Positions 1 to 64,000 of a stretch of 64,000 nt of DNA are shown here, piece by piece. The notes under the pieces were generated by a model. That model ran no database searches. It saw only the letters and a list, made by a program, of their open reading frames with translations, and was not told the DNA's origin. The stretch lies in contig JBAYUF010000002.1 of the NCBI GenBank assembly GCA_041675205.1, positions 1,731-65,730 on the forward strand, read 5' to 3'. Source of the stretch: Patescibacteria group bacterium (lineage in GTDB: Bacteria; Patescibacteriota; Patescibacteriia; GWA2-46-9). The translations under genes were made by a program, and so were the position numbers. Numbering within the stretch: position 1 is the stretch's first letter; every line of letters begins with the position of its first letter.

Positions 1-237
1 ACGGGCTTCAGCCTCAGCAATAAATTCATCCGAGACAACCACCTTTACATCAAAGACATGAGTTAACGCTGTTTCTAAATCAAATTCCACCTTAATGTTC
101 TGATTTTTTTCGCCAAAATCTTTTCGATACGCAGCGGCGAGTGCTGCTTCAATAGTGCCAACAATTGATTCGACGGTTAGTCCTTTCTCTTCGGCGATTT
201 GTTGAACAGCGGCCTTAATTGGCGACTCACCCGACAT
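1..237 (-). CDS. nusA: transcription termination/antitermination factor NusA, N-terminal part (gene continues past the window start)
   Basis: Minus-strand translation from ATG at 235-237 gives MSGESPIKAAVQQIAEEKGLTVESIVGTIEAALAAAYRKDFGEKNQNIKVEFDLETALTHVFDVKVVVSDEF... This matches the conserved NusA N-terminal domain pattern (EKGI..E.I.EAIEAAL.SAYK..F ... V.VD...G.I.VF). Not in the ORF track because it is truncated by the window edge. Confidence 0.65.
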   Translation of the reverse strand, partial: MSGESPIKAAVQQIAEEKGLTVESIVGTIEAALAAAYRKDFGEKNQNIKVEFDLETALTHVFDVKVVVSDEFIAEAEAR

Positions 238-326
238 GTTTGTAATAGTTAGTTGATGCCTGAAGCATCAGTAGGAATAAAAAAACTCATTCTTCCTAGA
301 ATGAGCACTTAGTAATAATAGCCTAG

Positions 327-704
327 TTAGGGCAAAAAAGCAAGATTTGAGCCGCCGATGGCTTCATAGTGGCGCAGTATTGGCTTCTTGTCGTCAAACC
401 CAAAAACAATCGCAATCGCGTCAATACGGCAATTCGTTACAGCGTTTTGCCGAGCGTATTGGGCAAGTGCGATAGCCAAACGACGCACCTTGGCTTTTGT
501 AATAGCTTCTTCGGGTGAGCCAAAGGCATCACCTCGTCGGGTTTTCACTTCAACAAAGGCAACCGTGCCCCCTCGTGCTGCAATTATGTCTACTTCCAGT
601 TGTTTGAATCGCGCGTTTTGAGCCAATACTTTCCAACCACTATGCTCTAGGTATTGCACCGCATACTGCTCACCAAGTCGGCCGAGCTCGCTGCGGACAT
701 TCAT
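327..704 (-). CDS. YraN-family (UPF0102) predicted endonuclease
   Basis: 125 aa. LGEQYAVQYLEHSGWKVLAQNARFKQLEVDIIAARGGTVAFVEVKTRR is the typical YraN/UPF0102 Holliday-junction-resolvase-like motif (G...A..YL...G..IL..N.R...GEIDII....G.L.FVEVK.R). Confidence 0.8.
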   Translation of the reverse strand: MNVRSELGRLGEQYAVQYLEHSGWKVLAQNARFKQLEVDIIAARGGTVAFVEVKTRRGDAFGSPEEAITKAKVRRLAIALAQYARQNAVTNCRIDAIAIVFGFDDKKPILRHYEAIGGSNLAFLP

Positions 705-712
705 ACATTCAG

Positions 713-1114
713 CTATGGAAGATACTGCCGACGACGACGATCTTCAGCTTGCGCTGCAGCCTGTTTTGGCACCACGCGGATTGCTCGGTACAGTAGTCGC
801 ATCGACCAAACAGCAGCGACACACGCGAGAAGGAGCATCCAGTAACGAGCCGAAAACCACGGCACTTGTTCGTATCGCAAGAAAAGAAACAGAAATGCCA
901 AGCCACTTACTGTGTAGCCAAGGATAACCCACCGTCGGGACCATGCACGCCACGCTGGTAAAAGCGTTGTCCGATGAATAAGGACTGAGCCGGCAACGGC
1001 CGCGCAGAGCACAACGCCGGCGAGTACTGCCCAGGCAATAAGACCGTTTCTACTCAACACCCCAGGGAAATTTGTCGTGAGATATGAAACAGAGAAAAAA
1101 TTAGCTATGTTCAT
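713..1114 (-). CDS. hypothetical small membrane protein
   Basis: 133-aa ORF with three or more hydrophobic helices. No recognisable family. Confidence 0.35.
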   Translation of the reverse strand: MNIANFFSVSYLTTNFPGVLSRNGLIAWAVLAGVVLCAAVAGSVLIHRTTLLPAWRAWSRRWVILGYTVSGLAFLFLFLRYEQVPWFSARYWMLLLACVAAVWSMRLLYRAIRVVPKQAAAQAEDRRRRQYLP

Positions 1115-1162
1115 AGTGTTGCCGAGTATACCAGGTAGCGGTCACACCGTGAAGACCCTCGA

Positions 1163-1765
1163 TTAGGTGAGAAATTTTTTACAAAATGACTGCCGATGAA
1201 TCTTTGTCAGCCCATGCATTCGAATAGCTTTTTCATGCGCGGCAGTGCCATACCCAACGTGCGACTCAAAGCCATACTGCGGATGTGTGGCGGCCAGCGT
1301 AAACATTAGTTTGTCACGATATACTTTCGCCAGTATCGACGCAGCTGCAATCGAACGTATCACGATGTCCCCATGTAGTACCCCTTCAACAGGGCAGCGA
1401 TAATCTGTAATTGAAAAATAATCTGCCAGAACATAGTCAGGGCGTGGACGCAGGGCATCAAGTGCCAACCTGAAGGCCAGCTCGTTTGCGCTAGCAACGC
1501 CAAGCCGATCAACAGCTGCTGGAGGTACCTGTCCATAACCGATACTCTCTGCAACAGCTAAAATTCTTTTTGCGAATTGTTCACGCTGCAATCGAGTGAG
1601 TGCTTTTGAATCTTTAAGATTTGGCAAACGCGCCCCCACTCGAAGCACTACGGCTGCTGCTACGAGTGGACCAGCCAACGCTCCCCGCCCTACCTCGTCG
1701 ACACCAGCAACAAGCGGGTACCCTTGCCCGCGCCGACGCGACTCGAGTGGTCGAAACGTAAAAAT
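1163..1765 (-). CDS. rnhB: ribonuclease HII
   Basis: The track ORF 1163..1678 starts at TTG, but the in-frame upstream extension encodes IFTFRPLESRRRGQGYPLVAGVDEVGRGALAGPLVAAAVVL, which carries the catalytic GxDEVGRG motif of RNase HII. Downstream are DSKALT...REQ and the rest of the family pattern. The only in-frame candidate start before the upstream TAG (1766-1768) is ATT at 1763-1765, so the start is non-canonical or unresolved. Confidence 0.75.
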   Translation of the reverse strand: MFTFRPLESRRRGQGYPLVAGVDEVGRGALAGPLVAAAVVLRVGARLPNLKDSKALTRLQREQFAKRILAVAESIGYGQVPPAAVDRLGVASANELAFRLALDALRPRPDYVLADYFSITDYRCPVEGVLHGDIVIRSIAAASILAKVYRDKLMFTLAATHPQYGFESHVGYGTAAHEKAIRMHGLTKIHRQSFCKKFLT

Positions 1766-1769
1766 CTAT

Positions 1770-2096
1770 TTAGCTAGCAAGAGCGTTCAATTTTTGTCGG
1801 AGAACTTCCTCTGGTTGCACGCCAACAAGCTGTTCCACCACCTTACCGCCCTTAAAAAAAAGTAGCGTGGGGATACTGAGAATACCAAAGCCACCAGCCG
1901 TCGCTTGGTTTTCGTCTACGTTCATTTTGGCAATCTTTATCGGTTTCCCCGCAAATTCCACTGCCAATTTTTCTACAATTGGGCCAAGCACTCTGCATGG
2001 TCCACACCAGGGCGCCCAAAAATCAACTAACACCGGCACGTCCGATTTCAAAACCTCAGCGTCAAAATTTTGATCTGTCACGATAACTTCAGCCAT
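1770..2096 (-). CDS. trxA: thioredoxin
   Basis: 108 aa with the WCGPC active site in FWAPWCGPCRVLGPIVEKLA, and typical thioredoxin length. Confidence 0.9.
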   Translation of the reverse strand: MAEVIVTDQNFDAEVLKSDVPVLVDFWAPWCGPCRVLGPIVEKLAVEFAGKPIKIAKMNVDENQATAGGFGILSIPTLLFFKGGKVVEQLVGVQPEEVLRQKLNALAS

Positions 2097-2123
2097 ATAG
2101 TTTGCGTAAAATAATTAACTACA

Positions 2124-2456
2124 TTAATAGAGTCGACCACCAACAGGCACGGCTTCGTCTGGCGTAATGAGCACACATTGTCCTTGTTCGTCTGGTACGC
2201 CGAGCGTTAACGATTCTGAAATAAACGGGCCAATCTGCCTAGGAGGAAAGTTTACCACACCAAGCACCAGCTTACCGAGTAGCTGCTCTTTTGTGTAGTG
2301 CGTTACAAGCTGAGCGCTGGACCGTTTAGTCCCAATCTCAGAACCAAAGTCAATTGTTAGTTTATACGCCGGTTTTCTCGCCTCAGGAAAATCTTCTACT
2401 GCTGTAATGCGGCCGACTCGAACATCGAGCTCAGTAAATGCTTCGAAACTAGTCAT
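2124..2456 (-). CDS. tRNA-binding (EMAP/Myf-type OB-fold) domain protein, CsaA/YgjH-like
   Basis: FEAFTELDVRVGRITAVEDFPEARKPAYKLTIDFGSEIGTKRSSAQLV...GKLVLGVVNFPPRQIG matches the tRNA-binding domain found in CsaA/Trbp111/MetG C-termini. The start was chosen at internal MTSFEAF (2456). The track ORF extends to 2492 and overlaps the Nudix gene. Confidence 0.7.
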   Translation of the reverse strand: MTSFEAFTELDVRVGRITAVEDFPEARKPAYKLTIDFGSEIGTKRSSAQLVTHYTKEQLLGKLVLGVVNFPPRQIGPFISESLTLGVPDEQGQCVLITPDEAVPVGGRLY

Positions 2457-2904
2457 ATTCACCTCGTGCAATTTTTTTAAACTCCTCTTCATATCGCTTC
2501 ACAATAGTCGCAAACCCCGTATGCAGTGGGCTGGGTAACGCATCGAGGGTGAACCAACCCAACTCATCAATTTTATCTGGCTCATTAATGCGAACCTCGC
2601 TCGGATCCACCAAAATAAAAAACGGAATTGCCACCCAGTGTGTTGGTTGTCCGTTGTGCTCACGAAAAATATCCAGTGCCGGCAACCGTCCTTGAATAAC
2701 ACCGTTGACTCCGAGCTCTTCGTAAATTTCACGCAACACATTGTCTTCCATTGAAACACCAAAATCTAATTTTCCCCCACCACCGTCCCATCGACCTTGT
2801 TCATCACGACACGCTGCACCACGACGATGTAAAAGAAAATTTCCTTTACCATCGTGACAGCAAAAGGAAGTTGTTACGCCAACGTAATCTTTACCAACGA
2901 CCAT
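2449..2904 (-). CDS. NUDIX hydrolase
   Basis: Nudix box GGGGKLDFGVSMEDNVLREIYEELGV (G-x5-[E/V]-x7-REIYEELGV). Confidence 0.75.
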   Translation of the reverse strand: MVVGKDYVGVTTSFCCHDGKGNFLLHRRGAACRDEQGRWDGGGGKLDFGVSMEDNVLREIYEELGVNGVIQGRLPALDIFREHNGQPTHWVAIPFFILVDPSEVRINEPDKIDELGWFTLDALPSPLHTGFATIVKRYEEEFKKIARGEYD

Positions 2905-2911
2905 ATATCAA

Positions 2912-3238
2912 CTATCGCCACTGCGTAGCCATCACAAGGGCAATGCCGCAAATAAATACAGCCAGCCAGCCCAATGTTGCACCAAGAACGATGATTGCAG
3001 TCCTGCGACTACCGCTGAAATAAAGTGCCGCCGGTAATCCAAGCACCAGAAGCGCACTGACTGTGGCAGAAAGAACAAACAGCAAAAGCATGAACACCGG
3101 TATTAAGAAACTATCCACTGATCCAAATAATTGTTCCCCATTAGAGAGAAGCAATGCAACAAGACTTACGTACAGCGCAAGACTGAAGGCGTGTAAAAAA
3201 CTTCTGAAAATAATGTGAGATGTTTTCATAAAAAACAA
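2912..3238 (-). CDS. hypothetical membrane protein
   Basis: 108 aa with three predicted TM helices. No family match recognised. Confidence 0.35.
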   Translation of the reverse strand: MFFMKTSHIIFRSFLHAFSLALYVSLVALLLSNGEQLFGSVDSFLIPVFMLLLFVLSATVSALLVLGLPAALYFSGSRRTAIIVLGATLGWLAVFICGIALVMATQWR

Positions 3239-3410
3239 AAAAATCTAAAAACTGCTGACGTGCATACTGCACTTTAAAAAACTGATGTTGCTTGCCCAGC
3301 CTGCTTGCGGGATAATTACTACCTGCGCATTTCAACTCAGCGGAATATATTTTCTGTAGCTGGATTACTGACGGACTACATAATCGGCTACCTTGAAGCA
3401 AAAATTACTC

Positions 3411-3483
<73 letters not shown>

Positions 3484-3665
3484 AAGTTTCTGAATGATAG
3501 TACAAAGAGTAGATCTACGTAAGTCTTGCCGGTCACAGTCTTCAGACTCGGCAAACCGAAGCTCCATACTTACTATAGTATATACTTGTAAATATAGCAA
3601 TTATTGTTTATAATACTATTTAATATTGACAATTTAACTAATTTATATTATAAAATATATCCGCT

Positions 3666-3685
3666 TGTGTTCCACGTGGAACACA
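3666..3685. promoter_or_regulatory. 20-bp perfect palindrome TGTGTTCCACGTGGAACACA, ~38 bp upstream of the ABC exporter start (candidate operator)
   Basis: Read directly from the sequence. It sits in an AT-rich promoter region between the tRNA and 3723. The core GTTCCACGTG(A/G)AAC recurs at 7458-7472. Confidence 0.45.
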
Positions 3686-3722
3686 GTAACAATGCATGGG
3701 TACTTAACGTCTTACTTACTGT

Positions 3723-5486
3723 ATGTTATTCGAAAATAGACCCACAAATTGGCGAATACTCTCTGTATTTTTAAATGCAGCCCTGAAATACAAACGGGCC
3801 TTTTTCATTGCGTTTATTGGTGTATTGTTAGCGAGAATCACTGGTTTAACGGCCCCCATTTTCTACAAAAGATTTTTCGATACTCTAGCAACCGTTGATT
3901 TTGCTCTTGTCCCCGCCCTACAAGCCATATTGTTAACAATATTGGGAATTTATCTATTTGAAAACTTACTGAGAAGGATTGCTATATTTGCTGCCATATA
4001 CTTTCAATCCCGAACAATGTCAGATCTCTGGCAATCGGCAGAAGCGTACCTCATGGGGCATTCCTATCACTTTTTTTCGGACAACTTCTCTGGTTCTTTG
4101 GTTCGAAAAGTGACAAAGATGCCCCGTTCCTTTGAGACAATATCTGATGATTTTCTGTTCAATATTATTCCACTCGGCGTTTCCGTGACGTTTATCAGCG
4201 CTGTTCTATTTTCACGAGATTATAGACTAGGAATAGCGATGTTCCTTTGGGTAGTGATTTTTCTATCTATCAACATTGGCCTCGCAAAATGGAAACAGCA
4301 ATATGATATACGAAAAGCTGAGCTTGATTCAAAACTGACCGGTTTTCTGTCTGATATTGTTTCAAATAGTCTAAATGTACAACTTTACACAGCAAACAAG
4401 CATGAAAATGAAGGTTTCAATGCAATTTCACAAACACACGAAAGGGCCAGACGTTTCACGTGGAACATTGATGCTGGAATCGACTCAATACAAACACTGC
4501 TCACCGTCGGCATTGAAATTGCTCTCATGTTCACTGCGGTTAATCTATGGAAACAGCAAATAATTACTATCGGTGATTTCGCGCTGATTCAAGCATACTT
4601 GATTACTGTGGTACTTCAGATTTGGGATTTTGGAAGAGTATTGCGCAGACAATTCGAAGCCTTAGCCGATGCTTCTGAGGTTATCCAGATTTTAGACACA
4701 CCACACGAAATCCATGACGTGATAACTGCAAAGCCACTAAAGCCAGCCGGGGGCGAAATCGACTTTCGGAATGTAAGTTTCAGCTTTAACAAAACAAGAA
4801 CCGTTCTCAAACAGTTTTCGCTTTTAGTGAAAGCAGGTGAGCGTATTGCCCTCGTTGGTCCGTCGGGTGCAGGAAAATCTACAATCACGAAGTTGCTCTT
4901 CAGGCTTTACGATGTTGACCATGGTCGTATCTTAATTGATGGCCAAAATATTGCCGAGATAACACTCGAGAGCTTGCGCGATGCTGTGGCGCTCGTACCA
5001 CAGGACCCGATTCTATTCCACAGAACACTGCTTGAAAATATTCGATACGGAAGTCGGAATGCATCAGACGAAGATGTCATGGAAGCAGCGCGACAAGCCA
5101 ACTGCCACGACTTCATTATGGATCTACCTGAAGCGTATAGCACCTTTGTTGGTGAACGTGGGGTGCGGCTGTCTGGTGGAGAACGGCAGCGTGTTGCAAT
5201 CGCGAGAGCAATTCTTAAAAACGCACCAATTCTTGTTCTGGACGAAGCGACTTCCTCGCTTGATTCAGAGTCTGAACTGCTGATTCAAGACGCACTAAAA
5301 AAGCTGATGCACGACCGAACGACCATTGTTATCGCGCATCGACTTTCAACCATCATGGAAATGGACAGAATTATTGTCATTGAGGAAGGTGGTATTAGTG
5401 AGGCTGGAACACACACTGAACTTCTCGAACGCGACGGGACATACAAACGACTTTGGGAAATTCAGGCTGGTGGGTTTATTACCTAA
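3723..5486 (+). CDS. ABC transporter, fused permease/ATP-binding exporter (MsbA/ABCB-type)
   Basis: 587 aa. The N-terminus has six TM helices. The C-terminal NBD has Walker A GPSGAGKST, signature LSGGERQRVAIARAIL, Walker B ILVLDEATSSLD and an H-loop. Confidence 0.9.
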   Translation: MLFENRPTNWRILSVFLNAALKYKRAFFIAFIGVLLARITGLTAPIFYKRFFDTLATVDFALVPALQAILLTILGIYLFENLLRRIAIFAAIYFQSRTMSDLWQSAEAYLMGHSYHFFSDNFSGSLVRKVTKMPRSFETISDDFLFNIIPLGVSVTFISAVLFSRDYRLGIAMFLWVVIFLSINIGLAKWKQQYDIRKAELDSKLTGFLSDIVSNSLNVQLYTANKHENEGFNAISQTHERARRFTWNIDAGIDSIQTLLTVGIEIALMFTAVNLWKQQIITIGDFALIQAYLITVVLQIWDFGRVLRRQFEALADASEVIQILDTPHEIHDVITAKPLKPAGGEIDFRNVSFSFNKTRTVLKQFSLLVKAGERIALVGPSGAGKSTITKLLFRLYDVDHGRILIDGQNIAEITLESLRDAVALVPQDPILFHRTLLENIRYGSRNASDEDVMEAARQANCHDFIMDLPEAYSTFVGERGVRLSGGERQRVAIARAILKNAPILVLDEATSSLDSESELLIQDALKKLMHDRTTIVIAHRLSTIMEMDRIIVIEEGGISEAGTHTELLERDGTYKRLWEIQAGGFIT

Positions 5487-5671
5487 GGCACAGTGCGTGT
5501 TGAAAAAATCGAATATACCTCTTGCCGTATCGTGTTTCAATGTACTAGTACGCTGAAACATAAAGTGTCACTTCGTTTTGCACTCTTTGCACTCTCTCGA
5601 ACCCAAATACTTTTAGGTTGACAGTCCTCGTGACTAGTGATTGTCTGTAGTAGTTTGAACATCGAAAACAG

Positions 5672-6148
5672 ATGCCCGCAATGCGGTGCGTCAGGGAGGC
5701 GACAATGACCGAACTGTTGCTACTGGCCACAATTTTCCTGGTTTCATACCTCGTTTTTCGTGCAGTCGCGCCCCGTTGGGCAGCGTGGGTGAAAAGCCAC
5801 AAGACTCGCATGAGAAAGGAGGTCGTGACCTGGGCGATGTCCACCTACGGCTGGGATCGCACCAGAGCTCGGAACTGGGTGAACGCGAAGTTCACCTTCT
5901 ACACCGACGGCGCCGAGTGCCAAGGTGGACTGAACCTCCGCAACAAGAAGACAGTTCACCACCTACCGAGATGCCTGGTACGGATTATCGGGAACCTCGA
6001 CATTCGAGGCACCGGCGTCAAGCACCCCCCGAAGGTGGCTGTTCTCGGCCGGCTTCGAGCAGACGGCGCCCTTCGGGTCGCCGGCAATTCCTCTCACCTG
6101 TGGAGGGGGAGGCGTTGCCGGACCCATCGACGGGTTGGACGAAGATGA
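5672..6148 (+). CDS. hypothetical protein in a GC-rich islet (N-terminal TM helix; frame and extent uncertain)
   Basis: GC- and GC3-rich ORF, unlike the flanking DNA. The N-terminal hydrophobic helix is MTELLLLATIFLVSYLVF. The C-terminal ~25 aa are Arg-rich and may come from a frame error. An alternative frame (5686..6198) is low-complexity. Confidence 0.3.
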   Translation: MPAMRCVREATMTELLLLATIFLVSYLVFRAVAPRWAAWVKSHKTRMRKEVVTWAMSTYGWDRTRARNWVNAKFTFYTDGAECQGGLNLRNKKTVHHLPRCLVRIIGNLDIRGTGVKHPPKVAVLGRLRADGALRVAGNSSHLWRGRRCRTHRRVGRR

Positions 6149-6151
6149 ACA

Positions 6152-6183
6152 GAGGCCCGGTGCGTATCGTCGCGCCGGGCCTC
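6152..6183. terminator. GC-rich hairpin between convergent genes (possible bidirectional terminator)
   Basis: GAGGCCCGGTGCG...CGCGCCGGGCCTC inverted repeat, between the end of the 5672 ORF and the end of the 6204..7358 minus-strand gene. Confidence 0.4.
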
Positions 6184-6203
6184 TCTCAAAACTGCTAGGC
6201 AGG

Positions 6204-7358
6204 TTATGTTAACTGGTGGAATAATTCATACCCGGCACTAAAAACAAAAAGCACAACCAGCACACTGGCGGCGATACGGTTCATTGGCAAAAAACGAAAA
6301 CGAGAAATTCCTAATCCGCGAATCTTTTGCAACATGAGAACAATGAAGATGCCATCAATGGCAATCGAGATACCTCCCAAAAATGCGATGAGACTAACAA
6401 AATTGTTTGCGCCAAAAAGAAACGGAACAACCGGTAAGGCTACCGCGAGGAACCAAGAAGCGGTCGGTGAAATTTTAAAATCAAACTCATAGATTTCTTT
6501 GAGGTCGTACCCAAGTGAAAGATACGATTTAAAAACAGCTACGAAACCAAGCGCTGCTCCGAATTGAACGACGGACGGACCAAGCACTGCCACCAAACCA
6601 CTTAGGGCATCAGTAGTAACAGCCCCGCCTGATGCCATTAACACACCCGCAACAAAAATAGCAGTGGTGATTAATGGCAGCACCACACCGGCAACTATGA
6701 GTAACCGTAACCGTCGACAATCATCAACCGTCCCACGAAAAAATTGATACGCGTCTGCGATGACGACGTACCCGGAAAGTGAAAAAAGAAACACCGCAAA
6801 AGCAAACAGTGGATCATTGCCAATCGCAGGGAGTTGAGCAATGTCGCCCCGCACTATGCCCGCTAACCCGATGCCAACAAACGAGGTCATGAGCGGCAGC
6901 GCCAACATGAAATTGATTTCGCTAATTTGTCGGGCACGACCAAGAAGGAGCAAGGCGCCGACAACAAAAAATGTAATTGACCAATACGTTGCTGCACCAC
7001 CAAAAATTTTACTTAGAAATATGCCGCCCAGAAGCACATAGCCAAGCAGCACGCCACTGACGAAGATGACTTCGTTTACTGCGGCTATCCACCCGGGTAC
7101 AGATCCAAGATAACGCCGCACATAACCTGGCAAACGGTGCTGTTCAATTGTGCTCGCCACAACTTCACCATAACTGAGGTGTATTGCCAGCACGGCCGCT
7201 GCCGCCAGCACAGCGAGGAGAGTAGACCATCCTACACCTGAGATAGTCACCGCGTAAGGTACGGCAAAAATACCTGCACCTATAGTAAGACCCGCAATCA
7301 TACCTGCGGCTGAGAAAAATGGAGGAGCAAAAAGTGTTGTGCGCATGTGATTAATCAA
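6204..7358 (-). CDS. amino acid permease (aromatic/hydroxy amino acid transporter-like, HAAAP/APC-fold)
   Basis: 384 aa with ~11 TM helices. The N-terminal GxG(I/L)F.VP motif (GAGIFAVPYAV) is typical of TyrP/Mtr/TnaB-type permeases. Confidence 0.6.
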   Translation of the reverse strand: MINHMRTTLFAPPFFSAAGMIAGLTIGAGIFAVPYAVTISGVGWSTLLAVLAAAAVLAIHLSYGEVVASTIEQHRLPGYVRRYLGSVPGWIAAVNEVIFVSGVLLGYVLLGGIFLSKIFGGAATYWSITFFVVGALLLLGRARQISEINFMLALPLMTSFVGIGLAGIVRGDIAQLPAIGNDPLFAFAVFLFSLSGYVVIADAYQFFRGTVDDCRRLRLLIVAGVVLPLITTAIFVAGVLMASGGAVTTDALSGLVAVLGPSVVQFGAALGFVAVFKSYLSLGYDLKEIYEFDFKISPTASWFLAVALPVVPFLFGANNFVSLIAFLGGISIAIDGIFIVLMLQKIRGLGISRFRFLPMNRIAASVLVVLFVFSAGYELFHQLT

Positions 7359-7528
7359 GCTGACTGATGTATCAGCGATACACTGACTCTACCAAGAATA
7401 GCACCACCGGTGGTGCTGTCGAGAGAATTATTCTGCCTCTGTGTTCTTTGTAGTAATTGGTTCCACGTGAAACGTACGTATCGTCGTCTGAACATGCCGT
7501 TCACATACTGCTGACCTTACGTTACCGC

Positions 7529-8644
7529 TTATTCTACCGGAATAAATTTACCGCCTTTAGCTCTTACAACGTCATAATTACCAACTACGTCACCATGTTC
7601 GTCGAAATCAATATGTCCTGACGCACCTTCAAATGTTACCTCGCGAAGCACCTTGGCAATTGCGTCGCCACTTCGAGCACCCTTCAGTATGGCAAGATTT
7701 AACGCTCGCATTGCGTCATATCCCTGCGCGGCGAATGGTCCAGGTTCTGCACCGTTGTATTCGGCTTTATGACGTTCAATAAACCCACTCGTTCCAGCAC
7801 TGACCGAGGTGACAATTAACCCTTCGGCAGCAATGCCGGCGCCAATTAAAATGTCATCACTTTTCAACCCTTCAGATCCATAGAGTGGTACGGTCACCCC
7901 AAGTTCACGCAGTTGCTTTAGCGTGGCGACGGCCGTCTCTGGATTATTCACGACAATGTAAACGGCATCTGGCTCAGCACTTTTAACTGCTTCTATTTGA
8001 ACTCGCACATCAACATCGTCTCGACCAAACGTTTCCGTCGCCACTACCGCACCACCCCGCTCTGAGAATTGTTTGGTTAACACATCTTTAAAACCAAGCC
8101 CGTACTCTTCGTTGCTGTAGAGAACAGCCAACTTTCGGAATCCATTGTCGTACACCAAATTTGCGCCGAATAATCCTTGTGATGCGTCAGACGGTACCGT
8201 GCGGAAAAAAAATGTACCAGCCTCGCTCAGCCGAGGACTAGTTGACGCTGGGCTAATCATGACGACGCCATTCTGATTGGCAACTGGTGCAGCGGCTAAT
8301 GTAGCGCCTGAGCAAACTTCACCAACAATGGCACTCACACCATCAACTGAAATAAGTTTGTTCACCGCATTCACCGTGTCGCGACCTTCACACTTCGTAT
8401 CTTCAAAAACAATCTCAATGGTTCCTGGGTTCAACTCACGTGACGCCATCTCTACGCCTCGACGAATACTTTCGCCGTAACTGGCAGCGCCACCCGAGAG
8501 CGGCCCCACCCACCCAATTTTTATTGGTCCAGCGAGCACCTCGTTCTCAGAGCGTTGCTGATATAACGTGTACCCAGCAAAACCAAGAAGTGCCAGAACG
8601 AGAAAACCGGAAAGTATTTGCAGTGATTTATTCATAACGTACAA
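7529..8644 (-). CDS. ABC transporter substrate-binding protein, branched-chain amino acid (LivJ/LivK, PBP family 6)-like
   Basis: 371 aa with a signal anchor, followed by IKIGWVGPLSGGAASYGESIRRGVEMA...AIVGEVCSGATLAAAPVANQNGVVMISPASTSP...FFRTVPSD, the characteristic Leu/Ile/Val-binding-protein pattern. The start could be MNKSL, 9 nt in. Confidence 0.8.
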   Translation of the reverse strand: MYVMNKSLQILSGFLVLALLGFAGYTLYQQRSENEVLAGPIKIGWVGPLSGGAASYGESIRRGVEMASRELNPGTIEIVFEDTKCEGRDTVNAVNKLISVDGVSAIVGEVCSGATLAAAPVANQNGVVMISPASTSPRLSEAGTFFFRTVPSDASQGLFGANLVYDNGFRKLAVLYSNEEYGLGFKDVLTKQFSERGGAVVATETFGRDDVDVRVQIEAVKSAEPDAVYIVVNNPETAVATLKQLRELGVTVPLYGSEGLKSDDILIGAGIAAEGLIVTSVSAGTSGFIERHKAEYNGAEPGPFAAQGYDAMRALNLAILKGARSGDAIAKVLREVTFEGASGHIDFDEHGDVVGNYDVVRAKGGKFIPVE

Positions 8645-8799
8645 AGTGATTAAAGACTACCTTACCGTAAGGGTACCCAGCAAAAACTTCTCTGACAAGC
8701 AGTTCGCCTTCTCTTGACCGCGCCACTCGAAACAAGTAAAAAGGCTGAGCTTGATAAAGCTACGACCTTCACAACTAGCACCCGCTGAAAGCGGAAAGG

Positions 8800-10251
8800 A
8801 TGGTACCAATGATACCTCTTGGCGCGGTCATTCAAGAGCTCAAGGAATCGAGCAACCGTCGTGGGCTCAACCTCCAACTGCCCTGTGACGGGCACTACCA
8901 GCCCGGGGATTTGCGCTGGGCCTTTGGATACGACATGCGCACCTCATGGTGGGCACTTGTGGAATTCCGCTGGCTCGAAACGTTGGCAGCAACCGGGCAG
9001 ATGCCGGTTATGACTGGCACGCTGCTGACGCCGAATCTTCTCCGACGTGTCTTCGAGAAGACGCATACGGCGCGGGTAACGAGGCGTGAACGGGGAACGC
9101 CAACGAACCCCGGAACAGGGCACGACGTTCTTGCCCTCTTGGCGTGCATGCGTCAAGCGCTGCCACGGGAACTGCACCAGTACCTGCACCTCGATCTGAC
9201 ATCGTACGACACCATTTCGACCGCTTACGCGTTGCAAATGCGCGAAGCGTTCGAGGAGACGTTCTACGTCAAAGCTGGTGAAGTTGACCAACGGTGGCGA
9301 AGCCTGATTGCAGAGTACGCCGAGGTGGTCCAAATTGGACGGACTCACCTCCAGTACGCCCTACCCATCACCGTGGGTTGCTGGCTCGCTCAACTGCGTA
9401 ACCGTTTCGCGGCAAGCGTTCGTGAAGCAAGGAAACTCAGTCGCGCGATTCCTGGGAAAGCGAGTGGTGCAGTAGGCACGAGTGCGGCGCTGCGACACCA
9501 CTTTGGAACGAACGACCTCGAAGTTGGGCTACTCAATTCCTTGCGGTTGCCGCGGCCGCTGCAGTCTACCCAGATCACACCGCCAGAAGCGTTCGTCAGA
9601 TTTCTGGGTGAAATTGTACTGACCTCTGGGTCACTGGCTAATCTGGGGGAAGACGTACGGCTGCTGCAGTCGTCTGACATCGGAGAATTGACGAGCATCG
9701 GCTCAACAAGCTCGACGATGGCACATAAGACTGGTAACCCGGTGGCAGCCGAGAATATGGCCGGCATGCACGGCAGTGTTCTTGGTGCGTACACCATGGT
9801 ACTCGGAACACTCGTAAGCGACCTGCAGCGAGACCTTCGCGGATCGAGCGTGATGCGCGGCTTCGGCGGCGTACTTTGCTACACCTACCAGCAGCTACTA
9901 ACCGCCGACCGGTTGCTGAAAAGTCTGCGGGTAAACGAGGCTCGCTGCACAGAGAATCTGCAGAAAGCCGGACCGTGTGTAACGGCCGAACTGCTTTACG
10001 TATCACTGCTGCATGCGGGCTTCGCGAATGCCCATACGCTCGTGAACAAGGTAATCGTTCCGGCGGCGCGGGCAACTGGTTGCGACTTGGTAGTTGCCAC
10101 AGACACGGTCATCAAGCAGACGCGAAACAGACGGCTTCGCGCCGCTTGGACTCTCGTTCCGGAGGAAACGAGAAGGCAAATCGCTTCGCCCAGAGACTAC
10201 CTTGGTGATGCAGTAAAGTTGGCGGTTCGAACTGCCCACGATCAACTGTAA
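8800..10251 (+). CDS. adenylosuccinate lyase family protein (class I fumarate-lyase fold; PurB-like)
   Basis: 483 aa and GC-rich. The fumarate-lyase signature is GSTSSTMAHKTGNPVAAEN (GSSxMPxKxNP). An N-terminal W..EF.WLETLAA block resembles PurB. Its base composition is clearly different from the neighbouring genes. Confidence 0.65.
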   Translation: MVPMIPLGAVIQELKESSNRRGLNLQLPCDGHYQPGDLRWAFGYDMRTSWWALVEFRWLETLAATGQMPVMTGTLLTPNLLRRVFEKTHTARVTRRERGTPTNPGTGHDVLALLACMRQALPRELHQYLHLDLTSYDTISTAYALQMREAFEETFYVKAGEVDQRWRSLIAEYAEVVQIGRTHLQYALPITVGCWLAQLRNRFAASVREARKLSRAIPGKASGAVGTSAALRHHFGTNDLEVGLLNSLRLPRPLQSTQITPPEAFVRFLGEIVLTSGSLANLGEDVRLLQSSDIGELTSIGSTSSTMAHKTGNPVAAENMAGMHGSVLGAYTMVLGTLVSDLQRDLRGSSVMRGFGGVLCYTYQQLLTADRLLKSLRVNEARCTENLQKAGPCVTAELLYVSLLHAGFANAHTLVNKVIVPAARATGCDLVVATDTVIKQTRNRRLRAAWTLVPEETRRQIASPRDYLGDAVKLAVRTAHDQL

Positions 10252-10264
10252 AGAAAGGGAGGAA

Positions 10265-10298
10265 CAAAGAGGGAAACGGCCGTCCGGACGAAAGTCTG
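10265..10298 (+). terminator. stem-loop AACGGCCGTCCGGA...TCTGGACGGCCGTT after the lyase gene
   Basis: Near-perfect 14-bp inverted repeat 14 bp after the stop. The tail is not strongly U-rich. Confidence 0.4.
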
Positions 10299-10327
10299 GA
10301 CGGCCGTTCTCATTACAGAAATTAATA

Positions 10328-10597
10328 CTAGCTATCTAAGAGAACGAAAACGATATCGGTTAACGCCTTGATCTTATGATACGTTCGAGCTGGAAATTCA
10401 ATTTTTGCAGGCCCTTGAATCTTATAGATACGATCTCCTGTTGTTACTTCAGCCATTCCTTTAAGTAGATAAATTAGCTCGGCTGCATTCTCAGAGTTGT
10501 CACCCGATACTGACTCTCTGTTTCTTAAAAAAATTTTGAGACCTGCCGCTTCATAAACCTTCCCTTTTAAATCATCACGGATGAGTTTCATTTCCAT
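10328..10597 (-). CDS. cupin-domain protein
   Basis: 89 aa. GDNSENAAELIYLLKGMAEVTTGDRIYKIQGP fits a small single-domain cupin beta-barrel. Confidence 0.5.
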   Translation of the reverse strand: MEMKLIRDDLKGKVYEAAGLKIFLRNRESVSGDNSENAAELIYLLKGMAEVTTGDRIYKIQGPAKIEFPARTYHKIKALTDIVFVLLDS

Positions 10598-10613
10598 AAT
10601 TAGGAAGACTATT

Positions 10614-10919
10614 TTACTTACCTTTAACCTTTACATTGACGCCACCAACTTTCTTATATGTTCGTTGCTTATTCTTTTTAATCTTTTTTACAATTTCTTT
10701 TTCTAAATCAACGTCTAGCATTTTAGATAGAGAAAGAAGATAAATTGCAACATCGGCCAACTCTTCACCTATATCAGGCAATTTTTTATGATAGGCACGG
10801 AACGCCTCGGCGAGCTCATCAAAGGTTAAACAAAATTCCAAATTAATATCATCGATATTGAACTTCTTTGTATTTTTATTTTCCCAAATCTCTTTTAGAA
10901 TTTTTTGGAAATCGATCAT
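10614..10919 (-). CDS. MazG-like nucleotide pyrophosphohydrolase-family small protein
   Basis: 101 aa. EFCLTFDELAEAFRAYHKK...EELADVAIYLLSLSKMLDVDL matches the all-alpha NTP-PPase (MazG/HisE-like) motif. Confidence 0.55.
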   Translation of the reverse strand: MIDFQKILKEIWENKNTKKFNIDDINLEFCLTFDELAEAFRAYHKKLPDIGEELADVAIYLLSLSKMLDVDLEKEIVKKIKKNKQRTYKKVGGVNVKVKGK

Positions 10920-10944
10920 AGAGGCTTTATAGAAATTGAATGTC

Positions 10945-11361
10945 TCAACACTTCAACTCAAAGGTCGGGAATCGGTCACAACTCTCGCCTCGTTCCCTCG
11001 ACTCCGCTGCTGCGGAGCTACTGACAATTCATGACATTCTGATCACATCAGAATGGGTGTTATTGTTGTCGGCTGCGACCCCGCCTCACGAGTTTATCCC
11101 GCACACAGTGAGGGGCTCCGGCTTTCGAATCCCTCACGCGAATGAAGCAGTTCATTCGCTCCCTTCCTCGTTCACAAAGTTCACTTCAAGGGAGGGTCGG
11201 GAATCGGTCACAACTCTCGTTCGCTTCCGCTCACTCGGTCGCGACCCCGCCTCACGGTCTTCGTCGTCAGCAATACTCCTCAGACATCGTTCCGGCTTTC
11301 GAATCCCTCACGCGAATGAAGCAGTTCATTCGCTCCCTTCCTTCGTTCACAAAGTTCACTT
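10945..11361. repeat. two imperfect tandem copies (~235 and ~170 bp) of a unit that starts with a tRNA-Ser 3'-end-like segment, immediately 3' of tRNA-Ser
   Basis: Shared blocks are GGTCGGGAATCGGTCACAACTCTCG (x2), CGACCCCGCCTCAC (x2) and a ~70-bp block CCGGCTTTCGAATCCCTCACGCGAATGAAGCAGTTCATTCGCTCCCTTCCT(T)CGTTCACAAAGTTCACTTC (x2). The last of these abuts the real tRNA end, GGAAGGGGAGGGATTCGAACCCTCG. The track ORFs 10940..11398 and 11142..11462 are translations of these repeats. Confidence 0.65.
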
Positions 11362-11448
11362 CGGAAGGGGAGGGATTCGAACCCTCGAGATCTTGTAGGA
11401 TCTACCGCATTTCGAGTGCGGCCCATTCGACCACTCTGGCACCCTTCC
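11362..11448 (-). tRNA. tRNA-Ser (anticodon CGA), class II with long variable arm
   Basis: The reverse complement GGAAGGGTGCCAGAGTGGTCGAATGGGCCGCACTCGAAATGCGGTAGATCCTACAAGATCTCGAGGGTTCGAATCCCTCCCCTTCCG has a 7-bp acceptor stem, a D-loop GAGTGGTCGAA, anticodon loop CUCGAAA, an 18-nt variable stem-loop and TpsiC loop TTCGAAT. CCA is not encoded. Confidence 0.85.
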
Positions 11449-11568
11449 ATAGGCTTACTTAGTGTACAGAACTATTCGTATGACCGCGCGACCACTTTGG
11501 CACCCTTCCACAGGTTTACTTAGAAACGTGCTTCGCACGCTACCATGACCGAACGTCTTCAACAAGCT

Positions 11569-13221
11569 TTATGGTACTAACCGTAGATGAAATGCGGCAA
11601 CACCATAGTGTCGCGAATGATCTTGATAGCGGGTTGCTAACCATAATAAAGCTTCCGATGCTGTTTCAAAGCCTAAATCAAATGGATGGTGCGCTGCAAC
11701 CAGATGGTCAAAAGATGCATACGGCCGAATAGACTCGACCGCCAATCGAACGCAATGAGCACCGTTTCCTTCTTGATAACACAGCAGTATGTCGCCTTCG
11801 CGAACCCGTTCATGGCCACCAGCTAGTAAGCGCGGGTCAACCCGTCGCCGTCCACTAGAAAGTAGTGAAAACGAAAACGCATCATATTCAAATACATGTA
11901 CCCGTCGTGTTTCTAATAAGGGCAGCGCCATAAGCACCCAAAATAATATGGAGAGGTCATTTTTAAAATACGGAACATCCACCAGCCCATGAATAACTAA
12001 CGCCAACATTGCGGCAATTGCTCCAGCAACTACCGGGCTATTCCGTCGCGGCCAGGCATGAACAAAAAAGGCCGCGAGCAGCCAGACAAATGCGAGGAGA
12101 CCAGCCAGACCAAGCTCTACCCAGGCATTTAAGAAAAGATTATGTGGGTAGAGAAATATTTCTATTTTGTAGGGCGTAATATTTGGTCGCCAATCTACAT
12201 GATACGGTGCAACTGCTTGCTGATAATTTGCTAAACCGGCGCCTGTTATGGGGTGGTCTTTTATAAGCTCGACAGTCTCTTCCCATACCGCCAACCGCAT
12301 TGCGCCGGACGGCGCGCTAAATGAAAAGCTTTGCTCAACTTTTAATCTGAGTGTTGGCACAAAAGCCAAAAAGCCGACAAATAAGAATGCTGCGCCTACG
12401 ACAACTACTCGGTGTCGATTTTTTGAAACAAGCAAGATGGCGACAAAGGTACTAATGGCCACCCCCAACCACGCACCTTTCGTTTGAGACAAAACAATGG
12501 CGCTCACGCCAAAAATAACGACAATGAGCGACCACCAAAATGATTGCTGCCGACGATATGAAGTTATGAGGAGCGGGATGTAAAGCGCAATAATTGGCGC
12601 CAGCAACAGACCAACAGCATTGGGGTATGGAAAAACGCTTGTGAATTTTAAAACCGCTGCACTGGCGTATGGCTCTGGTACGTAGCCAGTGAAGTACTGC
12701 AACCATGCACCCATAGCGACAAAAATCGCGAGGCCACCGAGAGCGTGGAGCAGCCAAATTCGTTCACGTGCGCCACGAAATTCGATAACCAGGATAGTGA
12801 AGAGCAGCATGGGATCAATAAAGTACGCCTTCCAGGCGCCAAGTGCGGCATCAATATTTGGCGAAAGAATTGCGCTGACTGTAGCGGTTAACAAAAACGC
12901 AAGTAGTGGGTAAAGAACGGGATGAAAAGGATTGTCAGTACTTACGGTGCTTCCTGCTGGTAGCCGTGGCCAACCATGGTGGCGGACCATTCTCAAAAAC
13001 CAAACAGCCGCGACAACAGTGATGGTTAGTTCAAGAAGTGTTGTTGGGATACCAAAGAGCTCAATCCGGACGAGATACGTTGGGAGTAAAAAAACAATTA
13101 AAGCCAGCGCCCTTTTAGGTGCTCGGTACGTGAGCAAAGCAAAACTAAGTAAGTAAGCGCTTATTAAAATCGTAGAATCCATGATTTTATTATACCGCAA
13201 AACTAAATTCCCGGGTTGCAA
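11569..13221 (-). CDS. O-antigen ligase (Wzy_C/RfaL)-family polytopic membrane protein fused to a C-terminal ASCH-like domain
   Basis: 550 aa with ~11 TM helices. The O-antigen-ligase hallmark is SQTKGAWLGVAISTF. The C-terminal ~100 aa (...GDILLCYQEGNGAHCVRLAVESIRPYASFDHLVAAHHPFDLGFETASEALLWLATRYQDH...) resemble the ASCH/PUA-like fold. Confidence 0.65.
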   Translation of the reverse strand: MQPGNLVLRYNKIMDSTILISAYLLSFALLTYRAPKRALALIVFLLPTYLVRIELFGIPTTLLELTITVVAAVWFLRMVRHHGWPRLPAGSTVSTDNPFHPVLYPLLAFLLTATVSAILSPNIDAALGAWKAYFIDPMLLFTILVIEFRGARERIWLLHALGGLAIFVAMGAWLQYFTGYVPEPYASAAVLKFTSVFPYPNAVGLLLAPIIALYIPLLITSYRRQQSFWWSLIVVIFGVSAIVLSQTKGAWLGVAISTFVAILLVSKNRHRVVVVGAAFLFVGFLAFVPTLRLKVEQSFSFSAPSGAMRLAVWEETVELIKDHPITGAGLANYQQAVAPYHVDWRPNITPYKIEIFLYPHNLFLNAWVELGLAGLLAFVWLLAAFFVHAWPRRNSPVVAGAIAAMLALVIHGLVDVPYFKNDLSILFWVLMALPLLETRRVHVFEYDAFSFSLLSSGRRRVDPRLLAGGHERVREGDILLCYQEGNGAHCVRLAVESIRPYASFDHLVAAHHPFDLGFETASEALLWLATRYQDHSRHYGVAAFHLRLVP

Positions 13222-13248
13222 TGTGACTACCGGAAAAGTCTACTACCG

Positions 13249-14670
13249 TCACTTTTGAAACGTGGTCCGTGCATCAAAAAATAATTGACGAACCAGTGGA
13301 CTAGAAACAAATAACACAAGGGTGTAGACAAGTACGGCAAACGGAATAACTAACCATAGAACAAAACTACTGGCGTAAATTAGCCACGCAACCATGACAG
13401 CGGTAGCCAACATTGCGGGCAGTATACTAGCGAGTCGGAACCGAATACCCACTGACACGAGATACCCAAACAGCAAAACGGCAATCAGCAGCTCCACTGC
13501 CACGGTCATGCTTGCCGCACCCAATGCCCCAAAACGAGGAATTGCGATGACATACCCGAACAAGCTTACTGCGGCAGCGACCGCATACGCCCAAAGCACT
13601 TTGCGCTGCTGGCCAATTGCAACAATGAGATGCCCGAAGTAGGTACCAATAAATATTATGCCCGTCGCAATGCCAAGTAACTGTAGAACTGGTGTACCAA
13701 GCGCCACGAACTCTTGTCCAAAGTAGACGGTGAACCGTGGAGCTGTCATTACGACACCCACCGCGATGGGAAAAGCAAAATAACACACGGCTGCAAATCC
13801 GTTTTGCGTGATGCGTCGGAAACGATCTTTGTCTTCTGTGAGCCACGCTGCCGTTAGTACTGGAAGTAGCAGACCAACAAACATGGTGGGGAACGTAATG
13901 AGCACTTCTAAGACCCGATACATTGCTCCGTACACACCAACTTCTGCTTCGTCGCGCACGAAAGAAAGTATAAGGGTGTCGGCTTTTAGATAGACAAGGT
14001 TTAAAACAACGCCAAGCGCAATCGGCCATGAGCGCTGCCAAATGAGGCGCCATAATTCACTGTCATACGCGAAACGCAAACGAACGAATGGCCGTGCCAA
14101 CCAAGCCGCAACCGCTACGTTAACTATGCTTGAAACAGTAACTGCTAAGGCAATAAAAAGTATCCCGCGCCCGGTGGCTATAGCCGCAACAACGGCGAGT
14201 AGAAGCACCAATCGGGAAAGTACCTCGGCAATAGTCGCTCGCCAAATGGTAAGTGTTTGCTGAAACAGACCAGTAAACACCTGGAGCACTGCGACGCAGA
14301 CAAACGACAGTACCAATACAACCACACCTTGTTTCACAAGCAAGCTGTATGGAAATAGCCAAACAAGCAGTGGGGCAAGAGCAAGAGCGAATAAGGCGGT
14401 GACAGCACGGAATGCCAATACATTAGAAAATACTTTTTGCCGGTCGGTGGTAAATTCTGCAAATAGCTGGCTACTGACGAGTACCAATCCTAAATCAATC
14501 GCTACTGCAAAGAACTGCAGGTACGTTGTCATGATGGTATACGTCCCATAACCACCGGCACCAAGGTAGTTGGTCAGTAAAAGTACTACCCCCCAACCAA
14601 GCGCGATGCTGAGTATTTTACCGACGGACTGAATTATTGTATTTGTCGCTAGGCGCCCGGAAAGTGACAT
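13249..14670 (-). CDS. polysaccharide biosynthesis protein / Wzx-type flippase (MOP superfamily)
   Basis: 473 aa with ~14 TM helices. The N-terminal pattern (TIIQSVGKILSIALGWGVVLLLTNYLGAGGYGTYTI) is typical of Wzx/MurJ-like exporters. Confidence 0.75.
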   Translation of the reverse strand: MSLSGRLATNTIIQSVGKILSIALGWGVVLLLTNYLGAGGYGTYTIMTTYLQFFAVAIDLGLVLVSSQLFAEFTTDRQKVFSNVLAFRAVTALFALALAPLLVWLFPYSLLVKQGVVVLVLSFVCVAVLQVFTGLFQQTLTIWRATIAEVLSRLVLLLAVVAAIATGRGILFIALAVTVSSIVNVAVAAWLARPFVRLRFAYDSELWRLIWQRSWPIALGVVLNLVYLKADTLILSFVRDEAEVGVYGAMYRVLEVLITFPTMFVGLLLPVLTAAWLTEDKDRFRRITQNGFAAVCYFAFPIAVGVVMTAPRFTVYFGQEFVALGTPVLQLLGIATGIIFIGTYFGHLIVAIGQQRKVLWAYAVAAAVSLFGYVIAIPRFGALGAASMTVAVELLIAVLLFGYLVSVGIRFRLASILPAMLATAVMVAWLIYASSFVLWLVIPFAVLVYTLVLFVSSPLVRQLFFDARTTFQK

Positions 14671-14671
14671 A

Positions 14672-14700
14672 TTGACACGTTGGCAAGGCTATGCTAAAGT
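14672..14700 (+). promoter_or_regulatory. sigma70-like promoter: TTGACA - 17 bp - TAAAGT
   Basis: -35 TTGACA at 14672-14677, exact 17-bp spacer, -10 TAAAGT at 14695-14700. It faces the structured element downstream. Confidence 0.45.
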
Positions 14701-14707
14701 TTTCTGT

Positions 14708-14866
14708 TTTGAGTTCGAGGAACTGCATCCACGACAAGCGTGGGGTCTTCGGGCGGAGGCAATCTTGGTGCTTGCACTCAGATTTTCCCCACTTCGGGCC
14801 TCTTGGATGCAGTTCCCCGGTCGCAAAACAAACAAGCTCGCACTAGTGTGCGAGCTTGTTTTCTTA
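14708..14866 (+). ncRNA. candidate small structured RNA (~160 nt) bounded by the promoter above and an intrinsic terminator
   Basis: A 13-bp perfect long-range stem (GGAACUGCAUCCA 14719-14731 with UGGAUGCAGUUCC 14804-14816) encloses an inner GUGGGG/CCCCAC stem and small hairpins. The terminator hairpin 14832-14859 plus U-run follows. No conserved protein is encoded (ORF 14672..14896 rejected). Confidence 0.4.
14830..14866. terminator. rho-independent terminator hairpin ACAAGCUCGCAC-uagu-GUGCGAGCUUGU with U/A runs on both sides (bidirectional)
   Basis: 12-bp perfect stem. T-run TTTTCTTATT on the + strand and TTTGTTTTG on the - strand. It lies at the 3' end of the minus-strand gene 14864..15076. 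Confidence 0.7.
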
Positions 14867-15076
14867 TTCGTCGGCGTTCAAAATTTCATTGAGTAATTCT
14901 CTTGTCTGGTCACGTCGGTCATCCGTGGCCGCACCGTCAACCGCTACGACTAACTGCAATACGCTGCCTTCGGCCGCTTCGTCCGGGAGCTCGGCACTTG
15001 GCCAATAAATTTCTTGACCATCGCTTGTCCTGAGAATTGCATCGTCTCCTTCAAACCGATCAATAGTTGCTTCCAT
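14864..15076 (-). CDS. DUF3006-family small protein
   Basis: 70 aa. MEATIDRFEGDDAILRTSDGQEIYWPSAELPDEAAEGSVLQL matches the DUF3006 pattern (IDRFEGD.AVL....G....P...LP..A.EG.VL). Confidence 0.55.
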   Translation of the reverse strand: MEATIDRFEGDDAILRTSDGQEIYWPSAELPDEAAEGSVLQLVVAVDGAATDDRRDQTRELLNEILNADE

Positions 15077-15083
15077 ATGTATG

Positions 15084-15533
15084 TTAGGTTACAACGCGCA
15101 CGGTAACCGCGGTTGGTTCACTGCGCGTAAGAGTAATTGTTAATACACCGTCTTGCATTGTAGCGGTAGCGCTGTCTGCTTGTACTGACACCGGAAGGAC
15201 AACGGAACGTGAGAATGCCCCCCAATAACATTCCTGCACCATATACTGCTTAACTTCTTGGCTGTACTTTTCATGACGTTCACCACGAACAGTTAGAAGA
15301 TCGTTGTGCAGCGCGATAACGATATCTTCTGGTCGAACACCAGCAATGGCGCTCTGAACAACCACCTGACTATCGGTCACATAAACATCTAGCGCAAGAG
15401 CACCCTCAGATGTGGCTGATTGAAATGCTTCGTCACTTCGCGCAATCGGAGGCGTGAACACTGCTTCGGCACGATCACTCACCGGTACAGAATGCACCGG
15501 GGTTCGTTTCGATTTTTTAAAAAGCCATGCCAT
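15084..15533 (-). CDS. Hsp20/alpha-crystallin family small heat-shock protein
   Basis: It has an alpha-crystallin domain: ALDVYVTDSQVVVQSAIAGVRPEDIVIALHNDLLTVRGER...GAFSRSVVLPVSVQADSATATMQDGVLTITL. The start was chosen at internal MAWLFKK (15533). The track ORF extends to 15701. Confidence 0.8.
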   Translation of the reverse strand: MAWLFKKSKRTPVHSVPVSDRAEAVFTPPIARSDEAFQSATSEGALALDVYVTDSQVVVQSAIAGVRPEDIVIALHNDLLTVRGERHEKYSQEVKQYMVQECYWGAFSRSVVLPVSVQADSATATMQDGVLTITLTRSEPTAVTVRVVT

Positions 15534-15579
15534 AGTATGAACGCCGTTCAGTATACTGAGGTCTGCTGTCTGTAGCAAG

Positions 15580-16677
15580 TTACTTGGGATTAACTGCCTC
15601 CGCGCTTCTGAGCGACGGAACAAAATGCACCCACAGTAAGCCGGGGGCAATGGGTACGGCATTCCCATCTTTGTCGAAGTATTGCAGCGGCCCGTCAGCA
15701 TTCACCTTGCTCCACGAAATTGAATATTGCTGACCATTCCGGAGTAGTAGCGCTTTGCCACTACCCGTAACTCGCACGGTAACCGCATCGGGCACCCCAG
15801 GGCGAGGTGCTGGCAAAACGTCTGTTTCAAGTAGTAGGACCGTAGCGGCACGAATAGTTTCATGCGTGGTTCTGTCGATTGCTTCTACGCCACCAATGAA
15901 CCGTTCATAGCCCTGATTGCCTTCATTCCACTTCCACACGGTTTGGTATGTCAGGAGTGACGACGGTGAAACGCGCACCTGCGAAGCAGCCACACCACCA
16001 CCAGGCGCATTGTCGTGCGCCGCCATTGCCGTAACACCCGGCCATACTAACCAGTCGTTCGAGGCGGCCAAAAGGTCTAACTGAAAAATACTAGAAAACA
16101 AATTGTGAGGAGCGGGACTGCTTGATTGCCTTGCGTAGTACTTACCATTACGAAACTCGTCTGCATCGAGCAATCCGGTATTTTGTTTTAATCGCTGAAG
16201 CGCCAACGGACTGCCACCCGAATGCACATAGAGAGCATGAAAGCCTTGAACAATTGGCAGGACATACTCTCGAGCAGAACGTACCGGACCAATAACCACA
16301 TTCTCATCTGTTTGCCACAGTGCTAACAACCTCGTAAGCCCACCTTCAACTGGAAATTCAAACACAACGGCAGCTTTACTTAACCCTGCGGCCGGTCGAG
16401 CCGCAACACTATTATCGATCATGGCGGCAATGGGTAGTTTTGTGGCAACGGTGAGTGAAACCGGAGAACCGTTTAATAATGACGGCGTCGTTGTTACTGC
16501 TGGTGCTACTACTGGCACGACAGGTGCGGGTTGTGGTGATTGTAAAATAAAAAAGTATACGAGCAACGCATTCGTGATTACCAAAAGCCACAATGTGACG
16601 AGCCAACTATGTCGCCGCAGTAGGCCGCGCAAAATAACCCACGAGCGCAAAACCTTCGTACGAACCTGATTCAACAT
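15580..16677 (-). CDS. DUF3048 domain-containing (YerB-like) membrane-anchored protein
   Basis: 365 aa with an N-terminal TM anchor. IDNSVAARPAAGLSKAAVVFEFPVEGGLTRLLALWQ matches the DUF3048 N-terminal signature. Confidence 0.6.
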   Translation of the reverse strand: MLNQVRTKVLRSWVILRGLLRRHSWLVTLWLLVITNALLVYFFILQSPQPAPVVPVVAPAVTTTPSLLNGSPVSLTVATKLPIAAMIDNSVAARPAAGLSKAAVVFEFPVEGGLTRLLALWQTDENVVIGPVRSAREYVLPIVQGFHALYVHSGGSPLALQRLKQNTGLLDADEFRNGKYYARQSSSPAPHNLFSSIFQLDLLAASNDWLVWPGVTAMAAHDNAPGGGVAASQVRVSPSSLLTYQTVWKWNEGNQGYERFIGGVEAIDRTTHETIRAATVLLLETDVLPAPRPGVPDAVTVRVTGSGKALLLRNGQQYSISWSKVNADGPLQYFDKDGNAVPIAPGLLWVHFVPSLRSAEAVNPK

Positions 16678-16679
16678 AC

Positions 16680-18023
16680 CTACACAATGAGCGGCAGTGA
16701 CTCTAGAGGAAAGTGTTCATCGGTTATAACGCTCTCTATTCGATACGCACCGTGGGTTGGTGCTTCGATGTAGCCGCTCCACGCCATCTTGGCGAGACCA
16801 CCACTTGCCACCCAGTCAAAGAGCCACTCGCCAACATACTTTGGGTTATGCTGCGGCACACCACCTCCAACCGTTTGCAGCCAACGCGCGTTAAACTCTT
16901 CCTGAGATCCAAGCGGGGGAGCAATAATTATTGGTAATCCTGCGCCAGCATAGAAAGATTGTTCTGATGGTTTCGTCCACAAAACATCCGTCGTCGCTAG
17001 TCGCTTTGTGTAATCACGGAAGTAGTCGTGACGACTTTTTGTGTAGTAAACATGTACGCTACTGCCAAGATATTTCGTTAGGCGCAGATCGCTGACTGCT
17101 TTCTTGTAGAGGTCGCGAACACCGCGATGCGTGCCGGCTTCAAGGTTAAACGTAATCTCGTTTCTGGCAATACGAACACGGAGCGACTGCAGTGCCTCAA
17201 CGCCAATTTTTGCTTGCGCTCCGGCACCACCAACAGCGAAAGTAACAGTGAGCGACCGTGGTTGCGGTCGACTATGCCAATCGCGACCAAAGTGCTGGTG
17301 CAACGTTCGGTCGTACTGCTTTCTGAAAATACCATTTGGGTCAAGATTATTGAGTCGTCGCGAAATTTGACGCCGGAGCTGTGCTGGGTCTGGCCCGTCA
17401 ACTAATTCTTTTGGTAGGGGGAAACCAGTCAAGAAAATGTTCTCCTCGGGCACCCCATAGAGCTTCAACCGTTCTACCACTCTGCCGGTCGGGGCAAAAT
17501 ATTTAATGCGGCTTTGCTTTGGGTCAAGCGCTGCCCACGCTCTGCTAATATCGGCGTCAGTTACCACGCAATATATTTCCCCGGGGTAGCCATAATATTC
17601 AGCGGCAAACGCCGGAAGAAAAAAGGTTGTAACGAGTGGTAAATTTTTTCGTCGGAGACGATCAATCAGGTCGCGCATGAACTCATGCTTCTCCATCATT
17701 CGATACAGTTCACGAACTTGGAGGGTGGGGCGAGATAAATCACGACGTGGATAGAACGGCTGAATCTCTTGCAGCTTATCGTACGTTTCAAAAATGAACT
17801 GCCCCACAAGCGGCACGGTGCTGAGGCGTGAAATAGCCTCATAAAATTTTCTTCCTTGCTGCCAAAGCTGTAAATCCTTAGCTGGAATACCATCGTAATT
17901 ATTCGCCGTTACAATGTCGCCTGACGCAATGTGCCGTAAACCAAAAGCGGCGCGCTCGTGACCATATCCCATGTCGACCGATACAACCCACGCTTTCTGT
18001 TTTACTATACTGTTTTGTTTCAT
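16680..18023 (-). CDS. glycosyltransferase, MGDG-synthase/UgtP-like (GT28-related) family
   Basis: 447 aa. The N-terminal VVSVDMGYGHERAA resembles the G(N/Y)GH motif of the MGDG-synthase N-domain. A C-terminal GT-B Rossmann half is present. Tentative. Confidence 0.45.
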   Translation of the reverse strand: MKQNSIVKQKAWVVSVDMGYGHERAAFGLRHIASGDIVTANNYDGIPAKDLQLWQQGRKFYEAISRLSTVPLVGQFIFETYDKLQEIQPFYPRRDLSRPTLQVRELYRMMEKHEFMRDLIDRLRRKNLPLVTTFFLPAFAAEYYGYPGEIYCVVTDADISRAWAALDPKQSRIKYFAPTGRVVERLKLYGVPEENIFLTGFPLPKELVDGPDPAQLRRQISRRLNNLDPNGIFRKQYDRTLHQHFGRDWHSRPQPRSLTVTFAVGGAGAQAKIGVEALQSLRVRIARNEITFNLEAGTHRGVRDLYKKAVSDLRLTKYLGSSVHVYYTKSRHDYFRDYTKRLATTDVLWTKPSEQSFYAGAGLPIIIAPPLGSQEEFNARWLQTVGGGVPQHNPKYVGEWLFDWVASGGLAKMAWSGYIEAPTHGAYRIESVITDEHFPLESLPLIV

Positions 18024-18084
18024 AGTACTTTCTTTATATTGTGCACTGCTAAAAATTACTCACGAACTGTTTTGGTAGCTGTTA

Positions 18085-18447
18085 CTACTGATGGAGCCAA
18101 TTAACTGCTTCTTGTTCAGAGTCAAAAAAACCAACCTTGGAGCTTTTTGCAAAACGAACGGCAAATTCAACGAACACTCTTTGCGTCTCATTAAGGAACC
18201 CAAAAAAGGCTACCTTTGTAAGTTGCGGATGCTCCAGGGCGGGAACGTACGCCTTGAGGGTCGCTGGGTCAGCCGAATTACTGGCGCTCGACAAATCAAC
18301 CAGTGCTGAAAACTGTTCACCCGGATGGTCTGAAAATGTTTTTAAGACAACACCAGTCAATGTCTCCGCCTTAGCGGCGTCATCTTCTGCGTAAACAGTA
18401 ACGCGCAGCTGATTGTTTGGTTCAATGGCAAGTGTATGTGCGGGCAT
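18085..18447 (-). CDS. hypothetical protein (possible STAS/SpoIIAA-like fold)
   Basis: 120 aa with no strong motif. The C-terminus, FFDSEQEAVNWL, is reminiscent of STAS-domain proteins. Confidence 0.35.
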   Translation of the reverse strand: MPAHTLAIEPNNQLRVTVYAEDDAAKAETLTGVVLKTFSDHPGEQFSALVDLSSASNSADPATLKAYVPALEHPQLTKVAFFGFLNETQRVFVEFAVRFAKSSKVGFFDSEQEAVNWLHQ

Positions 18448-18578
18448 AGAGCAAGTGTACGTCGAGCATCACCCGTGGGCAAGAAGTGCCTTACCTTGAC
18501 CGATAGCAATCCACATCGTAGTATGTTGTGTTCGGCCAAAAAGGGTTGGACAAAAAACTCACAAGGGGTTCAAGAGTA

Positions 18579-18920
18579 ATGTTGTTTTTGTTTGACGTCC
18601 ATCTAAGCGAATACCTCCCAGTGGTGGAGGCAGTCAAGAAAGAGCTCGGCTCCGAGTTGGTAGCAACCGATTCGGCTGTCGAGGCGGAAAAACTGATCGA
18701 AGGACTCACGACTGCACCGAGTGTGGCAATCGTCACCCCTGGTGATGCACACTGCGAAGAAGGGCGCAGGGTAGCAACGCAGCTCCGGGCAAAGTTCCCG
18801 GACACGAAGATAGTCCTTTGGTCCACCCAGACCTACCGGGGACCGTGGGACGAAGAGGTCCAGCGGCATTGGGCGTTGGAGGACAACACCACACCGCTTA
18901 TTCAGGCCATCAAGGCCTGA
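18579..18920 (+). CDS. hypothetical protein with a degenerate receiver-like fold
   Basis: Start at ATG 18579, preceded by AAGGGG. The first residues MLFLFDVH, and then KIVLWST, resemble a REC domain, but the canonical acid pocket and Lys are missing. Moderately GC-rich. Confidence 0.3.
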   Translation: MLFLFDVHLSEYLPVVEAVKKELGSELVATDSAVEAEKLIEGLTTAPSVAIVTPGDAHCEEGRRVATQLRAKFPDTKIVLWSTQTYRGPWDEEVQRHWALEDNTTPLIQAIKA

Positions 18921-18942
18921 CCAAAACCTGGTTCGCGAACTA

Positions 18943-18986
18943 CGCCGGCCGTTTCTCCCCAAACTTGGGTTGAGGAACGGCCGGCG
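18943..18986 (+). terminator. stem-loop CGCCGGCCGTT...AACGGCCGGCG followed by an AT-rich tract
   Basis: 11-bp inverted repeat 23 bp after the stop at 18918-18920. The same AACGGCCG arm style occurs at 10265. Confidence 0.45.
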
Positions 18987-19149
18987 AAATCATTTTTAAT
19001 AATCACGCCTGGGTTGACAAATCTATAAAAACTTGTACGATACAGAGTTCTTTTCTCAATTTTGGGAACTGAATCACTTTGCAAATTAGAAGTTGTTGCA
19101 AGAGTGGGTAAGGTAACTTCGCTTTGAAAATTGACTTAGAGGTGAGCAG

Positions 19150-19782
19150 ATGAGCGACCAGATCAGCACAACCACCAACCCCGTCGGCAGCTGCGTGCAC
19201 TGCAGCAAGCCAGCGACGGGTGGGAACTGGGAGAAATACTTCCGTGTGCCCTCAATGATCGAGATCGAGAACTTTCTCGAGGCGCAAGGAATGCCCCGGA
19301 TCGTTCAGGAGGAGCACCTGTTCATGGTGCTCGTTTGCTCGGTCTGCCGACCCGAACTCGAAGCGGCGGGCATGGCCTTCCACCAGGTCTGCTCCGCGCG
19401 CAGGCTGATCAAAGAGGACGAGGTCAGGCGGGCGGAACAGGTGAAGCGCGAGGCCGAAGCCAAGGTGAAGCGCGAAGCCCGCGAGGCCGAAGCCAAGGTG
19501 AAGCGCGAAGCCCGCGAGGCCGAAGCCAAGGTGAAGCGCGAACGGGCTGCGGCGACTGCTGCCCTCTTCGGCCACAAGCCCGATGAGCAGCGTCAGCGTC
19601 CGCACCGCACGGAAGTGATCGGACGCATCGAGCCGACCACCAGGCCGGTTGAACTGCCCCGCCATGTCCGAGGCAATGGCCAGTTCCGGAACTCCCCGTT
19701 CGCCGACATGGGACAGCCGCCCCGCAACGAGGAGCGAACCCACCCCAAGAGCGGAAAAAGGAACCGCGGCCACCGCTCCTGA
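19150..19782 (+). CDS. hypothetical protein: N-terminal Cys4 zinc-ribbon-like region plus Ala/Glu/Lys/Arg repeat coiled-coil
   Basis: GC-rich ORF with RBS GAGGTGA. It has CVHC...(40 aa)...CSVC. The 11-aa unit VKREAREAEAK occurs about three times, encoded by 33-bp DNA repeats. Confidence 0.5.
   Translation: MSDQISTTTNPVGSCVHCSKPATGGNWEKYFRVPSMIEIENFLEAQGMPRIVQEEHLFMVLVCSVCRPELEAAGMAFHQVCSARRLIKEDEVRRAEQVKREAEAKVKREAREAEAKVKREAREAEAKVKRERAAATAALFGHKPDEQRQRPHRTEVIGRIEPTTRPVELPRHVRGNGQFRNSPFADMGQPPRNEERTHPKSGKRNRGHRS
19441..19540 (+). repeat. 33-bp tandem repeat (about 3 copies; first copy is a shortened 24-bp form) GTGAAGCGCGAAGCCCGCGAGGCCGAAGCCAAG inside the CDS
   Basis: Units start at 19441, 19465, 19498 and 19531. 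Confidence 0.8.
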
Positions 19783-19861
19783 CCACAACCGCTCACATGC
19801 CGCCTGCTCTCGACTTAAAGGAAGAGAGCAGGCGGCGGGACAAGTAAGAAGGAATGAAGCG

Positions 19862-20218
19862 ATGAAAGAAGACGACGTGAAGAAGAGTCTGCGGAGCTTC
19901 CTGGACGAGTCGTGCTCACCTGGAGCACAGCCCGTTCAGGAGGTCGTCGCATTGGTGTTTTGGCGGGAACACTACTGGTTCCCGCGACTGAGAGCAACGT
20001 TCGTGCGAAGAACGAACAAACACGGACTGTTGGTCGCCAACAGACACGTGATGGAGGCACGCAAGAACACGGCGCAGGCGAGCGCAGAGCTCGAGACCTG
20101 CGACGCCACCAGTCAGACGGTGTTCCTGGCCTCTATGGGCCATGCTCGCGAACATCGCTGCCAGTTGGCGAGCGACCTCATCGTCGCTGCGCTCAAGCGC
20201 TGCGGCTACATCAGCTGA
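19862..20218 (+). CDS. hypothetical protein
   Basis: 118 aa. Start ATG at 19862 after AAGGAA. The upstream part of track ORF 19649..20218 overlaps the previous gene out of frame, so it is trimmed. Confidence 0.4.
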   Translation: MKEDDVKKSLRSFLDESCSPGAQPVQEVVALVFWREHYWFPRLRATFVRRTNKHGLLVANRHVMEARKNTAQASAELETCDATSQTVFLASMGHAREHRCQLASDLIVAALKRCGYIS

Positions 20219-20261
20219 CGTGCCCAAGTCGCCACCCTGGCGACTACGGCCGAACAATTCC

Positions 20262-20312
20262 GAAAGGGCCCACACATCGTCAAGATGTTGTTCGGGCCCT
20301 TTCTTCGTTTTG
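20262..20312 (+). terminator. rho-independent terminator (AAAGGGCCC...GGGCCCTTT then U-run)
   Basis: 9-bp GC-rich stem with an internal ACATC/GATGT sub-stem, followed by TTCTTCGTTTTG. Confidence 0.5.
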
Positions 20313-20425
20313 AAAATTTTAAAACGACCAACTGACCAACGTTAGACAATTGACTGATGAGTATAATGCTGCTAATTTGCGGCCACGAACGAACGTTCAA
20401 AACTCGCAAGGAGCAAACCCCGACC

Positions 20426-21055
20426 ATGACGAATTGTTTTCGAATGATGGCAACAGGCATTCTACTTGAAGGCATTCCGGTTATCGGCAACGGAAAGCGC
20501 TGCGTACAGCTTGGCGACAGGGAGGACGTCCGTGTGATTCCATTTCATGCGCAACCACCCTTGGTGCGCGATGAGCTTCTTCGTGAAGCTGCACCGGATA
20601 AAACCAACCCCAAGCGTCCGCTGCTGCGTAGCAAGGGGCGGTGGGGTGGTGTGCTCATCATGGTAACGACTCGTATACTCCGCTTCCCGGAGACGACGAG
20701 CACCCACCTGCCGTGCATCATGAATGCGTGGGCGGGTATCGAACAGGCCGAATACCCTTTCGCGCAATCGGGCACACGATACTTGCTGGTCGCTATTGAG
20801 GATGGCGAGATATGTTTCGCTTGCGACACAACGAAGCGCTACGTACAGCTTTTTTGCAATAACGGCCGCATCGAAATATCAGCCGCCGACCCACAAAAAC
20901 TGGCCGGATGTCTGGTGGAACGAGCCAGACGAAGAGGCAATGCACACGCAGGTCTCACATGGACCCTGCGCACGCTCGAGAACCTGGGCTACGGGAATCT
21001 ATGGCCAGATGATCTCCGGAAACGACTCGCCGCAATGGACACCTGTCGATACTAA
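20426..21055 (+). CDS. hypothetical protein
   Basis: 209 aa starting at ATG 20426, 12 nt after AAGGAG. GC-rich. No recognisable family. Confidence 0.4.
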   Translation: MTNCFRMMATGILLEGIPVIGNGKRCVQLGDREDVRVIPFHAQPPLVRDELLREAAPDKTNPKRPLLRSKGRWGGVLIMVTTRILRFPETTSTHLPCIMNAWAGIEQAEYPFAQSGTRYLLVAIEDGEICFACDTTKRYVQLFCNNGRIEISAADPQKLAGCLVERARRRGNAHAGLTWTLRTLENLGYGNLWPDDLRKRLAAMDTCRY

Positions 21056-21119
21056 AGATAAGCGCAACTGCGCTAAGGAGGAACGAGTGGCAAAGGGAAG
21101 GAAATAGGAAAGAGGCGCG

Positions 21120-21326
21120 GTGCCAAAACCCACCAAACCTTCTTCAACGGAGGAGCTGGCAGACCAAGTAAGAACGTTCCTCGACACGGCGACCCCGAAG
21201 GAACGCGAAATCTTTGCCGTACGCTTCGGCATCGGTACGCCAGACGGGAAATCTTTCCCGAAGACCAATGCGAAAATCGCCGCAATCGTGAAACGCGCGA
21301 TGGCGGCCCTCCATAATAAGACCTAG
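21120..21326 (+). CDS. small protein with a sigma-70 region-4-like segment (REREIFAVRFGIG...)
   Basis: 68 aa with a GTG start. TPKEREIFAVRFGIGTPDGKSF resembles the L..RE..V...RFGL.DG. start of sigma region 4.2, but the protein is too short for a complete HTH. Confidence 0.3.
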   Translation: MPKPTKPSSTEELADQVRTFLDTATPKEREIFAVRFGIGTPDGKSFPKTNAKIAAIVKRAMAALHNKT

Positions 21327-21345
21327 CGGTCTTAGTCTCCGGCCA

Positions 21346-21400
21346 GAAGGCCCCCGCATTGCTTTAAACACAGCAGCGCCGGGGCCTTCGAACTTTTTGA
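21346..21400. terminator. hairpin GAAGGCCCC...GGGGCCTTC plus T-run between convergent genes
   Basis: 9-bp stem with a long loop, then AACTTTTTGAATTG. Confidence 0.4.
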
Positions 21401-21407
21401 ATTGCTT

Positions 21408-22403
21408 CTAGCTACTCGTTACTGGTGCGCCTACTGAGTAATTTACAAAAAAGGCTTCTGGTAAATCATCTACCTGTTTTGACCAGTTCGCGCCGTACAT
21501 ACTGACTGCAATGTCGGGTGACGTTACGTGCCGTAAGACTCCACCGAGCTGCACCACATAGACGTGTGGGTCTGTTGGCACCTTCACCATTCGCACTCCT
21601 GGGCGTGAGGTTACATTCCCACCAAGCGGGATGTTGGCAAGGTCTGTGTCAGTAATTTTTACAACACCTGTAAAGTCTGGGTACCAGCTGATGTAAGTTT
21701 TTTGATTTGGAAAAACATACCGCTTGTTGTCCGCACCACAGTAGTAGACGGCGCTCAGTGAACCCTTGATGAGTGTGTTCGACTCGCAAACTGTGTTGAA
21801 GTTCGCGACCAACTGCTTATCGTCATTTATGGTTGGCGCACTTTGTGTAGCTTTGGCGGGATCAAATTTTGTAACGCTATCTGCAACAACGAGGCTTGGG
21901 TAAGGATTTATAGGAGAGTGGTCTGGTAAACGTATTTCAAAATGAAGATGCGACCCAATGTTTTCGGCATTACCGCTATCACCAACCCAACCAATATGTT
22001 GCCCAGCCACCACCGGTGACCCACGCTCAATTCCCGGTGCATAGGCATACGGCGGGCCACCTAAACCGTCATCGGTGCCAGGCGTGTCGTTATTAATGTG
22101 AAGGTAATGATACGAGTATCCGTCATTTCCCCGAATGATAATAGTAAATCCGTACGACGGCTCTTCTTGGGGCAATGAGCTAACATAGCCGCCTACGGCG
22201 GAAACAACTGGTGTCATTTTTGCAGCAGTAATATCTATACCCTCGTGCACGCGCCCACCAGAGCGAGGGTCACCATAGTCATCACTAAAACTGTGCGCAC
22301 CATTCACTGGGAACGTAATGGTACGAAGTTCCTGCGTCTCAGCAAGACTGACTGCGGGAAGCAATAGTGAAAAGACTGAGATTATAGTGACAATTTTCAA
22401 CAT
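21408..22403 (-). CDS. M23-family metallopeptidase (secreted)
   Basis: 331 aa with a signal peptide. The M23 core is HEGIDITA...GWVGDSGNAENIGSHLHFEI (HxxxD and HxH). Confidence 0.85.
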   Translation of the reverse strand: MLKIVTIISVFSLLLPAVSLAETQELRTITFPVNGAHSFSDDYGDPRSGGRVHEGIDITAAKMTPVVSAVGGYVSSLPQEEPSYGFTIIIRGNDGYSYHYLHINNDTPGTDDGLGGPPYAYAPGIERGSPVVAGQHIGWVGDSGNAENIGSHLHFEIRLPDHSPINPYPSLVVADSVTKFDPAKATQSAPTINDDKQLVANFNTVCESNTLIKGSLSAVYYCGADNKRYVFPNQKTYISWYPDFTGVVKITDTDLANIPLGGNVTSRPGVRMVKVPTDPHVYVVQLGGVLRHVTSPDIAVSMYGANWSKQVDDLPEAFFVNYSVGAPVTSS

Positions 22404-22674
22404 AAGCTCTGCATTGTTATATATCTGCTGCTACAAGTAGCACTTCAGGGCTAGGCAGTAGCCTAGCATGGATTAACCACCAACAGCATCGTGGTAACCA
22501 GCGTATGAGATGCGACTGAAAGGGAAGTGATTACATGGTTAAGGTAACTTTTGATACGTCATTAACTTTAAAAACAGGTTAATCTTCTTGATCATCGTTC
22601 TTTTTAATTGGGGCTATTGACAGTTTTATTTATAAAGCTAAGGTGTGGGCACAAACCAAGGAGGTGGCACAACA

Positions 22675-22965
22675 ATGCCAACGCAAAGGTTCAACAACTA
22701 CCAACGAGGGGCCAATCGCCCCCTGAACGGTGAACGGTTCGGTGACAGTCGCCTTGAGTGGGTACTCGGTTGCAGCGGTACGCACCACGCCCGACTCACT
22801 GAACGAGTCGAAGTCGTGAACGACGAGGGGGTACCGTTCGTTCAACACAGCCGAACGCAGAAGGACATCAAGGTCACAACAAAGGGCCCCTGCGATGGTT
22901 CTTGTACCGGCCGGCAGGGAGGGGGCCACTTCTTCGCCGAAGTCGACTCAGTTGGCGACAGCTAA
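22675..22965 (+). CDS. hypothetical protein (GC-rich islet)
   Basis: 96 aa. ATG at 22675, preceded by AAGGAGG. There is an overlapping antisense ORF, so the strand choice rests on the RBS. Confidence 0.35.
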   Translation: MPTQRFNNYQRGANRPLNGERFGDSRLEWVLGCSGTHHARLTERVEVVNDEGVPFVQHSRTQKDIKVTTKGPCDGSCTGRQGGGHFFAEVDSVGDS

Positions 22966-23020
22966 CTGCTCGCACAACCCAAGACACATTTGGGTGTAGG
23001 GAGCCAACACAGAGAATCAT

Positions 23021-23058
23021 GAAGAGGGAACATGTGTCGTTCCCTCTTCATCTTTTTT
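23021..23058 (+). terminator. rho-independent terminator GAAGAGGGAAC-auguguc-GUUCCCUCUUC-UUUUUU
   Basis: 11-bp perfect stem followed by a T-run. Immediately precedes repeat A1. Confidence 0.7.
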
Positions 23059-23117
23059 AAAAAGTTTTGGAAACAAAAACACTCCCGTTGCACGGGGGAT
23101 GTGTATTGATTTTTAGC
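23050..23117 (+). repeat. island repeat A, copy 1 (approx. CTTTTTGAAAAGGTTTTGGAAACAAAAACAATCCCGTTGCACGGGATGTTTTGATTTTTAGCC)
   Basis: One of three direct copies (see 24994 and 27973). Each follows a GC-rich terminator hairpin, contains the small hairpin ATCCCG-TTGCA-CGGGAT, and ends in TTTTTAGCC. Confidence 0.8.
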
Positions 23118-23279
23118 CTTAGAGGGGCCACCAAGGGACGTGATACCCTACAACGGGTTATAAAATAAACCGACTCAAAGCCCCTAAATCCAACCCAGTT
23201 TGGGTCAGCAACATGCTTTGCCAGTGTCTAGCCTGATGGAAAGCTGTATACTTATAACAATATTAATGATTAGAATTTT

Positions 23280-23879
23280 ATGAATAATAAAGTGGTCTCA
23301 ATTGTCGTCGCCGTTTTGGTAACCCTTGGTCTTGCTTCAGGCGTCTATTTTATGGTGGGTAGTCCCTCCAAAACCGAGCTACAGGTTGACCAAGCAATTC
23401 AAATTGATACTCAAGAACAAGCCGAAACGGATTCAGCAAATGTGACTGAGCCATCAAAGTCCACCTCTCTAAAAATCCTACTAGCCTCAGGCCAACCTCA
23501 GCGCTGTCAGTTTATAGATTCCACTGATCCTTTTAAAACACAGGGCACCGTGTTTATAAATGGTGGAAAAGTAAGAGGAGACTTAATGTCCACAAGAGAT
23601 TCCAAAATAATGAAATTTCATATGATTGGCGATATGGAAACAAATTACGTTTGGGTTGAAGGGATGACAACCGGTGCTAAATCTACAGTAAAAAGTTCTT
23701 CCGCAGTTCCCGGCGATGATAAATGGCAAGGAATTGATAATGACAAAGAAGCCGACTACCGTTGCGATCCCTGGATAGTAGATAGCTCCTTATTTGTTTT
23801 ACCGACAAACATAGAATTTATTGACATGTCACGGCCGATCATAGATCAAGGACCAATCGGTTTGCCTAACAATAACTAG
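23280..23879 (+). CDS. hypothetical secreted/membrane-anchored protein
   Basis: 199 aa. N-terminal signal/TM VVSIVVAVLVTLGLASGVYFMV. No family recognised. Confidence 0.5.
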   Translation: MNNKVVSIVVAVLVTLGLASGVYFMVGSPSKTELQVDQAIQIDTQEQAETDSANVTEPSKSTSLKILLASGQPQRCQFIDSTDPFKTQGTVFINGGKVRGDLMSTRDSKIMKFHMIGDMETNYVWVEGMTTGAKSTVKSSSAVPGDDKWQGIDNDKEADYRCDPWIVDSSLFVLPTNIEFIDMSRPIIDQGPIGLPNNN

Positions 23880-23993
23880 CCGAGGAGTCTCGTCCTGAAC
23901 AGCCCCAAATACTTGCGCACGTTCGCACCTCTCGGCGCTCGACTGCGCTTTGACTGTTTCGTCCTTGCTCGTTCGAATTTTCTGCTTATTAAA

Positions 23994-24035
23994 TAAAAAA
24001 TACCTGGCGCTATGTCAGGTATTTTTTATTAGCCC
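23994..24035. terminator. hairpin AAAAATACCTGGCGCTATGTCAGGTATTTTTT, then TAGCCCTAG
   Basis: Stem TACCTG/CAGGTA with flanking A- and T-runs. The 9-mer TAGCCCTAG recurs at 29505. Confidence 0.55.
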
Positions 24036-24144
24036 TAGAAGGAAATAGTGAAGATTGGCACTCCGGAAGAGGACAGAACTATATTGACCGTCTATTAGAC
24101 CAAGAGTAAGGTGGCCGCACAACTGCAGAAGGAGGAACTGCTTT

Positions 24145-24639
24145 ATGCTCATTAGAATTGAATACTTAGGACAGTTCGTTGGTTGGCGCATTGATTGCGA
24201 CGGTTGCGGCGTCAAGGACGAACACGACCGCGGCCCGGAAGGTCAGATTCTCCTCGCACACAACGAGGAGAGGGAAGCCTACGATTCGGCCTCATGCACG
24301 GAGTGCGACAACAGCCCATGGATTCTCCGCGTCGGTGACGACGACCTCTGTGAGTCGTGTCGCAACGAGGGTCCGCTGACAGCCGATCAACGGCGCATCT
24401 ACGGCCACCTCCTCGATGCCGCCGTCGCCCACGAAGCCGACATACCAGTCAATGATCTACTCACTACCAGGTTAGCTGACACAACCCCTGCCATCGACGC
24501 TCTCCTAGCAAACGTGCTCGGAGCAACAAAATTGGAACCTCCCCAGGACGCCATGAAAATCAAGATACAACTCTTGGGGTCACCTCCTACTGTTGCGTGG
24601 GTACTCAGAAATGCCGCGCGCGGGCTTAAGGTGAGCTAG
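24145..24639 (+). CDS. hypothetical Cys-rich (zinc-ribbon-like) protein
   Basis: 164 aa and GC-rich. Strong RBS GAAGGAGG. Four Cys pairs: CDGCG...CTEC...CESC. Confidence 0.45.
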   Translation: MLIRIEYLGQFVGWRIDCDGCGVKDEHDRGPEGQILLAHNEEREAYDSASCTECDNSPWILRVGDDDLCESCRNEGPLTADQRRIYGHLLDAAVAHEADIPVNDLLTTRLADTTPAIDALLANVLGATKLEPPQDAMKIKIQLLGSPPTVAWVLRNAARGLKVS

Positions 24640-24672
24640 TGTCCTGAAAACGAAGGACCACAGGAGGAGCCA

Positions 24673-24924
24673 ATGAATAATAAGCGAGGAGATATAACCA
24701 AGCTACTAAGGAAACTGCGTGTAGCTGTCAAGGTAATCGAAGATTTTGACCTTCGTGCATTGCGGCGGGAACTGAAAGAAACACAAACAGAGATGGCTCA
24801 GATGCTCGGTGTTTCTCTGCGGACATACAGTACGTGGGAGAGGAAGGAGTCGAACACACCACTTCGAACGCTGAAATATCTCTGCACCCCAAGCAAGAAG
24901 ACGACCGCCAAACGCAAGCGATGA
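24673..24924 (+). CDS. XRE-family helix-turn-helix transcriptional regulator
   Basis: 83 aa with RBS AGGAGG. LRRELKETQTEMAQMLGVSLRTYSTWER is an HTH_XRE-type motif. Confidence 0.65.
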   Translation: MNNKRGDITKLLRKLRVAVKVIEDFDLRALRRELKETQTEMAQMLGVSLRTYSTWERKESNTPLRTLKYLCTPSKKTTAKRKR

Positions 24925-24950
24925 AAACAAGATAGGAACCGCCGAACGAA

Positions 24951-24999
24951 GAAGACCCGTGTGCATTGCAACTGCAGTGCCCGGGTCTTCGTTCTTTTT
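24951..24999 (+). terminator. terminator hairpin GAAGACCCG...CGGGTCTTC plus T-run, preceding repeat A2
   Basis: 9-bp stem with a 22-nt loop, then GTTCTTTTT. Confidence 0.55.
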
Positions 25000-25057
25000 G
25001 AAAAGGTTTTAAAAATAAAAACAATCCCGTTGCACGGGATGTTTTGATTTTTGTTAG
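24994..25057 (+). repeat. island repeat A, copy 2
   Basis: CTTTTTGAAAAGGTTTTAAAAATAAAAACAATCCCGTTGCACGGGATGTTTTGATTTTTGTTAG, near-identical to copies 1 and 3. Confidence 0.8.
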
Positions 25058-25089
25058 TAGAGTACTATCCTTTGGGTAAGGAGGATACC

Positions 25090-25248
25090 GTGAACACCAT
25101 CGAAGACTTGATTGGAATGATCTTTACCGCGGCCGCTGAAGAGGGGTGGCAACCAAATGGGGATACCTTGATGATAGTTGATCCTATCATCTATCGCCTG
25201 AAGCTCGTCGTCAAACCAGATGGCACCATGGTTTGGGAAGACGACTAG
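25090..25248 (+). CDS. hypothetical small protein
   Basis: 52 aa from GTG 25090, 6 nt after AAGGAGG. The track ORF 25051..25248 includes upstream non-coding sequence. Confidence 0.3.
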   Translation: MNTIEDLIGMIFTAAAEEGWQPNGDTLMIVDPIIYRLKLVVKPDGTMVWEDD

Positions 25249-25364
25249 ACCGCCGCCCATGCCCACCACTGAAGTCCGTCGGGCGCACAGCAAAAGATAG
25301 CTGTCGCGCTCGATGGGCTTCTTCATTTTCAAAAGTCAGCCCACCCTTTCAGGTTAGATTTTTT

Positions 25365-25410
25365 TAGCCTCACTCCCGCAGGGATCGTTCACAAAAAAAC
25401 GTGCTTATCC
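25365..25410 (+). repeat. island repeat B, copy 1: TAGCCTCACTCCCGCAGGGATCGTTCACAAAAAAACGTGCTTATCC
   Basis: Direct repeat of 27745..27790. It resembles the forward-strand image of the tRNA-Glu 3' end (TAGCCCCACGGGGAATCGAACC). Confidence 0.6.
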
Positions 25411-25492
25411 ATGTTTTTCATTGCGCAACTTGTCCTCGTGTAAGCATACAGAATCAGAGATTAATCAAATACTCAATTCTCTAATTCCACCC

Positions 25493-26860
25493 CTAAATAA
25501 GTTCAATTGCCACTTGTTTGAAAATATGAACTATGTTGCTGAAATCTTGCTCTGATTCAATCCCTGCAGCTATTCTGACGGTTCTTTTGTCCATACCATA
25601 GTTTGAAAGCCATGTTTTTTCATGCCCAAAACTTGAACCTAAACCAACGCTTTCACCGGCGAGATCTTTAACTCTTTGTATAAACTGCTCTCCGGTAATT
25701 TTTTCTGGCACTGTTACATAAAATAAGGTAACGGCTCCCTCTGGTGCCAATTCCTGCACAAGCTCATTTTGTTTGTGCGTGGGTAAGTTTGGGTGGGAAA
25801 CCTCAAGGCCTGTTATTCCACTTAACGCTTCAGCAAGTTGCAGTGCATTCCGTGCATGATTTTTCATTTTTCCGGCCATCGTTTCTGAAATACTATCTGG
25901 AATTTTTCTTTCATCAGTCGGCTGTAAATATGTTCCTAGTTCGATTCTCCTTGTCTTAATTGCCCTCGTTTTCTCGTCATTATCAGAATATGCAACCCCT
26001 AAGGTTATTTCATTTGCCCCCTCCTGGTAGTGCTTCGTTCCGCTTTCAACAATAACCTTCTCAACATTAAACTTTTTTAGAACTTGTAATGGATTTATTA
26101 ATACTGGTGACGGCAACGTATTGTCAATAATTACAGATAATTTTTCGCGACTATCTCCAGTCACTCGCTTCACCATCCGCTCAAGTTCGCGTACCACTTC
26201 TTCGCGAGCAAGCTCGGTATCCTGCTCAATGCACCTTACGGCTTTACGAAATACAAAAGGATTCTGACCGACTCGGTATTCCTCTATCGAAGCCAAAATG
26301 ATGGCCTGCGTTTCTGCTGATAGCCCAGTAAGATTTTTTCTCTTCTCACAAAACTTGGTCAATATTTTTTCTGACGTTCTATTTTCTTGATAATCCAGAT
26401 TTGTCGTTTGCACAATTTCCCCGACCCCCTCGAGATCGGTTACTTCCATACCTTTAGAATTTGCAACTGTTTCAACCACTATCAGTCGAGGTTTTTCTCT
26501 CTCAACAAGTTCCCGCAAAGCTGCAAGATCGGTGGAGTCAAAAATAACTACCCGTATCCCTAGACCTTCTAACGACTGAATGTCTTTTTTTGTGGTGTCA
26601 TAAATAGCATCAGCACAAAATACTACATCGCCAACCTTCAAACCTTCTGCCGCAATGGCTGAGTGCATCGCAGCTGCTCCAGAATTAAAAAGGGCAACAT
26701 CAGATGCCCCCTCAATCATTTTAGTTAACTCCGCCTCTCTTTCTTGAAGCTCTTTATAATTATAGCGGGCGTAACCAACCTCGTTAATTTCTTCATTAAA
26801 TTGTCCCATGGTCTCGAATTCTGCAGCAATCTTCGGTTGTTTAAACGAACTCTCCGGCAT
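25493..26860 (-). CDS. Cys/Met-metabolism PLP-dependent enzyme family protein (transsulfuration/sulfhydrylase fold) with an ~75-aa internal insertion
   Basis: 455 aa. Family blocks present: SGAAAMHSAI, IVVETVANSKG, SVIIDNT...VESGTKHYQEG (PLP-Lys motif S.TK...GH-like), GESVGLGSS...RIAAGIESEQD. The extra segment lies between the VETxxN block and the IIDNT block. Confidence 0.6.
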   Translation of the reverse strand: MPESSFKQPKIAAEFETMGQFNEEINEVGYARYNYKELQEREAELTKMIEGASDVALFNSGAAAMHSAIAAEGLKVGDVVFCADAIYDTTKKDIQSLEGLGIRVVIFDSTDLAALRELVEREKPRLIVVETVANSKGMEVTDLEGVGEIVQTTNLDYQENRTSEKILTKFCEKRKNLTGLSAETQAIILASIEEYRVGQNPFVFRKAVRCIEQDTELAREEVVRELERMVKRVTGDSREKLSVIIDNTLPSPVLINPLQVLKKFNVEKVIVESGTKHYQEGANEITLGVAYSDNDEKTRAIKTRRIELGTYLQPTDERKIPDSISETMAGKMKNHARNALQLAEALSGITGLEVSHPNLPTHKQNELVQELAPEGAVTLFYVTVPEKITGEQFIQRVKDLAGESVGLGSSFGHEKTWLSNYGMDKRTVRIAAGIESEQDFSNIVHIFKQVAIELI

Positions 26861-26861
26861 A

Positions 26862-27701
26862 CTACTTCGTCAATTTAATAACCGGCATATTCCGAGTAAA
26901 CTCATGCGATGTAAACAACCACTCGATTTTTTTAAAACCGGCGGCTTCAATTTCTTTTTGAATTTCCTCTTTTGTTACGTAACTACGAAACTTTGTACCT
27001 GCAGCCATTGAAATTAGTGGTTGGATGTCCGTATAATCTTCGTCGCTAATTTTCCCCTGCTCATGAATTTTTTTTATGACCTCACGAGCTTTAGGATAAT
27101 CTAGATACCCTTGTTTATCAGCACAATAAATATAAAGAGGAACCTCCAAATAACTGAACAGTCGATACGGTCTACTGGAAACTAACCCCCATTTACTTAC
27201 CACTTCTATCAACTCGCCATTGTTCTCGGGGAATAACACGTTACCTCGACAGAAAAAAACACCGCCAACTTTCAAAGAATCATACATTTTTTGAAACAGT
27301 AGCCGAACCTGATCTCCCCGTATGACGTTGAAAGGACGATGCCCTAATATATAGTCAAAATAATTCTGATAGTTTATCTGAAGCCAGTCTGCTTCAATAA
27401 AATGTTCTTGTTCAAATTTTTCCTCAGCATAGGAAGTCAGCGCATCGAAATTCTCTTTCGCAAAATCAACAACATAAGGATGGGTACCAAGTTTTTTGCA
27501 TAGCGACCTATATTCTATAGTGGAACCAAGTATCATTACGTTGATATCCGACGGTGGTACACCAGAAGCTAGTATTTCTTTCTTTTCTATTTCCAACTCC
27601 TCGTCGTCTGGTCGAGCTGGTATTGGATATTTGTCCCACAGCTCGGCATAGCTCCAGCTCGCCTTTGTTTCATCAATTTCTCTACTTTTTAGCATATACA
27701 C
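26862..27701 (-). CDS. hypothetical protein, possible class-I SAM-dependent methyltransferase fold
   Basis: 279 aa. It appears translationally coupled to the PLP enzyme (stop and start 1 nt apart). VMILGSTIEY...VVDFAKEN...LKVGGVFFC loosely fit MTase motifs I, post-I and III. Confidence 0.35.
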   Translation of the reverse strand: MYMLKSREIDETKASWSYAELWDKYPIPARPDDEELEIEKKEILASGVPPSDINVMILGSTIEYRSLCKKLGTHPYVVDFAKENFDALTSYAEEKFEQEHFIEADWLQINYQNYFDYILGHRPFNVIRGDQVRLLFQKMYDSLKVGGVFFCRGNVLFPENNGELIEVVSKWGLVSSRPYRLFSYLEVPLYIYCADKQGYLDYPKAREVIKKIHEQGKISDEDYTDIQPLISMAAGTKFRSYVTKEEIQKEIEAAGFKKIEWLFTSHEFTRNMPVIKLTK

Positions 27702-27744
27702 TAACTTAATACTTATGACTTAATTATACCTTAGTTCTGACAGT

Positions 27745-27790
27745 GTCCCCACTCCCACAGGAATCGTTCACACGAAAGCGTGCTCACTCC
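27745..27790 (+). repeat. island repeat B, copy 2: GTCCCCACTCCCACAGGAATCGTTCACACGAAAGCGTGCTCACTCC
   Basis: Direct repeat of 25365..25410. Together the two copies bracket the minus-strand two-gene operon. Confidence 0.6.
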
Positions 27791-27930
27791 CTTTGGTCGT
27801 TGTGCTGCTTGTATTTACGGGGCGAATCTCACCACGGTTCAATTTCTCAGAATGGGAGGAAGAAATAAAAGCCCCTAATAGGGCCATATTAATAGGTTTA
27901 CAAAGAACGGTTTAGGAGTTTACAAAAGAG

Positions 27931-27978
27931 GAGAGACCCGCACCATATCACTGGTGTTCCGGGTCTCTTCTTCTTTTT
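27931..27978 (+). terminator. terminator hairpin GAGAGACCCG...CGGGTCTCTTC plus T-run, preceding repeat A3
   Basis: 10-bp stem, then TTCTTTTT. Confidence 0.55.
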
Positions 27979-28036
27979 GAAAAGGTTTTGGAAACAAAAA
28001 CAATCCCGTTGGACGGGATGTTTTGATTTTTAGCCC
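27973..28036 (+). repeat. island repeat A, copy 3
   Basis: CTTTTTGAAAAGGTTTTGGAAACAAAAACAATCCCGTTGGACGGGATGTTTTGATTTTTAGCCC, followed directly by repeat C1. Confidence 0.8.
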
Positions 28037-28105
28037 AAGTGGGTGCGCATTGGAACTCTATTGTTTTGGAGCTGAGAGAATGGTTGAGGTTTGGGGAGGA
28101 GATGA
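28031..28105 (+). repeat. island repeat C, copy 1 (TAGCCCAAGTGGGTGCGCATTGGAACTCTATTGTTTTGGAGCTGAGAGAATGGTTGAGGTTTGGGGAGGAGATG...)
   Basis: ~90% identical to 29503..29578. The track ORF 28023..28259 is probably a translation of this repeat. Confidence 0.7.
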
Positions 28106-28270
28106 AAGCCTTAGATTTTCAAAAGGAAGTGGTGCAAATTGGTACTCCGTAGCGGGAGTGGAACTAGGTCCTGTAAGGTGGAAAACTTTCTTGGCTTTAG
28201 TAAGGGAAGTATATTTTTCAATTACTGAAATTCCGCAATTATATAACCATGCCCCTTAAAACAGAATTAG

Positions 28271-28981
28271 CTATCCTACTAATATTCCAACAATCAAACC
28301 AACCACAAGCGCTACTCCACCAATCACTAACATTTTTAGCCCTGACTTTATTAATGGTTGTTTAGTGGACTTAGTAGCCGCTGCTCCTAAACCAAATAGT
28401 CCAATCAATGTTAAAACTATAGAGACTGGTATGGCTTGCTTGATCGGTAAAAACAAATATGAAAATAGTGGCAACATTCCACCTATGATATAAGAACCAA
28501 ACATGTAAAACCCGCCTTTGAGTGAAATAGAAGGACGGGAAGGAAATACTTCCAGTTCCCTTAGAGCCATTTCTTTCAACATGAGTTCAGGGTTTTGCGA
28601 AGCCGCCTCTGACATCTCCACTGCCAATTTTTCCGGCCAGCCGTCTTTAGCATACATCTCCCTTAATTCTTCTTTTTCTTCTATTGGATAATTTGTAATT
28701 TCGCTTTTCTCCTCTGCTAATTTCCTGGCAGAAACCTCTTCTTCAGACTGGTTGGATAAATACGAACCTATGCCCATAGAAACAGATTCAACAGCAATAA
28801 TAACTAACCCTGCTAGCAGTACCGTAGAATGGTTTCCACTACCTACCGCAATACCGGTGACAGAACCTAAAGTAGACACCATACCATCTTCCATCCCAAA
28901 GACAATTTCCTTGATTACATTCTCAAGTTGTGAAGTTTGATGTTGAATTTTATATGTTTTTTGTAAATCCATAAAAGTCAA
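28271..28981 (-). CDS. VIT1/CCC1-family (DUF125) iron/manganese transporter
   Basis: 236 aa. EIVFGMEDGMVSTLGSVTGIAVG is the VIT-family signature. There is a cytoplasmic Glu-rich loop and C-terminal TM helices. Confidence 0.8.
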   Translation of the reverse strand: MTFMDLQKTYKIQHQTSQLENVIKEIVFGMEDGMVSTLGSVTGIAVGSGNHSTVLLAGLVIIAVESVSMGIGSYLSNQSEEEVSARKLAEEKSEITNYPIEEKEELREMYAKDGWPEKLAVEMSEAASQNPELMLKEMALRELEVFPSRPSISLKGGFYMFGSYIIGGMLPLFSYLFLPIKQAIPVSIVLTLIGLFGLGAAATKSTKQPLIKSGLKMLVIGGVALVVGLIVGILVG

Positions 28982-29217
28982 AAACGAAGCGGATTTTTTT
29001 TCTTAAGTACTCAATAACAAATAAAAACTTAACTATTTTAATTATGCGCTTATTTACAAATTGTTTCCACAGAATAATTTGTTATCCCGCCTTTGGCGCG
29101 ATCTGCGACCGAGGGAATTTGCAACCGGGAACCCCAGTAGAAGTCCTCAGATGCATTCGGACTCTACGGGGCGCGGTCGGACCCGAGTCCAGCTTCTTGC
29201 ATCCGATAGTATAACCA

Positions 29218-29262
29218 AAAGAAAAAACCTGGCGCACAGCCAGATTTTTTCTTTTAGCCCCA
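29218..29262. terminator. hairpin AAAAAACCTGGCGCACAGCCAGATTTTTT followed by TTTTAGCCCCA
   Basis: Stem CTGGC/GCCAG flanked by A- and T-runs. The following TAGCCCCA matches the tRNA-Glu 3'-end image 8 of 8. Confidence 0.5.
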
Positions 29263-29502
29263 TCCTTCGTCGCTAAGCTTCTCAGGACAAGCGGGGAATT
29301 CCGACGCCCTTCGTCGCCAGCAGTGCGACTCAGTGCTCTGTCCTGGGCAGCGCTTGATGCTTCGCCTGCTCACATCCATCGGCGCTCGCGGTATTCGTGA
29401 TTTCTTCCGAAATCACTCAGCGCTCGCTGCTGCCCGTTCGATTCCCACGCGGGGAAGCACATACCAAAAAAGCACCCCTCACAAGGAGAGATGCTTTTTT
29501 GG

Positions 29503-29578
29503 TAGCCCTAGTGGGTGCGCATTGGAACTCTATTGTTCTGGAGCTTAGAGAATGGTTGCGGTTTGGGGAAGATATGGA
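29503..29578 (+). repeat. island repeat C, copy 2 (TAGCCCTAGTGGGTGCGCATTGGAACTCTATTGTTCTGGAGCTTAGAGAATGGTTGCGGTTTGGGGAAGATATGG...)
   Basis: Direct repeat of 28031..28105. It is preceded by TGG, so the junction reads TGGTAGCCC, the same 9-mer that opens the forward image of the tRNA-Glu CCA end (TGGTAGCCCC at 38306-38315). Confidence 0.7.
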
Positions 29579-29641
29579 AAAGGATGCTTTGGCCAAGGAA
29601 ATGACCTTGGCGGCATAGTCCCTCATGGGAGTAGAACACCA

Positions 29642-30505
29642 CTATTCAGCAGGTGGAGCACTAGGTGATATATCTACCTCTTTATCGGACAGTGCTTTTT
29701 CGAATACACCGATAGCTTCATAAACGGCATCTAGCGTAACTATTTTTGACAGGCCTAGATGGCCTTCCACTAACTCAAGTATTTTATTCTCGGTCATAGC
29801 CGCTTCACTGTGCTTTGTTTGCCAGTAATAATGTGTGGCTATACCTATTAGGTAGGCACGATTTATTGATTTTGTCCCTTGGATAGAAACAACTTGTGGT
29901 TTGCAAAAAACTGGTCCGCCGCTATTACCCGGGAAAACTGGGGCATCAAGGTATAAGATTGAGTTTTTGGCAAGCTCGGGGTCTCGTCTCGCTATAATGC
30001 CCGATCTACAGATAGCGTAGTTTTTGTTTTCACCGCGCATTCCAAGTGGAAATCCAAGAAAAAAAATTTCATCACCAACAGATAAGCCCACCTCATCAAA
30101 TTGCTCAGGACGGAGTCCTGTTTCAGTGTCGAGGATACTGACAAAATCAATTTCATTTTCTTCAAGAGTTTCTTTGTCGAGTGGAATTACAGCAACATCT
30201 TTACCTGATTCAGGACAAAAAAAGCTCCTTAGACCTGGTGCGCGATGAGTCGGAATGGAAAATTTCTGTGCAATCGCTTCGCCGTTTTTATCAAATCTTA
30301 GGTACAATTTTTCAAACCCATCACGCTCAATATCAATTAGAACATGCGCGGCCGTTACTAAGAATAATTGACCAGAATAACGTTCGCCCTCTTTATTATA
30401 TACTCTGAATAATAAAAATCCCGTGCCGCGGCATTTCGCCTCTTGGCCCTCGATAACTTCAATTGAAACGACTGATTTCAAAAAGGCTGGTGGAAGCAAG
30501 GCCAT
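29642..30505 (-). CDS. trypsin-like (S1/chymotrypsin fold) serine protease
   Basis: 287 aa. The catalytic triad context is LVTAAHVLID (His), DVAVIPLD (Asp) and FPGNSGGPVF (Ser). No signal peptide is obvious. Confidence 0.75.
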   Translation of the reverse strand: MALLPPAFLKSVVSIEVIEGQEAKCRGTGFLLFRVYNKEGERYSGQLFLVTAAHVLIDIERDGFEKLYLRFDKNGEAIAQKFSIPTHRAPGLRSFFCPESGKDVAVIPLDKETLEENEIDFVSILDTETGLRPEQFDEVGLSVGDEIFFLGFPLGMRGENKNYAICRSGIIARRDPELAKNSILYLDAPVFPGNSGGPVFCKPQVVSIQGTKSINRAYLIGIATHYYWQTKHSEAAMTENKILELVEGHLGLSKIVTLDAVYEAIGVFEKALSDKEVDISPSAPPAE

Positions 30506-30638
30506 ATCAAATTCTATCGTTTTATTAGTGTAGGGCTAACTCAAGAGACCAAACAACATCTTTCCAACTATAAAAACCACAATCAAACCCACTCAATTAG
30601 CTTGTCTTTAGAAGTAACAAAAGGCACAGAACATTCTA

Positions 30639-31232
30639 CTAGCCAAAAGGAGGAAGTACTACTCTGTTTTCAATTTTTTTCACCCACTGATCAGCCAGCA
30701 TTTTTATCCTAAGTACCTCTTGATTCAAGACAGCTAAATCAAAGTCTTCGTTTACAAAAGTGAAGTGCATCGTTCTAGGGTCATAGTGACTAACAAAAAC
30801 TATATTATTTATTTGAAACGCTAATCGGGAACCAATATTATATGTCCCGATATTAGTATCGGGACCATATTTGCCAATCCAGCCCTTTAGCCGCTCATCA
30901 TAATGTTCCAGATGATTACGGAATTTTCGTTTATGGATTAGAGATTTTTTATCGACTCCCAACACTACTCCAATTGAGAAGACATCCTTCTGGACAAAAA
31001 AACGATGCCACCACCTTGAAAGGATATTGTTCCGTTGTTCTGTTGCTTTCAGCATTTTTGAAACCATTGCACAGTGGGACAAAAAGGAATGAATGGCAAT
31101 AAAAATTATGTCATTACTAGCCTGGTGCGGCTTTTGCAAATACGAATACATGATCCCCGCAAATTTTGCTTGTGTTGAAATCTCCCTTATAGACATCTCT
31201 ATCCAAAGATCTTTGGAAGTTTTTTTTATCAT
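30639..31232 (-). CDS. hypothetical protein (defence-cassette member)
   Basis: 197 aa, co-directional and tightly spaced with the neighbouring genes. No family recognised. Confidence 0.4.
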   Translation of the reverse strand: MIKKTSKDLWIEMSIREISTQAKFAGIMYSYLQKPHQASNDIIFIAIHSFLSHCAMVSKMLKATEQRNNILSRWWHRFFVQKDVFSIGVVLGVDKKSLIHKRKFRNHLEHYDERLKGWIGKYGPDTNIGTYNIGSRLAFQINNIVFVSHYDPRTMHFTFVNEDFDLAVLNQEVLRIKMLADQWVKKIENRVVLPPFG

Positions 31233-31241
31233 ACCAAAATA

Positions 31242-32039
31242 TCACCGTAACATTTTTTGATTTATATAGTGCAATAAAGAACGCGCACTATTTATAACAA
31301 GCATAGCTTCCGCCTCTGCGAGCAAGCTATTGTTGGGGTGAGCGAGACTGGATTGATTGCGAAACGTATTCATTGCATCAAGTATTGATGCGAAAGATTT
31401 CAAAACTCGATCCACGTCATGTGATCGTGTAACTTCAGAAGTAAAAGCTGGATGCTTTGTTCTCAATATTTTGAAAAATTCCGTAATACTCTTGTTATCC
31501 GTTTCCGCTACTCCCATTTCTTCACATAAATTTTTCATGTAGCCATGCAATGCTGTGTGGGCCCTATCCATGGCGCTGATCGGACCATTTGTGGCCAAGA
31601 GATTCTCGGCATCAAGCAGTGCACGATCAACAACAGCCGTCGTATTATGAGGTTTTGGTGTTGAAACTGGTGCAGGAACATCAACTAATTCTGGATAAAT
31701 ACAAATAAAACGAATAAAAGGCCCCCCGACCTCACTTATACAATAAGCAACATGCATGAAAGCCTCCTCATCTTGCTGGGTTGTTTTCAGGGCACCCATT
31801 TCTTCATAATCATCCAGTGGTACCGTTGCATGCAAAACATAAAAGTCATCGCCAAAATAATTAGAACCTTCACTTATCGAAAACGGTATCAAGGATAACA
31901 ATTCTGCTGCACGAGACTGTCCTCGACGAAGCAACAAGCGGGCAGCATTCGTGGCGATACGTTGCCATCGTTCCTCGGGCATAGGTTCACCGACAAGTTC
32001 AAATCCAGATGCACCACTGCCTTGGTATAAAAGTATCAT
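31242..32039 (-). CDS. hypothetical protein with a C-terminal Abi_C-like (abortive-infection C-terminal) motif
   Basis: 265 aa. The C-terminal ...FRNQSSLAHPNNSLLAEAEAMLVINSARSLLHYI resembles the conserved R-N-x3-AH(G/P) core of the Abi_C domain. Low certainty. Confidence 0.35.
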   Translation of the reverse strand: MILLYQGSGASGFELVGEPMPEERWQRIATNAARLLLRRGQSRAAELLSLIPFSISEGSNYFGDDFYVLHATVPLDDYEEMGALKTTQQDEEAFMHVAYCISEVGGPFIRFICIYPELVDVPAPVSTPKPHNTTAVVDRALLDAENLLATNGPISAMDRAHTALHGYMKNLCEEMGVAETDNKSITEFFKILRTKHPAFTSEVTRSHDVDRVLKSFASILDAMNTFRNQSSLAHPNNSLLAEAEAMLVINSARSLLHYINQKMLR

Positions 32040-32064
32040 CGCAGTTTATGTGCAAAAGAATTTT

Positions 32065-33282
32065 CTACTCACTAATAGCAGAAAGTATCCGTTGGCGCTT
32101 GATAAATCTATCCAGTAACGGGATACCGAGGCGATACTTACCATACCGAGTTCGGTAAATAAGGCCGTCAATAACGAGCTTTGCAAATATTTGACTTGCG
32201 TGGCTTGAACTAATAGGGCTCTGGAGCAGCCTTCCCCATTGCTCAACTACCTCCTTTACTGTGAATTCATCTTGGCAGTTGTCTAATGTAGACATAACAG
32301 ACAGTAATTCTCGTTCCCTGTCGGTGGCGTTATTCCAGCGCGCTGCAAAGAAGTCTATATCAAGCTTGGCTATTATTTCTTCAAGGGGAACGCTCGGATC
32401 ATTCCTTCCTTGTGTCATCTGGCTCAAAAAACTATTGAATGCTTCCCGACAAAGAAACTGAATGAAATAAGGATAACCACCCGACTCTTTCACAATTATT
32501 CCTACTGACGTATCGCCAAATGTTACGGGACAGTTTTCCCTTTGTATCGGTTTTAGAACCGCTTCTCTGCTCTCTGTGTCAGAGAGACCATGAAGCTCTG
32601 TCACCTCAAACATGCGCTCCGCGTAAGTCCTCGCATCAACCAAACGCTGCTGAAGCGTTGGAAGACCAACGAGAACAAGTAGTAAGGGATAACCTCTTTT
32701 TTGTAACGATTGAAAAACCTCTAAAAGTACTGACAACGGATACTGTCCTTCTTTCCCTTGATCACTCATTTTTTGTGCCTCATCGTAAGCGATTACTATT
32801 CCTTTTACTTGAGGGCTAGCTTTTTTTACATTATTCCAAACAAATTCGAGTGTACTTCGAAGTTTGTCTGACACCAGCCCTGGCTGACCATTGTAATATT
32901 CAAGCAATGCAGCGTAGTCTAGGGAAACTTCGTCTGTTTCCCCGCCAAAACCCATCTTGTCCTTTTGTCCCTTGAGTTGCGATGTAATAATCGAGAGGTC
33001 AGTCAATATTCTTGTAGCAATGGTGTTTTCTGAAACACTAGCCGACTCAGAAAGATCGGTACCTGCCCAAAGCCACTGATTCACAAGAGCGACGGGTTTG
33101 AAGCTATCGACGAGAACGGTCTTGCCCGTACCACGTAGGCCAGTCAGAATCATGTTTTTCATAATGACCTCCTGCTGGAGCAAGTTTATGAATGCTTGTT
33201 TTTCAGGGTCACGACCAGCCAAGTAAGGAGGCGGTTGACCAGCGCCGGGGCGGAAGGGGTTCAGAAAAGGTTCCTGTGTCAT
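32065..33282 (-). CDS. P-loop NTPase, AAA/Arch_ATPase (DUF234-type) family
   Basis: Walker A ILTGLRGTGKTVL and Walker B IVIAYDEAQ. The N-terminal FLNPFRPGAGQPPPYLAGRDPE and a C-terminal winged-helix-like tail are typical of ORC/Cdc6-like standalone ATPases. The start was chosen at MTQEPF (33282). The track ORF runs to 33342. Confidence 0.6.
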   Translation of the reverse strand: MTQEPFLNPFRPGAGQPPPYLAGRDPEKQAFINLLQQEVIMKNMILTGLRGTGKTVLVDSFKPVALVNQWLWAGTDLSESASVSENTIATRILTDLSIITSQLKGQKDKMGFGGETDEVSLDYAALLEYYNGQPGLVSDKLRSTLEFVWNNVKKASPQVKGIVIAYDEAQKMSDQGKEGQYPLSVLLEVFQSLQKRGYPLLLVLVGLPTLQQRLVDARTYAERMFEVTELHGLSDTESREAVLKPIQRENCPVTFGDTSVGIIVKESGGYPYFIQFLCREAFNSFLSQMTQGRNDPSVPLEEIIAKLDIDFFAARWNNATDRERELLSVMSTLDNCQDEFTVKEVVEQWGRLLQSPISSSHASQIFAKLVIDGLIYRTRYGKYRLGIPLLDRFIKRQRILSAISE

Positions 33283-33603
33283 AGAATGAGTAACTTTTAT
33301 AATATTACTAATTCTAGATGTTTCACTAATTCTTGTCAACAAACTAAATGTTTGTAGAACTTATACTTGGCCAATTTTATAGAAATAGGCCATAATGATT
33401 GCGACAATTGAATTGCCTAAACCACTGGGTAACCAGCGGCATGGCAAGAAATCCCACAACGATACTGAACCCCGTGTTCAGCGACTCGTTGTGGGTCATA
33501 TCCCGAAAGGGGTATGGGGCAGAAAGGCTCAGCTGGCGCGGGGCTCTGTGTTGCACCCCAAGCGCCTTGCTACCTACAAGTCGCTTATTTTTATTTTATT
33601 CAC

Positions 33604-34374
33604 ATGGACAACCAATCAACTTCGGGAAGTATCAAAAAACCCTTTTGGCAGCAGTTATGGTTTCTCGTGCCTATGGCTGTTTTGTTACTCATTATCGTTA
33701 GTGCAGCGAACTCTTTGGAAAAAACGAGTGATCAATATTCAGGACCAGTGCAAGCGATGGTTTTTGATTTACCTCCACTCATAGGCAAAACAATAGATGA
33801 AGTTGTAACTGCACTCGGAGAACCAACAGCAGAGGAGGAACCAACAGCAGAGCAAAAGAAGGTTGGGTATACAGAAGGCACAGTAAGCTACGAACACGAG
33901 GGTATCACGCTAATGGTCAACTTTGATGTGCTTACTCGAAAAGTAAATGATTTCTATGTCAGCCCGCCCGGTATAGAGCCGGTGCAAAACATTACGGCTC
34001 TCTTGCAAGCAGCTAATCTCAGAGAAGAAACAACTGATTCATATGTGGTGAGTAGTGTTTCAGCCGGAGACAAAAAAGATGCTGGCTACTCTGGTATTGT
34101 CGTCATTACGAAAGAAGATGCGGAGCGCAAAAATACTATTCAGAAACAGTTTAGCGCGTGGGATGGTTCCCACATCAAACTTACTCGAGTCATCAAAGAT
34201 TCGATGCATGATCCTGATAGCTATGAACACGTAAAAACAACATACGTGGATAAAAGTGACCACCTCATCGTCACCACAACGTTCCGAGGCACGAATGCTT
34301 TTGGTGGCAAAATCTCCAATACTGTAAGCGCTAAGGTCTCCGTCCAGGGAGACGTTATCGAAATACTTGAGTAG
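33604..34374 (+). CDS. hypothetical membrane-anchored protein
   Basis: Start at ATG 33604. N-terminal TM FWQQLWFLVPMAVLLLIIV, then a soluble domain. Unknown family. Confidence 0.45.
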   Translation: MDNQSTSGSIKKPFWQQLWFLVPMAVLLLIIVSAANSLEKTSDQYSGPVQAMVFDLPPLIGKTIDEVVTALGEPTAEEEPTAEQKKVGYTEGTVSYEHEGITLMVNFDVLTRKVNDFYVSPPGIEPVQNITALLQAANLREETTDSYVVSSVSAGDKKDAGYSGIVVITKEDAERKNTIQKQFSAWDGSHIKLTRVIKDSMHDPDSYEHVKTTYVDKSDHLIVTTTFRGTNAFGGKISNTVSAKVSVQGDVIEILE

Positions 34375-34409
34375 TAGGCGTATACTGTGGGGTATAACCT
34401 AAGAAATCT

Positions 34410-34631
34410 ATGGGCTACATACTAAAGCAGTACTTGATCACTTTCGGCTGGGCACTTACCGGCGCTATTTCTATGGCGTTTGCGCTCGGCATTCTCGCCA
34501 AAGTCTTTTCTTGGCTTACCCCGATAGATGAGTGGGAGGAACTCAAAAAAGGGAATTACGCTGTAGCTATCGTATTTGGGGCAACTATTCTTGGTGCAGC
34601 CTTTGTTATTGCACACATCGTTACAGGCTAA
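34410..34631 (+). CDS. DUF350-family small membrane protein
   Basis: 73 aa with two TM helices. LKKGNYAVAIVFGATILG is typical of DUF350. Confidence 0.5.
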   Translation: MGYILKQYLITFGWALTGAISMAFALGILAKVFSWLTPIDEWEELKKGNYAVAIVFGATILGAAFVIAHIVTG

Positions 34632-34633
34632 AA

Positions 34634-35008
34634 ATGAAGCGTAGAGCAGCTATTGCAACCGTCCTGGTCATAATGGCACCGACGCTTGCTTGGGCACACC
34701 CAGGACGCACTGATGCCAACGGGTGCCATACCAACAAGAAAACGAGCGAGTATCACTGCCACGGGGCTCCAGCAACAACATCTGCACGTACGGATGCGCC
34801 AGTTGCCGCTCGAGAAACCGCGCGAGCTACGTCGCCAAGCGTTGAACCAAGCGCTGCCGTTTGTAATTTTGACCTCTATAACTGCAGTGATTTTGCTAGT
34901 GGAGAAAAGGCGCAAGCAACCTTTTTAGTCTGCGGAGGAATAAATAAAGACATTCATCAATTAGACAAAGACAATGACGGCCTTGCTTGCGAAGAACTGA
35001 GCAACTAA
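34634..35008 (+). CDS. secreted Excalibur calcium-binding domain protein
   Basis: Signal peptide MKRRAAIATVLVIMAPTLAWA. The C-terminal DKDNDGLACE is the Excalibur DxDxDGxxCE motif. Cys-rich. Confidence 0.7.
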   Translation: MKRRAAIATVLVIMAPTLAWAHPGRTDANGCHTNKKTSEYHCHGAPATTSARTDAPVAARETARATSPSVEPSAAVCNFDLYNCSDFASGEKAQATFLVCGGINKDIHQLDKDNDGLACEELSN

Positions 35009-35066
35009 AGAACTAGGAATTACGTAATCTTTTTGTGCGAATGTCAAGTAAAAACCGGACACAACC

Positions 35067-35164
35067 GGACAGTATCTGACACTTTTACAACATTTTGACT
35101 CCATATCCGACAGTACCCGACACTATTAGGATATTCTGATTAGAAATTAGACAGTAATAGACAC
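35067..35164 (+). promoter_or_regulatory. three phased iteron-like direct repeats RGACAGTA-N2-3-GACAC (35067, 35108, 35148), ~40 bp apart, upstream of 35187
   Basis: GGACAGTATCTGACAC, CGACAGTACCCGACAC and AGACAGTAATAGACAC. There are additional CCGGACA half-sites at 35055 and 35065. Confidence 0.5.
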
Positions 35165-35186
35165 AATTACCGGGAATTGCCGAATT

Positions 35187-36368
35187 GTGACGCCCAAACT
35201 TCTAAGTCAAACAAGAACAATGGTAAAAGGTGACGCCGCTAAATCATTAGAGAATCTACCTTACTTCGAAGATTACGAAGTCTATGCTCTTTGGAAGTAT
35301 CTCAACGGAAACCTAACGGGTCGACCGGTTTTTCAATTAGTCGACTTATTGGGACCAGGAAACAGTTACCTATCACTGTACGTACTACTACACAACCTAA
35401 ACCAGTGGGGCATAACACTTGAAAATCCAACTTTTGATCGTAAGGGGCATAGATGGTTTTATAAAAAACATCGCACCAAAAAAGAGAGCGAGGCGAAAAA
35501 CTCGCTGAATAACATCTACAAAAATAAGTTCAACTTGGTTGACATAGTGGCCGCGTTTCCTGTTGCTCAGCAACAACGTATGCTCGCTTGGATAGAGTTC
35601 AAAAAAGAGCTGAGCGACAGCAACCGTCAAATCTTGAACTCATTCTTAGGGCGCTATATGGATCTGTTTGTACACGATCAACTAAAGTTGCGGGAAAAAA
35701 GCTTCTACACTTTTGAGCGGCAGATAGAGAAGCTTCTAATGCTACTTCGTGAACGATCTAAAGATTTTGGCAAAGAATTTGTTTTTGAGTACGCACCTCC
35801 AAGAGACGAAGATGGTCTTTCTATCTACTCTCCTTTTCTATTTACTCATTCCATGGTCGCGGCATCGACACTCGGCCTGGTGAAAGTGACGGAAGCCTGG
35901 GTACAAGATGAAGCACCGCCTAAAAGGCAGCGCCACAGCTATAAAATTAGACTTACTATTACTGAAGTAGGCAGTGAGAAGATAAATGAACTAGCTGAGA
36001 AGGTGGTTGGCAAAAGGACTATTATGAAAAACAGCGACGGACTATTTACATATCGAGGGGCACCGCTAAACGTAACCCTTGGTACTAATTATGCACGCGC
36101 TTTTGATATTCTTCTGTCGGACTTCCCTCAGGGAGGTTTTGTTCCTTATGACGTTCTAGAAAATCTATTGATACAAAACGGTTTTGAGCCGAGCAAGAAC
36201 AACGAACAACGCAACAAGAGAATCAATAACTTGCTTAGTGTAGACCAGGGGTTTTTCCGATATGCAAAGTTGAACAACAAAAAGCTTCCTAACAGTGCAG
36301 CGGATGGTAAGTCTATTATCCATATACGCCGAGGAAAGGGTATAGAATTTTACAACCCAGAGATCTAA
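35187..36368 (+). CDS. hypothetical protein (possible replication-initiator/DNA-binding protein served by the upstream iterons)
   Basis: 393 aa with no recognisable catalytic motif. Its position directly downstream of the iterons and upstream of the recombinase suggests a Rep-like role. This is inference. Confidence 0.3.
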   Translation: MTPKLLSQTRTMVKGDAAKSLENLPYFEDYEVYALWKYLNGNLTGRPVFQLVDLLGPGNSYLSLYVLLHNLNQWGITLENPTFDRKGHRWFYKKHRTKKESEAKNSLNNIYKNKFNLVDIVAAFPVAQQQRMLAWIEFKKELSDSNRQILNSFLGRYMDLFVHDQLKLREKSFYTFERQIEKLLMLLRERSKDFGKEFVFEYAPPRDEDGLSIYSPFLFTHSMVAASTLGLVKVTEAWVQDEAPPKRQRHSYKIRLTITEVGSEKINELAEKVVGKRTIMKNSDGLFTYRGAPLNVTLGTNYARAFDILLSDFPQGGFVPYDVLENLLIQNGFEPSKNNEQRNKRINNLLSVDQGFFRYAKLNNKKLPNSAADGKSIIHIRRGKGIEFYNPEI

Positions 36369-36396
36369 AACCATTCCACTTGGTTCCGACTGGGGA

Positions 36397-36424
36397 CAGC
36401 TCAAAACTGAGCTGTTTTTTTATT
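36397..36424 (+). terminator. rho-independent terminator CAGCUCA-aaacu-UGAGCUG-UUUUUUUAUUU
   Basis: 7-bp stem plus a long U-run, 29 bp after the stop. Confidence 0.65.
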
Positions 36425-36819
36425 TGTTTACTTGGTTTTTGAAGACAAAAAAGAAACTGAAAACTAAACCAAGTGGAAGTATTACAAGGTAGGGTAAGGA
36501 TAGGCTTGCAATAACTTTTTTCAGGAAATTTATTGCAACCAGGTGACGTCACACTTATTCAGCCGCTGGCGCGTCACCTCGCTGGCGGCTGATGTGTTTT
36601 GAGATGCTTACTCTAGAACAATGCCGAAAAATTGATCCCTCTCTTGCTGATATAACAGACGAAGAGTTGTTACGCATTAGGGAAAAACTACAAGCTGTTG
36701 CGCTGCTTGCGTTTGAGGATTTTGTAAAAGAAAACGGACTAAAATCAGGACCATAATAAGAGTTTGAAATATCCCGCTTGGGTACTCACTAATTCTTATT
36801 TTCAGGGTAATGTATAAAT

Positions 36820-38346
36820 ATGAGCATGAATACAGTAAAAACTGGGATAATTTACGTTAGAGTTTCCTCTAAAGATCAGGTTGAAAACACGAGTCTAGAA
36901 TCGCAAGAAAAAGCCTGTATAGAATACGCTGAACGAAACGCCATTACGATTATTGAGCCAGCGTTCGTCGAGAAAGGTGAGTCTGCAAAAAGCGCCAACC
37001 GAACTGAATTCCAAAAGGCTATTTCACGATGCGCTGATAAGAAACTACCAATCAAGTACTTCGTTGTTTATAAACTTGATCGTTTCGCTCGAAACCAAGA
37101 TGATCATGTCACTGTAAGAGCCATTCTCAGACGCTACGGTACTGAACTTCGTTCTGTTACGGAACCAATCGACGAAAGTTCACTGGGGCGAGCCATGGAA
37201 GGAATGATTTCTGTTTTTGCAGAGCTAGATAACAATATGCGAACCGAACGGACTAGGGGCGGGATGCTAGCTCGAATACGACAGGGTATTTGGTGTTGGC
37301 AAGCTCCGCTGGGCTACTACCGCCCATACAAGAAAGCTAACATTACGCCTGATGAAAAAATAGCACTCTACATAAGGATCTTGTTCGAAGAATACGCTAA
37401 AGGAACATACACTTACGAGAGGTTGGCAAGATTTATTAGTGATCGCGGATTACGAACAAAGGAGGGTAAGAAACCTTGGCCACAGCTCATGGTAAAAATT
37501 TTGAAAAACGAAGTTTACTGTGGAGTAATAGTCGGACTCGGAGAGAGAATCGATGGTGCATTTGAACCGATTGTTTCAAGAGAGCTTTTTGAACAATGCA
37601 GAAAAATAAGACTTGGCATTGCAAATGGCTGTCGTCGTTCACCAGAAAACCCTCTGTTCCCACTACGACGGATTGTGGTTTGTACCAAATGCAAGCAACC
37701 ACTCACCGGCAGCAGATCTCGGGGGAAACTCGGGAAATACTACCATTACTATCATCATCGTAAACAAGGTTGCGTGGCCGCAAAAAGTATCCCCAATATC
37801 GAACTAGAAAAGATTTTTCTGAATTATTTTCAAAGGATCGCACCCAATGATCGTTTTGAAAAGTTATTCAAAGCCATCATTACTGATACTTGGAAGAGTA
37901 GTTATAAAAAGCTAGACGAAAATAATTCTCGGATTCAAAAACAGATAGAAGTATTGGCTACTGATCGTCAACGTATTTTTGAGTTCCACCAGAATGGTAA
38001 ATACTCCGATGAAGAATTTCAAGAACAGAAACGGCTTATAAACCAACGCATCGAACAAAAGAGGATACTACTAGATGACAGCCGGATTGAAGAATTCGAT
38101 ATGGAGCTAGCCCTCAATTATTGTTTTGAGTATTTGAGAGCCATTCCAGAGAAATGGGGAAAAACTAGCGATGTATCTAGAAAAATGCGCTTACGGGGTT
38201 TGATGGTCAAAGGATTTATATATTTCGACGGCGAACGAATTGAAACCCTCGATATGACAGAGATTCACAGGGTAAAACAAGAGTACGGTGGTGAAAAATA
38301 CCATTTGGTAGCCCCACGGGGAATCGAACCCCGATTTCCGCCGTGA
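36820..38346 (+). CDS. large serine recombinase (phage-integrase/resolvase-type serine recombinase)
   Basis: 508 aa. The N-terminal resolvase catalytic domain is IYVRVSSKDQ...(catalytic Ser)...VYKLDRFARN. Then comes a recombinase domain, a zinc-ribbon (CTKCKQP...C) and a coiled-coil. The last 41 nt overlap the tRNA-Glu gene on the opposite strand. Confidence 0.85.
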   Translation: MSMNTVKTGIIYVRVSSKDQVENTSLESQEKACIEYAERNAITIIEPAFVEKGESAKSANRTEFQKAISRCADKKLPIKYFVVYKLDRFARNQDDHVTVRAILRRYGTELRSVTEPIDESSLGRAMEGMISVFAELDNNMRTERTRGGMLARIRQGIWCWQAPLGYYRPYKKANITPDEKIALYIRILFEEYAKGTYTYERLARFISDRGLRTKEGKKPWPQLMVKILKNEVYCGVIVGLGERIDGAFEPIVSRELFEQCRKIRLGIANGCRRSPENPLFPLRRIVVCTKCKQPLTGSRSRGKLGKYYHYYHHRKQGCVAAKSIPNIELEKIFLNYFQRIAPNDRFEKLFKAIITDTWKSSYKKLDENNSRIQKQIEVLATDRQRIFEFHQNGKYSDEEFQEQKRLINQRIEQKRILLDDSRIEEFDMELALNYCFEYLRAIPEKWGKTSDVSRKMRLRGLMVKGFIYFDGERIETLDMTEIHRVKQEYGGEKYHLVAPRGIEPRFPP

Positions 38347-38380
38347 AAGGGCAGCGTCCTAACCGTTAGACGATGAGGCC
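38306..38380 (-). tRNA. tRNA-Glu (anticodon TTC), CCA encoded
   Basis: The reverse complement is GGCCTCATCGTCTAACGGTTAGGACGCTGCCCTTTCACGGCGGAAATCGGGGTTCGATTCCCCGTGGGGCTACCA. It folds as a cloverleaf (acceptor stem with two G:U pairs), with anticodon loop CUUUCAC and TpsiC loop TTCGATT. Confidence 0.8.
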
Positions 38381-38477
38381 TCAATTACCTGAAAGATCTG
38401 TGAGAAACGCTCACTTCGCTTCCGCGGTATGTGGTGCGACGATAGTACATTCATTTCTGTTTTGAATCAAATTTTTG

Positions 38478-38520
38478 GGGGCGCAGGCGGAAACAACTGT
38501 TAAGGTTGCTCCGCCTGCGC
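38478..38520 (-). terminator. hairpin GGCGCAGGCGGA...TCCGCCTGCGCC downstream of the minus-strand secreted-protein gene
   Basis: 12-bp GC stem with an AT-rich tail on the minus strand. Confidence 0.45.
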
Positions 38521-38532
38521 CAGGAGGAGTCG

Positions 38533-39009
38533 TCAGATCGGCAAGCTGGGCGTCGCTGGCTCCGATGGGAAGACATTCCCGGTCGCGACTTTCGCGAAGG
38601 CCTGCCGCAAGACCCTGACATACTCCAAGGGGTCGTTCAGGACGAGACACGCCGCTTCGTCTGTTGCTGGCTGGGAGAAGTACATCTGCGACATCGCCCC
38701 ACCCGCTCCAGCAAGCTCAACAACGACCCCCCATCTTGGGTCTGCCTCGTCGATAGCCGTGAAGAAATTGACGTTCACGACAGTGACGATAGGCAGGGGT
38801 TGTAGACCAACCTCTGTCGCCACCCCCGCGGCAAAGTGGCACATGCAGGGGTCCACCTGCGTTCCACGGCATTCTTGAGCAATGTCGTGAAACGCCTTCG
38901 CCACGGCCGTGGCGATGCCTACCCGGGCGGCAGGTGGATCGTCGGCTCCCTTGGCTATGCCCGTCAGAAAGAAAAAAGAGACACACACCGTCCACATTTT
39001 TTTTCTCAT
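38533..39009 (-). CDS. hypothetical secreted protein (GC-rich islet)
   Basis: Start at MRKKMWTVCVSFFFLTGIAKGADDP (signal peptide), preceded by GGAGGG. GC-rich compared with the neighbouring genes. Confidence 0.45.
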   Translation of the reverse strand: MRKKMWTVCVSFFFLTGIAKGADDPPAARVGIATAVAKAFHDIAQECRGTQVDPCMCHFAAGVATEVGLQPLPIVTVVNVNFFTAIDEADPRWGVVVELAGAGGAMSQMYFSQPATDEAACLVLNDPLEYVRVLRQAFAKVATGNVFPSEPATPSLPI

Positions 39010-39111
39010 CACATCCACCCTCCATCGTGTGGTGCCACACTTATAGCTCATCAATTAAAGACCGTCAATGCTAATTGCGACGATGCACATGAACCCGTAT
39101 ACTCGGGTCAT

Positions 39112-40251
39112 ATGAACAAACGGGTTCGGATATTAGGAATTGAAACGTCATGCGACGAAAGCGGGATTGCTTTGCTGGATGCCTCGCGAGACAAGCACGG
39201 CACCATTCAGTTGTCTTTGCAGTACAACTTTCTTCACTCACAAATTGCCACCCACAGAAAGACCGGCGGGGTAGTGCCAGAGATTGCGGCGCGAGAACAT
39301 GCTATTCGTTTGCCGGGTCTTCTTACCCAACTTGAAAAAAAAATCCCACTTTCAGAATTAAAAAAATCAATTGATGCCATTGCTGTTACTAGTGGGCCGG
39401 GCCTTGTAACTTCTCTAGTTACTGGCGTGGAAGTCGCTCGTACTATTAGCTACCTGTGGCAAAAGCCGCTGGTGCCGGTGAACCATCTTGAGGGACATAT
39501 TTATGCGAACTTGTTGGCAGGTGGCAAATGGCCAATAGCAAATGGCAAGACAATAAGGGGGGAGATTTCAGATGGTAAATTGCCAATGGCAAATGGCGAA
39601 GGGGAAAAGGGAAGAACTCCGGGTGACAACGCGGCCAATTTCACTTTTCCATTGCTGGCGCTACTGGTTTCGGGTGGGCACACCGAGCTTATTTTAATGA
39701 AGCGTCATCTCTCGTATATCGTGCTTGGCTCTACCCGAGATGATGCTGCGGGTGAGGCATTTGATAAGACAGCAAAACTGCTTGGGCTCCCATACCCGGG
39801 TGGGCCGGCGCTTTCACGACTGGCGAAGCAAGGGAAGCCAATCATAAAACTACCTCGGCCGATGCTCGACAAAAAATATAATCTTGACTTTAGTTTCTCT
39901 GGTTTAAAAACGGCTGCGGCAATGCAGATTGAAAAAGGGGGAGTGCGTAAGGCTGACATGGCAGCAAGTATTGAAACGGCTATCGTTGAAACCCTTGTTG
40001 AAAAAACGTGTCGAGCGGCCGAACAGTACTTGCCAAAAACTATTGTGCTGGCTGGTGGTGTAGCCGCAAACACAAAACTACAAATGCGTTTAGCAGAAGC
40101 GCTGACCGTGCGCGCCCCAAAAGCAACCTTGCTCACCCCGGCCATAGAGTTCGCAACGGACAATGGTGCCATGATTGCAGCGGCTGGGGCGGTACGTTTT
40201 CTTTTGAACAAAAAGCGGCCGCTCGTTATTGACCCGCACTTGCCTCTGTAG
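39112..40251 (+). CDS. tsaD: tRNA N6-adenosine threonylcarbamoyltransferase TsaD (Kae1/YgjD family), with an internal repeat-containing insertion
   Basis: Start at [23 protein letters not shown] (39112). Family motifs present: [17 protein letters not shown], the GxxxD loop. An extra segment [31 protein letters not shown] is encoded by two imperfect 27-bp direct repeats at 39522-39599. Confidence 0.85.
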
Positions 40252-40253
40252 CT

Positions 40254-40694
40254 ATGACTAAGAAGAAACAGCAGAGCGTAACGCTCCCACTGGCAAATTT
40301 ACAAGCCACAAAAGCCCTTGCCGTTCGCCTCGCGAAGCTCGCCCGAGGGGGTGACGTCTTTGGACTCGTTGGAAATCTTGGCGCCGGCAAAACAACCTTT
40401 ACGCAGTTCTTTGCAGCCGCACTTGGTGTAAAGTCACGAGTGATTAGCCCAACCTATACGCTGGTCCAATTTCATGCCGGAAAAAAATTCACCCTCTGCC
40501 ACATTGATAGCTACCGGGCGCACAGTGCCGAGGAAATATGTATGGCGGGGTTGGACGACGCTTTGGCCGATAAAAACTGCATTGTCATAGTCGAGTGGGC
40601 GGACACGATAGCGCCAGCTCTGCCGCCACACACTACCTGGCTACAGTTTTCTCGCCAAGGAACAAAAAGAACGGTGACAATTACGACTCCTTAA
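40254..40694 (+). CDS. tsaE: tRNA threonylcarbamoyladenosine biosynthesis ATPase TsaE (YjeE)
   Basis: 146 aa with P-loop [10 protein letters not shown] and then ISPTYTLVQ. Adjacent to tsaD. Confidence 0.85.
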
Positions 40695-42403
40695 CCTTCT
40701 TCACTGGTTACGCGGAACACTTCTTCAAGACTCGTAATTCCCTGTAGCGCCTTCAGCACACCGTCCTCAACCATAGTGCGCATACCATTTTTCCTGGCCA
40801 TTGTAAGCACTGCTGACTCAGAAAGTTCAGCGCCTGACAAAATTGCATTTTCAATATCTGCATCAACCAGCAGTACTTCATAAATACCAATTTGTCCGCG
40901 GTACTGCAGCTGCTGACACGCTTCGCAACCCGGGCTGGTGTAGAAGGTTTGGTTCTTTGGTAACTCATCACGATCAACGTGCGGAAGGGTTGCCAGGATA
41001 GCGGCCACACGAGCGGCCAATTTTTCTTCTGGCATCGTCGGTACTTTACACGATTCACAAAGACGACGAACCAACCGCTGACCAATGATAACGTTTAGGG
41101 CGGCTGGTAAAAGAAACCGAGCCAGCCCAATATTTAAGAGGCGCGGAATAGCACCAGCGGCATTATTTGTGTGGAGCGTAGAGAGCACCAAATGCCCCGT
41201 GAGCGCCGCGTTCGCCGCCACATCCGCCGTTTCCGCATCACGAATTTCGCCGACCATAACCACATTTGGATCTTGTCGCAACATTGAACGGAGTCCAGCC
41301 GCAAACGTGTAGCCCCGCGTCTGATCAATTTGGCTTTGCGTAATACCCGGCAGCTGATATTCAATCGGATCTTCCAGAGTAATAATCTTGTTCTCTGGTT
41401 TTGCTAACCGCACCAACATGGCGTAGAGCGTTGTTGTCTTACCAGAACCGGTTGGACCGGTCGTCAGAATCATGCCATTTGGCTTTTCTAGTTCGGCTAA
41501 CAATACCTCTTTTGCGTGCCCGGTGAGGCCGAGCGTTTCAAGGGCTACCCCACGCGCATTCCAGCGAAGGAGCCGCAACACAACACTTTCTCCATACGCA
41601 CTTGGTAGTGTAGAAATACGAACATCAACCTTGTCAGCGGCCTCAGCGATAGTGAAGCGACCATCTTGTGGTTTGTCGGTAATATTTATTTTTAGTCCAG
41701 ACAACAATTTTAATCGTTTAACCAAAGCGTCATACATAGTCGCCGGAAACGAAAGGACGGGATAGAGAACACCATCAATACGAAACCGTAGTGCCAGACC
41801 GGCGTTACTGGCTTCAATATGTATGTCGCTCGCCCGTGTTTGCAGTGCCCCCGCAATGATTGCCGTGACCACATCACTCGTTGAGGCGCCTGAAATTGCT
41901 TTCTTGATTTCACCTAACGTGTCACTTTGCCGACCACCTTGGGTATACTTTTCAAGATCTCCGGTAGAAATACTAACGCCACGGGTGGTTACGTACGGTC
42001 GTGGCACCCGTCGATAGGTATCAAGGGCGAGGCGAAAACTTTCATACGAAATGAGGTAGAGGGTCGGCGTGGTATGGTGTTCTGCTGCGAGCGCCGCAAC
42101 TTTTTCACGTACCGCTGGAGACGTTGGATTAATACTACCTAGCCGAAGGTCATCTATTGAGTACCAAAAGCAAATCAATCCGAGTGAACGAGCTTCATCT
42201 TCTGAAATCAAAGAAACGCTATCGGGATTAATTGGAAATCCCTTCAAATTAAAATAGACAGCGCCAACAGTAGTGGCTTGCTCTTCTACCTCTCGCTCTT
42301 TTGCTTCAAAACGAAGTGAACGGAGCTTGTCCGCCAACTTACCCGAGGCGTCGGGCGAAGCGACTCGCACCGTGCGGTCGCTCGCATTACCGGCCGCGCC
42401 CAT
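40691..42403 (-). CDS. pilB: type II/IV secretion system ATPase, GspE/PilB family (type IV pilus assembly ATPase-like)
   Basis: 570 aa with an N-terminal GspE_N domain. Walker A ILTTGPTGSGKTTTLYA, the Asp box, Walker B ITLEDPIEY...GEIRD, and a C-terminal Cys4 cluster (CESC...CEAC). Confidence 0.85.
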   Translation of the reverse strand: MGAAGNASDRTVRVASPDASGKLADKLRSLRFEAKEREVEEQATTVGAVYFNLKGFPINPDSVSLISEDEARSLGLICFWYSIDDLRLGSINPTSPAVREKVAALAAEHHTTPTLYLISYESFRLALDTYRRVPRPYVTTRGVSISTGDLEKYTQGGRQSDTLGEIKKAISGASTSDVVTAIIAGALQTRASDIHIEASNAGLALRFRIDGVLYPVLSFPATMYDALVKRLKLLSGLKINITDKPQDGRFTIAEAADKVDVRISTLPSAYGESVVLRLLRWNARGVALETLGLTGHAKEVLLAELEKPNGMILTTGPTGSGKTTTLYAMLVRLAKPENKIITLEDPIEYQLPGITQSQIDQTRGYTFAAGLRSMLRQDPNVVMVGEIRDAETADVAANAALTGHLVLSTLHTNNAAGAIPRLLNIGLARFLLPAALNVIIGQRLVRRLCESCKVPTMPEEKLAARVAAILATLPHVDRDELPKNQTFYTSPGCEACQQLQYRGQIGIYEVLLVDADIENAILSGAELSESAVLTMARKNGMRTMVEDGVLKALQGITSLEEVFRVTSEEG

Positions 42404-42408
42404 AGCCC

Positions 42409-43443
42409 CTATGCTCGACGGAATAGGCGAAATCGCCTATCAGGCAGAAAACGGCTCAATACTCTCACTATTTTACTGACAGTTTTTGTTCGTTGGGTTA
42501 ATCGAACGTAGAGCATGGTCCATGCCGTCCATTGGAAGGTTGCCAGCCACGCCGCAAAAAAGAAGAGGAGGACAATGAGAACGACGAGCGCGATTAAGCC
42601 CACAATAGTTCCCCAGGCGCCAAACCCCAGCTGCCAAAGAACAGCGGCGGCAATAAACGTCGGCACAATGAATAGCCAAGCGATGAATAGTACGAGAGCC
42701 CCAACAAGAACACTCACAACCCCAAGGAGAGCCGCCATTTCTAACGTGACCAACCAATGGGCCTTCAATAAAACGATCGACCGCTCAAGGGCATCGACGA
42801 GGCTACACTTTTTTAACACAATAAACGAAACCATGTAGCGAACAATAAACGAGAGCGCAATGGCTGTTGGGATAAGCAAAAGAAACGCTACTGCAAAACT
42901 TGGCATTCCAAAGTATGGGTCAAGGATTGCCAAAGCAGCGAAGAGCGCCACCAATGCCAGTAACATCCACACAACAATCTTCCCAAATAGAAACGTGACG
43001 AGTAGGGGAGCAAAAGTGGTTCGGCTTGCTGCCAAGGTTGTCGCTGAAGAAGTAAGTGGTTTACTGGCGGCGACTAGTGCGGCATTCCGCACCAATGCGG
43101 CCACACTAATCATAGCCAACCAAATTAAAAAAGCCGCCACGGCTATTATCGCCGCGCCGGTCATGAAGAGGAACAGAATAGAACCTGGCTCTTGGAAAAA
43201 AATGTGTCCGAGTGAGCTGGCCGTTTGAATAGTTGCGGACGGCACGTCGGCAGTGAAACTGAGAGGAAGCGGTACTCCACCGCGATTGCTCACTTGCTCA
43301 ATGGCGCTAAAGAGAACTTGATATTCACCGACGTTACCGATTAACGCCGCAAATAATCCCCACATCCAAAGCGACTTTTCTCGCCACGATGCACGAAGGG
43401 CTGACGCGAGCACTGCCCGATACACTGGTTGCACTTTTATCAT
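42409..43443 (-). CDS. hypothetical polytopic membrane protein
   Basis: 344 aa with about 7 TM helices. No family recognised. Confidence 0.4.
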   Translation of the reverse strand: MIKVQPVYRAVLASALRASWREKSLWMWGLFAALIGNVGEYQVLFSAIEQVSNRGGVPLPLSFTADVPSATIQTASSLGHIFFQEPGSILFLFMTGAAIIAVAAFLIWLAMISVAALVRNAALVAASKPLTSSATTLAASRTTFAPLLVTFLFGKIVVWMLLALVALFAALAILDPYFGMPSFAVAFLLLIPTAIALSFIVRYMVSFIVLKKCSLVDALERSIVLLKAHWLVTLEMAALLGVVSVLVGALVLFIAWLFIVPTFIAAAVLWQLGFGAWGTIVGLIALVVLIVLLFFFAAWLATFQWTAWTMLYVRLTQRTKTVSKIVRVLSRFLPDRRFRLFRRA

Positions 43444-43521
43444 ATGTGTTTTCGCCTCCTGAGGATTACCCGACGCACATAGTATACCGAAAAAACTTCA
43501 CTACAGCAAAGTGGCGGCCAC

Positions 43522-45348
43522 TTAGGCCGCCACCGGTTCTGCCATTATTGCTTCAAATGCTTGCCGCTCTAATGTTTCTTTTTCAAGAAGTGCGGCCACA
43601 ATGCGTTCAAGAGTCGGTCGATTTTCTTTAATGAGTCGCTTAGCTGTTGCCTGTGCCCGCTTCAATAGTGCGGCTACTTCTTCATCAATCTGCTTGGCGG
43701 TGTCTTCACTATAATCTCGCTGTTCGTGTATTTCTCTACCCAAGAATATCATCTCTTCTCGATGCCCGAAGGTTCGTGGGCCAAGCACGCTCATACCATA
43801 ATCAACGATAATACTCTTCGACAGTTTCGTAGCCTGCCGCAAATCGTTCGACGCACCGGTGGTTAACTCATCAAACACTTCTTGCTCGGCGGTGTAGCCG
43901 CCCAACATAACAGCCAGGTCGTCAATAAACTCACTCTTCGTGTGGAACCGTTTGTCTTCGAGTGGCAGTTTTAATGTGTACCCTGCGGCATGACCGCGAG
44001 AAATAATGGAGATTTTATGCACCGGGTCGGCGTTTGGCAACAAGTGTGCAACGAGCGCATGACCAGCCTCGTGGTATGCAGTAATTTTCTTCTCTTTGTC
44101 TGAGATCACTTGATTACGACGTTCTGGGCCAAGGATAACTTTTTCAACGCTCTCTAAAATCGCCGTTTGTGAAATCGCTTTGTCTCCATGACGCGCAGCC
44201 AAGATAGCCGCTTCGTTTAATACGTTGGCGAGATCCGCACCAGACAGTCCCGGTGTTCGAGCAGCCACCTCTCGTAAGACAACGGTTGGTGCCATTGGTT
44301 TGTTTTTTGCATGTACGGCAAGAATTGCCTCACGATCGTTAATGTCGGGAAGGTCAATCATCACTCGTCTATCAAAACGACCGGGTCGGAGGAGGGCGGC
44401 ATCCAACACATCAGGCCGGTTTGTGGCCGCCATAACAATCACGTTGGTTGATGTTTCAAACCCGTCCATCTCAACAAGTATCTGATTTAGTGTTTGCTCT
44501 CGTTCGTCGTGCGAGCCACCCAACCCGCTACCACGCTGACGGCCAACGGCATCGATTTCATCGATAAAAATGATAGCCGGGGCAAGCTTTTTAGCACGGC
44601 GGAATAGATCGCGCACCCGCGAAGCCCCAACCCCAACAAACATTTCCACAAATTCTGAACCAGAAATGTGGATAAAAGGAACACCGGCTTCACCCGCAAC
44701 CGCTCTCGCTAAAAGCGTTTTGCCTGTACCCGGAGCGCCAACCAATAAAACGCCACGGGGAATCTTGGCGCCAACGGCCTGAAATTTTTCTGGCTGAGCC
44801 AAAAACTCCACGACTTCTTCTAATTCTTGCTTTGCCTCGTGAGCGCCAGCAATGTCGGCAAAGGTCGTTTTCTCGCGGCGCTGGTCACTTGCTTCTCGAG
44901 CGGTGCTTTGTCCAAACGTCATGGCACGATTGTTCATGCCTTGCACCTGCCGCAACATGAAGTAGAAGAGCAGTCCAATGAGCGCGATGGGTAAGAGGAT
45001 TGGAAGCACTGCCCCCAGCCAATACGAGAAACCACCCTCGGTCTTTACGGTAATGGGGAGCGCCCGAATAGCTTCCGCTGAAACGCCATAGCTCTGCAAC
45101 AGCGCTGGCAATGAATCTTGTGATTCTTTGTGCGCCATCTTCTCAGACCCGTCTTGCAACGTATAGAGAATCGTTGCTCCATCACTAACGAGTATGCTTT
45201 TTACTGAACCGGCAGAAATATCGGTGACAAATGCGCTAAGACTTACGGTCTCTGTGCTGCTGCGATAATTAGAAACAACAGCGACCATCCCCGCGAGTGC
45301 GAAGAAGATGAGGATGAAGAAGAGGAAGCTGCGAAGTAAATTTTTCAT
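43522..45348 (-). CDS. ftsH: ATP-dependent zinc metalloprotease FtsH
   Basis: 608 aa. Two N-terminal TM helices, AAA module ([35 protein letters not shown]), zinc site HEAGHAL. Confidence 0.95.
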
Positions 45349-45423
45349 ATAATAAAGTAGGTGCAGTGTAGCAAGAAAAAACCGCCCCGGCTACGGGACG
45401 GTTTTTTATGCCTAATAAATAAT

Positions 45424-46599
45424 TTAGACGGCCGATTCTTTCTTCGTATTATCATCTTCAGTTACGGGCTCTTCTTTTGCACTGGCCGCAACATCAGCGG
45501 CTGTTTTTGTAAGCGACAAGCCAAGGCGATATTCAAGCGGCTTTAATGAAACGATGGTGAACTCCATCTCGTCACCTAACTTTACTTTTTCAGCAACCTC
45601 TTCGGGAGCCATACCCAATTCTGAGACGTGTGCCAAACCATGAATTTCAGGGTCAAGCTCCACGAACAACCCAAAGCTGTTTATCTTTCTGATTTTCCCC
45701 TTTACTCGAGTCCCAATAGCGTACTTCTCTTGTACTGTTTTCCATGGGTCAGGGAGAAGCCGCTTAACCGACAAGAAAACCTTTGGGCCATTGATGTTAA
45801 TAATCTGCGCTTTTACTTTTTGGTCCATCACGACAATTTCTGAAGGATTCTCAACCCGCTGCCAGGCCAACTCTGAAATATGGATGAGACCAGTGAGCCC
45901 CGGGGCAAACTCCATGAAGGCACCGAAGTCGGCAATGGCAGTAATTGGACCTTCACAGACCTCACCAACACGATGCGCATTAATCTTCTCCACCTGTTTG
46001 TCCTCTTCAACCTTCTTTTCGGAAACAATCAGTTTCCCGTCATCTAGGCTTGCGTCAAGCACCTTAACGACAAACTTCTCACCAATAAATTCTTTCAATT
46101 TTTCTAGAATGCGGACCTTGTCACCACCAGGAACCCGTGGGTAGTGCTCGGCTGAGAGCTGTGAGACAGGCAAGAAACCTTCAACATTGTTGACGTCAAC
46201 AATGAGCCCACCCTTGTTCGCCTCTCGCACGGTTACCGTCACTAACTCGCCGGCATCACGAAGGTCTTCCAGTTTACCCCACGACCGTTGCTGTCCAGCA
46301 AATCTGAAGGAGAGTTCAACTTCACCAAGCTCGTTTTCAAGATCAAGAACGGTTGCTTCGGCCGGGTCGCCAAGCCCCAACTTTGCATAGTCTTCTGATT
46401 CATTATAAAGCTCCCGACCACGGATGACACCAGAATAGCCACCTAAATCAAGGTGAACTTCTGTTTTTGTAATACTGCTAACGATACCGGAAACGACATC
46501 GCCAACCTTTGGCAGTGACCAATATTGCCGATCTTCGAGAAGCTGCTGAATCTCTGAAGTAGCGATTTTGCTGGGGTTTTTCGTTGTTACTTTAATCAT
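45424..46599 (-). CDS. rpsA: 30S ribosomal protein S1 (four S1 domains)
   Basis: Repeated S1/OB units (GDVVSGIV...; GELVTVTV...; VGEVCEGPI...; IGTRVKGKI...). The start was chosen at MIKVTT (46599). The longer track ORF (to 46698, GTG) would overlap the divergent PBP gene start. Confidence 0.8.
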   Translation of the reverse strand: MIKVTTKNPSKIATSEIQQLLEDRQYWSLPKVGDVVSGIVSSITKTEVHLDLGGYSGVIRGRELYNESEDYAKLGLGDPAEATVLDLENELGEVELSFRFAGQQRSWGKLEDLRDAGELVTVTVREANKGGLIVDVNNVEGFLPVSQLSAEHYPRVPGGDKVRILEKLKEFIGEKFVVKVLDASLDDGKLIVSEKKVEEDKQVEKINAHRVGEVCEGPITAIADFGAFMEFAPGLTGLIHISELAWQRVENPSEIVVMDQKVKAQIININGPKVFLSVKRLLPDPWKTVQEKYAIGTRVKGKIRKINSFGLFVELDPEIHGLAHVSELGMAPEEVAEKVKLGDEMEFTIVSLKPLEYRLGLSLTKTAADVAASAKEEPVTEDDNTKKESAV

Positions 46600-46683
46600 A
46601 GGTTTACCCACTATACTGAAGGGGACAGACTTTGGCAAGGGTGATAGCTCTGCTATAGTGAAGCCACTATCTTTCTTATACAA

Positions 46684-49239
46684 ATGCCGCACCATCACTT
46701 TAAACGCATAGCCTATAAACCGTCTCCAACAGGGTCACTGCACCGGAAACGAAAACGTGGTCGCCGACTCCCTCAGTTCACTCTCCCCCGTGGCGCAAAA
46801 CATCTCATTGGCAAACTGGCGCTTATTGGGGCCACTGGCGCGGCCTTTGGTGTGCTGGCGCTTCTCGCACTAACCGCGTGGTACTCACACACCCTGCCCG
46901 ACCCTGGGAGCCTTGCGCACCAGGCTATAAACAATGGCACAAAAATTTACGACCGCACGGGTGAAACAGTGCTATATGAATTCCATGGCGACCAAAAACA
47001 GACGACGATTACCTTGGCGCAAATCCCAGAAAACGTAAGGAATGCGACGTTGGTAGCCGAAGACCGTAATTTTTACTCACACAACGGGTTTGATATCCGC
47101 GGGTTCCTTCGAGCAGTGCTTGTGAATATTTTTACCAGTCGACAACCGGGGGGATCAACCATTACGCAACAGCTGGTTAAAAACACCATCGTCGGGAACG
47201 AAAAAAGCTACACCAGAAAACTAAAGGAACTCATTTTAAGCTACCGACTCGAACAAGAATTTTCAAAGGACCAAATTCTTGAACTCTACCTCAACGCGAT
47301 TCCTTACGGCGGCAATGCCTACGGTATCCAATCTGCTTCGGAGAAATATTTTGCGAAGGACGCCAACGAACTCTCGCTAGCGGAGTCGGCAACACTGGCC
47401 GCCCTACCAAACAGACCTTCTCGACTTTCCCCTTATGGCAACAACCGAGCCGAACTCATAGCACGACAGCACTACATCTTAGACGAAATGGCCGCCCTTG
47501 GTTATATATCGGAAGAGGCAGCTGAAGTGGCCAAACAAGAGGAGCTCCACTTCTCGAAATTGGGGGAGGGTATCACGGCACCACATTTCGTTTTCTATAT
47601 TCAATCCTTGCTGGCAGAAAAATATGGAGAAGGCTATTTGGAAACGAATGGATTACGAGTGGTAACGACGCTCGACGCGAAGTTACAAAAAATTGCCGAG
47701 GAGGCAGTAAAGAATGGTGCGGATAAAAATACTGAGCGCTACGGCGGAAACAACGCAGCACTCATAGCGATTGACCCAAAGACAGGCCAAATAGTGAGCA
47801 TGGTTGGTTCCAAAGACTACTTCGAAGAAACAATTGACGGCAACGTCAACGTTACCATTCAACCACGACAACCAGGCTCGTCTTTCAAACCAATCGTATA
47901 CGCCGCTGCGTTCATGCGTGGCTACACACCAAACACTGTCCTCTACGACGTAAAAACAAAGTTCTTATCGCCGCCGCAAGCCGCCTATGAACCAACCAAT
48001 TTCGGTGGGGCAGAGCATGGCCCGGTCACTATTCGGCAGGCGCTAGCCGGCTCTTTAAATATTCCTGCCGTGCAAACACTCTATTTGACTGGTGTCGATA
48101 ATGCGCTGAACCTCGCTGATCGTCTCGGCTATACAACGCTTGGTGATCGGAGTCGCTTTGGTTTGTCGTTGGTGCTTGGGGGTGGGGAGGTAAAACTACT
48201 AGAACATGCGGCTGCTTTTCAAGCATTCGCCAATGATGGTGTCTACCACGAAACCGCGGCAATCCTTCGCGTTGAGGACTCCAATGGGAACCTTCTCGAA
48301 TCGTTCCAACCAAAAAATCGACAAGCTATGCCAACGCAAGTTGCCAGACTCGTTACCAGTATTCTCACCGACAACAGTGCCCGGGCGTATGTCTTTGGTG
48401 CCAGTAGCCCGCTCACCCTGGGAGACAGACCAGTTGGTGCAAAAACAGGAACAACAAACGACTTCCACGACGGCTGGACAATTGGGTTTACGCCGTCTCT
48501 CGTCGCTGGTGTGTGGGCAGGAAACAATAACAACACGGCAATGACCGGCTCTGCTGACGGGGTGAATGTTGCTGCGCCAATCTGGAACGCTTTTATGCGC
48601 GGTGCCCTGCAAGGTACTTCGGTTGAACAGTTCACCCCACCAGATCAAATTTCTGAGGATGGTAATCCAGCGCTCTATGGGAAAATACCAACAACGCTTT
48701 CTGTTGTTATTGATCGTGCATCAGGAAAATTAGCCACCGACCGAACACCGACTGATTATCGAGAAACACGCTCCTACCCAGCGGCGCACAGTATTCTCCA
48801 CTATGTTGATCGCGATAACCCAACCGGGCCAGCACCTGAACATCCAGAGAATGATCCTAACTACGCCCCATGGGAAGCTGCCGTCCAACAGTGGGTGGGA
48901 GCCCAAGGTAGCGACACCATAACAGTCCCGCCAACTGAGTATGATGATGTGCACACTATTGAGAACGAACCGCAGCTCATTGTCACAAGTCCGGCACCTA
49001 ACCAAACCGTGCGAGGAACAACGCTACCCGTCACACTGGTCGCTACTGCCAAACGGGGCATTGTAAGTATTTCATACTCTTTTGACGGCAGCCGAGTGGC
49101 CACAGGGGGAGGGGGGACAGGGCAAACAATAGCTATACCAGATACCTTTGCCTCTGGCTTCCACAATCTTCAAGTTGAGGTTCGAGACGATGTTGGTAAC
49201 ACAAAAACTGTTGAGCGTTCTTTTAACTACATCCCATAA
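46684..49239 (+). CDS. penicillin-binding protein 1A (bifunctional glycosyltransferase/transpeptidase)
   Basis: 851 aa. A basic cytoplasmic tail plus TM. GT51 motifs EDRNFYSHNGFDIRG and GGSTITQQLVKN. Transpeptidase motifs SSFKP, SLN and KTGT. A C-terminal beta-rich extension. Confidence 0.9.
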   Translation: MPHHHFKRIAYKPSPTGSLHRKRKRGRRLPQFTLPRGAKHLIGKLALIGATGAAFGVLALLALTAWYSHTLPDPGSLAHQAINNGTKIYDRTGETVLYEFHGDQKQTTITLAQIPENVRNATLVAEDRNFYSHNGFDIRGFLRAVLVNIFTSRQPGGSTITQQLVKNTIVGNEKSYTRKLKELILSYRLEQEFSKDQILELYLNAIPYGGNAYGIQSASEKYFAKDANELSLAESATLAALPNRPSRLSPYGNNRAELIARQHYILDEMAALGYISEEAAEVAKQEELHFSKLGEGITAPHFVFYIQSLLAEKYGEGYLETNGLRVVTTLDAKLQKIAEEAVKNGADKNTERYGGNNAALIAIDPKTGQIVSMVGSKDYFEETIDGNVNVTIQPRQPGSSFKPIVYAAAFMRGYTPNTVLYDVKTKFLSPPQAAYEPTNFGGAEHGPVTIRQALAGSLNIPAVQTLYLTGVDNALNLADRLGYTTLGDRSRFGLSLVLGGGEVKLLEHAAAFQAFANDGVYHETAAILRVEDSNGNLLESFQPKNRQAMPTQVARLVTSILTDNSARAYVFGASSPLTLGDRPVGAKTGTTNDFHDGWTIGFTPSLVAGVWAGNNNNTAMTGSADGVNVAAPIWNAFMRGALQGTSVEQFTPPDQISEDGNPALYGKIPTTLSVVIDRASGKLATDRTPTDYRETRSYPAAHSILHYVDRDNPTGPAPEHPENDPNYAPWEAAVQQWVGAQGSDTITVPPTEYDDVHTIENEPQLIVTSPAPNQTVRGTTLPVTLVATAKRGIVSISYSFDGSRVATGGGGTGQTIAIPDTFASGFHNLQVEVRDDVGNTKTVERSFNYIP

Positions 49240-49242
49240 GTA

Positions 49243-49266
49243 AACCCCCACGCTTGTGGGGGTTTA
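49243..49266. terminator. hairpin AAACCCCCAC-gcuu-GUGGGGGUUU between convergent genes
   Basis: 10-bp stem. It sits 3 bp after the PBP stop and 25 bp before the dnaN stop. Confidence 0.6.
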
Positions 49267-49291
49267 CTTATCCTCTCCTGCTGCCTCTCTA

Positions 49292-50398
49292 TTACCCCCG
49301 AATGGGCATAATAAGATACCGCCAATTATTTCCCTCTGCTGCTTCATAGGGGGTAACCAAAACCGGTCGATCAGCATTCAATAAATGTACGACTACCTTA
49401 CCATCAGCCACCGCCAAAATATCGAGAAGGTAACGCGCGTTTAGGGTGATTGACTCTCCTGTTCCAGCTGGCCCAGTAGCTGGTACTTTTGTGCGATGGA
49501 AACCAACCTCACTACTTTCAGCATGTACATCTAGTGAGCCGTCGGCATTCCCGGTTACCCCAATACTAGACGAACCACCACGAGAAAAAAGTGCAGTGGC
49601 TTTTACCGCCTTACTAAGGGCGCTAACTGCTACAACATGCTCGGTTCCACCAACTGGGAATAAAGACTCGTACTCTGGAAAATCTCCCTCTACCAAGCGG
49701 GTTGTTACTACTGTTTGATCAAACAAAAAACATGCTTGATTTTCCCCAAGCGCCATTTTTACCGATCCACTTAAACTACCCAGCATCCTGAAGATTTCCT
49801 GAGCTGCACTTGTTGGTACAATACACTGCACTCGTCCTTCTTGCGTTGCTATTTTTCCTTTCGCTTCAGCCAATCGGAATCCGTCAGTAGCCGCAAAACA
49901 CACCGTCTGCCCATCAAGTACCAGTAGAACACCTTGAAATTGTGGTCGTTGCTCATTTCTTCCAACTGAGAACTGTGTTTTTTTAAGACCCTCAACAAAA
50001 TCGCTAATTAAAAATTCAACTTCGTTTTTCGGATTCTCTAGTGAGGGGATAATAGGAAAGTCTGCTTCGGGAATTGTGTGAAGTGAACTACTTGTGTCCG
50101 CGGTGGCGATTCGCAACCCACTTTCCTCCAAAGTAACCGTCACCGTTCCTTCTGGCAATAAACTAACAAGATCAAGGAATAATTTTGCAGGTACAAGACA
50201 GCTGCCATCTTCTTCAGTTTTTCCGCGAACGGTGTGCTGGACCCCCAACTCAAGGTTTGTTGTGGTGAAAGTTATTTTTCCTGCTTCAACTGAAATATGG
50301 ATATTCTTTAGCACTGGTAACCCACCAGACCGAAGTGCAGTTGGGGCAACTGTTTGGACACCGAGTACTAGGTTTTCTTTCAAGCACGTGAACCGCAT
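49292..50398 (-). CDS. dnaN: DNA polymerase III beta sliding clamp
   Basis: 368 aa with three-domain beta-clamp architecture. N-terminal MRFTCLKENL...VQTV. Positioned immediately downstream of dnaA. Confidence 0.9.
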   Translation of the reverse strand: MRFTCLKENLVLGVQTVAPTALRSGGLPVLKNIHISVEAGKITFTTTNLELGVQHTVRGKTEEDGSCLVPAKLFLDLVSLLPEGTVTVTLEESGLRIATADTSSSLHTIPEADFPIIPSLENPKNEVEFLISDFVEGLKKTQFSVGRNEQRPQFQGVLLVLDGQTVCFAATDGFRLAEAKGKIATQEGRVQCIVPTSAAQEIFRMLGSLSGSVKMALGENQACFLFDQTVVTTRLVEGDFPEYESLFPVGGTEHVVAVSALSKAVKATALFSRGGSSSIGVTGNADGSLDVHAESSEVGFHRTKVPATGPAGTGESITLNARYLLDILAVADGKVVVHLLNADRPVLVTPYEAAEGNNWRYLIMPIRG

Positions 50399-50684
50399 AT
50401 TAATAAGTTAATATAGAAAAGAAATAATAGAAGTAGTAAGTGGTGTGGATTTGTGGGTAAGTAAGATTAAAGACAACCGTACCCAGCTTTTGCTGCTAAA
50501 TCTCTACTGGTGGTAAGTGTTAGGTTGTTGATGAAGTGCGGATGACGTTGTGTAGTAGTGATCATAAAGTTTTAGTGGTTGTGGAAAGTGTCGTGAGGAG
50601 TGGAGTGAAGGAAAGTAATTGTGTTAGTAGGTCTCTTTTTCTCCACAGTTCATCTCTCTGTGCTGCACTGTTCGTGCACATGTT
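50399..50684. promoter_or_regulatory. candidate oriC (dnaA-dnaN intergenic): AT-rich unwinding tract plus several DnaA-box-like 9-mers
   Basis: AT-rich TAATAAGTTAATATAGAAAAGAAATAATAGAAG at 50401-50433. DnaA-box-like 9-mers: TGTGGATTT (50444), TGTGGGTAA (50454), TGTGGAAAG (50580) and TTCTCCACA (50637). Consensus is TTATCCACA/TGTGGATAA. Confidence 0.5.
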
Positions 50685-52034
50685 TTACACAACATAGAGT
50701 TGCTGACGAATAGTGAGAATATCCTGTCGTATCTTTTCGTCATTTTCAACAGCAGTTTTAATTTTGTCATACGCATGCATAACGGTTGTGTGGTCACGTT
50801 GCCCAACATGTTGGCCAATGGAAGGGAAAGACGCCTTTGTTTCTTCTCTCATTAGGTACATGCTTACTTGGCGGGGAAGAACGAGTTCTCGTTTCCTACT
50901 TTTCCCAAGTACATCCTCAATTGATATCGCATAATAACGACAAACGATGTCGATGAGCTGTTTTGGAGTGAGTCGCTCGGTGCGAGTGGTTGTTTGAGCG
51001 ATATCTCGGTACAGTTTTTTCACGTCGTCAAGGGTTGCAATTCGGCCAGAGAATTCTTGTTCGGCGAGCACGCGGTTTAGCGCCCCCTCTAATTCGCGGA
51101 CATTGTGCTGCACAACAGACGCAAGGTAGCCAAGAATGTCACCGTCGATGTTTACCCGCTTCTCCTTACATTTCGACTGTAAAATGGCGGTACGAGTTTC
51201 AAGGTCGGGGTTAGCAATATCAGCAATCATTCCCCATTCGAAACGAGAGAGTAACCGTTGTTCGAGGGCGGGGATGGCTTTTGGTGGGCGGTCTGAAGTA
51301 AGCACGATTTGCTTGTTGTTTTGGTGAAGCGCGTTAAAGGTGTGGAAGAATTCTTCTTGCGTGGCTTCTTTCCCAGCAATGAATTGAATGTCATCAATGA
51401 GAAGAACATCAACGGAGCGGTACTGATCTTTAAACTCTTTTGCACGACCGGCGCGAACTGATTGAATGTAGTCGTTCGTGAAACGTTCACTGGTCACGTA
51501 GAGCACCCGAGCGCCTTTTTCAATAAGGTTAAGCCCGACACCTTGCAAAAGGTGTGTTTTTCCAAGGCCAACACCACCATAAATGAATAAGGGGTTGTAT
51601 GACTTACCTGGGTTACTCGCTACTGCCAATGCGGCGGCGTGGGCAAGTTCGTTTCCTTTCCCAACAATGAAAGATTCAATACGGTAGCGCTCATTTAAGC
51701 CAAAGCGTTGCTGCGCCTGGCTTACCGCTACTGCTTTTGGTTCGACTGCTGCAGTCGTCGTGTGTTCAAAGACACCGTCAGGACGATGGACCTCAACTTT
51801 GTACATCACTTCTCGAAGTGTTTCTTGAAGGGTGTTTTGGATAGCAACAACAATGGCGTCGTGGTATTTTTTTTCGAGCCAGGTTTTTGTGAACGTGTTG
51901 GGGACGCCAATAATCACCCGGCCATCATCAACCTCAATAACAAATGTATTTTTGAACCAGGTTGTGAAATTTGCTCGGCTGATGACCAGTTCAAGCTCAC
52001 CCAAAACCGCTTGCCAGAGATGCTCCTTTGTCAT
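50685..52034 (-). CDS. dnaA: chromosomal replication initiator protein DnaA
   Basis: 449 aa. AAA+ core (GGVGLGKTHLLQ, LLIDDIQF), sensor motifs, and the C-terminal DNA-binding domain (SMYLMREETKASFPSIGQHVGQRDHTTVMHA). Confidence 0.95.
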   Translation of the reverse strand: MTKEHLWQAVLGELELVISRANFTTWFKNTFVIEVDDGRVIIGVPNTFTKTWLEKKYHDAIVVAIQNTLQETLREVMYKVEVHRPDGVFEHTTTAAVEPKAVAVSQAQQRFGLNERYRIESFIVGKGNELAHAAALAVASNPGKSYNPLFIYGGVGLGKTHLLQGVGLNLIEKGARVLYVTSERFTNDYIQSVRAGRAKEFKDQYRSVDVLLIDDIQFIAGKEATQEEFFHTFNALHQNNKQIVLTSDRPPKAIPALEQRLLSRFEWGMIADIANPDLETRTAILQSKCKEKRVNIDGDILGYLASVVQHNVRELEGALNRVLAEQEFSGRIATLDDVKKLYRDIAQTTTRTERLTPKQLIDIVCRYYAISIEDVLGKSRKRELVLPRQVSMYLMREETKASFPSIGQHVGQRDHTTVMHAYDKIKTAVENDEKIRQDILTIRQQLYVV

Positions 52035-52296
52035 AGGAGGTGGGGTACCATGTGGTGAGTACGAAGCAGCAAAAAAATCATTGTAGTTTATTTCAAAAAA
52101 TTCGGTATTTTCAACTATAGCACAGGGGGTGGAAGCTCATAGTAGAATGGAACAGAAGGAATGTTAACAACCTGTGGATATCCTGTGGGCGGCCTGTTTC
52201 TCCATGATGACTTTGACCACGAGCTTTTGACAACGTATACTGAATGCATTACATAGACTGGGCAGCGTTACAACTTACTAATTCATTTACGGGAGT
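52035..52296. promoter_or_regulatory. dnaA upstream region with a DnaA box TGTGGATAT and an AT-rich tract (second origin/autoregulatory element candidate)
   Basis: CCTGTGGATATCCTGTGGG at ~52178-52196. AT-rich CAAAAAAATCATTGTAGTTTATTTCAAAAAATTCGGTATTTTCAAC at ~52065-52110. Confidence 0.4.
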
Positions 52297-52437
52297 ATGC
52301 CAAAGAGGACGTTCCAACCTAAAAAAGCGAAGCGAGCAAAAAAACATGGCTTTCGAGCGAGGATGAGTACCACGAGTGGACGAGCGGTACTGGCGCGGCG
52401 TCGAGCAAAGGGTCGCAAAAGATTGGCCGTTGCTTAG
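52297..52437 (+). CDS. rpmH: 50S ribosomal protein L34
   Basis: Translation [46 protein letters not shown] (46 aa) matches the L34 consensus. Not in the ORF track (too short). Confidence 0.9.
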
Positions 52438-52440
52438 TCC

Positions 52441-52785
52441 ATGTTTCCCCGGGCCGAGCGGTTACGGAAACGAAGAGACATCCAGCGGACAATAGCAAAA
52501 GGCAGGCGAGTATCCGATCAATTTTTATTGGTGCGCACAATGCCGTTACTTGCTCCTGGCCCGCGAGTTACCGTTGTTGTTGGTACCGTCGTTGATAAAC
52601 GGGCTACTGTACGGAATAAGATAAAACGGCAGTTGCGGGTTGATTTACGTCAGGCACTGGCAAAACGACCCTTGTCGTCGAGTGGTATTGCTATCATGGT
52701 TTCTGTAAAGCGTCCGATACTGCAGTGTTCGGCCATAGCACGAAAAGCTAGCTTGCAAGCGTTACTCAGCCGATCGGGTCTCTAA
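52441..52785 (+). CDS. rnpA: ribonuclease P protein component
   Basis: 114 aa, basic. RLRKRRDIQRTIAKGRRVSDQFLLVR...RNKIKRQLR is the RnpA pattern. Immediately downstream of rpmH. Confidence 0.85.
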   Translation: MFPRAERLRKRRDIQRTIAKGRRVSDQFLLVRTMPLLAPGPRVTVVVGTVVDKRATVRNKIKRQLRVDLRQALAKRPLSSSGIAIMVSVKRPILQCSAIARKASLQALLSRSGL

Positions 52786-52789
52786 GCCT

Positions 52790-53035
52790 ATGCTTAAGGT
52801 TATTTCCTTCGGAATCACTCTTTATCAGTGGACAGTTTCACCAGACCATAGCGCTGTTGGCCGCTATTTTTATCCCTATGGCTGTTGCCGCTTTACGCCA
52901 ACGTGCTCTGTCTACGCCAAGGCGGCGGTTGCCGAGTATAAGTGGCTAGGCTTGTGGTATGCGTTCCGGCGCCTTGTCCGGTGTCATCCATGGGCCAAAG
53001 GCGGCAGTGACCCTGTAGAAGCTATAAAACAGTAA
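52790..53035 (+). CDS. yidD: membrane protein insertion efficiency factor YidD
   Basis: 81 aa. ITLYQWTVSP...CRFTPTCSVYAKAAVAEYKWLGLWYAFRRLVRCHPWAKGGSDPV is the YidD signature. Confidence 0.85.
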   Translation: MLKVISFGITLYQWTVSPDHSAVGRYFYPYGCCRFTPTCSVYAKAAVAEYKWLGLWYAFRRLVRCHPWAKGGSDPVEAIKQ

Positions 53036-53043
53036 TTTTTGCC

Positions 53044-53775
53044 ATGTCATACCTCTATAACACCATCTTTTATCAGCCGGTTTTCAACGCGTTAGTTTTT
53101 TTGTATGACATTATCCCAGGCAATGACCTCGGTGTTGCCATTATTATTTTGACAATATTTATTCGCCTGGTTCTCTATCCACTTTCCGTTAAATCCATAC
53201 GTGCCCAAAAAGGATTGCAAGACTTACAGCCAAAGCTGGAAGCTTTAAAAAAACAGTACAGCAATAATCGTGAGCAGCTGGCGCGAGAGACAATGCAGCT
53301 CTACAAAGAAGAAAAGATTAATCCACTCTCGTCGTGCCTTCCTTTACTCCTGCAGCTCCCGTTTCTTATTGCACTGTTCCACGCGTTTCGAAATGTAACA
53401 AAACCCGAGAGTTTGCAGCTATTGTACTCATTTATACCATCGCCGGAGCACATAAACACCATGGGTCTTTACGGCCTTCTCGACCTATCGCAGCCGAATT
53501 ATATAATTGCAATTCTCGCTGGGTTGGCCCAATTTTGGCAAGGGAAAATGCTGGTTCATCGTCGGCCAGCCAAGCGAAGCGACGAATCCAAGGATGAAGA
53601 CTTCGCGACACTTATGAACCAGCAAATGCTGTATGTTATGCCGGCGGTAACGACCGTGATTGCGTGGACGTTTCCAGCCGGACTGGCATTGTATTGGTTC
53701 CTGAGCACGTTGTTATTGGCGTTGCAGCAGTGGGTTCTTTTTAGAAAGAAAAAAGATGGCAACCTTGCCAGCTAA
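53044..53775 (+). CDS. yidC: membrane protein insertase YidC/Oxa1 (short form)
   Basis: 243 aa. NDLGVAIIILTIFIRLVLYPLSVKS...PLSSCLPLLLQLPFLIALF... shows the YidC core TM1/TM2 pattern. Confidence 0.85.
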   Translation: MSYLYNTIFYQPVFNALVFLYDIIPGNDLGVAIIILTIFIRLVLYPLSVKSIRAQKGLQDLQPKLEALKKQYSNNREQLARETMQLYKEEKINPLSSCLPLLLQLPFLIALFHAFRNVTKPESLQLLYSFIPSPEHINTMGLYGLLDLSQPNYIIAILAGLAQFWQGKMLVHRRPAKRSDESKDEDFATLMNQQMLYVMPAVTTVIAWTFPAGLALYWFLSTLLLALQQWVLFRKKKDGNLAS

Positions 53776-54043
53776 AGCACTCCTTGGACTACCCGTTGAA
53801 ACACAAAGCGGTACTCGCCTGGGGATTATAAAAAATTTTGATATTGACGTTGCGTTGTGTACCGTTGTCCGTTTTTATGTTGCGCCGCGGCTGCCAAAGC
53901 CATTTCAGAACGAGCGTTTCATTATTACGCCAGCGCAAGTTGTTGCGATAGAGCGGCAGCGTATGGTCGTCTTTGATGCGGTTAGCCGTGAAGGACTACC
54001 GGCGTCTGCGACAGGGATAAGCGCACCAGCGGTGGGTGCTTAA
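53756..54043 (+). CDS. hypothetical protein, possible PRC-barrel fold
   Basis: 95 aa. LLGLPVETQSGTRLGIIKNFDIDVALCTVVRFYV resembles PRC-barrel (YlmC-like) proteins. Tentative. Confidence 0.35.
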   Translation: MATLPAKALLGLPVETQSGTRLGIIKNFDIDVALCTVVRFYVAPRLPKPFQNERFIITPAQVVAIERQRMVVFDAVSREGLPASATGISAPAVGA

Positions 54044-54771
54044 AAAGACCGGTCGCGGCCAACAATTACCCGTAGTGAACGAGGCATTACCTCGGCAATG
54101 GCCGGAAGCTTGATAGTGTAGTTGCCTTGGATTGTGGCGGTTTCTTCTTCGCCGGCAAAAATACGCACGTGTTTGAAAGGAACGGTGCTTGTGATGGCGG
54201 TAGTGGCTCTGAGCCAGCTACGTTTTGTTGGTGGGGTGAAGTGTGCCTCGAGGTAGCCATCCTGACAGTGTGCAGCAGTAGTAAGATTGGCCAGGGTAAC
54301 TCGGTTGGTGGTTTTCGGAATACTTACCGTGTACCGTTCGTCACACTCTAGGGTGAGTGGTTTTGCCGCAGCTACTTCTACCTCGGTCAAAAAGAAGTGG
54401 GTATCAATTTTACCAAGGTCTATAATTTCTACTTTTCGGGCGGCGAGTACTTCGACAGCTCGTTCGCCTGCCGGAACGCCGAGGTGGTGAGCGATGGTGG
54501 AAGGCTCGCCAATGGGGATGATGCCGAGCGTTGTGTCGGTTCCCGCAATAGCGTCGAGTGTTTCGCTGACAACAGTGTCAGTACCCACAGCGACAATCGT
54601 CGTGGCACCAGCACGAACCGCCTGGCGTACCATGTCTTTGGCGCTCTTTAGTGGCCCAAGGCGGCCAACGCGACCATGGAGCTCGAGATCTGTTAGTCTC
54701 GCCTCAACGTTCGCTAATGCCGCCGCAAGTTTAGGCTGCGTTAGTGCTTCGTCGTAGACGTAGAAGTGCAT
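54040..54771 (-). CDS. DAGK_cat/YegS-like lipid-kinase-fold protein with a degenerate GGDG motif
   Basis: 243 aa. IVAVGTDTVVSETLDAIAG aligns to the DAGK_cat ATP loop (GGDGT here becomes GTDT). Possibly non-catalytic. Confidence 0.5.
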   Translation of the reverse strand: MHFYVYDEALTQPKLAAALANVEARLTDLELHGRVGRLGPLKSAKDMVRQAVRAGATTIVAVGTDTVVSETLDAIAGTDTTLGIIPIGEPSTIAHHLGVPAGERAVEVLAARKVEIIDLGKIDTHFFLTEVEVAAAKPLTLECDERYTVSIPKTTNRVTLANLTTAAHCQDGYLEAHFTPPTKRSWLRATTAITSTVPFKHVRIFAGEEETATIQGNYTIKLPAIAEVMPRSLRVIVGRDRSF

Positions 54772-54795
54772 AATAGAATGGCGCGCTGCGCCACC

Positions 54796-55206
54796 TTATG
54801 ATGTTTTGACGGCCTTCGCTTTGGTCTCTCGTGCGAGTTCACTACTTTCAAGGTCATCAGTTTTTGTCGCGCCCATAGCGCACTTCCCATTGAAACTTGC
54901 TCCTTCAGCAATCACCAGAGACGTGGTGGCGATATCTCCTTCTACTCGACTGCCAGCCAAAAGTTCTATCCTACTTTTTGCAATTATATTGCCACGAACA
55001 AAACCACCAACGACGACAGAGTCGGCTCGAACGTTTGCTTCAATGGTGGCTGATTTTCCAACCTCAACTGAGTGGTTGGTGACGATGGTCCCCTTCACTT
55101 CACCATCAATTACCATGGGGCCTTCCCCTTTGAAATTTCCTTCAACTTTAACCCCCTCTGCAATAACGGTTGCGCCGGCGAAGCCGCCTTCTTTCTGGCT
55201 AAACAT
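54796..55206 (-). CDS. bactofilin (DUF583) polymer-forming cytoskeletal protein
   Basis: 136 aa. Repetitive beta-helix pattern VEGNFKGEGPMVIDGEVKGTIVTNHSVEVGKSATIEANVRADSVVVGGFVRGNI. Acidic/basic tail. Confidence 0.8.
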   Translation of the reverse strand: MFSQKEGGFAGATVIAEGVKVEGNFKGEGPMVIDGEVKGTIVTNHSVEVGKSATIEANVRADSVVVGGFVRGNIIAKSRIELLAGSRVEGDIATTSLVIAEGASFNGKCAMGATKTDDLESSELARETKAKAVKTS

Positions 55207-55358
55207 GAGCGAAAATGGTTAGTAGGTATTAAGTAAACTGTATCGTTCACAGCGGTTACTGTCAAAATATTTGCGAGCAGGTGTAAATTTAGATTCAAAA
55301 TAGCTACCCAACTAATAGACAAGCTTGAACTTCTCAATCAAGGTGATAATATTTAATT

Positions 55359-56033
55359 ATGAGAGTGCATAGTCTTCAGAAGATAGAAAAAGCAAAAAAA
55401 CTCAGAAAGAACGGGTACAGTTTAAATGAAATTTCCAAGCTGCTAACAATTCCAGTGCCAACTGTCTGGCACCATGTACATGCGATACGTTTAAGTCCTT
55501 TTTATGCACGCATCCTGAAAGCTAAACAAGGCGGGAGTGCGAATCGTCGCAAGGTTGGCCTTGCTAAAGCGGAAAGTGAATCGTTGCAATTGTTGGCCAG
55601 TCATCATCGCGAGTCATTTATTGTGCTTGCGATGCTTTATTGGGGAGAGGGCAGTAAGGGGGTTTGTGAGTTAATAAATTCGGACGGGCGATTGATAGCA
55701 TTATATTTAGAAATTTTGCGAAAAGATCTTTCTATATCTGAGTCGCGTATCAAGCCAACCATGCGGTTTTTTACTGGCATGAGTAAAGGGGAGTGCCTTA
55801 AATACTGGGTTCGGGTTACTGGCATCCCCGCTGCGCGATTTAAAATAAATTACAACGACGGAGGTACTCGTGGCAGGACACAGTATGGCATGTGTAGAAT
55901 CACAGTTACAAAAGGTGCTGCTGAAGTTAAGCTATTTCATGCATTGATAAATAACATTTCCGCGAGTATCCTGCCCAAGCAGAGACAGTTTTTAAGCCCT
56001 CGTAGCTCAACGGATAGAGCACCGCAGTCCTAA
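55359..56033 (+). CDS. hypothetical protein with an N-terminal HTH-like segment. A LAGLIDADG-like reading of LAMLYWGEG is speculative.
   Basis: 224 aa. KLRKNGYSLNEISKLLTIPVPTVWHHV is HTH-like. The last 38 nt of the ORF overlap tRNA-Arg on the same strand, so the true C-terminus is uncertain. Confidence 0.35.
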   Translation: MRVHSLQKIEKAKKLRKNGYSLNEISKLLTIPVPTVWHHVHAIRLSPFYARILKAKQGGSANRRKVGLAKAESESLQLLASHHRESFIVLAMLYWGEGSKGVCELINSDGRLIALYLEILRKDLSISESRIKPTMRFFTGMSKGECLKYWVRVTGIPAARFKINYNDGGTRGRTQYGMCRITVTKGAAEVKLFHALINNISASILPKQRQFLSPRSSTDRAPQS

Positions 56034-56067
56034 TGCAGTGATGGGGGTTCAATTCCCTCCGGGGGCA
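55996..56067 (+). tRNA. tRNA-Arg (anticodon CCT)
   Basis: GCCCTCGTAGCTCAACGGATAGAGCACCGCAGTCCTAATGCAGTGATGGGGGTTCAATTCCCTCCGGGGGCA folds as a cloverleaf. The anticodon loop GUCCUAA has U33 and A37. There is one C:A mismatch in the anticodon stem. No CCA is encoded. Confidence 0.7.
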
Positions 56068-56456
56068 GATACCGCTTCGCCGAGTCAGACTCGGCTTCGC
56101 TTCTCTAAAGGGAAACTCCCGTTTCCCTGTTAGGGTATCCCTTCCTCCTTCAAGGTCGTTCATTTTTCCCTCCGCGCGGTAGCAGGCTTTGCCCTACCGC
56201 CACCGTGCTCAGTAAAAACTCACTCTGATTTTAAAAAAAGAGCTCAATACTATATTCCCTTCCATCCCCCAAGGTTGCTCGTTTTTCCTTCTTTGTGATA
56301 AGGAGTAAAGCTCTACGGTCGCTGTGTTCAAAATTACATCACCCATTACGGCTGGTTGTCTGCCGCTATTTGCTATATGCTATTTGCTCCGACGTTTAGT
56401 CGGAGCCCCGATTCATTAGATGCTTTACATTGCGGCGTCGGGGCCATTCGCCATAC

Positions 56457-56529
56457 GGGCCCGTAGCTCATCTGGTAGAGCGCTGCATTCGCATTGCAGA
56501 GGTAAGGGGTTCGATTCCCCTCGGGTCCA
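56457..56529 (+). tRNA. tRNA-Ala (anticodon CGC)
   Basis: GGGCCCGTAGCTCATCTGGTAGAGCGCTGCATTCGCATTGCAGAGGTAAGGGGTTCGATTCCCCTCGGGTCCA has anticodon loop UUCGCAU and the G3:U70 pair. No CCA is encoded. Confidence 0.85.
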
Positions 56530-56532
56530 AAA

Positions 56533-56568
56533 GAAAACCTTTCCCTTTTCGGGAAGGGTTTTCTTTAT
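56533..56568 (+). terminator. rho-independent terminator AAACCUUUCCC-uuuuc-GGGAAGGGUUU-UCUUUAUU after tRNA-Ala
   Basis: 11-bp stem with one mismatch, followed by a T-run. Confidence 0.6.
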
Positions 56569-56720
56569 TGTAGAGAGAGGGGAATCGAATACCACAGGTA
56601 CTTCCTTCGGTCGCGGGGAACAGCTGGCGGTGAGGAGTGTCTGAAGGTATCCATTACGTCGTATGACGGCTGAATTATGAACAGCTTTCCTACTGCTTCG
56701 TCCTAGGGTAAAGTAAAAAT

Positions 56721-57818
56721 ATGGCTGCACACAAAAAACTTACCGTCCTCCTTCTTTTTGGCGGCAAATCAACGGAGCATGAAGTATCCGTTGTTTCCGC
56801 CCGGGGTATTTATAATGCTCTTGATAAGAATAAGTACGATGTCGTGTTGGCCGGAATTGACCACGATGGCCGCTGGCAGCTTCAGGGGGGTGCGGAGCGT
56901 ATGCTCCTCGAGGGCAGCGTTGAACAAGCTGGTGGTACGCAGGTTTTACCCACAGCGCTTAATGGTGGGTTAACTCTGCGTGGTGCAACTGATGGGGATA
57001 CGCATAAAATTGATGTTGTTTTCCCTATCATCCACGGCACGGGCGGTGAGGATGGGACGTTGCAAGGTCTTCTGGAGCTTATCGAAGTGCCCTACGTTGG
57101 CTGCGGTGTCTTGGGTTCAGCGGTTGGTATGGACAAGGACGTTGCGAAACGACTCGTGGCTGCGGCAGGCATTCCCGTTGCTCGAACAATAGTTGTACGA
57201 CCACACACGCACATAAGCCAAGCAGTTCGCGACTTCACGGCAACTGTTGGTTTTCCGGTTTTTGTTAAACCGGCTAGTCTTGGCTCTTCGGTGGGAGTTG
57301 TGAAAGTTGCCGATGCTGAAAATCTTCAGCAAGCGATTGAGGCTGCCTTTTTTTATGACACGAAGGTTTTAATAGAAGAGGGCATTGTGGGACGTGAGAT
57401 TGAGGTGGCAGTACTTGGAAACGATGTTCCTGAAGCCTCGGTTCCAGGAGAGGTAACTCCAACGCATGATTTCTATTCTTACGAAGCGAAGTATATTGAT
57501 GAGGCAGGAGCGGCATTGCAAATTCCGGCGGCGCTTACGAAAGCGGAGCAGCAGGAAGCGCAGCGGTTAGCGTGTAAGATTTTTCAAACATTAGAATTGT
57601 CAGGAATGGCGCGAGTGGATTTTTTCTACACTCCTAGTGGCACATGGGTCTTTAACGAGGTGAATACAGCGCCAGGGTTTACACCAATCAGTATGTACCC
57701 GAAGTTGTGGGAATGTTCTGGTCTCCCGTATCCACAACTTCTCGATCGGTTGATTGAATTAGCGCGGCAACGGTACGAAGTGCGGCGAGCGGTGCAGCGA
57801 AAGTTTAAAATCTCTTGA
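56721..57818 (+). CDS. ddl: D-alanine--D-alanine ligase
   Basis: 365 aa. N-terminus LTVLLLFGGKSTEHEVSVVSARG. ATP-grasp core GTGGEDGTLQGLLE, FVKPASLGSSVG. C-terminus EVNTAPGFT. Confidence 0.9.
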   Translation: MAAHKKLTVLLLFGGKSTEHEVSVVSARGIYNALDKNKYDVVLAGIDHDGRWQLQGGAERMLLEGSVEQAGGTQVLPTALNGGLTLRGATDGDTHKIDVVFPIIHGTGGEDGTLQGLLELIEVPYVGCGVLGSAVGMDKDVAKRLVAAAGIPVARTIVVRPHTHISQAVRDFTATVGFPVFVKPASLGSSVGVVKVADAENLQQAIEAAFFYDTKVLIEEGIVGREIEVAVLGNDVPEASVPGEVTPTHDFYSYEAKYIDEAGAALQIPAALTKAEQQEAQRLACKIFQTLELSGMARVDFFYTPSGTWVFNEVNTAPGFTPISMYPKLWECSGLPYPQLLDRLIELARQRYEVRRAVQRKFKIS

Positions 57819-57859
57819 CACGGTATTCCGCCAGAGTATTCTAGCGATAATGGTAATTC

Positions 57860-59311
57860 GTGTGGTGGGCAACGTGCCCACCGCTTTCAATAAAAAATAT
57901 GATTTTCGTAAATAACGCAAAACTGTTCTTGCAGCGTTTTAAGATGGTACTGATTGGTGCCACAGTATTTTGGGGGCATAGTGTTTTTGCCAGTTCGGGA
58001 GCGGTGCCCGAAGGTGCAAATATCGCAACTGTTTTTTTATGGATTGCCATCCTGCTACTCGCCGCGAAGTTTTCAGGATTCGTGGCAGCGTTCGGTCAAC
58101 CGGCGGTTCTCGGGGAGCTCCTCATCGGTGTTTTCCTTGGTAACCTGGCGCTTATTGGTATTAATTTTTTTGAGCCAATTGCCCAAAACGAGATAATTCA
58201 TTTTCTTGCCGAACTGGGTGTCGTTATTTTGCTGTTTCAGATTGGGCTAGAATCCAATATTGCCGAGATGCAACGGACTGGTCCGCGAGCTGTGATTGTT
58301 GCCGTTGTTGGTGTCATAGTGCCCTTCGTCCTGGGGACATACGTCGTCGGTCCTTGGCTTTTCCCGGAACTTAGTCTGAATGCTCATCTTTTCCTTGGCG
58401 CGACGTTGACCGCCACCTCCGTAGGTATAACTGGCCGGGTATTTAAAGATCTTCATTTCATCAAGGAACCTGAAGCGCAAATTGTGCTTGGCGCGGCTGT
58501 AATCGATGATGTGCTGGGTCTCATCATTTTGGCCATTGTTTCGGCAATTGTGACGCTTGGCGCCGTCAGCTTTGGCGCCGTCAGCTTCATCATTGGAAAG
58601 GCCGTCCTTTTCCTTGTTGGGGCAATTGTCGTCGGGCAGCTTGCTGCTCCGAGAATTGGCCGACTCTTCTCCCTAATAAGCACAGGAGTCGGAATGAAAT
58701 TTACTTTGGCAGTATCCTTTGGTCTCGTATTTTCCTATTTGGCGAGCGCGATTGGTCTAGCACCGATTGTTGGTGCGTTTGCTGCCGGATTAATTTTAGA
58801 TTCGGTACATTTTCAATACTTCAAAGATCCGAAGGTTATTCGAGACGTACGAAAATATATTGCTGGGTGTGATGAAACTACTAGGGTGGGCATCGAAGCA
58901 ATCATTGAGCCACACGCAAAGCGCCATTTAGATTCTATTGTCGAACCAGTAGGGTATCTCGTCGTCCCAATTTTTTTCGTGGTTACCGGTATGAACGTTA
59001 ATGTGGCTACCTTCACAAATCCGCGACTGCTCGTGCTCGCACTCGCCGTAACAGTTGTCGCGTTTATTGGTAAATTAGCAGCCGGCTTGGTTGCTGGCCC
59101 CGTCCGCAAACTCATTGTCGGTTTTGGTATGGTGCCGCGTGGTGAGGTTGGGCTTATCTTTGCCACTGTGGGGAGAAGCTTGGGCGTCGTTTCTGAAGAT
59201 GTTTACTCGGTTATTGTTATTATGGTTATAGTGACCACGATTTTTACACCTCCAATTTTAACTCGTCTCATAAAACAACACTCAACCGAACCGGTGGTGA
59301 GTGGTAAATAG
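57860..59311 (+). CDS. cation:proton antiporter, CPA2 family (Kef/NapA-like Na+/H+ or K+/H+ exchanger)
   Basis: 483 aa with about 12 TM helices. GQPAVLGELLIGVFLG is the CPA2 N-terminal motif. The start may be an internal Met (MIFVNN at 57899 or MVLIGA at 57944). Confidence 0.8.
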   Translation: MWWATCPPLSIKNMIFVNNAKLFLQRFKMVLIGATVFWGHSVFASSGAVPEGANIATVFLWIAILLLAAKFSGFVAAFGQPAVLGELLIGVFLGNLALIGINFFEPIAQNEIIHFLAELGVVILLFQIGLESNIAEMQRTGPRAVIVAVVGVIVPFVLGTYVVGPWLFPELSLNAHLFLGATLTATSVGITGRVFKDLHFIKEPEAQIVLGAAVIDDVLGLIILAIVSAIVTLGAVSFGAVSFIIGKAVLFLVGAIVVGQLAAPRIGRLFSLISTGVGMKFTLAVSFGLVFSYLASAIGLAPIVGAFAAGLILDSVHFQYFKDPKVIRDVRKYIAGCDETTRVGIEAIIEPHAKRHLDSIVEPVGYLVVPIFFVVTGMNVNVATFTNPRLLVLALAVTVVAFIGKLAAGLVAGPVRKLIVGFGMVPRGEVGLIFATVGRSLGVVSEDVYSVIVIMVIVTTIFTPPILTRLIKQHSTEPVVSGK

Positions 59312-59358
59312 GAAGGAGAAATTGCCAAGCCTGGCGGGCTGTACTAGGATTGCTTTAG

Positions 59359-59394
59359 GCACGGGATTTCCCAGCCTCACCCGTGCGGTGAGGC
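59359..59394 (+). promoter_or_regulatory. two mutually exclusive hairpins (GCACGGG/CCCGUGC and GCCUCACC/GGUGAGGC) in the antiporter-mgtE spacer
   Basis: H1 pairs 59359-59365 with 59380-59386. H2 pairs 59374-59381 with 59387-59394. The two share bases, giving an attenuator-like or terminator architecture ahead of mgtE. Confidence 0.35.
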
Positions 59395-59412
59395 GCTTGT
59401 TATTAAAACTCT

Positions 59413-60774
59413 ATGCATAAATCCCTCAATCGTGTCCAAGATGCACTGCTCAGGTTGATTCGCAATCATGCGCTCAGCTCAGCATTTAATGCAGTGAAAC
59501 AAATGCATCCGGCTGATTTGGCGCAACTGTTGCCGTATCTTCAAGCAAGTGAACAGCAGTGGTTTGCGGAGAGCCTGTTGAAGAGCCGAAAGTTAGCTCG
59601 AGTTATCAGTGAACTTGATGAATCACAAGTTCCAGAGATTTTAGAGCTCATTCCAGAGGACCATTTCATGGCGGCGCTCCAAGAGCTTGATCCGGATGAC
59701 GTCGCAGATTTAATTCATGGATTACCAGAAGAACGGCGGCAACCAGTGTTTGATAAATTAAACGGCACGCAGAAGAAAGCAGTTGGAAAATTGTTAGGCT
59801 ACGCACCAGATACGGCCGGTGGAATCATGACCACTGACCTGTTGTCGATGCAAAGCACTTTAACTGTCGGGGAAGCTATTGCACAGATTCGTGCGTTACC
59901 CAAGGACGCGGCCGAAGAGTACTACAGCATTTATGTGTGTGACGACAATGAGCAACTAGTAGGTGCAGTGACGTTTCGTCAATTGGTGCTGTCTGCTGCG
60001 GACGTAACGCTGGCTGACATCATGGAAGTGGACCCCGTTGCAGTGCGCCCACACGCTAATCAAGAGTTCGTAGCCGATTTAATCGCCCGCTATAATTTAC
60101 TCTCCGTTCCCGTTATAGATGATAACCATCGATTAGTCGGGCGAATTACTGTTGACGACGCTATTGATGTTTTGACCGATGAGGCAACGCAAGATATCTA
60201 CCACCTTGCTAACCTTGGCCAAGAAGACCACGTTTCGACGCCGATTATTATTTCTACTCGCCGTCGTGCCCCATGGTTACTCATTAATTTGGGTACCGCC
60301 GTTTTAGCTGCCGCGACGATTTCACTTTTTTCGGACACCATTGCCCAGTATGTTGTTCTAGCCGCTATGATGCCAATCGTTTCTGGTATGGGTGGTAACG
60401 CTGGTACACAATCACTGACCGTTGTGGTGCGGAGCCTCGCACTCGGTGAAGTTGATTGGAGCCTTGGAATGAAAGTAATCGGGAAAGAGTTGGGCATCGG
60501 TGTTTTGAATGGCATGCTCATTGGTGTTGTTATCGGTCTCTTAACGTTTGCGTGGTATCAGAACATTTGGCTGGCACTTGTTATGTTCTTGGCCATGCTC
60601 GGAAACTTAATTATTGCAGGACTCGTTGGCGCCTTCGTTCCCTTAGTGCTTCGTAAATTGAAGCAAGACCCGGCGCTCGGGTCGAGTATTTTTGTCACAA
60701 CCGCCACAGACGTTGGTGGGTTCTCCCTCTTCCTTGGATTAGCCACCCTGCTCATTAGCCTCATTGTTAAGTAA
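59413..60774 (+). CDS. mgtE: magnesium transporter MgtE
   Basis: 453 aa. MgtE N-domain, tandem CBS domains, and a C-terminal 5-TM channel with GMGGNAGTQSLTVVVRSLALGE. Confidence 0.9.
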   Translation: MHKSLNRVQDALLRLIRNHALSSAFNAVKQMHPADLAQLLPYLQASEQQWFAESLLKSRKLARVISELDESQVPEILELIPEDHFMAALQELDPDDVADLIHGLPEERRQPVFDKLNGTQKKAVGKLLGYAPDTAGGIMTTDLLSMQSTLTVGEAIAQIRALPKDAAEEYYSIYVCDDNEQLVGAVTFRQLVLSAADVTLADIMEVDPVAVRPHANQEFVADLIARYNLLSVPVIDDNHRLVGRITVDDAIDVLTDEATQDIYHLANLGQEDHVSTPIIISTRRRAPWLLINLGTAVLAAATISLFSDTIAQYVVLAAMMPIVSGMGGNAGTQSLTVVVRSLALGEVDWSLGMKVIGKELGIGVLNGMLIGVVIGLLTFAWYQNIWLALVMFLAMLGNLIIAGLVGAFVPLVLRKLKQDPALGSSIFVTTATDVGGFSLFLGLATLLISLIVK

Positions 60775-60780
60775 GGTCGT

Positions 60781-61524
60781 ATGTCGGCGTTAGTGGTTAC
60801 GAATTTACAAAAATCTTACAACGGCGTTCCGGCAGTAAACGACGTTTCGTTTTCAATTGCCGAAGGGGAATTTTTTGGTTTCCTTGGTCCGAATGGTGCT
60901 GGGAAAACAACCACCATTGGCTGCATCGCGGGGCTGGTTACTCCAGACTCTGGGAGCATCACTGTTTTTAGTCAGGATGTTGTTACAAATTACCGAGCGG
61001 CACGGGCGTTGGTTGGTTTGTCGCCGCAAGAGTTTAATGTTGATATTTTTCGCTATCCTTTAGAAACACTGATAAGTAACGGAGGTTACTTTGGCATTAC
61101 TGAGGGGGCTGCTAAACTACGCGCCGAAACACTACTGAAGCGGTTTGATTTGTGGGAGCAACGGATGAAGCCATTTCAAAGTTTGTCTGGTGGTATGAAA
61201 CGTCGTGTACTTTTGGCTCGGGCTTTAATGCATAAACCAAAGTTGCTCATTCTCGATGAACCGACGGCGGGAGTGGACGTAGAAATGCGGCACTGGCTCT
61301 GGCAAGAGTTAAAAGATATTCAAGCACAAGGGACAACCATTCTTTTAACAACGCACTACCTAGAAGAAGCAGAACGGCTTTGTGAGCGCGTGGCCATAAT
61401 CGATCATGGAAAGATTGTGCTTATGGAAAAAACAGCTGAGCTACTCGCAAAAGAGGGCCACAAGAAATTGGAAGAAATTTATCTTGACCTCACGCGAACC
61501 GAGGCTAAAGAGAACGGGATATGA
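60781..61524 (+). CDS. ABC transporter ATP-binding protein (ABC-2/DrrA-like)
   Basis: 247 aa. Walker A GPNGAGKTT, signature LSGGMKRRVLLARAL, Walker B LLILDEPTAGVD. Confidence 0.9.
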   Translation: MSALVVTNLQKSYNGVPAVNDVSFSIAEGEFFGFLGPNGAGKTTTIGCIAGLVTPDSGSITVFSQDVVTNYRAARALVGLSPQEFNVDIFRYPLETLISNGGYFGITEGAAKLRAETLLKRFDLWEQRMKPFQSLSGGMKRRVLLARALMHKPKLLILDEPTAGVDVEMRHWLWQELKDIQAQGTTILLTTHYLEEAERLCERVAIIDHGKIVLMEKTAELLAKEGHKKLEEIYLDLTRTEAKENGI

Positions 61525-62285
61525 ACTGGGTAGGGCTGTATACGTTATACATTCGTGAGTTGCGCAAAACATTTAAGTTAGCGGTGCAGACGGTATTCCC
61601 CCCTATTATTTCCTCACTCCTGTATATTGTTGTCTTTGGCAACATTCTCGGGTCACGAATTGAAAATATACTGCCAGGCGTAAGCTACATTGATTTTATG
61701 ATTCCGGGGTTACTTATGATGAACGTCATCTCTGCCAGTTTTACAAACACTTCTTCATCTATCTACATTGGGAAGTTGCAGAATACACTCTCTGAGCTTC
61801 TTGTTGCACCACTTTCGTACACGGAGATTGTTCTTGGATTTGTGCTCGCCGCCACTACTCGCGGGTTGGTGGTTGGGCTTGGGGTGTATGGCGTAGCCTT
61901 ATTTTTCACAACTGCATCCATTTCTCATTTCTGGGCGTTTCTATTTTTCCTTATCGCTACGTCACTGTTGTTTGCTTCGCTTGGAGGCATCGTCGGATTG
62001 TGGGGGAAATCGTTTGATCACATTAGTCTTCCTAATACATTCATACTGCTCCCACTCTCTTTCTTTGGTGGTGTCTTTCATTCGGTGCGATTACTCCCTG
62101 ACTGGATGGCAACAGTGAGCCACTTCAACCCTATTTTTTATATGGTTAATGGCATTCGTTTTAGCATGATAGGAATAAGTGACGTGAACTCCCTCATTGC
62201 CGCCGCTGTTGTTATTGCCCTAACAATTTTTTCGTTTGCCATGTGCGTTCGTATGTTCCAACGAGGCTACAATTTGAGGTCCTAA
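61521..62285 (+). CDS. ABC-2 family transporter permease
   Basis: 254 aa with six TM helices. It overlaps the ATPase gene by 4 nt (ATGA), which points to an operon. Confidence 0.8.
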   Translation: MNWVGLYTLYIRELRKTFKLAVQTVFPPIISSLLYIVVFGNILGSRIENILPGVSYIDFMIPGLLMMNVISASFTNTSSSIYIGKLQNTLSELLVAPLSYTEIVLGFVLAATTRGLVVGLGVYGVALFFTTASISHFWAFLFFLIATSLLFASLGGIVGLWGKSFDHISLPNTFILLPLSFFGGVFHSVRLLPDWMATVSHFNPIFYMVNGIRFSMIGISDVNSLIAAAVVIALTIFSFAMCVRMFQRGYNLRS

Positions 62286-62405
62286 ATTCTACACAAAGCT
62301 GCGTTGCTCATTCTGAACGGCGGTGCTAAGGTACCGCCGTTTGCGTTTTTAGCGTCTATAGAGACGCTCCATGATCATTACCAGAGGAATAAGGAGGAAA
62401 GAACC

Positions 62406-63200
62406 GTGAGAACATTTAAGCTGCCAATGCGACTCTTGGGACTCGGTTCCGGGGGCGGGAGCACGCTCAGGGCCATCAAGTTGGCGACCATGGAAGGCGG
62501 AATCCTTCATGGTCTTGTCGAGTTGGTGTGCGCCGTCGCAACCAACACCAAGGACGCCCTTGGTCTCATCGACAAGCTCACCGCTCTCGGCATGACTGAG
62601 GGGGACAATCTTCTCGTCGTGCCGTACAAGGTGAGTGAGGCGGAACACTGGGGGCGAGTTCTTCTTGAACTCTCTCGTCAGTTCGCGGTGGACCATGTTG
62701 GACTCTACGGTTGCATCCCAACCGTGCCGGAGTCGTGCGTCAGAGCACTCGTTGCCGAGGGCATCCGCGGCACGAACCAGCATCCGGCTCATCCGAAAGC
62801 ATTCGGTGGGCCGGGTATGTTTGGGAAGCGTGTCGTGGCGTCGCAGATCGCGTTCGCCCGTCTCGTGCTACCGCGTGATTTCGTGGCCATGTCAGTTTGC
62901 CAGGATCTCGATCCGTTTGTCGACGAAGGAAGAGTGCTCCACTTTGAGGAGTGCCCAATTTTGCCGGCAGATGACGTGGACTCACTGCAAGCAAGGCTTC
63001 TTCCGACCGAACACTGCGTTCAGATCGAGGCGTTGCGTCGTGCGGCGCAAGGTGAGCTGTTGCCTGTCGATTGTCCCTCGCCGGTGAGGGCAGGAGAAGA
63101 GAGGCGGCTCAACTGGGCCAAAGAAATCGGTTTCATGCTGTACCCCGAGGGACGCCCCTATAAGGAGTGCCTCGCGAGAATGATCGAGCGGCGCCGCTGA
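62406..63200 (+). CDS. formyltransferase-family protein, PurN (GAR transformylase)-like, GC-rich
   Basis: GTG start 7 nt after AAGGAGGA. LLGLGSGGGSTLRAIKLA aligns with the PurN N-terminal IVVLISGNGSNLQAIIDA. GTNQHPAHPKAFGGPG aligns with NIHPSLLP...G. DDVDSLQARLLPTEHCVQIEAL aligns with the PurN C-terminal helix. Confidence 0.55.
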   Translation: MRTFKLPMRLLGLGSGGGSTLRAIKLATMEGGILHGLVELVCAVATNTKDALGLIDKLTALGMTEGDNLLVVPYKVSEAEHWGRVLLELSRQFAVDHVGLYGCIPTVPESCVRALVAEGIRGTNQHPAHPKAFGGPGMFGKRVVASQIAFARLVLPRDFVAMSVCQDLDPFVDEGRVLHFEECPILPADDVDSLQARLLPTEHCVQIEALRRAAQGELLPVDCPSPVRAGEERRLNWAKEIGFMLYPEGRPYKECLARMIERRR

Positions 63201-63214
63201 GAAGAAGGAGTAGG

Positions 63215-63409
63215 ACCATTTTCCATGCCGGGACGAGGGTCGCCGACAGCGGCCGGGACATCCTCACGGATAGTGGGCGCGCGTTGACGGTCGTCGGGCG
63301 AGGTGCAAACCTCGATTTCCGTGCGGCGCGTGAAGCCGCTTACCGTCGGGTCAATACGATTCACTGGGATGGTGAGTACCACCGGAACGATATCGCTGCT
63401 GGGCTTTAG
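63215..63409 (+). pseudogene. remnant of phosphoribosylamine--glycine ligase (PurD) C-terminal domain only
   Basis: The translation ...IFHAGTRVADSGRDILTDSGRALTVVGRGANLDFRAAREAAYRRVNTIHWDGEYHRNDIAAGL matches only the last ~65 aa of PurD (FHAGT...GGRVL.VTA.G....A...AY..V..I.F.G..YR.DIG). There is no upstream PurD body, and the frame runs out of the end of the preceding gene. Confidence 0.5.
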
Positions 63410-63577
63410 CCCGACAGCAAAATAAAGGAGGTCAGAAGAAACTAAGGAGGGAAAACGGCGTAGCTTAACAGCAGCGCCGTTTTTCCATATTTAAACATTG
63501 CCAGGTGAATCTTCCGGTGTTAAGGTCTCTCGGCTAAAGTTTTGGATTGTCGTTTCACAACCAGTTGAGGGATAGCA

Positions 63578-64000
63578 ATGAATCACATTCAAACTGTATA
63601 CAAGATGCGCCTCGGGATCGATCCTGTTGCCGCTAGTTTGCTACGGAGACTGCAAGGTCTCAATTACTCGGTAATTTCGCTCGCCATCGAGTCGGTAATG
63701 AGGGTTGAGGGCGTCGGCGACGTCCACGCTCTTCTTCCGTTTTTTACTCACCCAATGGTTGAAGTGCCAAGCGTTGCTACGTCTTTGACGAGCACGACGG
63801 CACAAGTGAGAGAGGTGGCGTATAGGCGAGCCATGACCGACCCGGAGTTGGCGTCGCTTCGGCGCACAGCACAGGCGCTTGGTCTGCCTGAGTTTACATG
63901 GGCACGCTGGGCAACAAGATACGCCTTCGAAGGTGTATCGCACGGAGTTGCCGATGAGATCGTCAAGCGGTACTGCATGAACAGTCAGACGCAAGAGATT
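63578..64000 (+). CDS. hypothetical protein, 5' part (continues past window end), GC-rich
   Basis: ATG at 63578 after GAGGGA. The frame is open for 141 codons to the window edge. It is not in the ORF track (no stop). The competing antisense ORF 63641..63994 is less convincing. Confidence 0.3.
   Translation, partial: MNHIQTVYKMRLGIDPVAASLLRRLQGLNYSVISLAIESVMRVEGVGDVHALLPFFTHPMVEVPSVATSLTSTTAQVREVAYRRAMTDPELASLRRTAQALGLPEFTWARWATRYAFEGVSHGVADEIVKRYCMNSQTQEI

Follow-up and report, generated by a model that had tools for sequence, protein, structure and literature searches.

Behind the tyrT gene of E. coli lie the rtT repeats, each unit of which ends with the last ~19 nt of the tRNA. Among integrating elements, the SSV-type (type I) tyrosine integrases of archaea have their att site within their own ORF (PMC7253208, PMC8371274). 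The integration-dependent immunity of mycobacteriophages such as BPs likewise has attP in a coding sequence, and the C-termini of the viral and prophage proteins differ (PMC3694055, PMC4557955). In Prochlorococcus, large serine recombinases (LSRs) are found in 27 of 937 tycheposons (bioRxiv 10.1101/2020.12.28.424599). PMC3783163 gives strict pairing of attP with attB as the norm for LSRs.

Here, we describe a locus in a Patescibacteria group bacterium, contained in the 64-kb stretch of DNA that was analysed (the window). Its best explanation, to which we assign a probability of about 0.8, is an 8.8-kb LSR element in a tRNA-Glu gene, with attP inside the LSR gene and with older insertions or rearrangements to the left. 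Our verdict is that the locus is a tRNA-Glu-linked accretion island.

Integrase and its tRNA target

The integration target, tRNA-Glu(UUC), is located at 38306..38380 on the minus strand, forms the attR side, and is intact (ARAGORN, anticodon ttc; Rfam tRNA model, 59.3 bits). Among the five tRNAs of the window, it is the only one with an encoded CCA, and its 3′ end, including the CCA, is common to the LSR codons TTG GTA GCC. The LSR, 508 aa in its integrated, short form (36820..38346, plus strand), contains the Pfam domains Resolvase (PF00239), Recombinase (PF07508), and Zn_ribbon_recom (PF13408) and matches the phrog_95 integrase. Its ORF overlaps the 3′ half of the tRNA by 41 nt; the final 11 codons (APRGIEPRFPP), behind the core Val codon, correspond to the acceptor and T arms read in antisense, and the stop codon sits within the anticodon loop. 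ARAGORN, Rfam, and Pfam thus confirm the tRNA-Glu and overlapping 508-aa recombinase of the preliminary description. The integrase-beside-tRNA att arrangement that it recognized recurs in 50 fetched loci, where a homologous LSR ORF likewise terminates within a tRNA gene on the minus strand (Glu 40, Arg 5, Met 2, Lys 1, Trp 1, Ala 1) with a modal overlap of 40 nt.

The PF00239 resolvase catalytic domain (E 5.9e-31) provides the N-terminal part characteristic of large serine recombinases, and Y12, R14, V15, S16, and S17 are invariant in 27 homologues, as are four Cys (C288, C291, C318, and neighbouring positions). The C-terminal part combines PF07508 and PF13408 with long paired helices, modelled at 343-390 and 396-420 as a coiled-coil. 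Two features by which Islander/TIGER recognize an island, i.e., an integrase inside the element at one end and a core common to attL and attR with a regenerated target, are present: the LSR abuts attR, and TGGTAGCCC occurs at 29500 and 38306 beside an intact tRNA. Two other classes were considered and rejected: the integrase is a serine recombinase by Pfam and not a member of the SSV family of tyrosine recombinases, and the locus is not an integron, since 20-42 kb is without a tyrosine integrase and the junction units fold no better than shuffled sequence (z = -1.3).

Attachment sites and the split integrase gene

The attR core, GTAGCC, lies at 38308..38313, and the attL core of the current element, also GTAGCC, at 29502..29507, immediately behind a terminator hairpin (29470-29500); the element thus spans 29502-38313. 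GTAGCC is the minimal block common to attL and attR across loci, and the crossover must fall within it. Two orphaned tail exons of the LSR gene are found on the plus strand. Element C2 (29499..29618), encoding LVALVGAHWNSIVLELREWLRFGEDMEKDALAKEMTLAA and a stop, forms the P-right half of attP (tail HMM E 3.5e-10; nhmmer E 5.7e-10), while element C1 (28027..28152), encoding FLAQVGAHWNSIVLELREWLRFGEEMKALDFQKEVVQIGTP and a stop, is accompanied by its own attL with the core TTAGCC at 28030-28035 (nhmmer E 9.4e-9; also matched by the tail HMM). When an nhmmer profile of P-right was built from 23 other loci only, leaving the window sequence out, its matches in the window were exactly C2 and C1 (E 6e-10 and 9e-9). 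In the LSR frame, both encode LVGAHWNSIVLELREWLRF, which matches the C-terminus of 11 of the 120 closest LSR homologues; these 11 end in the long tail, whereas 102 of the 120 end in the tRNA-antisense tail (LVAPRGxEP). C1 and C2 are 91% identical over 77 nt (from 28031 and 29503) and unrelated thereafter, and in their first 22 codons we count, from the aligned copies, six differences, four of them synonymous.

Joining C2 to the LSR yields a 534-aa protein that resembles the long-form homologues and whose C-terminal tail is modelled as a confident helix. One such homologue, P0086, is present on eight Logan contigs from different runs, each of 4,644 nt. The five sequences read differ from one another only by rotation: all represent a single 4,614-bp circle, with ends overlapping by 30 nt and without a tRNA. 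The reconstructed window attP, which gives the 534-aa ORF, resembles the attP of this circle. Since the C copies represent the LSR 3′ end, match the long-form C-termini, and have a counterpart in a tRNA-free circle encoding the long form, attP is placed inside the LSR gene and the crossover in GTAGCC. The att site thus lies within the integrase ORF, and the gene is partitioned on integration. Recombination of attP with attB by the LSR, with the 2-bp crossover of this enzyme class, is predicted from the comparison of attL and attR (core GTRRCC) and from the free circle of this one homologue. Element C is a displaced 3′ end of the LSR gene and not a decayed tRNA copy, as which it had previously been read. 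As C1 differs from C2 mainly by synonymous changes and is unrelated to it beyond 77 nt, it is an independent attL, not a local duplicate, and stems from a related but distinct element; the window holds two attL-type sites.

The same organization is seen across the family. Orphan tail exons lie on the same strand as the LSR, 4-9 kb upstream, in ~26 loci, and attL and attR have only (T)GGT(A/G)(G/A)CC(C) in common, fitting each genome's own tRNA. Each of the 24 orphan tails has an open frame of 22 or more codons, and their identity by codon position (0.59, 0.67, and 0.47) is as expected for coding sequence. The window element belongs to a family that is spread through Patescibacteria; in IMG/VR, no close member was found (best identity 38%). 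True tandem arrays occur in two loci of the family (L173 and L149). In the window, no LSR remnant lies between C1 and C2 or elsewhere in the 64 kb, and the terminator hairpin directly left of C2 occupies the place where a simple tandem of two LSRs predicts an LSR 3′ end. The missing second remnant indicates that the older modules are not simply decayed copies of the current element. Neither a circle nor an empty site of the window element itself was seen, the nearest relative having a TsaD identity of only 57%.

Cargo of the current element

The cargo genes (29642..36368; Pfam and PADLOC) encode a trypsin-like protease (PDC-S45-like), a 197-aa protein, an Abi_C/AbiJ-like protein, an AAA ATPase, a 286-aa protein, a DUF350 protein, an Excalibur-domain protein, and a 393-aa protein, none of which is common to other elements of the LSR family. 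The only other protein conserved across the family is encoded by a 54-aa ORF (36592..36756, plus strand) directly upstream of the LSR; tblastn matches it in 36 of 86 loci, each time in this position. It has no Pfam, PHROG, or PADLOC match, and we tentatively regard it as a candidate for a directionality factor or regulator. A LOOT RNA (RF03000) lies inside the element at 33414..33530 on the plus strand (88.1 bits; gathering score 46.4), and 8 of the 16 other loci tested likewise have this motif within their LSR element. To the left of the element, a VIT1-family transporter (28271..28981, minus strand; PF01988, E 7e-52) is the sole gene between the two attL sites; C1 and attR could also define a composite element of 10.3 kb.

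The older tract to the left

The repeats that had been described to the left of the element, i.e., three copies of A, each after a GC-rich hairpin, two of B, and two of C, are all found in their places. Five of the six proposed junctions also stand (23113, 24030, 25365, 28031, and 29255), whereas the sixth falls at 29503 and not at 29505. The A copies, 77-91% identical, lie on the plus strand at 23044..23113 (A1), 24986..25051 (A2), and 27965..28030 (A3, the left flank of the C1 attL). Their conserved core stops exactly at the T-run preceding TAGCC, although A2 is followed by GTTAG rather than TAGCC; on this evidence, A is to be regarded as a double-terminator module and not as a tRNA mimic. 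B1 (25365..25433, plus strand; TAGCCTCACTCCCGCAGGGATCGTTCAC...) and B2 (27744..27813, plus strand), with 73% identity over 66 nt (from 25368 and 27747), flank on the left and right an operon of a PLP-dependent enzyme and a 279-aa methyltransferase-like protein (25493..27701, minus strand; Pfam).

One explanation, which we consider very improbable, takes A, B, and C for a small dispersed repeat of the MITE or REP type, clustered by chance and unrelated to the tRNA. A does contain hairpins and sits in intergenic spacers, and the copies were counted within 64 kb of a 186-kb contig. However, nhmmer found only the three A and two B copies in the window and none in any fetched locus, C is accounted for as LSR coding sequence, and all copies have one orientation on the 3′ side of tRNA-Glu. 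For A and B, a dispersed repeat or MITE, which would have many copies at unrelated sites and terminal inverted repeats, is rejected for the 64-kb window and the fetched loci.

Adjoining the current element, a GC-rich mini-module, M6 (29255..29502, plus strand), begins with a piece of the tRNA-Glu 3′ end (TAGCCCCA and CGGGGAATT, parted by a 30-nt insert), holds an inverted T-arm-like piece, GTTCGATTCCCACGCGGGG, at 29431, and ends in a terminator and TGGTAGCC. A decayed second copy with the terminator D10a (23880..24029, plus strand) has the TCGGCGCTCG and GCTCGTTCGAAT motifs and its architecture in common with M6 and ends at the TAGCCC junction at 24030; the D10 repeat itself (23992-24035 and 29217-29260) is 75% identical between its copies. 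Module GC content is a mosaic, from 0.40 to 0.58. The junction motif, TTAGCCYNA, is non-random: it occurs nine times in the window against 3.4 expected, with five of the nine on the plus strand within 23113-29254, and all five TTTTAGCC copies fall within 23111-29252.

In a local alignment to the tRNA 3′ end, only C2 (TGGTAGCCCTAGTGGG, 13/16) ranks in the top 2% of window tiles, whereas for the A-tails, 24030, B1, and C1 the score does not exceed that of 37-80% of random tiles; the alignment once suggested as a check on tRNA mimicry thus speaks for C2 only. The junction sequence in common with the tRNA is only 5-9 nt (TAGCC[C][C][A]). B1 and B2 do not match the LSR P-right profile, and their direct tRNA similarity is at chance level; the junctions at 23113 and 24030 match neither that profile nor the tRNA beyond TAGCC. 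It is comparative data, not the alignment, that show C, B, and the 29255 junction to derive from the tRNA-Glu 3′ end. That the A repeats and the junctions at 23113 and 24030 stem from earlier insertions or rearrangements at this tRNA is what we infer. The mimicry originally ascribed to all of these junctions thus holds for B and 29255 and fails for A.

A distant relative (L179; TsaD identity 57%) has the same flanks and tRNA-Glu but no LSR element, and its cargo at this site is different. Its orthologue of B2 reads TGGTAGCCCAATCCCGCGGGGGTCGTTCGCAC, a perfect 9-nt image of the tRNA-Glu 3′ end, and contains a perfect TGGTAGCCC; B1 has no orthologue there, and VIT1 is also absent. The PLP operon occupies the same position, with 81% nucleotide and 80-88% protein identity compared with 45-72% for the flanking core genes. 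As a counterpart of the uninterrupted reference site that Islander/TIGER would look for, L179 is limited by its distance and its other cargo. The presence of the operon there speaks against counting it as island-specific cargo, as had been done. From this comparison, the hypervariable tract probably starts near 18.3 kb rather than at 23.0 kb, where the boundary had been drawn.

L179 also carries two copies of the mini-module, 81-83% identical to M6; L116 (two copies), L108, and L082 have further homologues on the left side of attL, with uninterrupted tRNA identity of 14-19 nt and a terminator beside tRNA-Glu. Units behind a tRNA gene that end in its 3′-terminal ~19 nt, the architecture of rtT, are thus seen in L116, L108, L082, L179, and the window. 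As units of the same architecture are present in five genomes, the mini-modules may be native tRNA-Glu trailer repeats and not insertion scars. The locus would then record a single integration, that of the current LSR element, while the other junctions, the A and D10 repeats, and the mini-modules would have arisen by local duplication or unequal crossing-over, as with rtT behind tyrT, and genes would have been shuffled by ordinary recombination. This explanation is a real but lesser possibility. It draws on the L179 copy that lies directly behind tRNA-Glu with no integrase nearby, on the older modules being without integrase remnants, and on a weak full-length match of the Rfam RtT covariance model to L116 (4402-4520; 18.6 bits, E 0.48). 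That match is far under the gathering score of 45, and the model finds nothing in the window copy. C1, as an independent attL made of an LSR tail exon, the sharp GC differences between modules, and the entirely different cargo between the units in L179 also argue against it.

Alternatively, the older modules could be integrase-less cassettes or satellites, inserted serially at tRNA-Glu by an LSR acting in trans into an integron-like array; this we regard as unlikely. The right end of each cassette would consist of a terminator, a T-run, and TAGCC restoring the tRNA end, and the left end would begin with TAGCC-Y-N-A, a motif that all seven of seven junctions fit. Right-end families (A, three copies; D10, two) and left-end families (C, B, and TAGCCYTAGARGG, two each) can indeed be named, and the C1 module, composed of the C1 tail, VIT1, and the D10b terminator, has a proper LSR P-right and no LSR. 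Nevertheless, C1 alone has a recognisable LSR half-site, such cassettes were never found as free circles, neither A nor B recurs in the other fetched loci, and the attP and attB pairing of LSRs, as stated in PMC3783163, is normally strict.

The LSR element with an older tract to its left remains our preferred reading. As B and the 29255 mini-module are tRNA-Glu 3′ fragments, earlier insertions or rearrangements at tRNA-Glu would have built the tract. The repeated integration of related elements, as first envisaged, is partly supported by the two attL sites, the tandem arrays of the family, L179, and the mosaic GC content; the lack of a second LSR remnant does not fit it.

Proposed mechanism and its meaning

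We propose that the LSR integrated 29502-38313 at the tRNA-Glu 3′ end by a crossover in GTAGCC. This hexamer is read as Val-Ala in the LSR on one strand and is the discriminator and the end of the acceptor stem in the tRNA on the other. In the free circle, the LSR gene would encode a long enzyme of ~534 aa ending in an amphipathic helix (LVGxxWNxIVxELxxWxxF...). Integration would detach the tail exon and leave it at the far end of the element (attL) as element C; the LSR gene would then read into the tRNA antisense and gain its new 11-residue tail after the core Val, while the tRNA 3′ end would be restored by the element's own sequence. Excision would rebuild the long gene. C1 (28027) is the record of a related element's integration, and the DNA leftward to ~18-23 kb is a hypervariable tract of compositionally different modules separated by "terminator + TAGCC" junctions.

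With attP placed within the LSR reading frame, the protein has one C-terminus when the element is free and another when it is integrated. The two forms may differ in activity, and, if so, the state of the enzyme would report whether the element is integrated or free. Tentatively, the LSR might act as a self-reporting switch, in which the long-form helix permits integration and the short, tRNA-antisense-tailed form has a different directionality or activity. If this holds, the tail swap would take the place of a separate directionality factor (the 54-aa ORF) or act together with it, and leftover tail exons such as C1 would permit excision from alternative left ends, with a gain of neighbouring genes. 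It would also explain the turnover of cargo at tRNA-Glu in Patescibacteria and the orphan LOOT RNA that travels with the elements.

Comparison with known systems

The serine integrases of phiC31, Bxb1, A118, and SPbeta resemble the window LSR in their Resolvase, Recombinase, and zinc ribbon domains and long coiled-coil (helices 343-420 in the window model), in short att sites with a very short common core, and in an integrase gene at the element end beside att. In contrast to these, the window attP lies inside the integrase ORF, the C-terminus changes between the free and the integrated state, integration targets a tRNA gene at its 3′ end, the hosts are Patescibacteria, and no directionality factor is recognisable, only the conserved 54-aa ORF.

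As in the SSV-type systems, integration into a tRNA gene splits the integrase gene to the element ends, and excision restores it. However, those enzymes, from archaeal viruses and plasmids, belong to the tyrosine recombinases and are destroyed by the split, whereas in the bacterial serine recombinase described here the last ~36 codons are swapped for 11 tRNA-antisense codons and the recognised domains stay in one ORF. The BPs system likewise reads out the integration state via a protein tail, but its tyrosine recombinase splits a repressor gene, whose product loses a degradation tag, whereas in the window it is the gene of the serine integrase itself that is split, and the tail lost is a conserved helix.

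Tycheposons and tRNA-linked islands of Prochlorococcus integrate at tRNA genes, newcomers displace older elements inward, the islands are littered with partial tRNAs and with decayed remnants, and the cargo is adaptive or defensive; they belong to another phylum, use mostly tyrosine integrases, and have no split integrase gene described (bioRxiv 10.1101/2020.12.28.424599). Compared with them, elements of the window family are small (4-9 kb) and, in the loci examined, without replication genes apart from the primase of one long-form contig (L175). The rtT repeats of E. coli tyrT (Rfam RF00391) correspond to the mini-modules as units downstream of a tRNA gene ending in its last 14-19 nt; they differ in tRNA, phylum, and unit size (150-250 nt here), and their covariance model is unmatched (18.6 bits against 45).

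The recombinase and its target gene

The 508-aa large serine recombinase (LSR; 36820-38346, plus strand) carries Resolvase, Recombinase and zinc-ribbon domains and is a bona fide member of its class. Its open reading frame (ORF) overlaps the 3′ half of tRNA-Glu(UUC) (38306-38380, minus strand) by 41 nt, and the arrangement noted in the preliminary description, in which the recombinase lies across the tRNA 3′ end, is borne out by ARAGORN, Rfam and the domain matches. The element that it terminates spans 8.8 kb (29502-38313), and the GC content of about 0.50 drops to 0.40-0.44 at roughly 25-38.3 kb. The window belongs to a 186-kb metagenome contig at ENA (ERZ27247358 k141_1660735), and the TsaD and PLP-enzyme homologues indicate an affiliation with Patescibacteria.

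Among the five tRNA genes of the window, tRNA-Glu alone encodes its CCA, the bases of which double as part of a Leu codon (TTG) of the LSR; CCA is not encoded at 3410-3484, 11361-11449, 55996-56067 or 56457-56529. On the other side of the tRNA, TsaD read as its longest ORF (471 aa from a GTG at 38836; 38836-40251, plus strand) overlaps a GC-rich gene of 154 aa (38533-38997, minus strand). The called TsaD start is 39112 (379 aa). The 471-aa version is probably extended too far, and an exact look-up of it matched no record. A TsaD scan of the genome collection returned Gammaproteobacteria only, at about 45% identity, and no close genome.

An attachment site within the recombinase gene

Homologues of the LSR with 50-63% identity were found in three long contigs, in each of which the ORF stops 39-41 nt inside a minus-strand tRNA, the targets being Glu-UUC, Glu-CUC and Arg-UCU. 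The consensus C-terminus of the family, ...LVAPRGxEPxLPx, corresponds to the acceptor and T arm of the tRNA translated in antisense. This tail is present in 102 of the 120 closest homologues; 11 are longer and end in ...LVALVGKSWNRIVEHLxxWxxF..., and seven have a cut or different C-terminus. Repeat family C, with copies at 28031 (C1) and 29503 (C2), had been described as a decayed copy of the tRNA; this is rejected, since both copies encode the long tail in the LSR frame, C2 as LVALVGAHWNSIVLELREWLRFGEDMEKDALAKEMTLAA and C1 as FLAQVGAHWNSIVLELREWLRFGEEMKALDFQKEVVQIGTP, each ending in a stop codon.

With an HMM trained on the 11 long tails, orphan tail fragments were detected in about 26 independent loci; they lie upstream of the recombinase gene and in its orientation. 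The left end of the integrated element (attL) in these loci consists of the flank, often a terminator, followed by TGGT(A/G)(G/A)CCC and (A/T)AGTGGG..TGGAAC, and the right end (attR) consists of the LSR 3′ end, the same 8-10 nt as in attL and the remainder of the tRNA. The core sequence of each locus agrees with the tRNA of its own genome, and the minimal block common to attL and attR across loci is GT(A/G)(G/A)CC. An open reading of at least 22 codons is present in 24 of 24 orphan tails, and their identity by codon position (0.59, 0.67 and 0.47) follows the pattern of coding sequence. A nucleotide profile built from the other loci only, with the window left out, has just two matches in the window, namely C2 (E 5.7e-10) and C1 (E 9.4e-9).

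The long-form homologue P0086 occurs in eight Logan contigs from different runs, each of 4,644 nt. The five that were read (L168-L172; runs SRR26786760, SRR26786761, SRR26786768, SRR26786769 and SRR26786771) overlap by 30 nt at their termini, and each is an exact rotation of the same tRNA-free circle of 4,614 bp. Besides the long-form LSR and the small ORF upstream of it, this circle encodes a DUF2335 protein and a few further small ORFs; it is the free form of a sister element. Joining the two halves of the site in the window (the left to 38313, the right from 29508) yields an ORF of 534 aa, and the reconstructed site of the free element (attP) is similar to that of the circle. In the AlphaFold model of P0086 (mean pLDDT 84), the tail forms a helix at residues 502-526 (pLDDT about 76-88). 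We conclude that attP lies within the LSR gene and that integration replaces the final ~36 codons with 11 that are antisense to the tRNA; the long, free form and the short, integrated form are inferred to differ in function. We put at roughly nine in ten the probability of the overall reading, i.e., an LSR element with attP in its own gene and tRNA-Glu as its target, accompanied by a second, orphan attL.

This second attL is C1, which is 91% identical to C2 over 77 nt and unrelated past that, and the differences in conserved codons, as counted from the sequences, are mostly synonymous; C1 is therefore regarded as the independent attL of a related element. Tandem arrangements occur elsewhere: at tRNA-Ala(UGC), one locus (L173, 1347-8089) carries a pair of LSR elements, the first LSR being fused in frame to the tail exon of the second element and the second LSR overlapping the tRNA by ~65 nt, and another (L149) has two tail exons. 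No LSR pseudogene remnants were found between C1 and C2 or elsewhere in the window, and what borders C2 on its left is a terminator hairpin rather than the 3′ end of an LSR. Between the two copies, VIT1 (28271-28981) is preceded by a leader of ~230 nt (28982-29216, minus strand), which extends up to the terminator labelled D10b and is possibly a regulatory RNA; a relaxed Rfam search of it gave no riboswitch match.

Content of the element

The cargo of the current element comprises a PDC-S45-like trypsin protease, an AbiJ-like Abi_C protein, an AAA ATPase, a DUF350 protein, an Excalibur-domain protein and several proteins without a family match. No cargo is common to the island genes of the window and 86 LSR loci except a 54-aa ORF, MCFEMLTLEQCRKIDPSLADITDEELLRIREKLQAVALLAFEDFVKENGLKSGP (36592-36756, plus strand), directly upstream of the LSR. 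It is kept just upstream of the LSR in 36 of the 86 loci, has no family match and is a candidate directionality factor or regulator.

A LOOT RNA (RF03000; 33414-33530, plus strand; 88 bits in Rfam) lies inside the element, between attL and the LSR gene, as it does in eight of 16 other loci tested (L116, 7076-7192; L099, 7544-7667; L105, 8156-8276; L108, 7109-7223; L086, 8654-8775; L106, 6083-6202; L088, 6957-7086; L103, 9568-9672). Its strand varies among loci and its neighbouring genes are not conserved; it seems to recur in the LSR element family as a passenger or a component.

An IMG/VR scan contained no close member of the LSR family and thus gave no evidence that these elements are phages. 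In L084 (3600-9678), the LSR ends a larger element with a TraG-like coupling protein, an excisionase-like HTH_17 protein and a second recombinase-domain protein, so the family is not limited to small cargo elements. A long-form locus without a tRNA (L175) carries relaxase, TraG-like and primase genes.

Junction repeats and mini-modules

Sequence comparison confirmed that the repeat families of the tract are real, with A at 23044, 24986 and 27965, and B at 25368 and 27747. The junctions had been proposed to mimic the tRNA 3′ end. When the last 45 nt of the tRNA were aligned with each junction against a background of all window tiles, only C2 (TGGTAGCCCTAGTGGG) was unusual, within the top 2%, and the others were ordinary. 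Since only C2 stood out, direct alignment alone would refute the proposed mimicry and wrongly dismiss the finding. The sequence common to the tRNA end and the junctions is TAGCC plus a few bases, and the motif TTAGCCYNA is non-random in the window (nine observed against 3.4 expected, five of them on the plus strand between 23113 and 29254). The junctions at 23113 and 24030 fit TAGCC-Y-N-A and match nothing beyond it.

Repeat A is a double terminator whose conserved sequence stops precisely at the T-run that precedes TAGCC. In L179, a related contig of 238 kb, the orthologue of the second B copy contains TGGTAGCCCAATCCCGCGGGGGTCGTTCGCAC, which reproduces the image of the tRNA end perfectly over 9 nt; B is therefore a tRNA-derived junction too. 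The idea that B represents another type of tail exon was rejected, as its DNA is conserved between the window and L179 and its peptide is not. No further copies of A or B were found in the 64-kb window or in any fetched locus.

The junction at 29255 starts a GC-rich unit of 248 nt (29255-29502), which has homologues to the left of attL in L116 (two copies, 4225-4555), L108 (4723-4905) and L082 (5287-5446). Their first 14-19 nt are uninterrupted tRNA-Glu 3′ sequence (antisense image), and they end in a terminator and (TGG)TAGCC. In the window unit, TAGCCCCA is followed by an insert of 30 nt. A second copy, now decayed, is located at 23880-24029, and L179 has copies at 2950-3180 and 5990-6210, the second of which has a 9-nt inverted repeat at its ends (GTAGCCCCA / TGGGGCTAC). 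These mini-modules of 150-250 nt adjoin tRNA-Glu in several Patescibacteria, with an inverted T-arm-like piece within and a terminator at the end. The window copy is not more stably folded than its shuffled controls (z = -1.3). The unit is absent from Rfam, relaxed searches of which gave no convincing RNA; it could represent a trailer repeat of the rtT type, the scar of an insertion or an as yet undescribed RNA.

Origin of the tract

L179 shares the flanks of the window: T2SSE-TsaE-TsaD-tRNA-Glu and, at the opposite end, DUF6938-DUF3048-HSP20. The LSR element, VIT1, the XRE module, A and C are all missing from it, and their position is taken by RelA/SpoT and toxin-antitoxin-like genes, which lie between its two mini-module copies. 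Its tRNA-Glu encodes CCA without an adjoining LSR, which weakens the reading of encoded CCA as an element-supplied tRNA end and, with it, the dating of C1 before C2. The PLP operon, earlier counted as accessory cargo, is also present in L179. Its protein identity of 80-88%, against 45-72% for the flanking core genes, hints that the operon itself moved.

The GC content is 0.43, 0.52, 0.50, 0.41, 0.40, 0.58 and 0.43 in modules M1 to M7, respectively, and 0.495 in the flanks. The whole tract, from ~18-23 kb to 38.3 kb, is likely to have arisen through repeated events at the 3′ end of tRNA-Glu. Site-specific integration, as first proposed, is well supported for the current element and the orphan attL C1; the older modules contain no LSR remnant. 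The repeated events could have been the arrival of cassettes that lack an LSR, or of other types of element with deeper crossovers; they could also have been duplications of native trailer units resembling E. coli rtT, a reading with a single weak Rfam match in its favour.

Significance and comparison with known systems

Patescibacteria are a huge, uncultured group, the mobile DNA of which is poorly known; a widespread small mobile element is identified here, tRNA-Glu emerges as a hotspot of gene turnover, and the orphan LOOT RNA motif gains a genomic context. Serine integrases are prized as genome-engineering tools because they are directional, and the basis of this direction is actively studied; the loci supply dozens of natural sets of attP, attB (the empty target site), attL and attR as reagents.

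In 2020, serine integrases were stated as not known to target tRNA genes (PMC7192596), and a few tycheposons carry a large serine recombinase (bioRxiv 10.1101/2020.12.28.424599). The literature searched, of incomplete coverage, contains no description of attP within the integrase's own gene for a serine integrase or in Patescibacteria. The rewriting of the enzyme's own C-terminus by integration suggests a control principle that this literature does not report for serine integrases. Archaeal SSV-type tyrosine integrases are characterised by an att site within their own ORF (PMC7253208), and in integration-dependent immunity an attP inside a gene alters the C-terminus of its product (PMC3694055); both parallels involve tyrosine recombinases.

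Follow-up and report, generated by a model that had tools for sequence, protein, structure and literature searches.

A Repeated Terminator Element as the Probable Chromosomal Arm of Serine-Recombinase Integration Junctions at a tRNA-Glu Gene

Results

The window, by which we mean the whole 64-kb stretch of DNA that was analysed, contains an array of at least seven junctions that runs from an M23 peptidase gene to an intact tRNA-Glu gene (22.4-38.3 kb), with all junctions in one orientation (Table 1). The cassettes that make up this array carry unrelated cargo, and their G+C content alternates between 0.39 and 0.60. The resident element next to the tRNA gene encodes a PDC-S45-like protease, an AbiJ-like protein, an AAA ATPase and a LOOT RNA. 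In relatives the tRNA-Glu gene lies 2.3-7 kb upstream of the M23 peptidase gene, as against 16 kb here, which marks the interval as a variable zone.

Table 1. Coordinates of the repeated element, the junctions and the associated genes (positions in the window)
Feature	Position	Strand	Description
Hairpin hp1 of A1	23012-23058	+	GC-rich hairpin and T-run, -23.6 kcal/mol; predicted terminator of the + strand 96-aa ORF 22675-22965
A1	23052-23118 (spacer to T-run 23052-23113)	+	AT-rich spacer, hairpin hp2 (23079-23102), T-run; covariance model 98 bits
J1	23114-23165	+	TAGCC core and degenerate element-side arm (LALEGPPRDVIPYNGL, stop)
J2	24000-24112	+	Terminator 24000-24029, TAGCCC at 24030, C remnant with internal deletion (KEIVKIGTP fragment)
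Hairpin hp1 of A2	24944-24994	+	-31.1 kcal/mol; predicted terminator after XRE gene 24673-24924
A2	24993-25057	+	Spacer, hp2 (25018-25045), T-run; covariance model 110 bits
J3	25325-25433	+	Terminator-like hairpin, T-run, TAGCC at 25365, repeat B1
Hairpin hp1 of A3	27924-27977	+	Hairpin and T-run, -30.2 kcal/mol
A3	27973-28035 (spacer to T-run 27973-28030)	+	Spacer, hp2 (27997-28024), T-run; covariance model 122 bits
J4, core TAGCC and C1	28031-28152	+	Displaced recombinase 3' end (LAQVGAHWNSIVLELREWLRFGEEMK..., stop), element-side (P') arm
J5	29222-29502	+	Terminator, TAGCCCC at 29255, GC-rich noncoding unit K5, second terminator
J6, core (TTGG)TAGCCC and C2	29503-29618	+	Intact displaced recombinase C-terminus (LVALVGAHWNSIVLELREWLRFGEDMEKDALAKEMTLAA, stop); attL of resident element
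Resident integrative element	29503-38305	+	Apparently complete, 8.8 kb
Large serine recombinase (LSR) gene	36820-38346	+	PF00239 (5.9e-31), PF07508, PF13408; reads into tRNA-Glu
tRNA-Glu(UUC), intact	38306-38380	-	Integration target, attR side

Three direct copies of a short element, here called A, are found in the window, all on the + strand. Pairwise identities are 77.5% (A1/A2), 88.1% (A1/A3) and 85.1% (A2/A3), and each copy directly follows a GC-rich terminator hairpin, hp1, with its T-run. On these points the first-pass annotation, which had described an element of about 60 bp present three times in one orientation and always placed behind such a hairpin, is upheld. Homology between A2 and A3 extends into their hp1 hairpins (24945-25052 versus 27925-28031, 81%), so that for these two copies the repeat unit is about 110 bp. 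The consensus given in that annotation is essentially A3; A1 departs from it by TTAAAA in place of TTGAAA and by a 2-nt insertion in the hairpin, and A2 departs from it at its end, with ...TTTTTGTTAG in place of ...TTTTTAGCC. A2 has also lost the TAGCC core (it reads GTTAG), and the recombinase-tail remnant is deleted there. When up to three mismatches are allowed, the 17-mer ATCCCGTTGCACGGGAT matches all three A sites on the + strand, with six matches in total against 0.12 expected; none of 100 shuffles reached six. A covariance model built from the A block matches only the three A sites in the window (98-122 bits), the best unrelated site scoring 13 bits (E about 0.9), and it recovers one copy from the relative L010 that had been left out of training (34.7 bits).

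Being short, hairpin-rich, intergenic and multicopy, A could be taken for a small dispersed repeat of the REP or MITE kind, or for a local intergenic duplication, unconnected to site-specific recombination. However, its three copies lie within 5 kb, and the search for copies away from the array, by BLAST and by the covariance model, found none elsewhere in the 64 kb. A scan of genome, metagenome and viral collections, from which the window's own genome is absent, for the exact core sequence AAAAACANTCCCGTTGNACGGG gave two chance matches, both in coding sequence and neither of them viral. Terminal inverted repeats and target duplications are absent. A1 and A3 abut the tRNA-end core described below, and A3 and the L010 copies abut a remnant of the recombinase tail. 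We rejected the MITE/REP class on the clustering of the copies within the 64 kb and the absence of terminal inverted repeats and target duplications, and an origin of this general kind seems to us highly improbable.

All three copies can form the inner hairpin, hp2 (about -12 kcal/mol). In every copy of A, both hp1 and hp2 are stable GC-rich stem-loops followed by a U-run, on both strands; on the - strand, hp2 of A1 reads as a terminator behind a tRNA-end remnant. Rfam covariance models run over 18000-40000 (E <= 1) gave no match at any A copy. At homologous sites the stem occurs as ATCCCG/CGGGAT, CTCCCG/CGGGGG, CCCCACC/GGTGGGG, CCACCC/GGGTGG, CGGAGT/ACTCCG and CTCGC/GCGAG. The stems differ yet still pair at 15 of 17 sites of the chromosomal-side (B) arm in six genomes, all but L010_2 and the tRNA flank of L015; this comparison falls short of a formal test of covariation. 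Since pairing is kept while the sequence changes, the stem behaves as that of a terminator and not as a sequence-specific operator.

This bears on another proposal made for A, in which a terminator and then a promoter of the sigma-70 type would form a boundary, the neighbouring XRE repressor would have its operator in the 17-bp palindrome, and A would insulate and drive every downstream gene set. A2 and A3 both contain TTGAAA-N16-AACAAT, a 9/12 match; the palindrome has half-sites with a centre-to-centre distance of 11 bp, which overlap the putative -10; and 70 bp separate A2 from the end of an XRE/HTH_3 gene upstream of it. The -35 hexamer of A1, however, is the TTAAAA noted above, and the homologous blocks in L010 and L015 lack the motif. 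The palindrome varies freely in sequence among homologous sites, and its hairpin has a U-run after it on both strands. The gene after A3, VIT1, is convergent and faces A3 with its 3' end, and promoter-like matches in the region are not clearly enriched (26, versus 19.2 +/- 4.1 expected). Thus the terminator half of the proposal stands, in hairpins with T-runs, whereas its promoter and its operator fall away, and we consider a regulatory boundary of this sort improbable.

The T-run that closes A leads into TAGCC, the antisense of the 3' end (GGCUA) of tRNA-Glu(UUC), and this core is the tRNA-Glu end. At the intact gene the + strand reads ...CATTTGG followed by TAGCCCCACGGGGAATCGAACCCC. TAGCC(C) stands after a T-run at A1, at A3 and at four other terminators (24030, 25365, 29255, 29503); all six cores are on the + strand, within 6.4 kb. 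J6 and attR have TTTGGTAGCCC in common, and A1 and A3 have TAGCC(C).

Relatives in which tRNA-Glu is unoccupied have, at that gene, a terminator composed of AAACAAAAA, a stem that is variable in sequence but pairs, and TTTTGATT. The unoccupied flank of L011 reads AAAACAAAAAG-CGGAGT-TTTAA-ACTCCG-ACTTTTTGATTGG up to TACCGCC, and the tRNA-Glu flank of L012 reads AAATAAAAACAC-CTCGC..GCGAG-ATATTTTTATT up to TAGCCCC. In L015, hp1, spacer, hp2 and T-run lie downstream of a convergent gene and beside a TAGCCCC remnant. In its hp2 part, A matches the tRNA-Glu terminators of L011 and L012 and the remnant-adjacent terminator of L015, the likeness to native flanks being one of architecture and of the flanking A-run and T-run, with stems that differ. 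Judged by sequence, element A is intrinsic terminator DNA and is homologous to native tRNA-Glu flanks.

The last 13 codons of the LSR gene (from ...HLVA into PRGIEPRFPP and the stop) are encoded by tRNA antisense, and the C-terminus, ...EKYHLVAPRGIEPRFPP, lies inside the tRNA. The family is large, with 577 homologues at E <= 1e-30. Among the 120 best, 100 carry a tRNA-antisense tail of the G[IVF]EP type (e.g., PRGIEP) and 11, of 523-555 aa, have the native C-terminus in frame; these long forms continue ...LVALVGKSWNRIV... or ...LVALVGRNWDTLLAELNEWHRFGEE... To the right of TAGCC at 28031 and 29503 the DNA codes for ...LVGAHWNSIVLELREWLRFGE..., and C2 keeps the LSR frame from TTG GTA GCC (LVALVGAHWNSIV...). 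When the LSR and C2 are rejoined, the reconstructed junction can be aligned to P0202 and P0177 with no gap across the joint. These comparisons of protein sequence show that the C peptide is the C-terminus of the recombinase. C had been read as a micro-protein on account of synonymous third-position changes in WLRFGED; an independent gene of about 38 aa was rejected because the long-form recombinases have C as their own C-terminus. No relatives of C were found in viral contigs, and a word-index search with a chimeric LSR+C query matched only the window's own 73-aa ORF.

L019 is an unintegrated, plasmid-like relative whose genes include those for a relaxase, a TraG-like protein and a primase, and it has no tRNA. 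Its core, GTAGCCC, lies inside the LSR ORF (CTAGTAGCCCTAACGGG), and no hairpin is present to the left of the core. The native tail of the long-form homologues and the position of the core in L019 together place attP inside the recombinase gene. From this arrangement we predict that excision would yield GAAAAATACCATTTGGTAGCCCTAGTGGGTGCGCATTGG as the attP junction and GAGAGATGCTTTTTTGGTAGCCCCACGGGGAATCGAACC as the attB junction.

The junctions tend to be more decayed away from the tRNA, yet J5 is less well preserved than C1 (at J4). C is deleted at both J2 and J3. A 76% copy of repeat B1, designated B2, lies at 27747-27812. We considered whether each C remnant might be followed by a decayed full-length tRNA, including a promoter-like TTGAC-N17-TAAGGT leader; the only significant tRNA-like part is a 22-27-nt tail resembling a tRNA end (z up to 5.2), and the idea was dropped because the remainder beyond that tail gave z < 1.5. 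A structured RNA in K5 was likewise rejected, there being no convincing consensus structure on either strand. Junctions of the same type, that is, terminator, TAGCCC and C peptide in succession, occur in L010, L012, L015, L018 and L020/L021, and L010 has the type three times with completely different cargo. When the cargo proteins of the array were compared with those of L010, L012, L015, L019 and others, the recombinase alone was common. No empty site or different array was found, and two other samples of the organism have a near-identical arrangement.

Discussion

Since the core is the tRNA end, C is the recombinase tail and native tRNA-Glu flanks resemble A, the interval from 22.4 to 38.3 kb reads as an array of integration scars. 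We consider it probable that A is the chromosomal terminator arm of LSR integration junctions at tRNA-Glu, and that the array is a series of such scars. The native place of A would be just downstream of tRNA-Glu(UUC), where two back-to-back intrinsic terminators may serve both neighbours: hp2, on the - strand, would end the tRNA transcript, and hp1, on the + strand, would end the convergent gene. A family of mobile elements of Parcubacteria would use an LSR to insert at this tRNA gene, at its extreme 3' end. Because attP lies within the LSR reading frame, integration would swap the C-terminal codons of the recombinase; the last ~35 codons (...LVA followed by LVGxxWNxIVxELxxW..FG...) would be exchanged for about 13 taken from the antisense of the tRNA T-arm (...LVA followed by PRGIEP...), and the displaced gene tail, C, would stay at the far end of the element. 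The unit made up of hp1, A with hp2 and T-run, TAGCC and C would then be an attL-type junction consisting of a chromosomal (B) arm, the tRNA end and a P' arm. What is found agrees with this: an LSR abuts tRNA-Glu, the continuation of attP lies on the element side, a native flank lies opposite, and the core is shared. The first-pass suggestion that A is an att-proximal arm of integrating elements is thus essentially borne out, except that the arm belongs to the chromosomal (attB) side and not to the elements themselves.

We infer that serial integration by the LSR (accretion) produced the junctions, which then decayed. LSR att half-sites span only about 20-25 bp, so recombination does not account for conservation over 60-110 bp. 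The recombinase would contact only the 20-25 bp of A beside the core, and the remainder has presumably been conserved by descent and by its role as a terminator. A first observation stands against this explanation: all inner junctions have left arms of the terminator, or chromosomal, type, whereas simple accretion beside the tRNA would leave recombinase-gene sequence in the left arms. In addition, the genes upstream of the three A copies differ, and the copies are therefore not all one ancestral flank. The loss of the TAGCC core at A2, and a search for strains with an empty site or another array that found none, also weigh against it.

The inner B-type arms, which ordinary accretion does not predict, would be in keeping with the units of A, core and C being live recombination sites of an integron-like platform. 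Small recombinase-less cassettes, each bounded by a core with its C arm and by a terminator block (A or a similar hairpin), would be taken up and released by the serine recombinase, alone or together with a directionality factor. At least seven junctions of one orientation divide units of 0.25-2.7 kb whose cargo is unrelated and differs in composition; L010 repeats the junction type three times around entirely different cargo; and the hp1 hairpins of A2, A3 and L010_1 are homologous despite different upstream genes. On such a platform a cassette circle would join, for example, ...GTTTTGATTTT of A3 through TAGCCC to C2. Several junctions, however, are decayed (the core is lost at A2, and C is deleted at J2 and J3), no cassette polymorphism was seen among three samples of the organism, and large serine recombinases, going by enzymes of the phiC31 and Bxb1 type, are not known to join two attL-type sites. 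We regard live sites of this sort as unlikely. We are equally doubtful of the stronger form of the idea, in which the array is a working platform and the swap of the LSR tail, native when free and tRNA-antisense when integrated, is a built-in direction switch.

If serial integration is the correct explanation, a repeat that resembles a regulatory cassette in fact preserves, in readable form, a history of repeated integration at a single tRNA gene of a candidate-phyla-radiation bacterium. To our knowledge, little is known of mobile DNA in these bacteria. For this LSR family, attP, attB and the crossover region could be read from the protein C-terminus: a G[IVF]EP-type tail such as PRGIEP would indicate a copy integrated in a tRNA gene, and ...WNxIVxEL..W..FG a free copy. 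LSR tails might in this way supply many candidate pairs of serine integrase and att site without experiments, and they raise the idea that integration state is sensed through the recombinase's own tail. The 3' end of a tRNA gene is an unusual target for a serine integrase; in the searchable literature these enzymes mostly insert within protein-coding genes (PMC5357655).

Comparison with known systems

Tandem accretion, with decayed CIME-like remnants, has been described for streptococcal ICEs and IMEs at the 3' ends of tRNA and housekeeping genes (PMC5357655). That paper describes single-site accretions of intact elements for tyrosine integrases, which use att sites with a long identical core in common, and states that IME serine integrases nearly always integrate inside genes, disrupting them (PMC5357655). 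The array resembles the streptococcal accretions in its tandem elements and remnants at one target, in the att-derived sequences repeated between them, in having a functional recombination module at one end and in older units that tend to be more decayed with distance from the tRNA. It differs in its enzyme, an LSR, in its target, a tRNA 3' terminus, and in repeating a terminator arm of the chromosomal type.

SCCmec-type composite islands, which Ccr enzymes (large serine recombinases) build at the 3' end of rlmH/orfX, are likewise tandem arrays of a serine recombinase at one site, with direct repeats at the boundaries and cargo units that lack a recombinase. Here, however, the target is a tRNA gene and not rlmH, and the repeats are terminator blocks of about 60-110 bp as against integration-site sequences of about 15-20 bp. 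The best NCBIfam matches of the window's LSR are CcrB and CcrA, at 93 bits against a cut-off of 900, so far below the family cut-offs that the enzyme is not a Ccr.

With integron attC sites the junctions share structured hairpins of variable sequence, a short conserved core and a cassette array of one orientation. Unlike an integron, the array has no IntI tyrosine recombinase and no R''/R' cores (GTTRRRY/RYYYAAC), and its core is a tRNA end; we rejected the attC class on the absence of a tyrosine recombinase domain from the ORFs scanned around the array and on the position of TAGCC outside the hairpin. A likewise has the GC-rich stem, the flanking A-run and T-run and the preserved pairing of bidirectional intrinsic terminators between convergent genes, but, unlike ordinary terminators, it consists of homologous blocks of 60-110 bp that are repeated and attached to tRNA-end remnants.

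The integrases of Sulfolobus viruses of the SSV1 type are encoded by a gene that is split when the virus integrates into a tRNA gene. Both systems have attP within the recombinase coding sequence, a tRNA target and a gene fragment at the other end of the element, and in both the free and integrated forms encode different proteins. SSV1 Int, however, is a tyrosine recombinase of archaea, and integration divides it into two large pieces, whereas the bacterial serine recombinase described here would trade just its last ~35 residues for ~13 tRNA-antisense residues.

Element A and the Flank of tRNA-Glu

The three copies of element A, a repeat of about 60 bp, lie on the same strand, each after a hairpin, and are 77.5-88.1% identical in pairwise comparison; the pattern of the inner 17-bp hairpin matches all three A sites, with 6 matches found against 0.12 expected by chance, and the repeat described in the first-pass annotation is confirmed. 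A covariance model of the A block matched these three sites alone in the 64-kb window (98-122 bits, the top unrelated site reaching 13 bits), and it recovered, at 34.7 bits, a junction of the related locus L010 that had been left out of model building. Folding energies of the hairpins preceding A1-A3 range from -23.6 to -31.1 kcal/mol, and the outer upstream hairpins (hp1) of A2 and A3 are homologous to each other. A partial A-like sequence lies beyond the M23 peptidase gene, on its opposite side; it consists of a hairpin GAAAGGGCCC..GGGCCCTTTC followed by TTCGTTTTGAAAATTTTAAAAC, lacks both the inner hairpin (hp2) and the TAGCC core, and scores only 13 bits with the model.

One earlier reading of A was a promoter-operator cassette. 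A -35/-10 match of 9/12 occurs in A2 and A3 only, being absent from A1 and from the homologous blocks of L010 and L015; the palindrome varies freely in sequence among homologous sites, with pairing kept; and no co-directional gene lies downstream of A3. Because of these three observations, we do not find that reading supported.

The other reading, an att-proximal arm of integrating elements, proved essentially right. Both A1 and A3 close with a T-run and then TAGCC, and the same order of hairpin, T-run and TAGCC follows four other terminators (24030, 25365, 29255 and 29503); the six sites with T-run and TAGCC are all on the + strand and span 6.4 kb. The + strand at the intact tRNA has the sequence ...CATTTGG|TAGCCCCACGGGGAATCGAACCCC..., which makes TAGCC(C) antisense to the tRNA 3′ acceptor end, GGGCUA(CCA). 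A sits to the left of this core, in the chromosomal (attB-side) position. Apart from attR and the attP of L019, all TAGCC sites have a stable hairpin in front of them (-8.5 to -22 kcal/mol), in most cases between an A-run and a T-run; the recombinase-side arms have no hairpin. The native tRNA-Glu flanks of relatives share the design, and even the flanking bases, of A: the unoccupied locus L011 reads AAAACAAAAAG-CGGAGT-TTTAA-ACTCCG-ACTTTTTGATTGG|TACCGCC, to be compared with GAAACAAAAACAA-TCCCG-TTGCA-CGGGA-TGTTTTGATTTT|TAGCC in A, and the flanks in L012 and L015 are like that of L011; in L015 a convergent gene is, in addition, terminated by a hairpin resembling hp1. Since A lies on the attB side and native flanks share its design, hp2 on the - strand is the predicted terminator of the tRNA, and hp1 on the + strand that of the convergent gene (a 96-aa ORF before A1, the XRE gene before A2).

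Features of the window and of related loci (L010, L012, L018); junctions are listed in left-to-right order, starting at the M23 gene, with the live element, then the tRNA, after J6
Feature	Position	Description
A1	23052-23118 (+)	direct copy of element A
A2	24993-25057 (+)	direct copy of element A
A3	27973-28035 (+)	direct copy of element A
Hairpin + T-run, upstream of A1	23012-23058	GC-rich, strong
Hairpin + T-run, upstream of A2	24944-24994	GC-rich, strong
Hairpin + T-run, upstream of A3	27924-27977	GC-rich, strong
Partial A-like sequence	20252-20350 (+)	
Repeat B (direct)	25368-25433, 27747-27812	76%
Repeat C (direct)	28017-28107, 29490-29579	87%
J1		A1 + core + degenerate C
J2		another terminator + core + C with internal deletion
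A2 unit		core lost, C deleted
J3		terminator + core + repeat B
J4		A3 + core + C1
J5		terminator + TAGCCCC + GC-rich unit K5
J6		terminator + core + intact C2
Live element	29503-38305	
Large serine recombinase gene	36820-38346	adjoins tRNA-Glu(UUC)
tRNA-Glu(UUC)	38306-38380 (-)	intact
tRNA-end-like tail	28150-28170, 29616-29640; L010(-) 4011-3985, 1029-1003; L018 634-655	at C stop codons
K5	29255-29502, 23877-24029; L018 305-520; L012 3400-3548	
LOOT RNA (Rfam RF03000)	33414-33530 (+)	88.1 bits, gathering score 46.4, E 8e-16
Promoter-like leader	~22620-22675, 24085-24145	before GC-rich genes (96 aa, 164 aa)
Promoter-like leader	L010(-) 4925-4866	before 129-aa gene
tRNA-Ser(CGA)	11361-11449 (-)	in region 10963-11523
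Repeat near tRNA-Ser(CGA)	11117-11168 = 11291-11342	perfect, 52 nt
Repeat near tRNA-Ser(CGA)	10963-10987 = 11195-11219	perfect, 25 nt
Repeat of tRNA-Ser(CGA) 5′ part	11428-11462, 11489-11523	91%
33-nt tandem repeat	19447-19545	three copies (two identical, third 91%)
TsaD gene	38836-40251	471 aa
TsaD internal repeats	39522-39615	TGGCAAATGGC-type

The Recombinase Tail and Integration

The ORF of the large serine recombinase (LSR) crosses the core point and terminates within the tRNA (...EKYHLVAPRGIEPRFPP-stop). Beyond TAGCC its reading frame is kept in C2 (from 29503; LVALVGAHWNSIVLELREWLRFGEDMEKDALAKEMTLAA-stop), and C1 (from 28031) continues in the same frame (LAQVGAHWNSIVLELREWLRFGEEMK...stop). 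Pieces homologous to C occur in the relatives' loci L010 (twice), L012, L015, L018 and L020/L021, and a HMMER scan of 1.84 billion representatives returned five small ORFs of the C type. We considered C as a micro-protein gene and dropped the idea, as long-form recombinase homologues carry C as their C-terminus.

The LSR family comprises 577 homologues at E <= 1e-30, and C-termini were compared in the best 120 of these (P0122-P0241). In 100 of the 120 the protein ends in ...LVA and then a G[IVF]EP-type tail translated from the antisense T-arm of a tRNA; 11 others of 523-555 aa continue with ...LVALVGKSWNRIV..., ...LVALVGRNWDTLLAELNEWHRFGEE... and similar sequences. The native tail of these 11 of the best 120 has the form W-N-x-I-V...W..FG. 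The reconstructed fusion of LSR and C2 aligns without gaps over the joint to two long-form homologues. One long-form gene lies on L019, an 18-kb contig that encodes a relaxase, a TraG-like protein and a primase but has no tRNA; there the DNA within the LSR ORF reads CTAGTAGCCCTAACGGG.

From these sequences we place attP within the recombinase gene, with a predicted crossover inside GTAGCCC. Integration would exchange the last ~35 residues of the LSR for ~13 residues read from the tRNA antisense, and the displaced gene tail, C, would mark the far end (attL) of each element; J6 and attR have TTTGGTAGCCC in common. The C-terminal peptide of the LSR would report the integration state, and the varied tails (GIEPR, GVEPL, GFEPE, GIEPV) point to the use of more than one tRNA. 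With the stop codon of C begins a tail of 22-27 nt, TAG-TCCCACAGGGGAGTAGAAC, resembling the antisense 3′ end of tRNA-Glu, a second tRNA-end-like half-site ~110 nt from the core; the resemblance reaches significance in L010, L012 and L018 (z 2.1-5.2), whereas the copies of the window itself show it weakly.

The Array

The window belongs to a Patescibacteria/Parcubacteria genome. In relatives, tRNA-Glu lies 2.3-7 kb upstream of the M23 peptidase gene; here the two are 16 kb apart, so the interval between them is a variable zone. Its arrangement is unchanged in near-identical contigs from ENA sample ERZ27247358 (186 kb, 99.8% identical) and Logan sample SRR6484325. Named homologues of the M23 peptidase belong to Parcubacteria, Veblenbacteria and Uhrbacteria, at no more than 68% identity outside its own cluster. 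The 18-38 kb region is a G+C mosaic (0.34 to 0.68), and the small sets of genes in it are unrelated to one another: XRE, a PLP enzyme together with a methyltransferase, VIT1, a trypsin-like protease, Abi_C and an AAA ATPase. Direct repeats B and C are nested within the same 6.5 kb as the A copies, and three such junctions occur within 3.2 kb of L010, where the cargo is wholly different.

Junction decay tends to rise with distance from the tRNA, an exception being J4, whose C1 has decayed less than J5, and this trend fits accretion on the tRNA-proximal side. Plain accretion beside the tRNA, however, predicts recombinase-gene sequence at the inner junctions, and these all have terminator-type left arms instead; the genes upstream differ among the three A copies. 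Homologous recombination importing donor attL blocks could possibly have produced such arms, as could partial excisions regenerating attB. An integron-like platform, in which the recombinase acts on attL-type sites, could also account for them, but we consider it unlikely.

Other Features of the Window

K5, a GC-rich noncoding unit of ~150-250 nt, always lies between two sites of terminator plus TAGCC and is conserved in four genomes, with the blocks GTCCnGGGCAGCGC, TCGGCGC and CTCGCTGCTGCCC-GTTCGATTC; in L012 it follows immediately after the native tRNA-Glu. K5 matches nothing in Rfam, and neither strand yields a convincing consensus structure. A strong match to LOOT RNA falls within the live integrative element, with the AAA-ATPase gene on one side and an ORF of 286 aa on the other. 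A promoter-like leader, TTGAC[ACT]-N16/17-TAAGGT and then AAGGAGG, stands upstream of three unrelated genes. The direct repeats flanking tRNA-Ser(CGA) may mark a further rearrangement, or scar of integration, linked to a tRNA. TsaD is longer here than in four relatives (350-355 aa), its Pfam match falls in two separate stretches, and it has internal repeats, which together suggest an insertion within this essential gene. The 33-nt tandem repeat encodes (REAEAKVKREA)n in an ORF of very high G+C (up to 0.68); its copy number may vary, since there is a difference of ~33 nt between the window and the near-identical ENA contig.

Comparison with Known Systems

As att-associated direct repeats at a hotspot for integration into a tRNA, the A copies are ordinary in kind. 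The literature searched contains no description of such an LSR family, which is absence of evidence only, and the variant is, as far as we can tell, unusual and previously undescribed. The array has a likeness to the composite islands of SCCmec, and the split-gene feature of the LSR recalls SSV1-type integrases. At gene 3′ ends, ICE/IME and decayed derivatives of them have been described in tandem accretion (PMC5357655), and the array works in the same way. It is a member of none of these groups: its enzyme is a serine rather than a tyrosine recombinase, this LSR matches Ccr models far below threshold, and its target is a tRNA 3′ terminus.

Follow-up and report, generated by a model that had tools for sequence, protein, structure and literature searches.

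A four-gene cluster in a tRNA-linked island of a Patescibacteria genome is probably an ordinary assembly of separately acquired defense-type genes

Within a 64,000-nucleotide stretch of a Patescibacteria genome (the window, i.e., all of the DNA analyzed), four co-directional genes were found on the minus strand, as the initial annotation had described. In order of transcription, these encode an Orc1/Cdc6-like ATPase (protein 1; 32065-33282, 405 aa, recognized by ORF, Walker motifs, and fold), an Abi_C protein (protein 2; 31242-32039, 265 aa, recognized by Pfam match and invariant columns), a member of an unannotated family with HEPN-type motifs (protein 3, P3; 30639-31232, 197 aa), and a protease (protein 4; 29642-30505, 287 aa, recognized by Trypsin_2 and PDC-S45 matches). 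The close spacing reported earlier was confirmed, with exact gaps of 25, 9, and 133 bp in place of 26, 10, and 134 bp. Both flanking features described previously, a divergent promoter and a repeat copy, were also found. The promoter-like site (TTGACA-17-TAGAAT; 33311-33339, minus strand) matches 11/12 consensus positions and lies ∼30 nt 5′ of the ATPase start, and a second such site falls within the 133-bp gap before the protease gene; these are consensus matches only, and the number of sites in the region does not exceed the shuffled expectation. A terminator-like hairpin with T-run (29475-29488, minus strand; likewise a consensus match only) follows the protease gene. After the protease stop codon and before this hairpin sits one copy of a 77-nt direct repeat (29503-29579, plus strand), which is 91% identical to 28031-28107 and whose 28-nt exact core occurs twice (chance expectation, 0). 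All four genes are contained in a low-GC region (25000-38400; 42.5% GC versus 49.4% in the rest of the window) that extends to the gene of a large serine recombinase (36820-38346, plus strand), which overlaps tRNA-Glu (38306-38380, minus strand). No Rfam families were found in the GC-rich stretch downstream of the four genes. The identical four-gene arrangement was present in three independent assemblies from different samples, indicating that it is not an assembly artifact; all three represent one Patescibacteria organism and therefore provide no evolutionary replication.

Protein 1 contains the previously identified Walker A (GLRGTGKTVL, residue 48) and Walker B (IAYDEAQ, residue 164) motifs, both invariant in the family. 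It scored 28.5 bits against Pfam AAA_16, under the cut-off of 32.6, and yielded no ATPase_2 or DUF234 match in the Pfam search; some homologs have precomputed PF13191 or PF01637 matches. The best Foldseek matches of its AF2 model (pLDDT 84) were 2fna SSO1545 (E=7.6e-11), 2qby Orc1/Cdc6 (E=2.7e-10), and 2qen PAB2304 (E=2.2e-9), with TM values of 0.45-0.63 and similarity extending over the full length. The earlier Arch_ATPase/DUF234 assignment is retained with respect to the Arch_ATPase/Orc1-Cdc6-like fold. Judged from the model, protein 1 is a predicted AAA+ ATPase of the Orc1/Cdc6-like (Arch_ATPase) type, encoded by a standalone gene and with a helical/winged-helix region at its C terminus. 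It has the same overall fold and length as the archaeal Arch_ATPase proteins (SSO1545 2fna, PAB2304 2qen) and Orc1/Cdc6, with an AAA+ core, lid, and C-terminal helical/winged-helix part in common. In contrast to these archaeal proteins, with which it shares only 13-16% sequence identity, protein 1 lacks a replication-origin context, and unlike archaeal Orc1/Cdc6 it is the product of a patchily distributed bacterial gene that is also found in prophage-like contigs (phrog_6841, E=1e-50). More than 7400 homologs at about 50-55% identity were found across many phyla, and 100 plasmids and 22 IMG/VR contigs carry relatives.

Protein 2 matched Pfam Abi_C (PF14355) at residues 190-259 with 49.5 bits (GA 24), placing the suggested Abi_C-like resemblance above the Pfam threshold. 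The R-N-x3-AH-P-N motif proposed earlier is present at residue 227 (RNQSSLAHPN) with a corrected spacing of RN-x4-AHPN, and R227, N228, and H234 are invariant among 20 sequences. HEPN domains are characterized by Rx4-6H with a polar residue after the Arg and an upstream Ex3[KR] (Anantharaman et al. 2013, PMC3710099); protein 2 has the same Rx6H motif, with Asn after Arg, as the AbiJ/Abi_C HEPN proteins (PMC3710099) and likewise combines a variable N-terminal domain with a C-terminal HEPN domain. PADLOC AbiJ was matched with 28 bits (E=4e-7) at profile positions 147-273 of 281, corresponding to the C-terminal HEPN part only. Full-length similarity to lactococcal AbiJ was not found for protein 2, a member of a ∼263-aa subfamily, the similarity being restricted to the C-terminal ∼125 residues. 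Similarly, only the C-terminal part of protein 2 (∼residues 114-263) is common to 370-420-aa homologs and to plasmid genes, among which 153 "abortive infection family" genes resemble the C-terminal half, and the N-terminal domain matched no Pfam AbiJ-NTD model. By these sequence features, protein 2 is assigned as a predicted AbiJ-clade HEPN protein consisting of a family-specific N-terminal domain and a C-terminal HEPN domain.

Protein 3 had been left without a recognizable family, and indeed no Pfam family was found; it belongs instead to a conserved, unannotated family of ∼183 aa, with 239 homologs at 50-63% identity, none of which has a Pfam domain. P3 itself had no Pfam, PDB, or PADLOC match, and no consistent Pfam match was obtained across 39 family members. 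The 197-aa start is correct, since the family also conserves D8, W10, and E12, three residues that precede the Met13 chosen by the gene caller. Invariant blocks FRNxLEHYD and IHSFLSH were identified, together with HEPN-type motifs at E12-x3-R16 and R105-N106-x3-H110, in which R105, N106, and H110 are invariant and conservation of E12 and R16 reaches at least 90%. These motifs make P3 a possible founding member of a putative new HEPN-like family. An AF2 model was obtained (pLDDT 88), and two fold searches with it gave non-specific matches. Homology of P3 to Abi_C was rejected for want of an hhalign signal (probability 0.2%), and assignment as an HD-type hydrolase was rejected since its sole support was one match to 2ogi at E=0.26. 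The family was not found in viral contigs or plasmids. So far it has been seen only in genomes assembled from metagenomes, many from Patescibacteria.

Protein 4 passed the Pfam Trypsin_2 threshold (46.4 bits, GA 27.6), and the proposed His/Asp/Ser triad of a trypsin-fold protease was confirmed as His54, Asp103, and Ser195, invariant in 40 sequences, with a GNSGGP motif at residue 193. The match to PADLOC PDC-S45, at profile positions 20-250 of 293, scored 73 bits (E=4.6e-21) and is moderate as judged by profile score and E-value. PDC-S45 is one of 145 PDC systems, which are predictions by "guilt by embedding" (Payne et al. 2024 preprint, 10.1101/2024.01.29.577857). Like PDC-S45, protein 4 is single-gene, standalone, trypsin-fold, and of similar length, with ∼230/293 model positions matched. 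It also matched phrog_7688 (E=2.5e-19) and has 1905 representative homologs. Protein 4 is therefore classified, by sequence, as a predicted standalone chymotrypsin-fold serine protease of PDC-S45 type.

Co-occurrence of the four families was examined at 267 loci, each anchored on one of them, by searching every ORF with the four profile HMMs; this organism's own three assemblies were excluded. No two families were adjacent at any of the 267 loci. Among 80 ATPase-anchored genome loci there were no Abi_C or P3 relatives and a single distant protease-like ORF, 5 kb away on the opposite strand; 80 Abi_C-anchored metagenome loci, six distinct P3 contexts, and the viral loci (22 ATPase, 61 protease, and three Abi_C) contained no second family. 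The closest available relatives of each protein, including a protease relative at 53% identity, also lacked the partner families alongside, and no neighbor cluster exceeded 8/80 loci for either the ATPase or the Abi_C anchor. The samples were small for P3 (six distinct contexts) and the full-length protease (about eight), and the sampled ATPase and Abi_C relatives were mostly 40-55% identical and from other phyla. The initial annotation had proposed a four-gene cassette or system and had named a lack of conserved synteny elsewhere as grounds for refuting it; no synteny was seen at any of the 267 loci, and the proposal is not supported. Because each gene occurs without the others at the other loci examined, we conclude that these defense-type genes were acquired separately and form an ordinary cluster, not a new immune system of four genes. 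A reading of the four families as core phage genes was rejected: deposited phages gave one weak ATPase match and no protease match, and P3 was not found in viral contigs.

Each family also has its own surroundings elsewhere. A co-directional gene follows ATPase relatives at 49% of 74 loci and lies within 40 bp at 16%, a coupling at chance level on which the idea of a conserved sensor with varying downstream effectors was rejected. Neighbors of ATPase relatives elsewhere are mostly ordinary chromosomal metabolic genes, so that calling the ATPase a "defense module" is unsupported. One relative at 66% identity is accompanied by PLD and by a serine recombinase of a different kind, and another at 65% identity lies within a RecA/DnaB/NinG phage-like region. 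A common mobile-element backbone of ATPase plus serine recombinase was rejected, since the recombinases share only 25% identity and none of the other island genes recurs at the compared loci. Clear defense-island neighbors were observed, among the four families, for the Abi_C family only. As for AbiJ/Abi_C proteins in general, relatives of protein 2 adjoin RM genes and other HEPN genes: those at 49% and 51% identity both lie in RM/toxin islands, and nearby genes include type I MTases, Ymh/PD-Lambda-3_B-type HEPN, Abi_C, and TIR. Assignment of an Abi_C relative as a PD-Lambda-3 A component was rejected, as it matched AbiJ only, weakly, and PD-Lambda-3 consists of PD-(D/E)XK plus HEPN. Near P3 relatives were found N6_N4 MTases, MutH, Mrr, NYN, PD-(D/E)XK, and Schlafen-type genes, with the closest relative (63% identity) beside an MTase and MutH pair. 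A "DUF234" neighbor of P3 relatives in Parcubacteria is a DUF234/PD-(D/E)XK_11-like protein, and its membership of the same ATPase class was rejected for lack of ATPase-profile similarity. The proposed defense role stays plausible for protein 2 and for protein 4 (PDC-S45 match) and is not supported for the ATPase, which has no defense context elsewhere.

The four genes have probably accumulated as island cargo, as single-gene modules each mobile in its own right and each acquired independently, and this explains the arrangement better than a co-evolved multi-gene system. In this view, independent modules would have collected in a low-GC island that was gained by horizontal transfer and adjoins tRNA-Glu and the gene of a large serine recombinase. 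Here the four genes probably form one or two transcription units, as suggested by the 25- and 9-bp gaps and by one promoter-like and one terminator-like site, and each most likely acts alone; as a counterpoint, the tight spacing and common strand in the window resemble an operon, and a functional association specific to this lineage might go unnoticed in comparative data. By analogy with HEPN Abi proteins (PMC3710099), the N-terminal domain of the AbiJ-clade HEPN RNase would sense an infection cue, freeing the HEPN Rx6H active site for RNA cleavage and a stop of growth. Going by its motifs, P3 is probably also an HEPN-like RNase, metal-independent and unrelated to protein 2. The protease, its triad intact, would be a cytoplasmic enzyme of PDC-S45 type and a candidate defense effector working as a single gene. 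The ATPase would be a standalone Orc1/Cdc6-like protein that depends on ATP, is widespread, has spread horizontally, and probably binds DNA. No sign of coupling of the ATPase to the other three genes was seen at the loci examined.

Alternatively, Abi_C and P3, separated by 9 bp, might form a functional unit of two HEPN-type proteins with the ATPase and protease as bystanders, e.g., a hetero-oligomeric RNase or an effector with its regulator, as a variant of a recurring "HEPN gene plus tightly coupled partner" theme. Such pairs have parallels: in one Abi_C clade (five loci) a Ymh-type HEPN gene lies immediately 3′ (PD-Lambda-3_B match, E=1e-144), and the closest Abi_C relative is followed after 11 bp by a second AbiJ-like Abi_C gene (a 183-aa gene near this relative was rejected as a P3 relative, with no HMM match). 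In four of six contexts, a co-directional gene lies no more than 42 bp upstream of the P3 relative; these genes each belong to a different family and include that of the DUF234/PD-(D/E)XK-like protein. Both HEPN motifs are present in P3, and PD-Lambda-3 is itself listed as a PD-(D/E)XK plus HEPN system, with a tight two-gene layout and the HEPN gene downstream, as in the Abi_C and P3 pair. However, this likeness is architectural only: the window lacks a PD-Lambda-3_A-type nuclease, and P3 matched neither PD-Lambda-3_B nor any PADLOC model. A P3 relative followed none of 60 Abi_C relatives with downstream sequence, only ∼8 of which had any HEPN-type downstream gene, and no Abi_C relative occurred in the six P3 contexts; the HEPN status of P3 is motif-based, with non-specific fold searches, and short gaps are weak evidence of coupling because Patescibacteria genomes are gene-dense. 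The pair is quite unlikely to be a functional unit. A broader proposal, in which P3 founds a new ∼183-aa HEPN-like RNase family acting as the downstream effector of tight two-gene modules with interchangeable partners, and Abi_C with P3 is a new two-HEPN defense module, is likewise unlikely; if true, the upstream partners would be an AbiJ-type HEPN here and PD-(D/E)XK-like, DGQHR-like, and small unknown proteins elsewhere.

ATPase-plus-effector designs are common in known defense systems. By this parallel, all four genes might be a recently assembled, lineage-specific defense operon, with the ATPase as sensor or switch and two RNases and a protease as effectors, consistent with the co-directional order, short gaps, strong promoter-like site upstream, terminator-like site downstream, and an arrangement that is the same in three samples. 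This is very unlikely, as the families co-occur at no other locus examined, ATPase relatives are neither coupled to a downstream gene nor in defense contexts, the gap before the protease contains a promoter-like site, and the three samples represent one organism. Least probable, and hardly to be expected, is a function other than anti-phage defense, in which the HEPN proteins, whose domains are known toxins of TA systems, are addiction modules stabilizing the integrated element while the ATPase and protease serve its maintenance or regulation; the low-GC island with its serine recombinase, the closest ATPase relatives on recombinase- or phage-type elements, and the plasmid and IMG/VR relatives favor it, but no conserved antitoxin-like small partner lies beside Abi_C or P3 relatives, the loci have no common island backbone, ordinary chromosomal genes surround most ATPase relatives, and the ATPase and protease are essentially absent from deposited phage genomes.

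Under the accretion of single-gene modules, the locus resembles known defense islands in its atypical composition, its position beside a tRNA gene and recombinase, and its several unrelated defense-type single genes with relatives in other variable regions. Unlike in defense islands, matches to defense or candidate models were limited to two of the four genes, Abi_C and the PDC-S45-like protease, and the ATPase family is not defense-associated elsewhere. The main value of the analysis is negative: in this candidate-phyla-radiation genome, genes that look like a tidy four-gene "system" are separately mobile and neighbors by chance, and they should therefore not be carried forward as a new multi-gene defense system. 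The locus adds another case of defense-type cargo in reduced Patescibacteria genomes. Remaining interest lies in P3 as a possible new HEPN-like family and in its possible pairing with Abi_C. Besides the further case of defense-type cargo, two by-products may prove useful: a very large Orc1/Cdc6-like ATPase family that behaves as a standalone, horizontally spread gene and the P3 family itself, which is well conserved and carries HEPN signature motifs without a Pfam, PDB, or PADLOC counterpart.

Open reading frame calls bore out the four minus-strand genes of the initial annotation, which encode an ATPase (32065-33282; 405 aa from ATG), an Abi_C protein (31242-32039; 265 aa), protein 3 (P3; 30639-31232; 197 aa), and a protease (29642-30505; 287 aa), with intergenic spacings, from ATPase to protease, of 25, 9, and 133 bp. 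All motifs quoted in that annotation were found, the Abi_C motif reading RN-x4-AHPN, not x3. The identical four-gene arrangement is present in three assemblies from different samples. Public gene calls start P3 at Met13 (185 aa; locus L262, 12087-12644). Residues D8, W10, and E12, in the stretch upstream of Met13 (31197-31232 in the window), are conserved in the family alignment, so the 197-aa start is correct and the gap between the Abi_C and P3 genes is 9 bp, not 45 bp. Immediately before the ATPase start, consensus matching revealed a strong promoter-like site (TTGACA-17-TAGAAT); the 133-bp gap before the protease gene contains a weaker site, and a terminator-like hairpin follows that gene. 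The region holds no more of these sites than shuffling would predict, so they fit one or two transcription units without being proof of either.

To survey co-occurrence, neighborhoods were fetched with each family as anchor. The ATPase set comprised 80 loci from reference genomes and the Abi_C set 80 from metagenomes; P3 contributed six distinct contexts, and viral contigs added 22 ATPase, 61 protease, and 3 Abi_C loci. The nearest relatives available for each of the four proteins were included as well, and every ORF was then searched with profile HMMs of all four families. Across all fetched loci outside this organism's own assemblies, no two of the four families were adjacent. A single locus (L086) contained two families, a 31%-identical ATPase and a 544-aa protease-like ORF, 5 kb apart on opposite strands. 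Adjacency of ATPase with Abi_C, or of Abi_C with P3, is thus below roughly 4-5% among relatives (0 of 74 and 0 of ∼60 informative loci, respectively), the P3 and protease samples being smaller than these sets. Neighbor clustering likewise detected no recurrent partner, as no cluster occurred in more than 8 of the 80 loci for either the ATPase or the Abi_C anchor. The initial annotation had proposed a candidate four-gene defense cassette, to be refuted if these families lacked conserved synteny elsewhere. Such synteny was absent in the survey and, with no adjacent pair in other loci, the four-gene system reading is not supported; the annotation of the individual genes is largely right.

The second protein, initially described as Abi_C-like, passed the Pfam Abi_C threshold (49.5 bits; cut-off 24). 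The defining signature of catalytic HEPN domains is Rx4-6H in which the arginine is followed by a polar residue (PMC3710099); R227, N228, and H234, invariant in an alignment of 20 relatives, constitute this signature. The C-terminal half is the sole part shared with longer homologs and with 153 plasmid "abortive infection family" genes. This architecture is that of AbiJ-type proteins, in which a variable N-terminal domain is joined to a HEPN domain. The PADLOC AbiJ model matches weakly and in the C-terminal part only. Its closest relatives sit in restriction-modification/toxin-antitoxin islands, and neighbors of Abi_C relatives include type I methylases, other HEPN genes, and TIR genes.

These neighborhoods bear on whether the Abi_C and P3 genes, 9 bp apart, form an instance of a theme in which a HEPN gene is tightly coupled to a partner. 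The theme itself exists. In one clade of Abi_C relatives (L144, L145, L146, and L151; e.g., L145 3462-4235 and 4280-5077), the next gene downstream starts ∼40 bp away and encodes a 266-aa Ymh-type HEPN protein with a full-length match to PADLOC PD-Lambda-3_B (E=1e-144). A second AbiJ-like gene comes after the closest Abi_C relative, and in four of six contexts a P3 relative has a gene tightly coupled to it on the upstream side, from a different family every time. However, in the loci examined P3 was never beside Abi_C relatives, nor Abi_C beside P3 relatives, and compact Patescibacteria genomes such as this one normally have short intergenic gaps; it is unlikely that the present pair belongs to this theme. 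The Abi_C relative and Ymh-type HEPN of that clade may represent an undescribed two-HEPN pair; a PD-Lambda-3_A-type nuclease is not evident there. Among the genes directly upstream of P3 relatives are those for a DndB/ParB-like 568-aa protein carrying a DGQHR motif (L269 3277-4983) and for a 336-aa DUF234/PD-(D/E)XK_11-like protein (L004 2193-3203), nuclease-type partners reminiscent of PD-(D/E)XK plus HEPN systems. A 153-aa gene just downstream of another P3 relative (L002 6693-7154) carries RNDFAH, and its product has weak, sub-threshold matches to HEPN_Cthe2314 and HEPN_Apea (E ∼0.004-0.01); this is a possible further HEPN-HEPN neighborhood.

The ATPase belongs to a widespread, horizontally spread, standalone Orc1/Cdc6-like family with more than 7400 homologs and ∼50-55% identity across more than 20 phyla. 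Reference genomes that carry a member number at least 577, and members were also present on 100 plasmids (∼30% identity) and 22 IMG/VR contigs. It was always solo, with no conserved neighbor (L008-L087 and L237-L258); the genes right next to it are chiefly metabolic and almost never match PADLOC models. Its closest relatives are likewise on mobile-looking DNA, one by a different serine recombinase and the other in a region with RecA, DnaB, and NinG. The idea that a conserved ATPase works with interchangeable effectors was considered and rejected, the downstream gene being co-directional in 49% of loci and tightly coupled in 16%. The trypsin-type assignment of the fourth protein held (Trypsin_2, 46.4 bits; cut-off 27.6), as did its catalytic triad: His54, Asp103, and Ser195 are invariant across a family of standalone proteins of ∼280 aa (1905 representatives). 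It also matches phrog_7688 and PADLOC PDC-S45 (73 bits, E=4.6e-21), a single-gene candidate among PDC systems, which are predictions.

The simplest reading of the locus is a defense-island-like accretion of single-gene modules that were acquired separately. It is a new instance of something already known, a small defense-type gene cluster on an acquired island. P3 relatives occur near DNA methylase, MutH, Mrr, NYN, PD-(D/E)XK, and Schlafen-type genes. Some interest remains in the P3 family, which has no annotation, and in the ATPase family, which is very widespread. GC content is 42.5% in 25.0-38.4 kb, which holds the four genes, versus 49.4% in the rest of the window. Marking the end of this low-GC region are a large serine recombinase gene (508-aa ORF; Resolvase, Recombinase, and Zn_ribbon_recom domains) and a tRNA-Glu gene in opposite orientations (36820-38380). 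The recombinase ORF extends 41 nt into the tRNA gene, whose 3' half encodes its last residues, an overlap that suggests an element integrated at tRNA-Glu. No att repeat for such integration was identified, and no island backbone was common to other loci. A 9-nt TGGTAGCCC at 29500 matches the tRNA 3' end, perhaps by chance.

A LOOT RNA (Rfam RF03000; 33414-33530, plus strand; 88 bits versus a gathering score of 46.4) occupies the divergent intergenic region, ∼130 nt upstream of where the ATPase gene starts. It is on the strand opposite to that gene and directly 5' of an ORF (start probably 33605) encoding a membrane-anchored protein. Just downstream of the protease gene, an ORF-free GC-rich stretch (29040-29500) folds far better than shuffled controls on both strands (z = -5.4, plus; -5.3, minus) and holds bidirectional terminator-like hairpins. 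Rfam gave no match to it at E<=1, and the stretch may represent a structured RNA that has yet to be annotated. Direct repeats of two families are also present (28031-28107 and 29503-29579, 91% identity; 24971-25052 and 27950-28031, 83% identity). Each copy lies between a minus-strand stop codon (of the PLP enzyme, VIT1, and protease genes) and a terminator-like hairpin, a placement indicating repeats of the 3'-UTR or terminator-associated type. The 28-nt repeat core occurs exactly twice, with 0 occurrences expected by chance.
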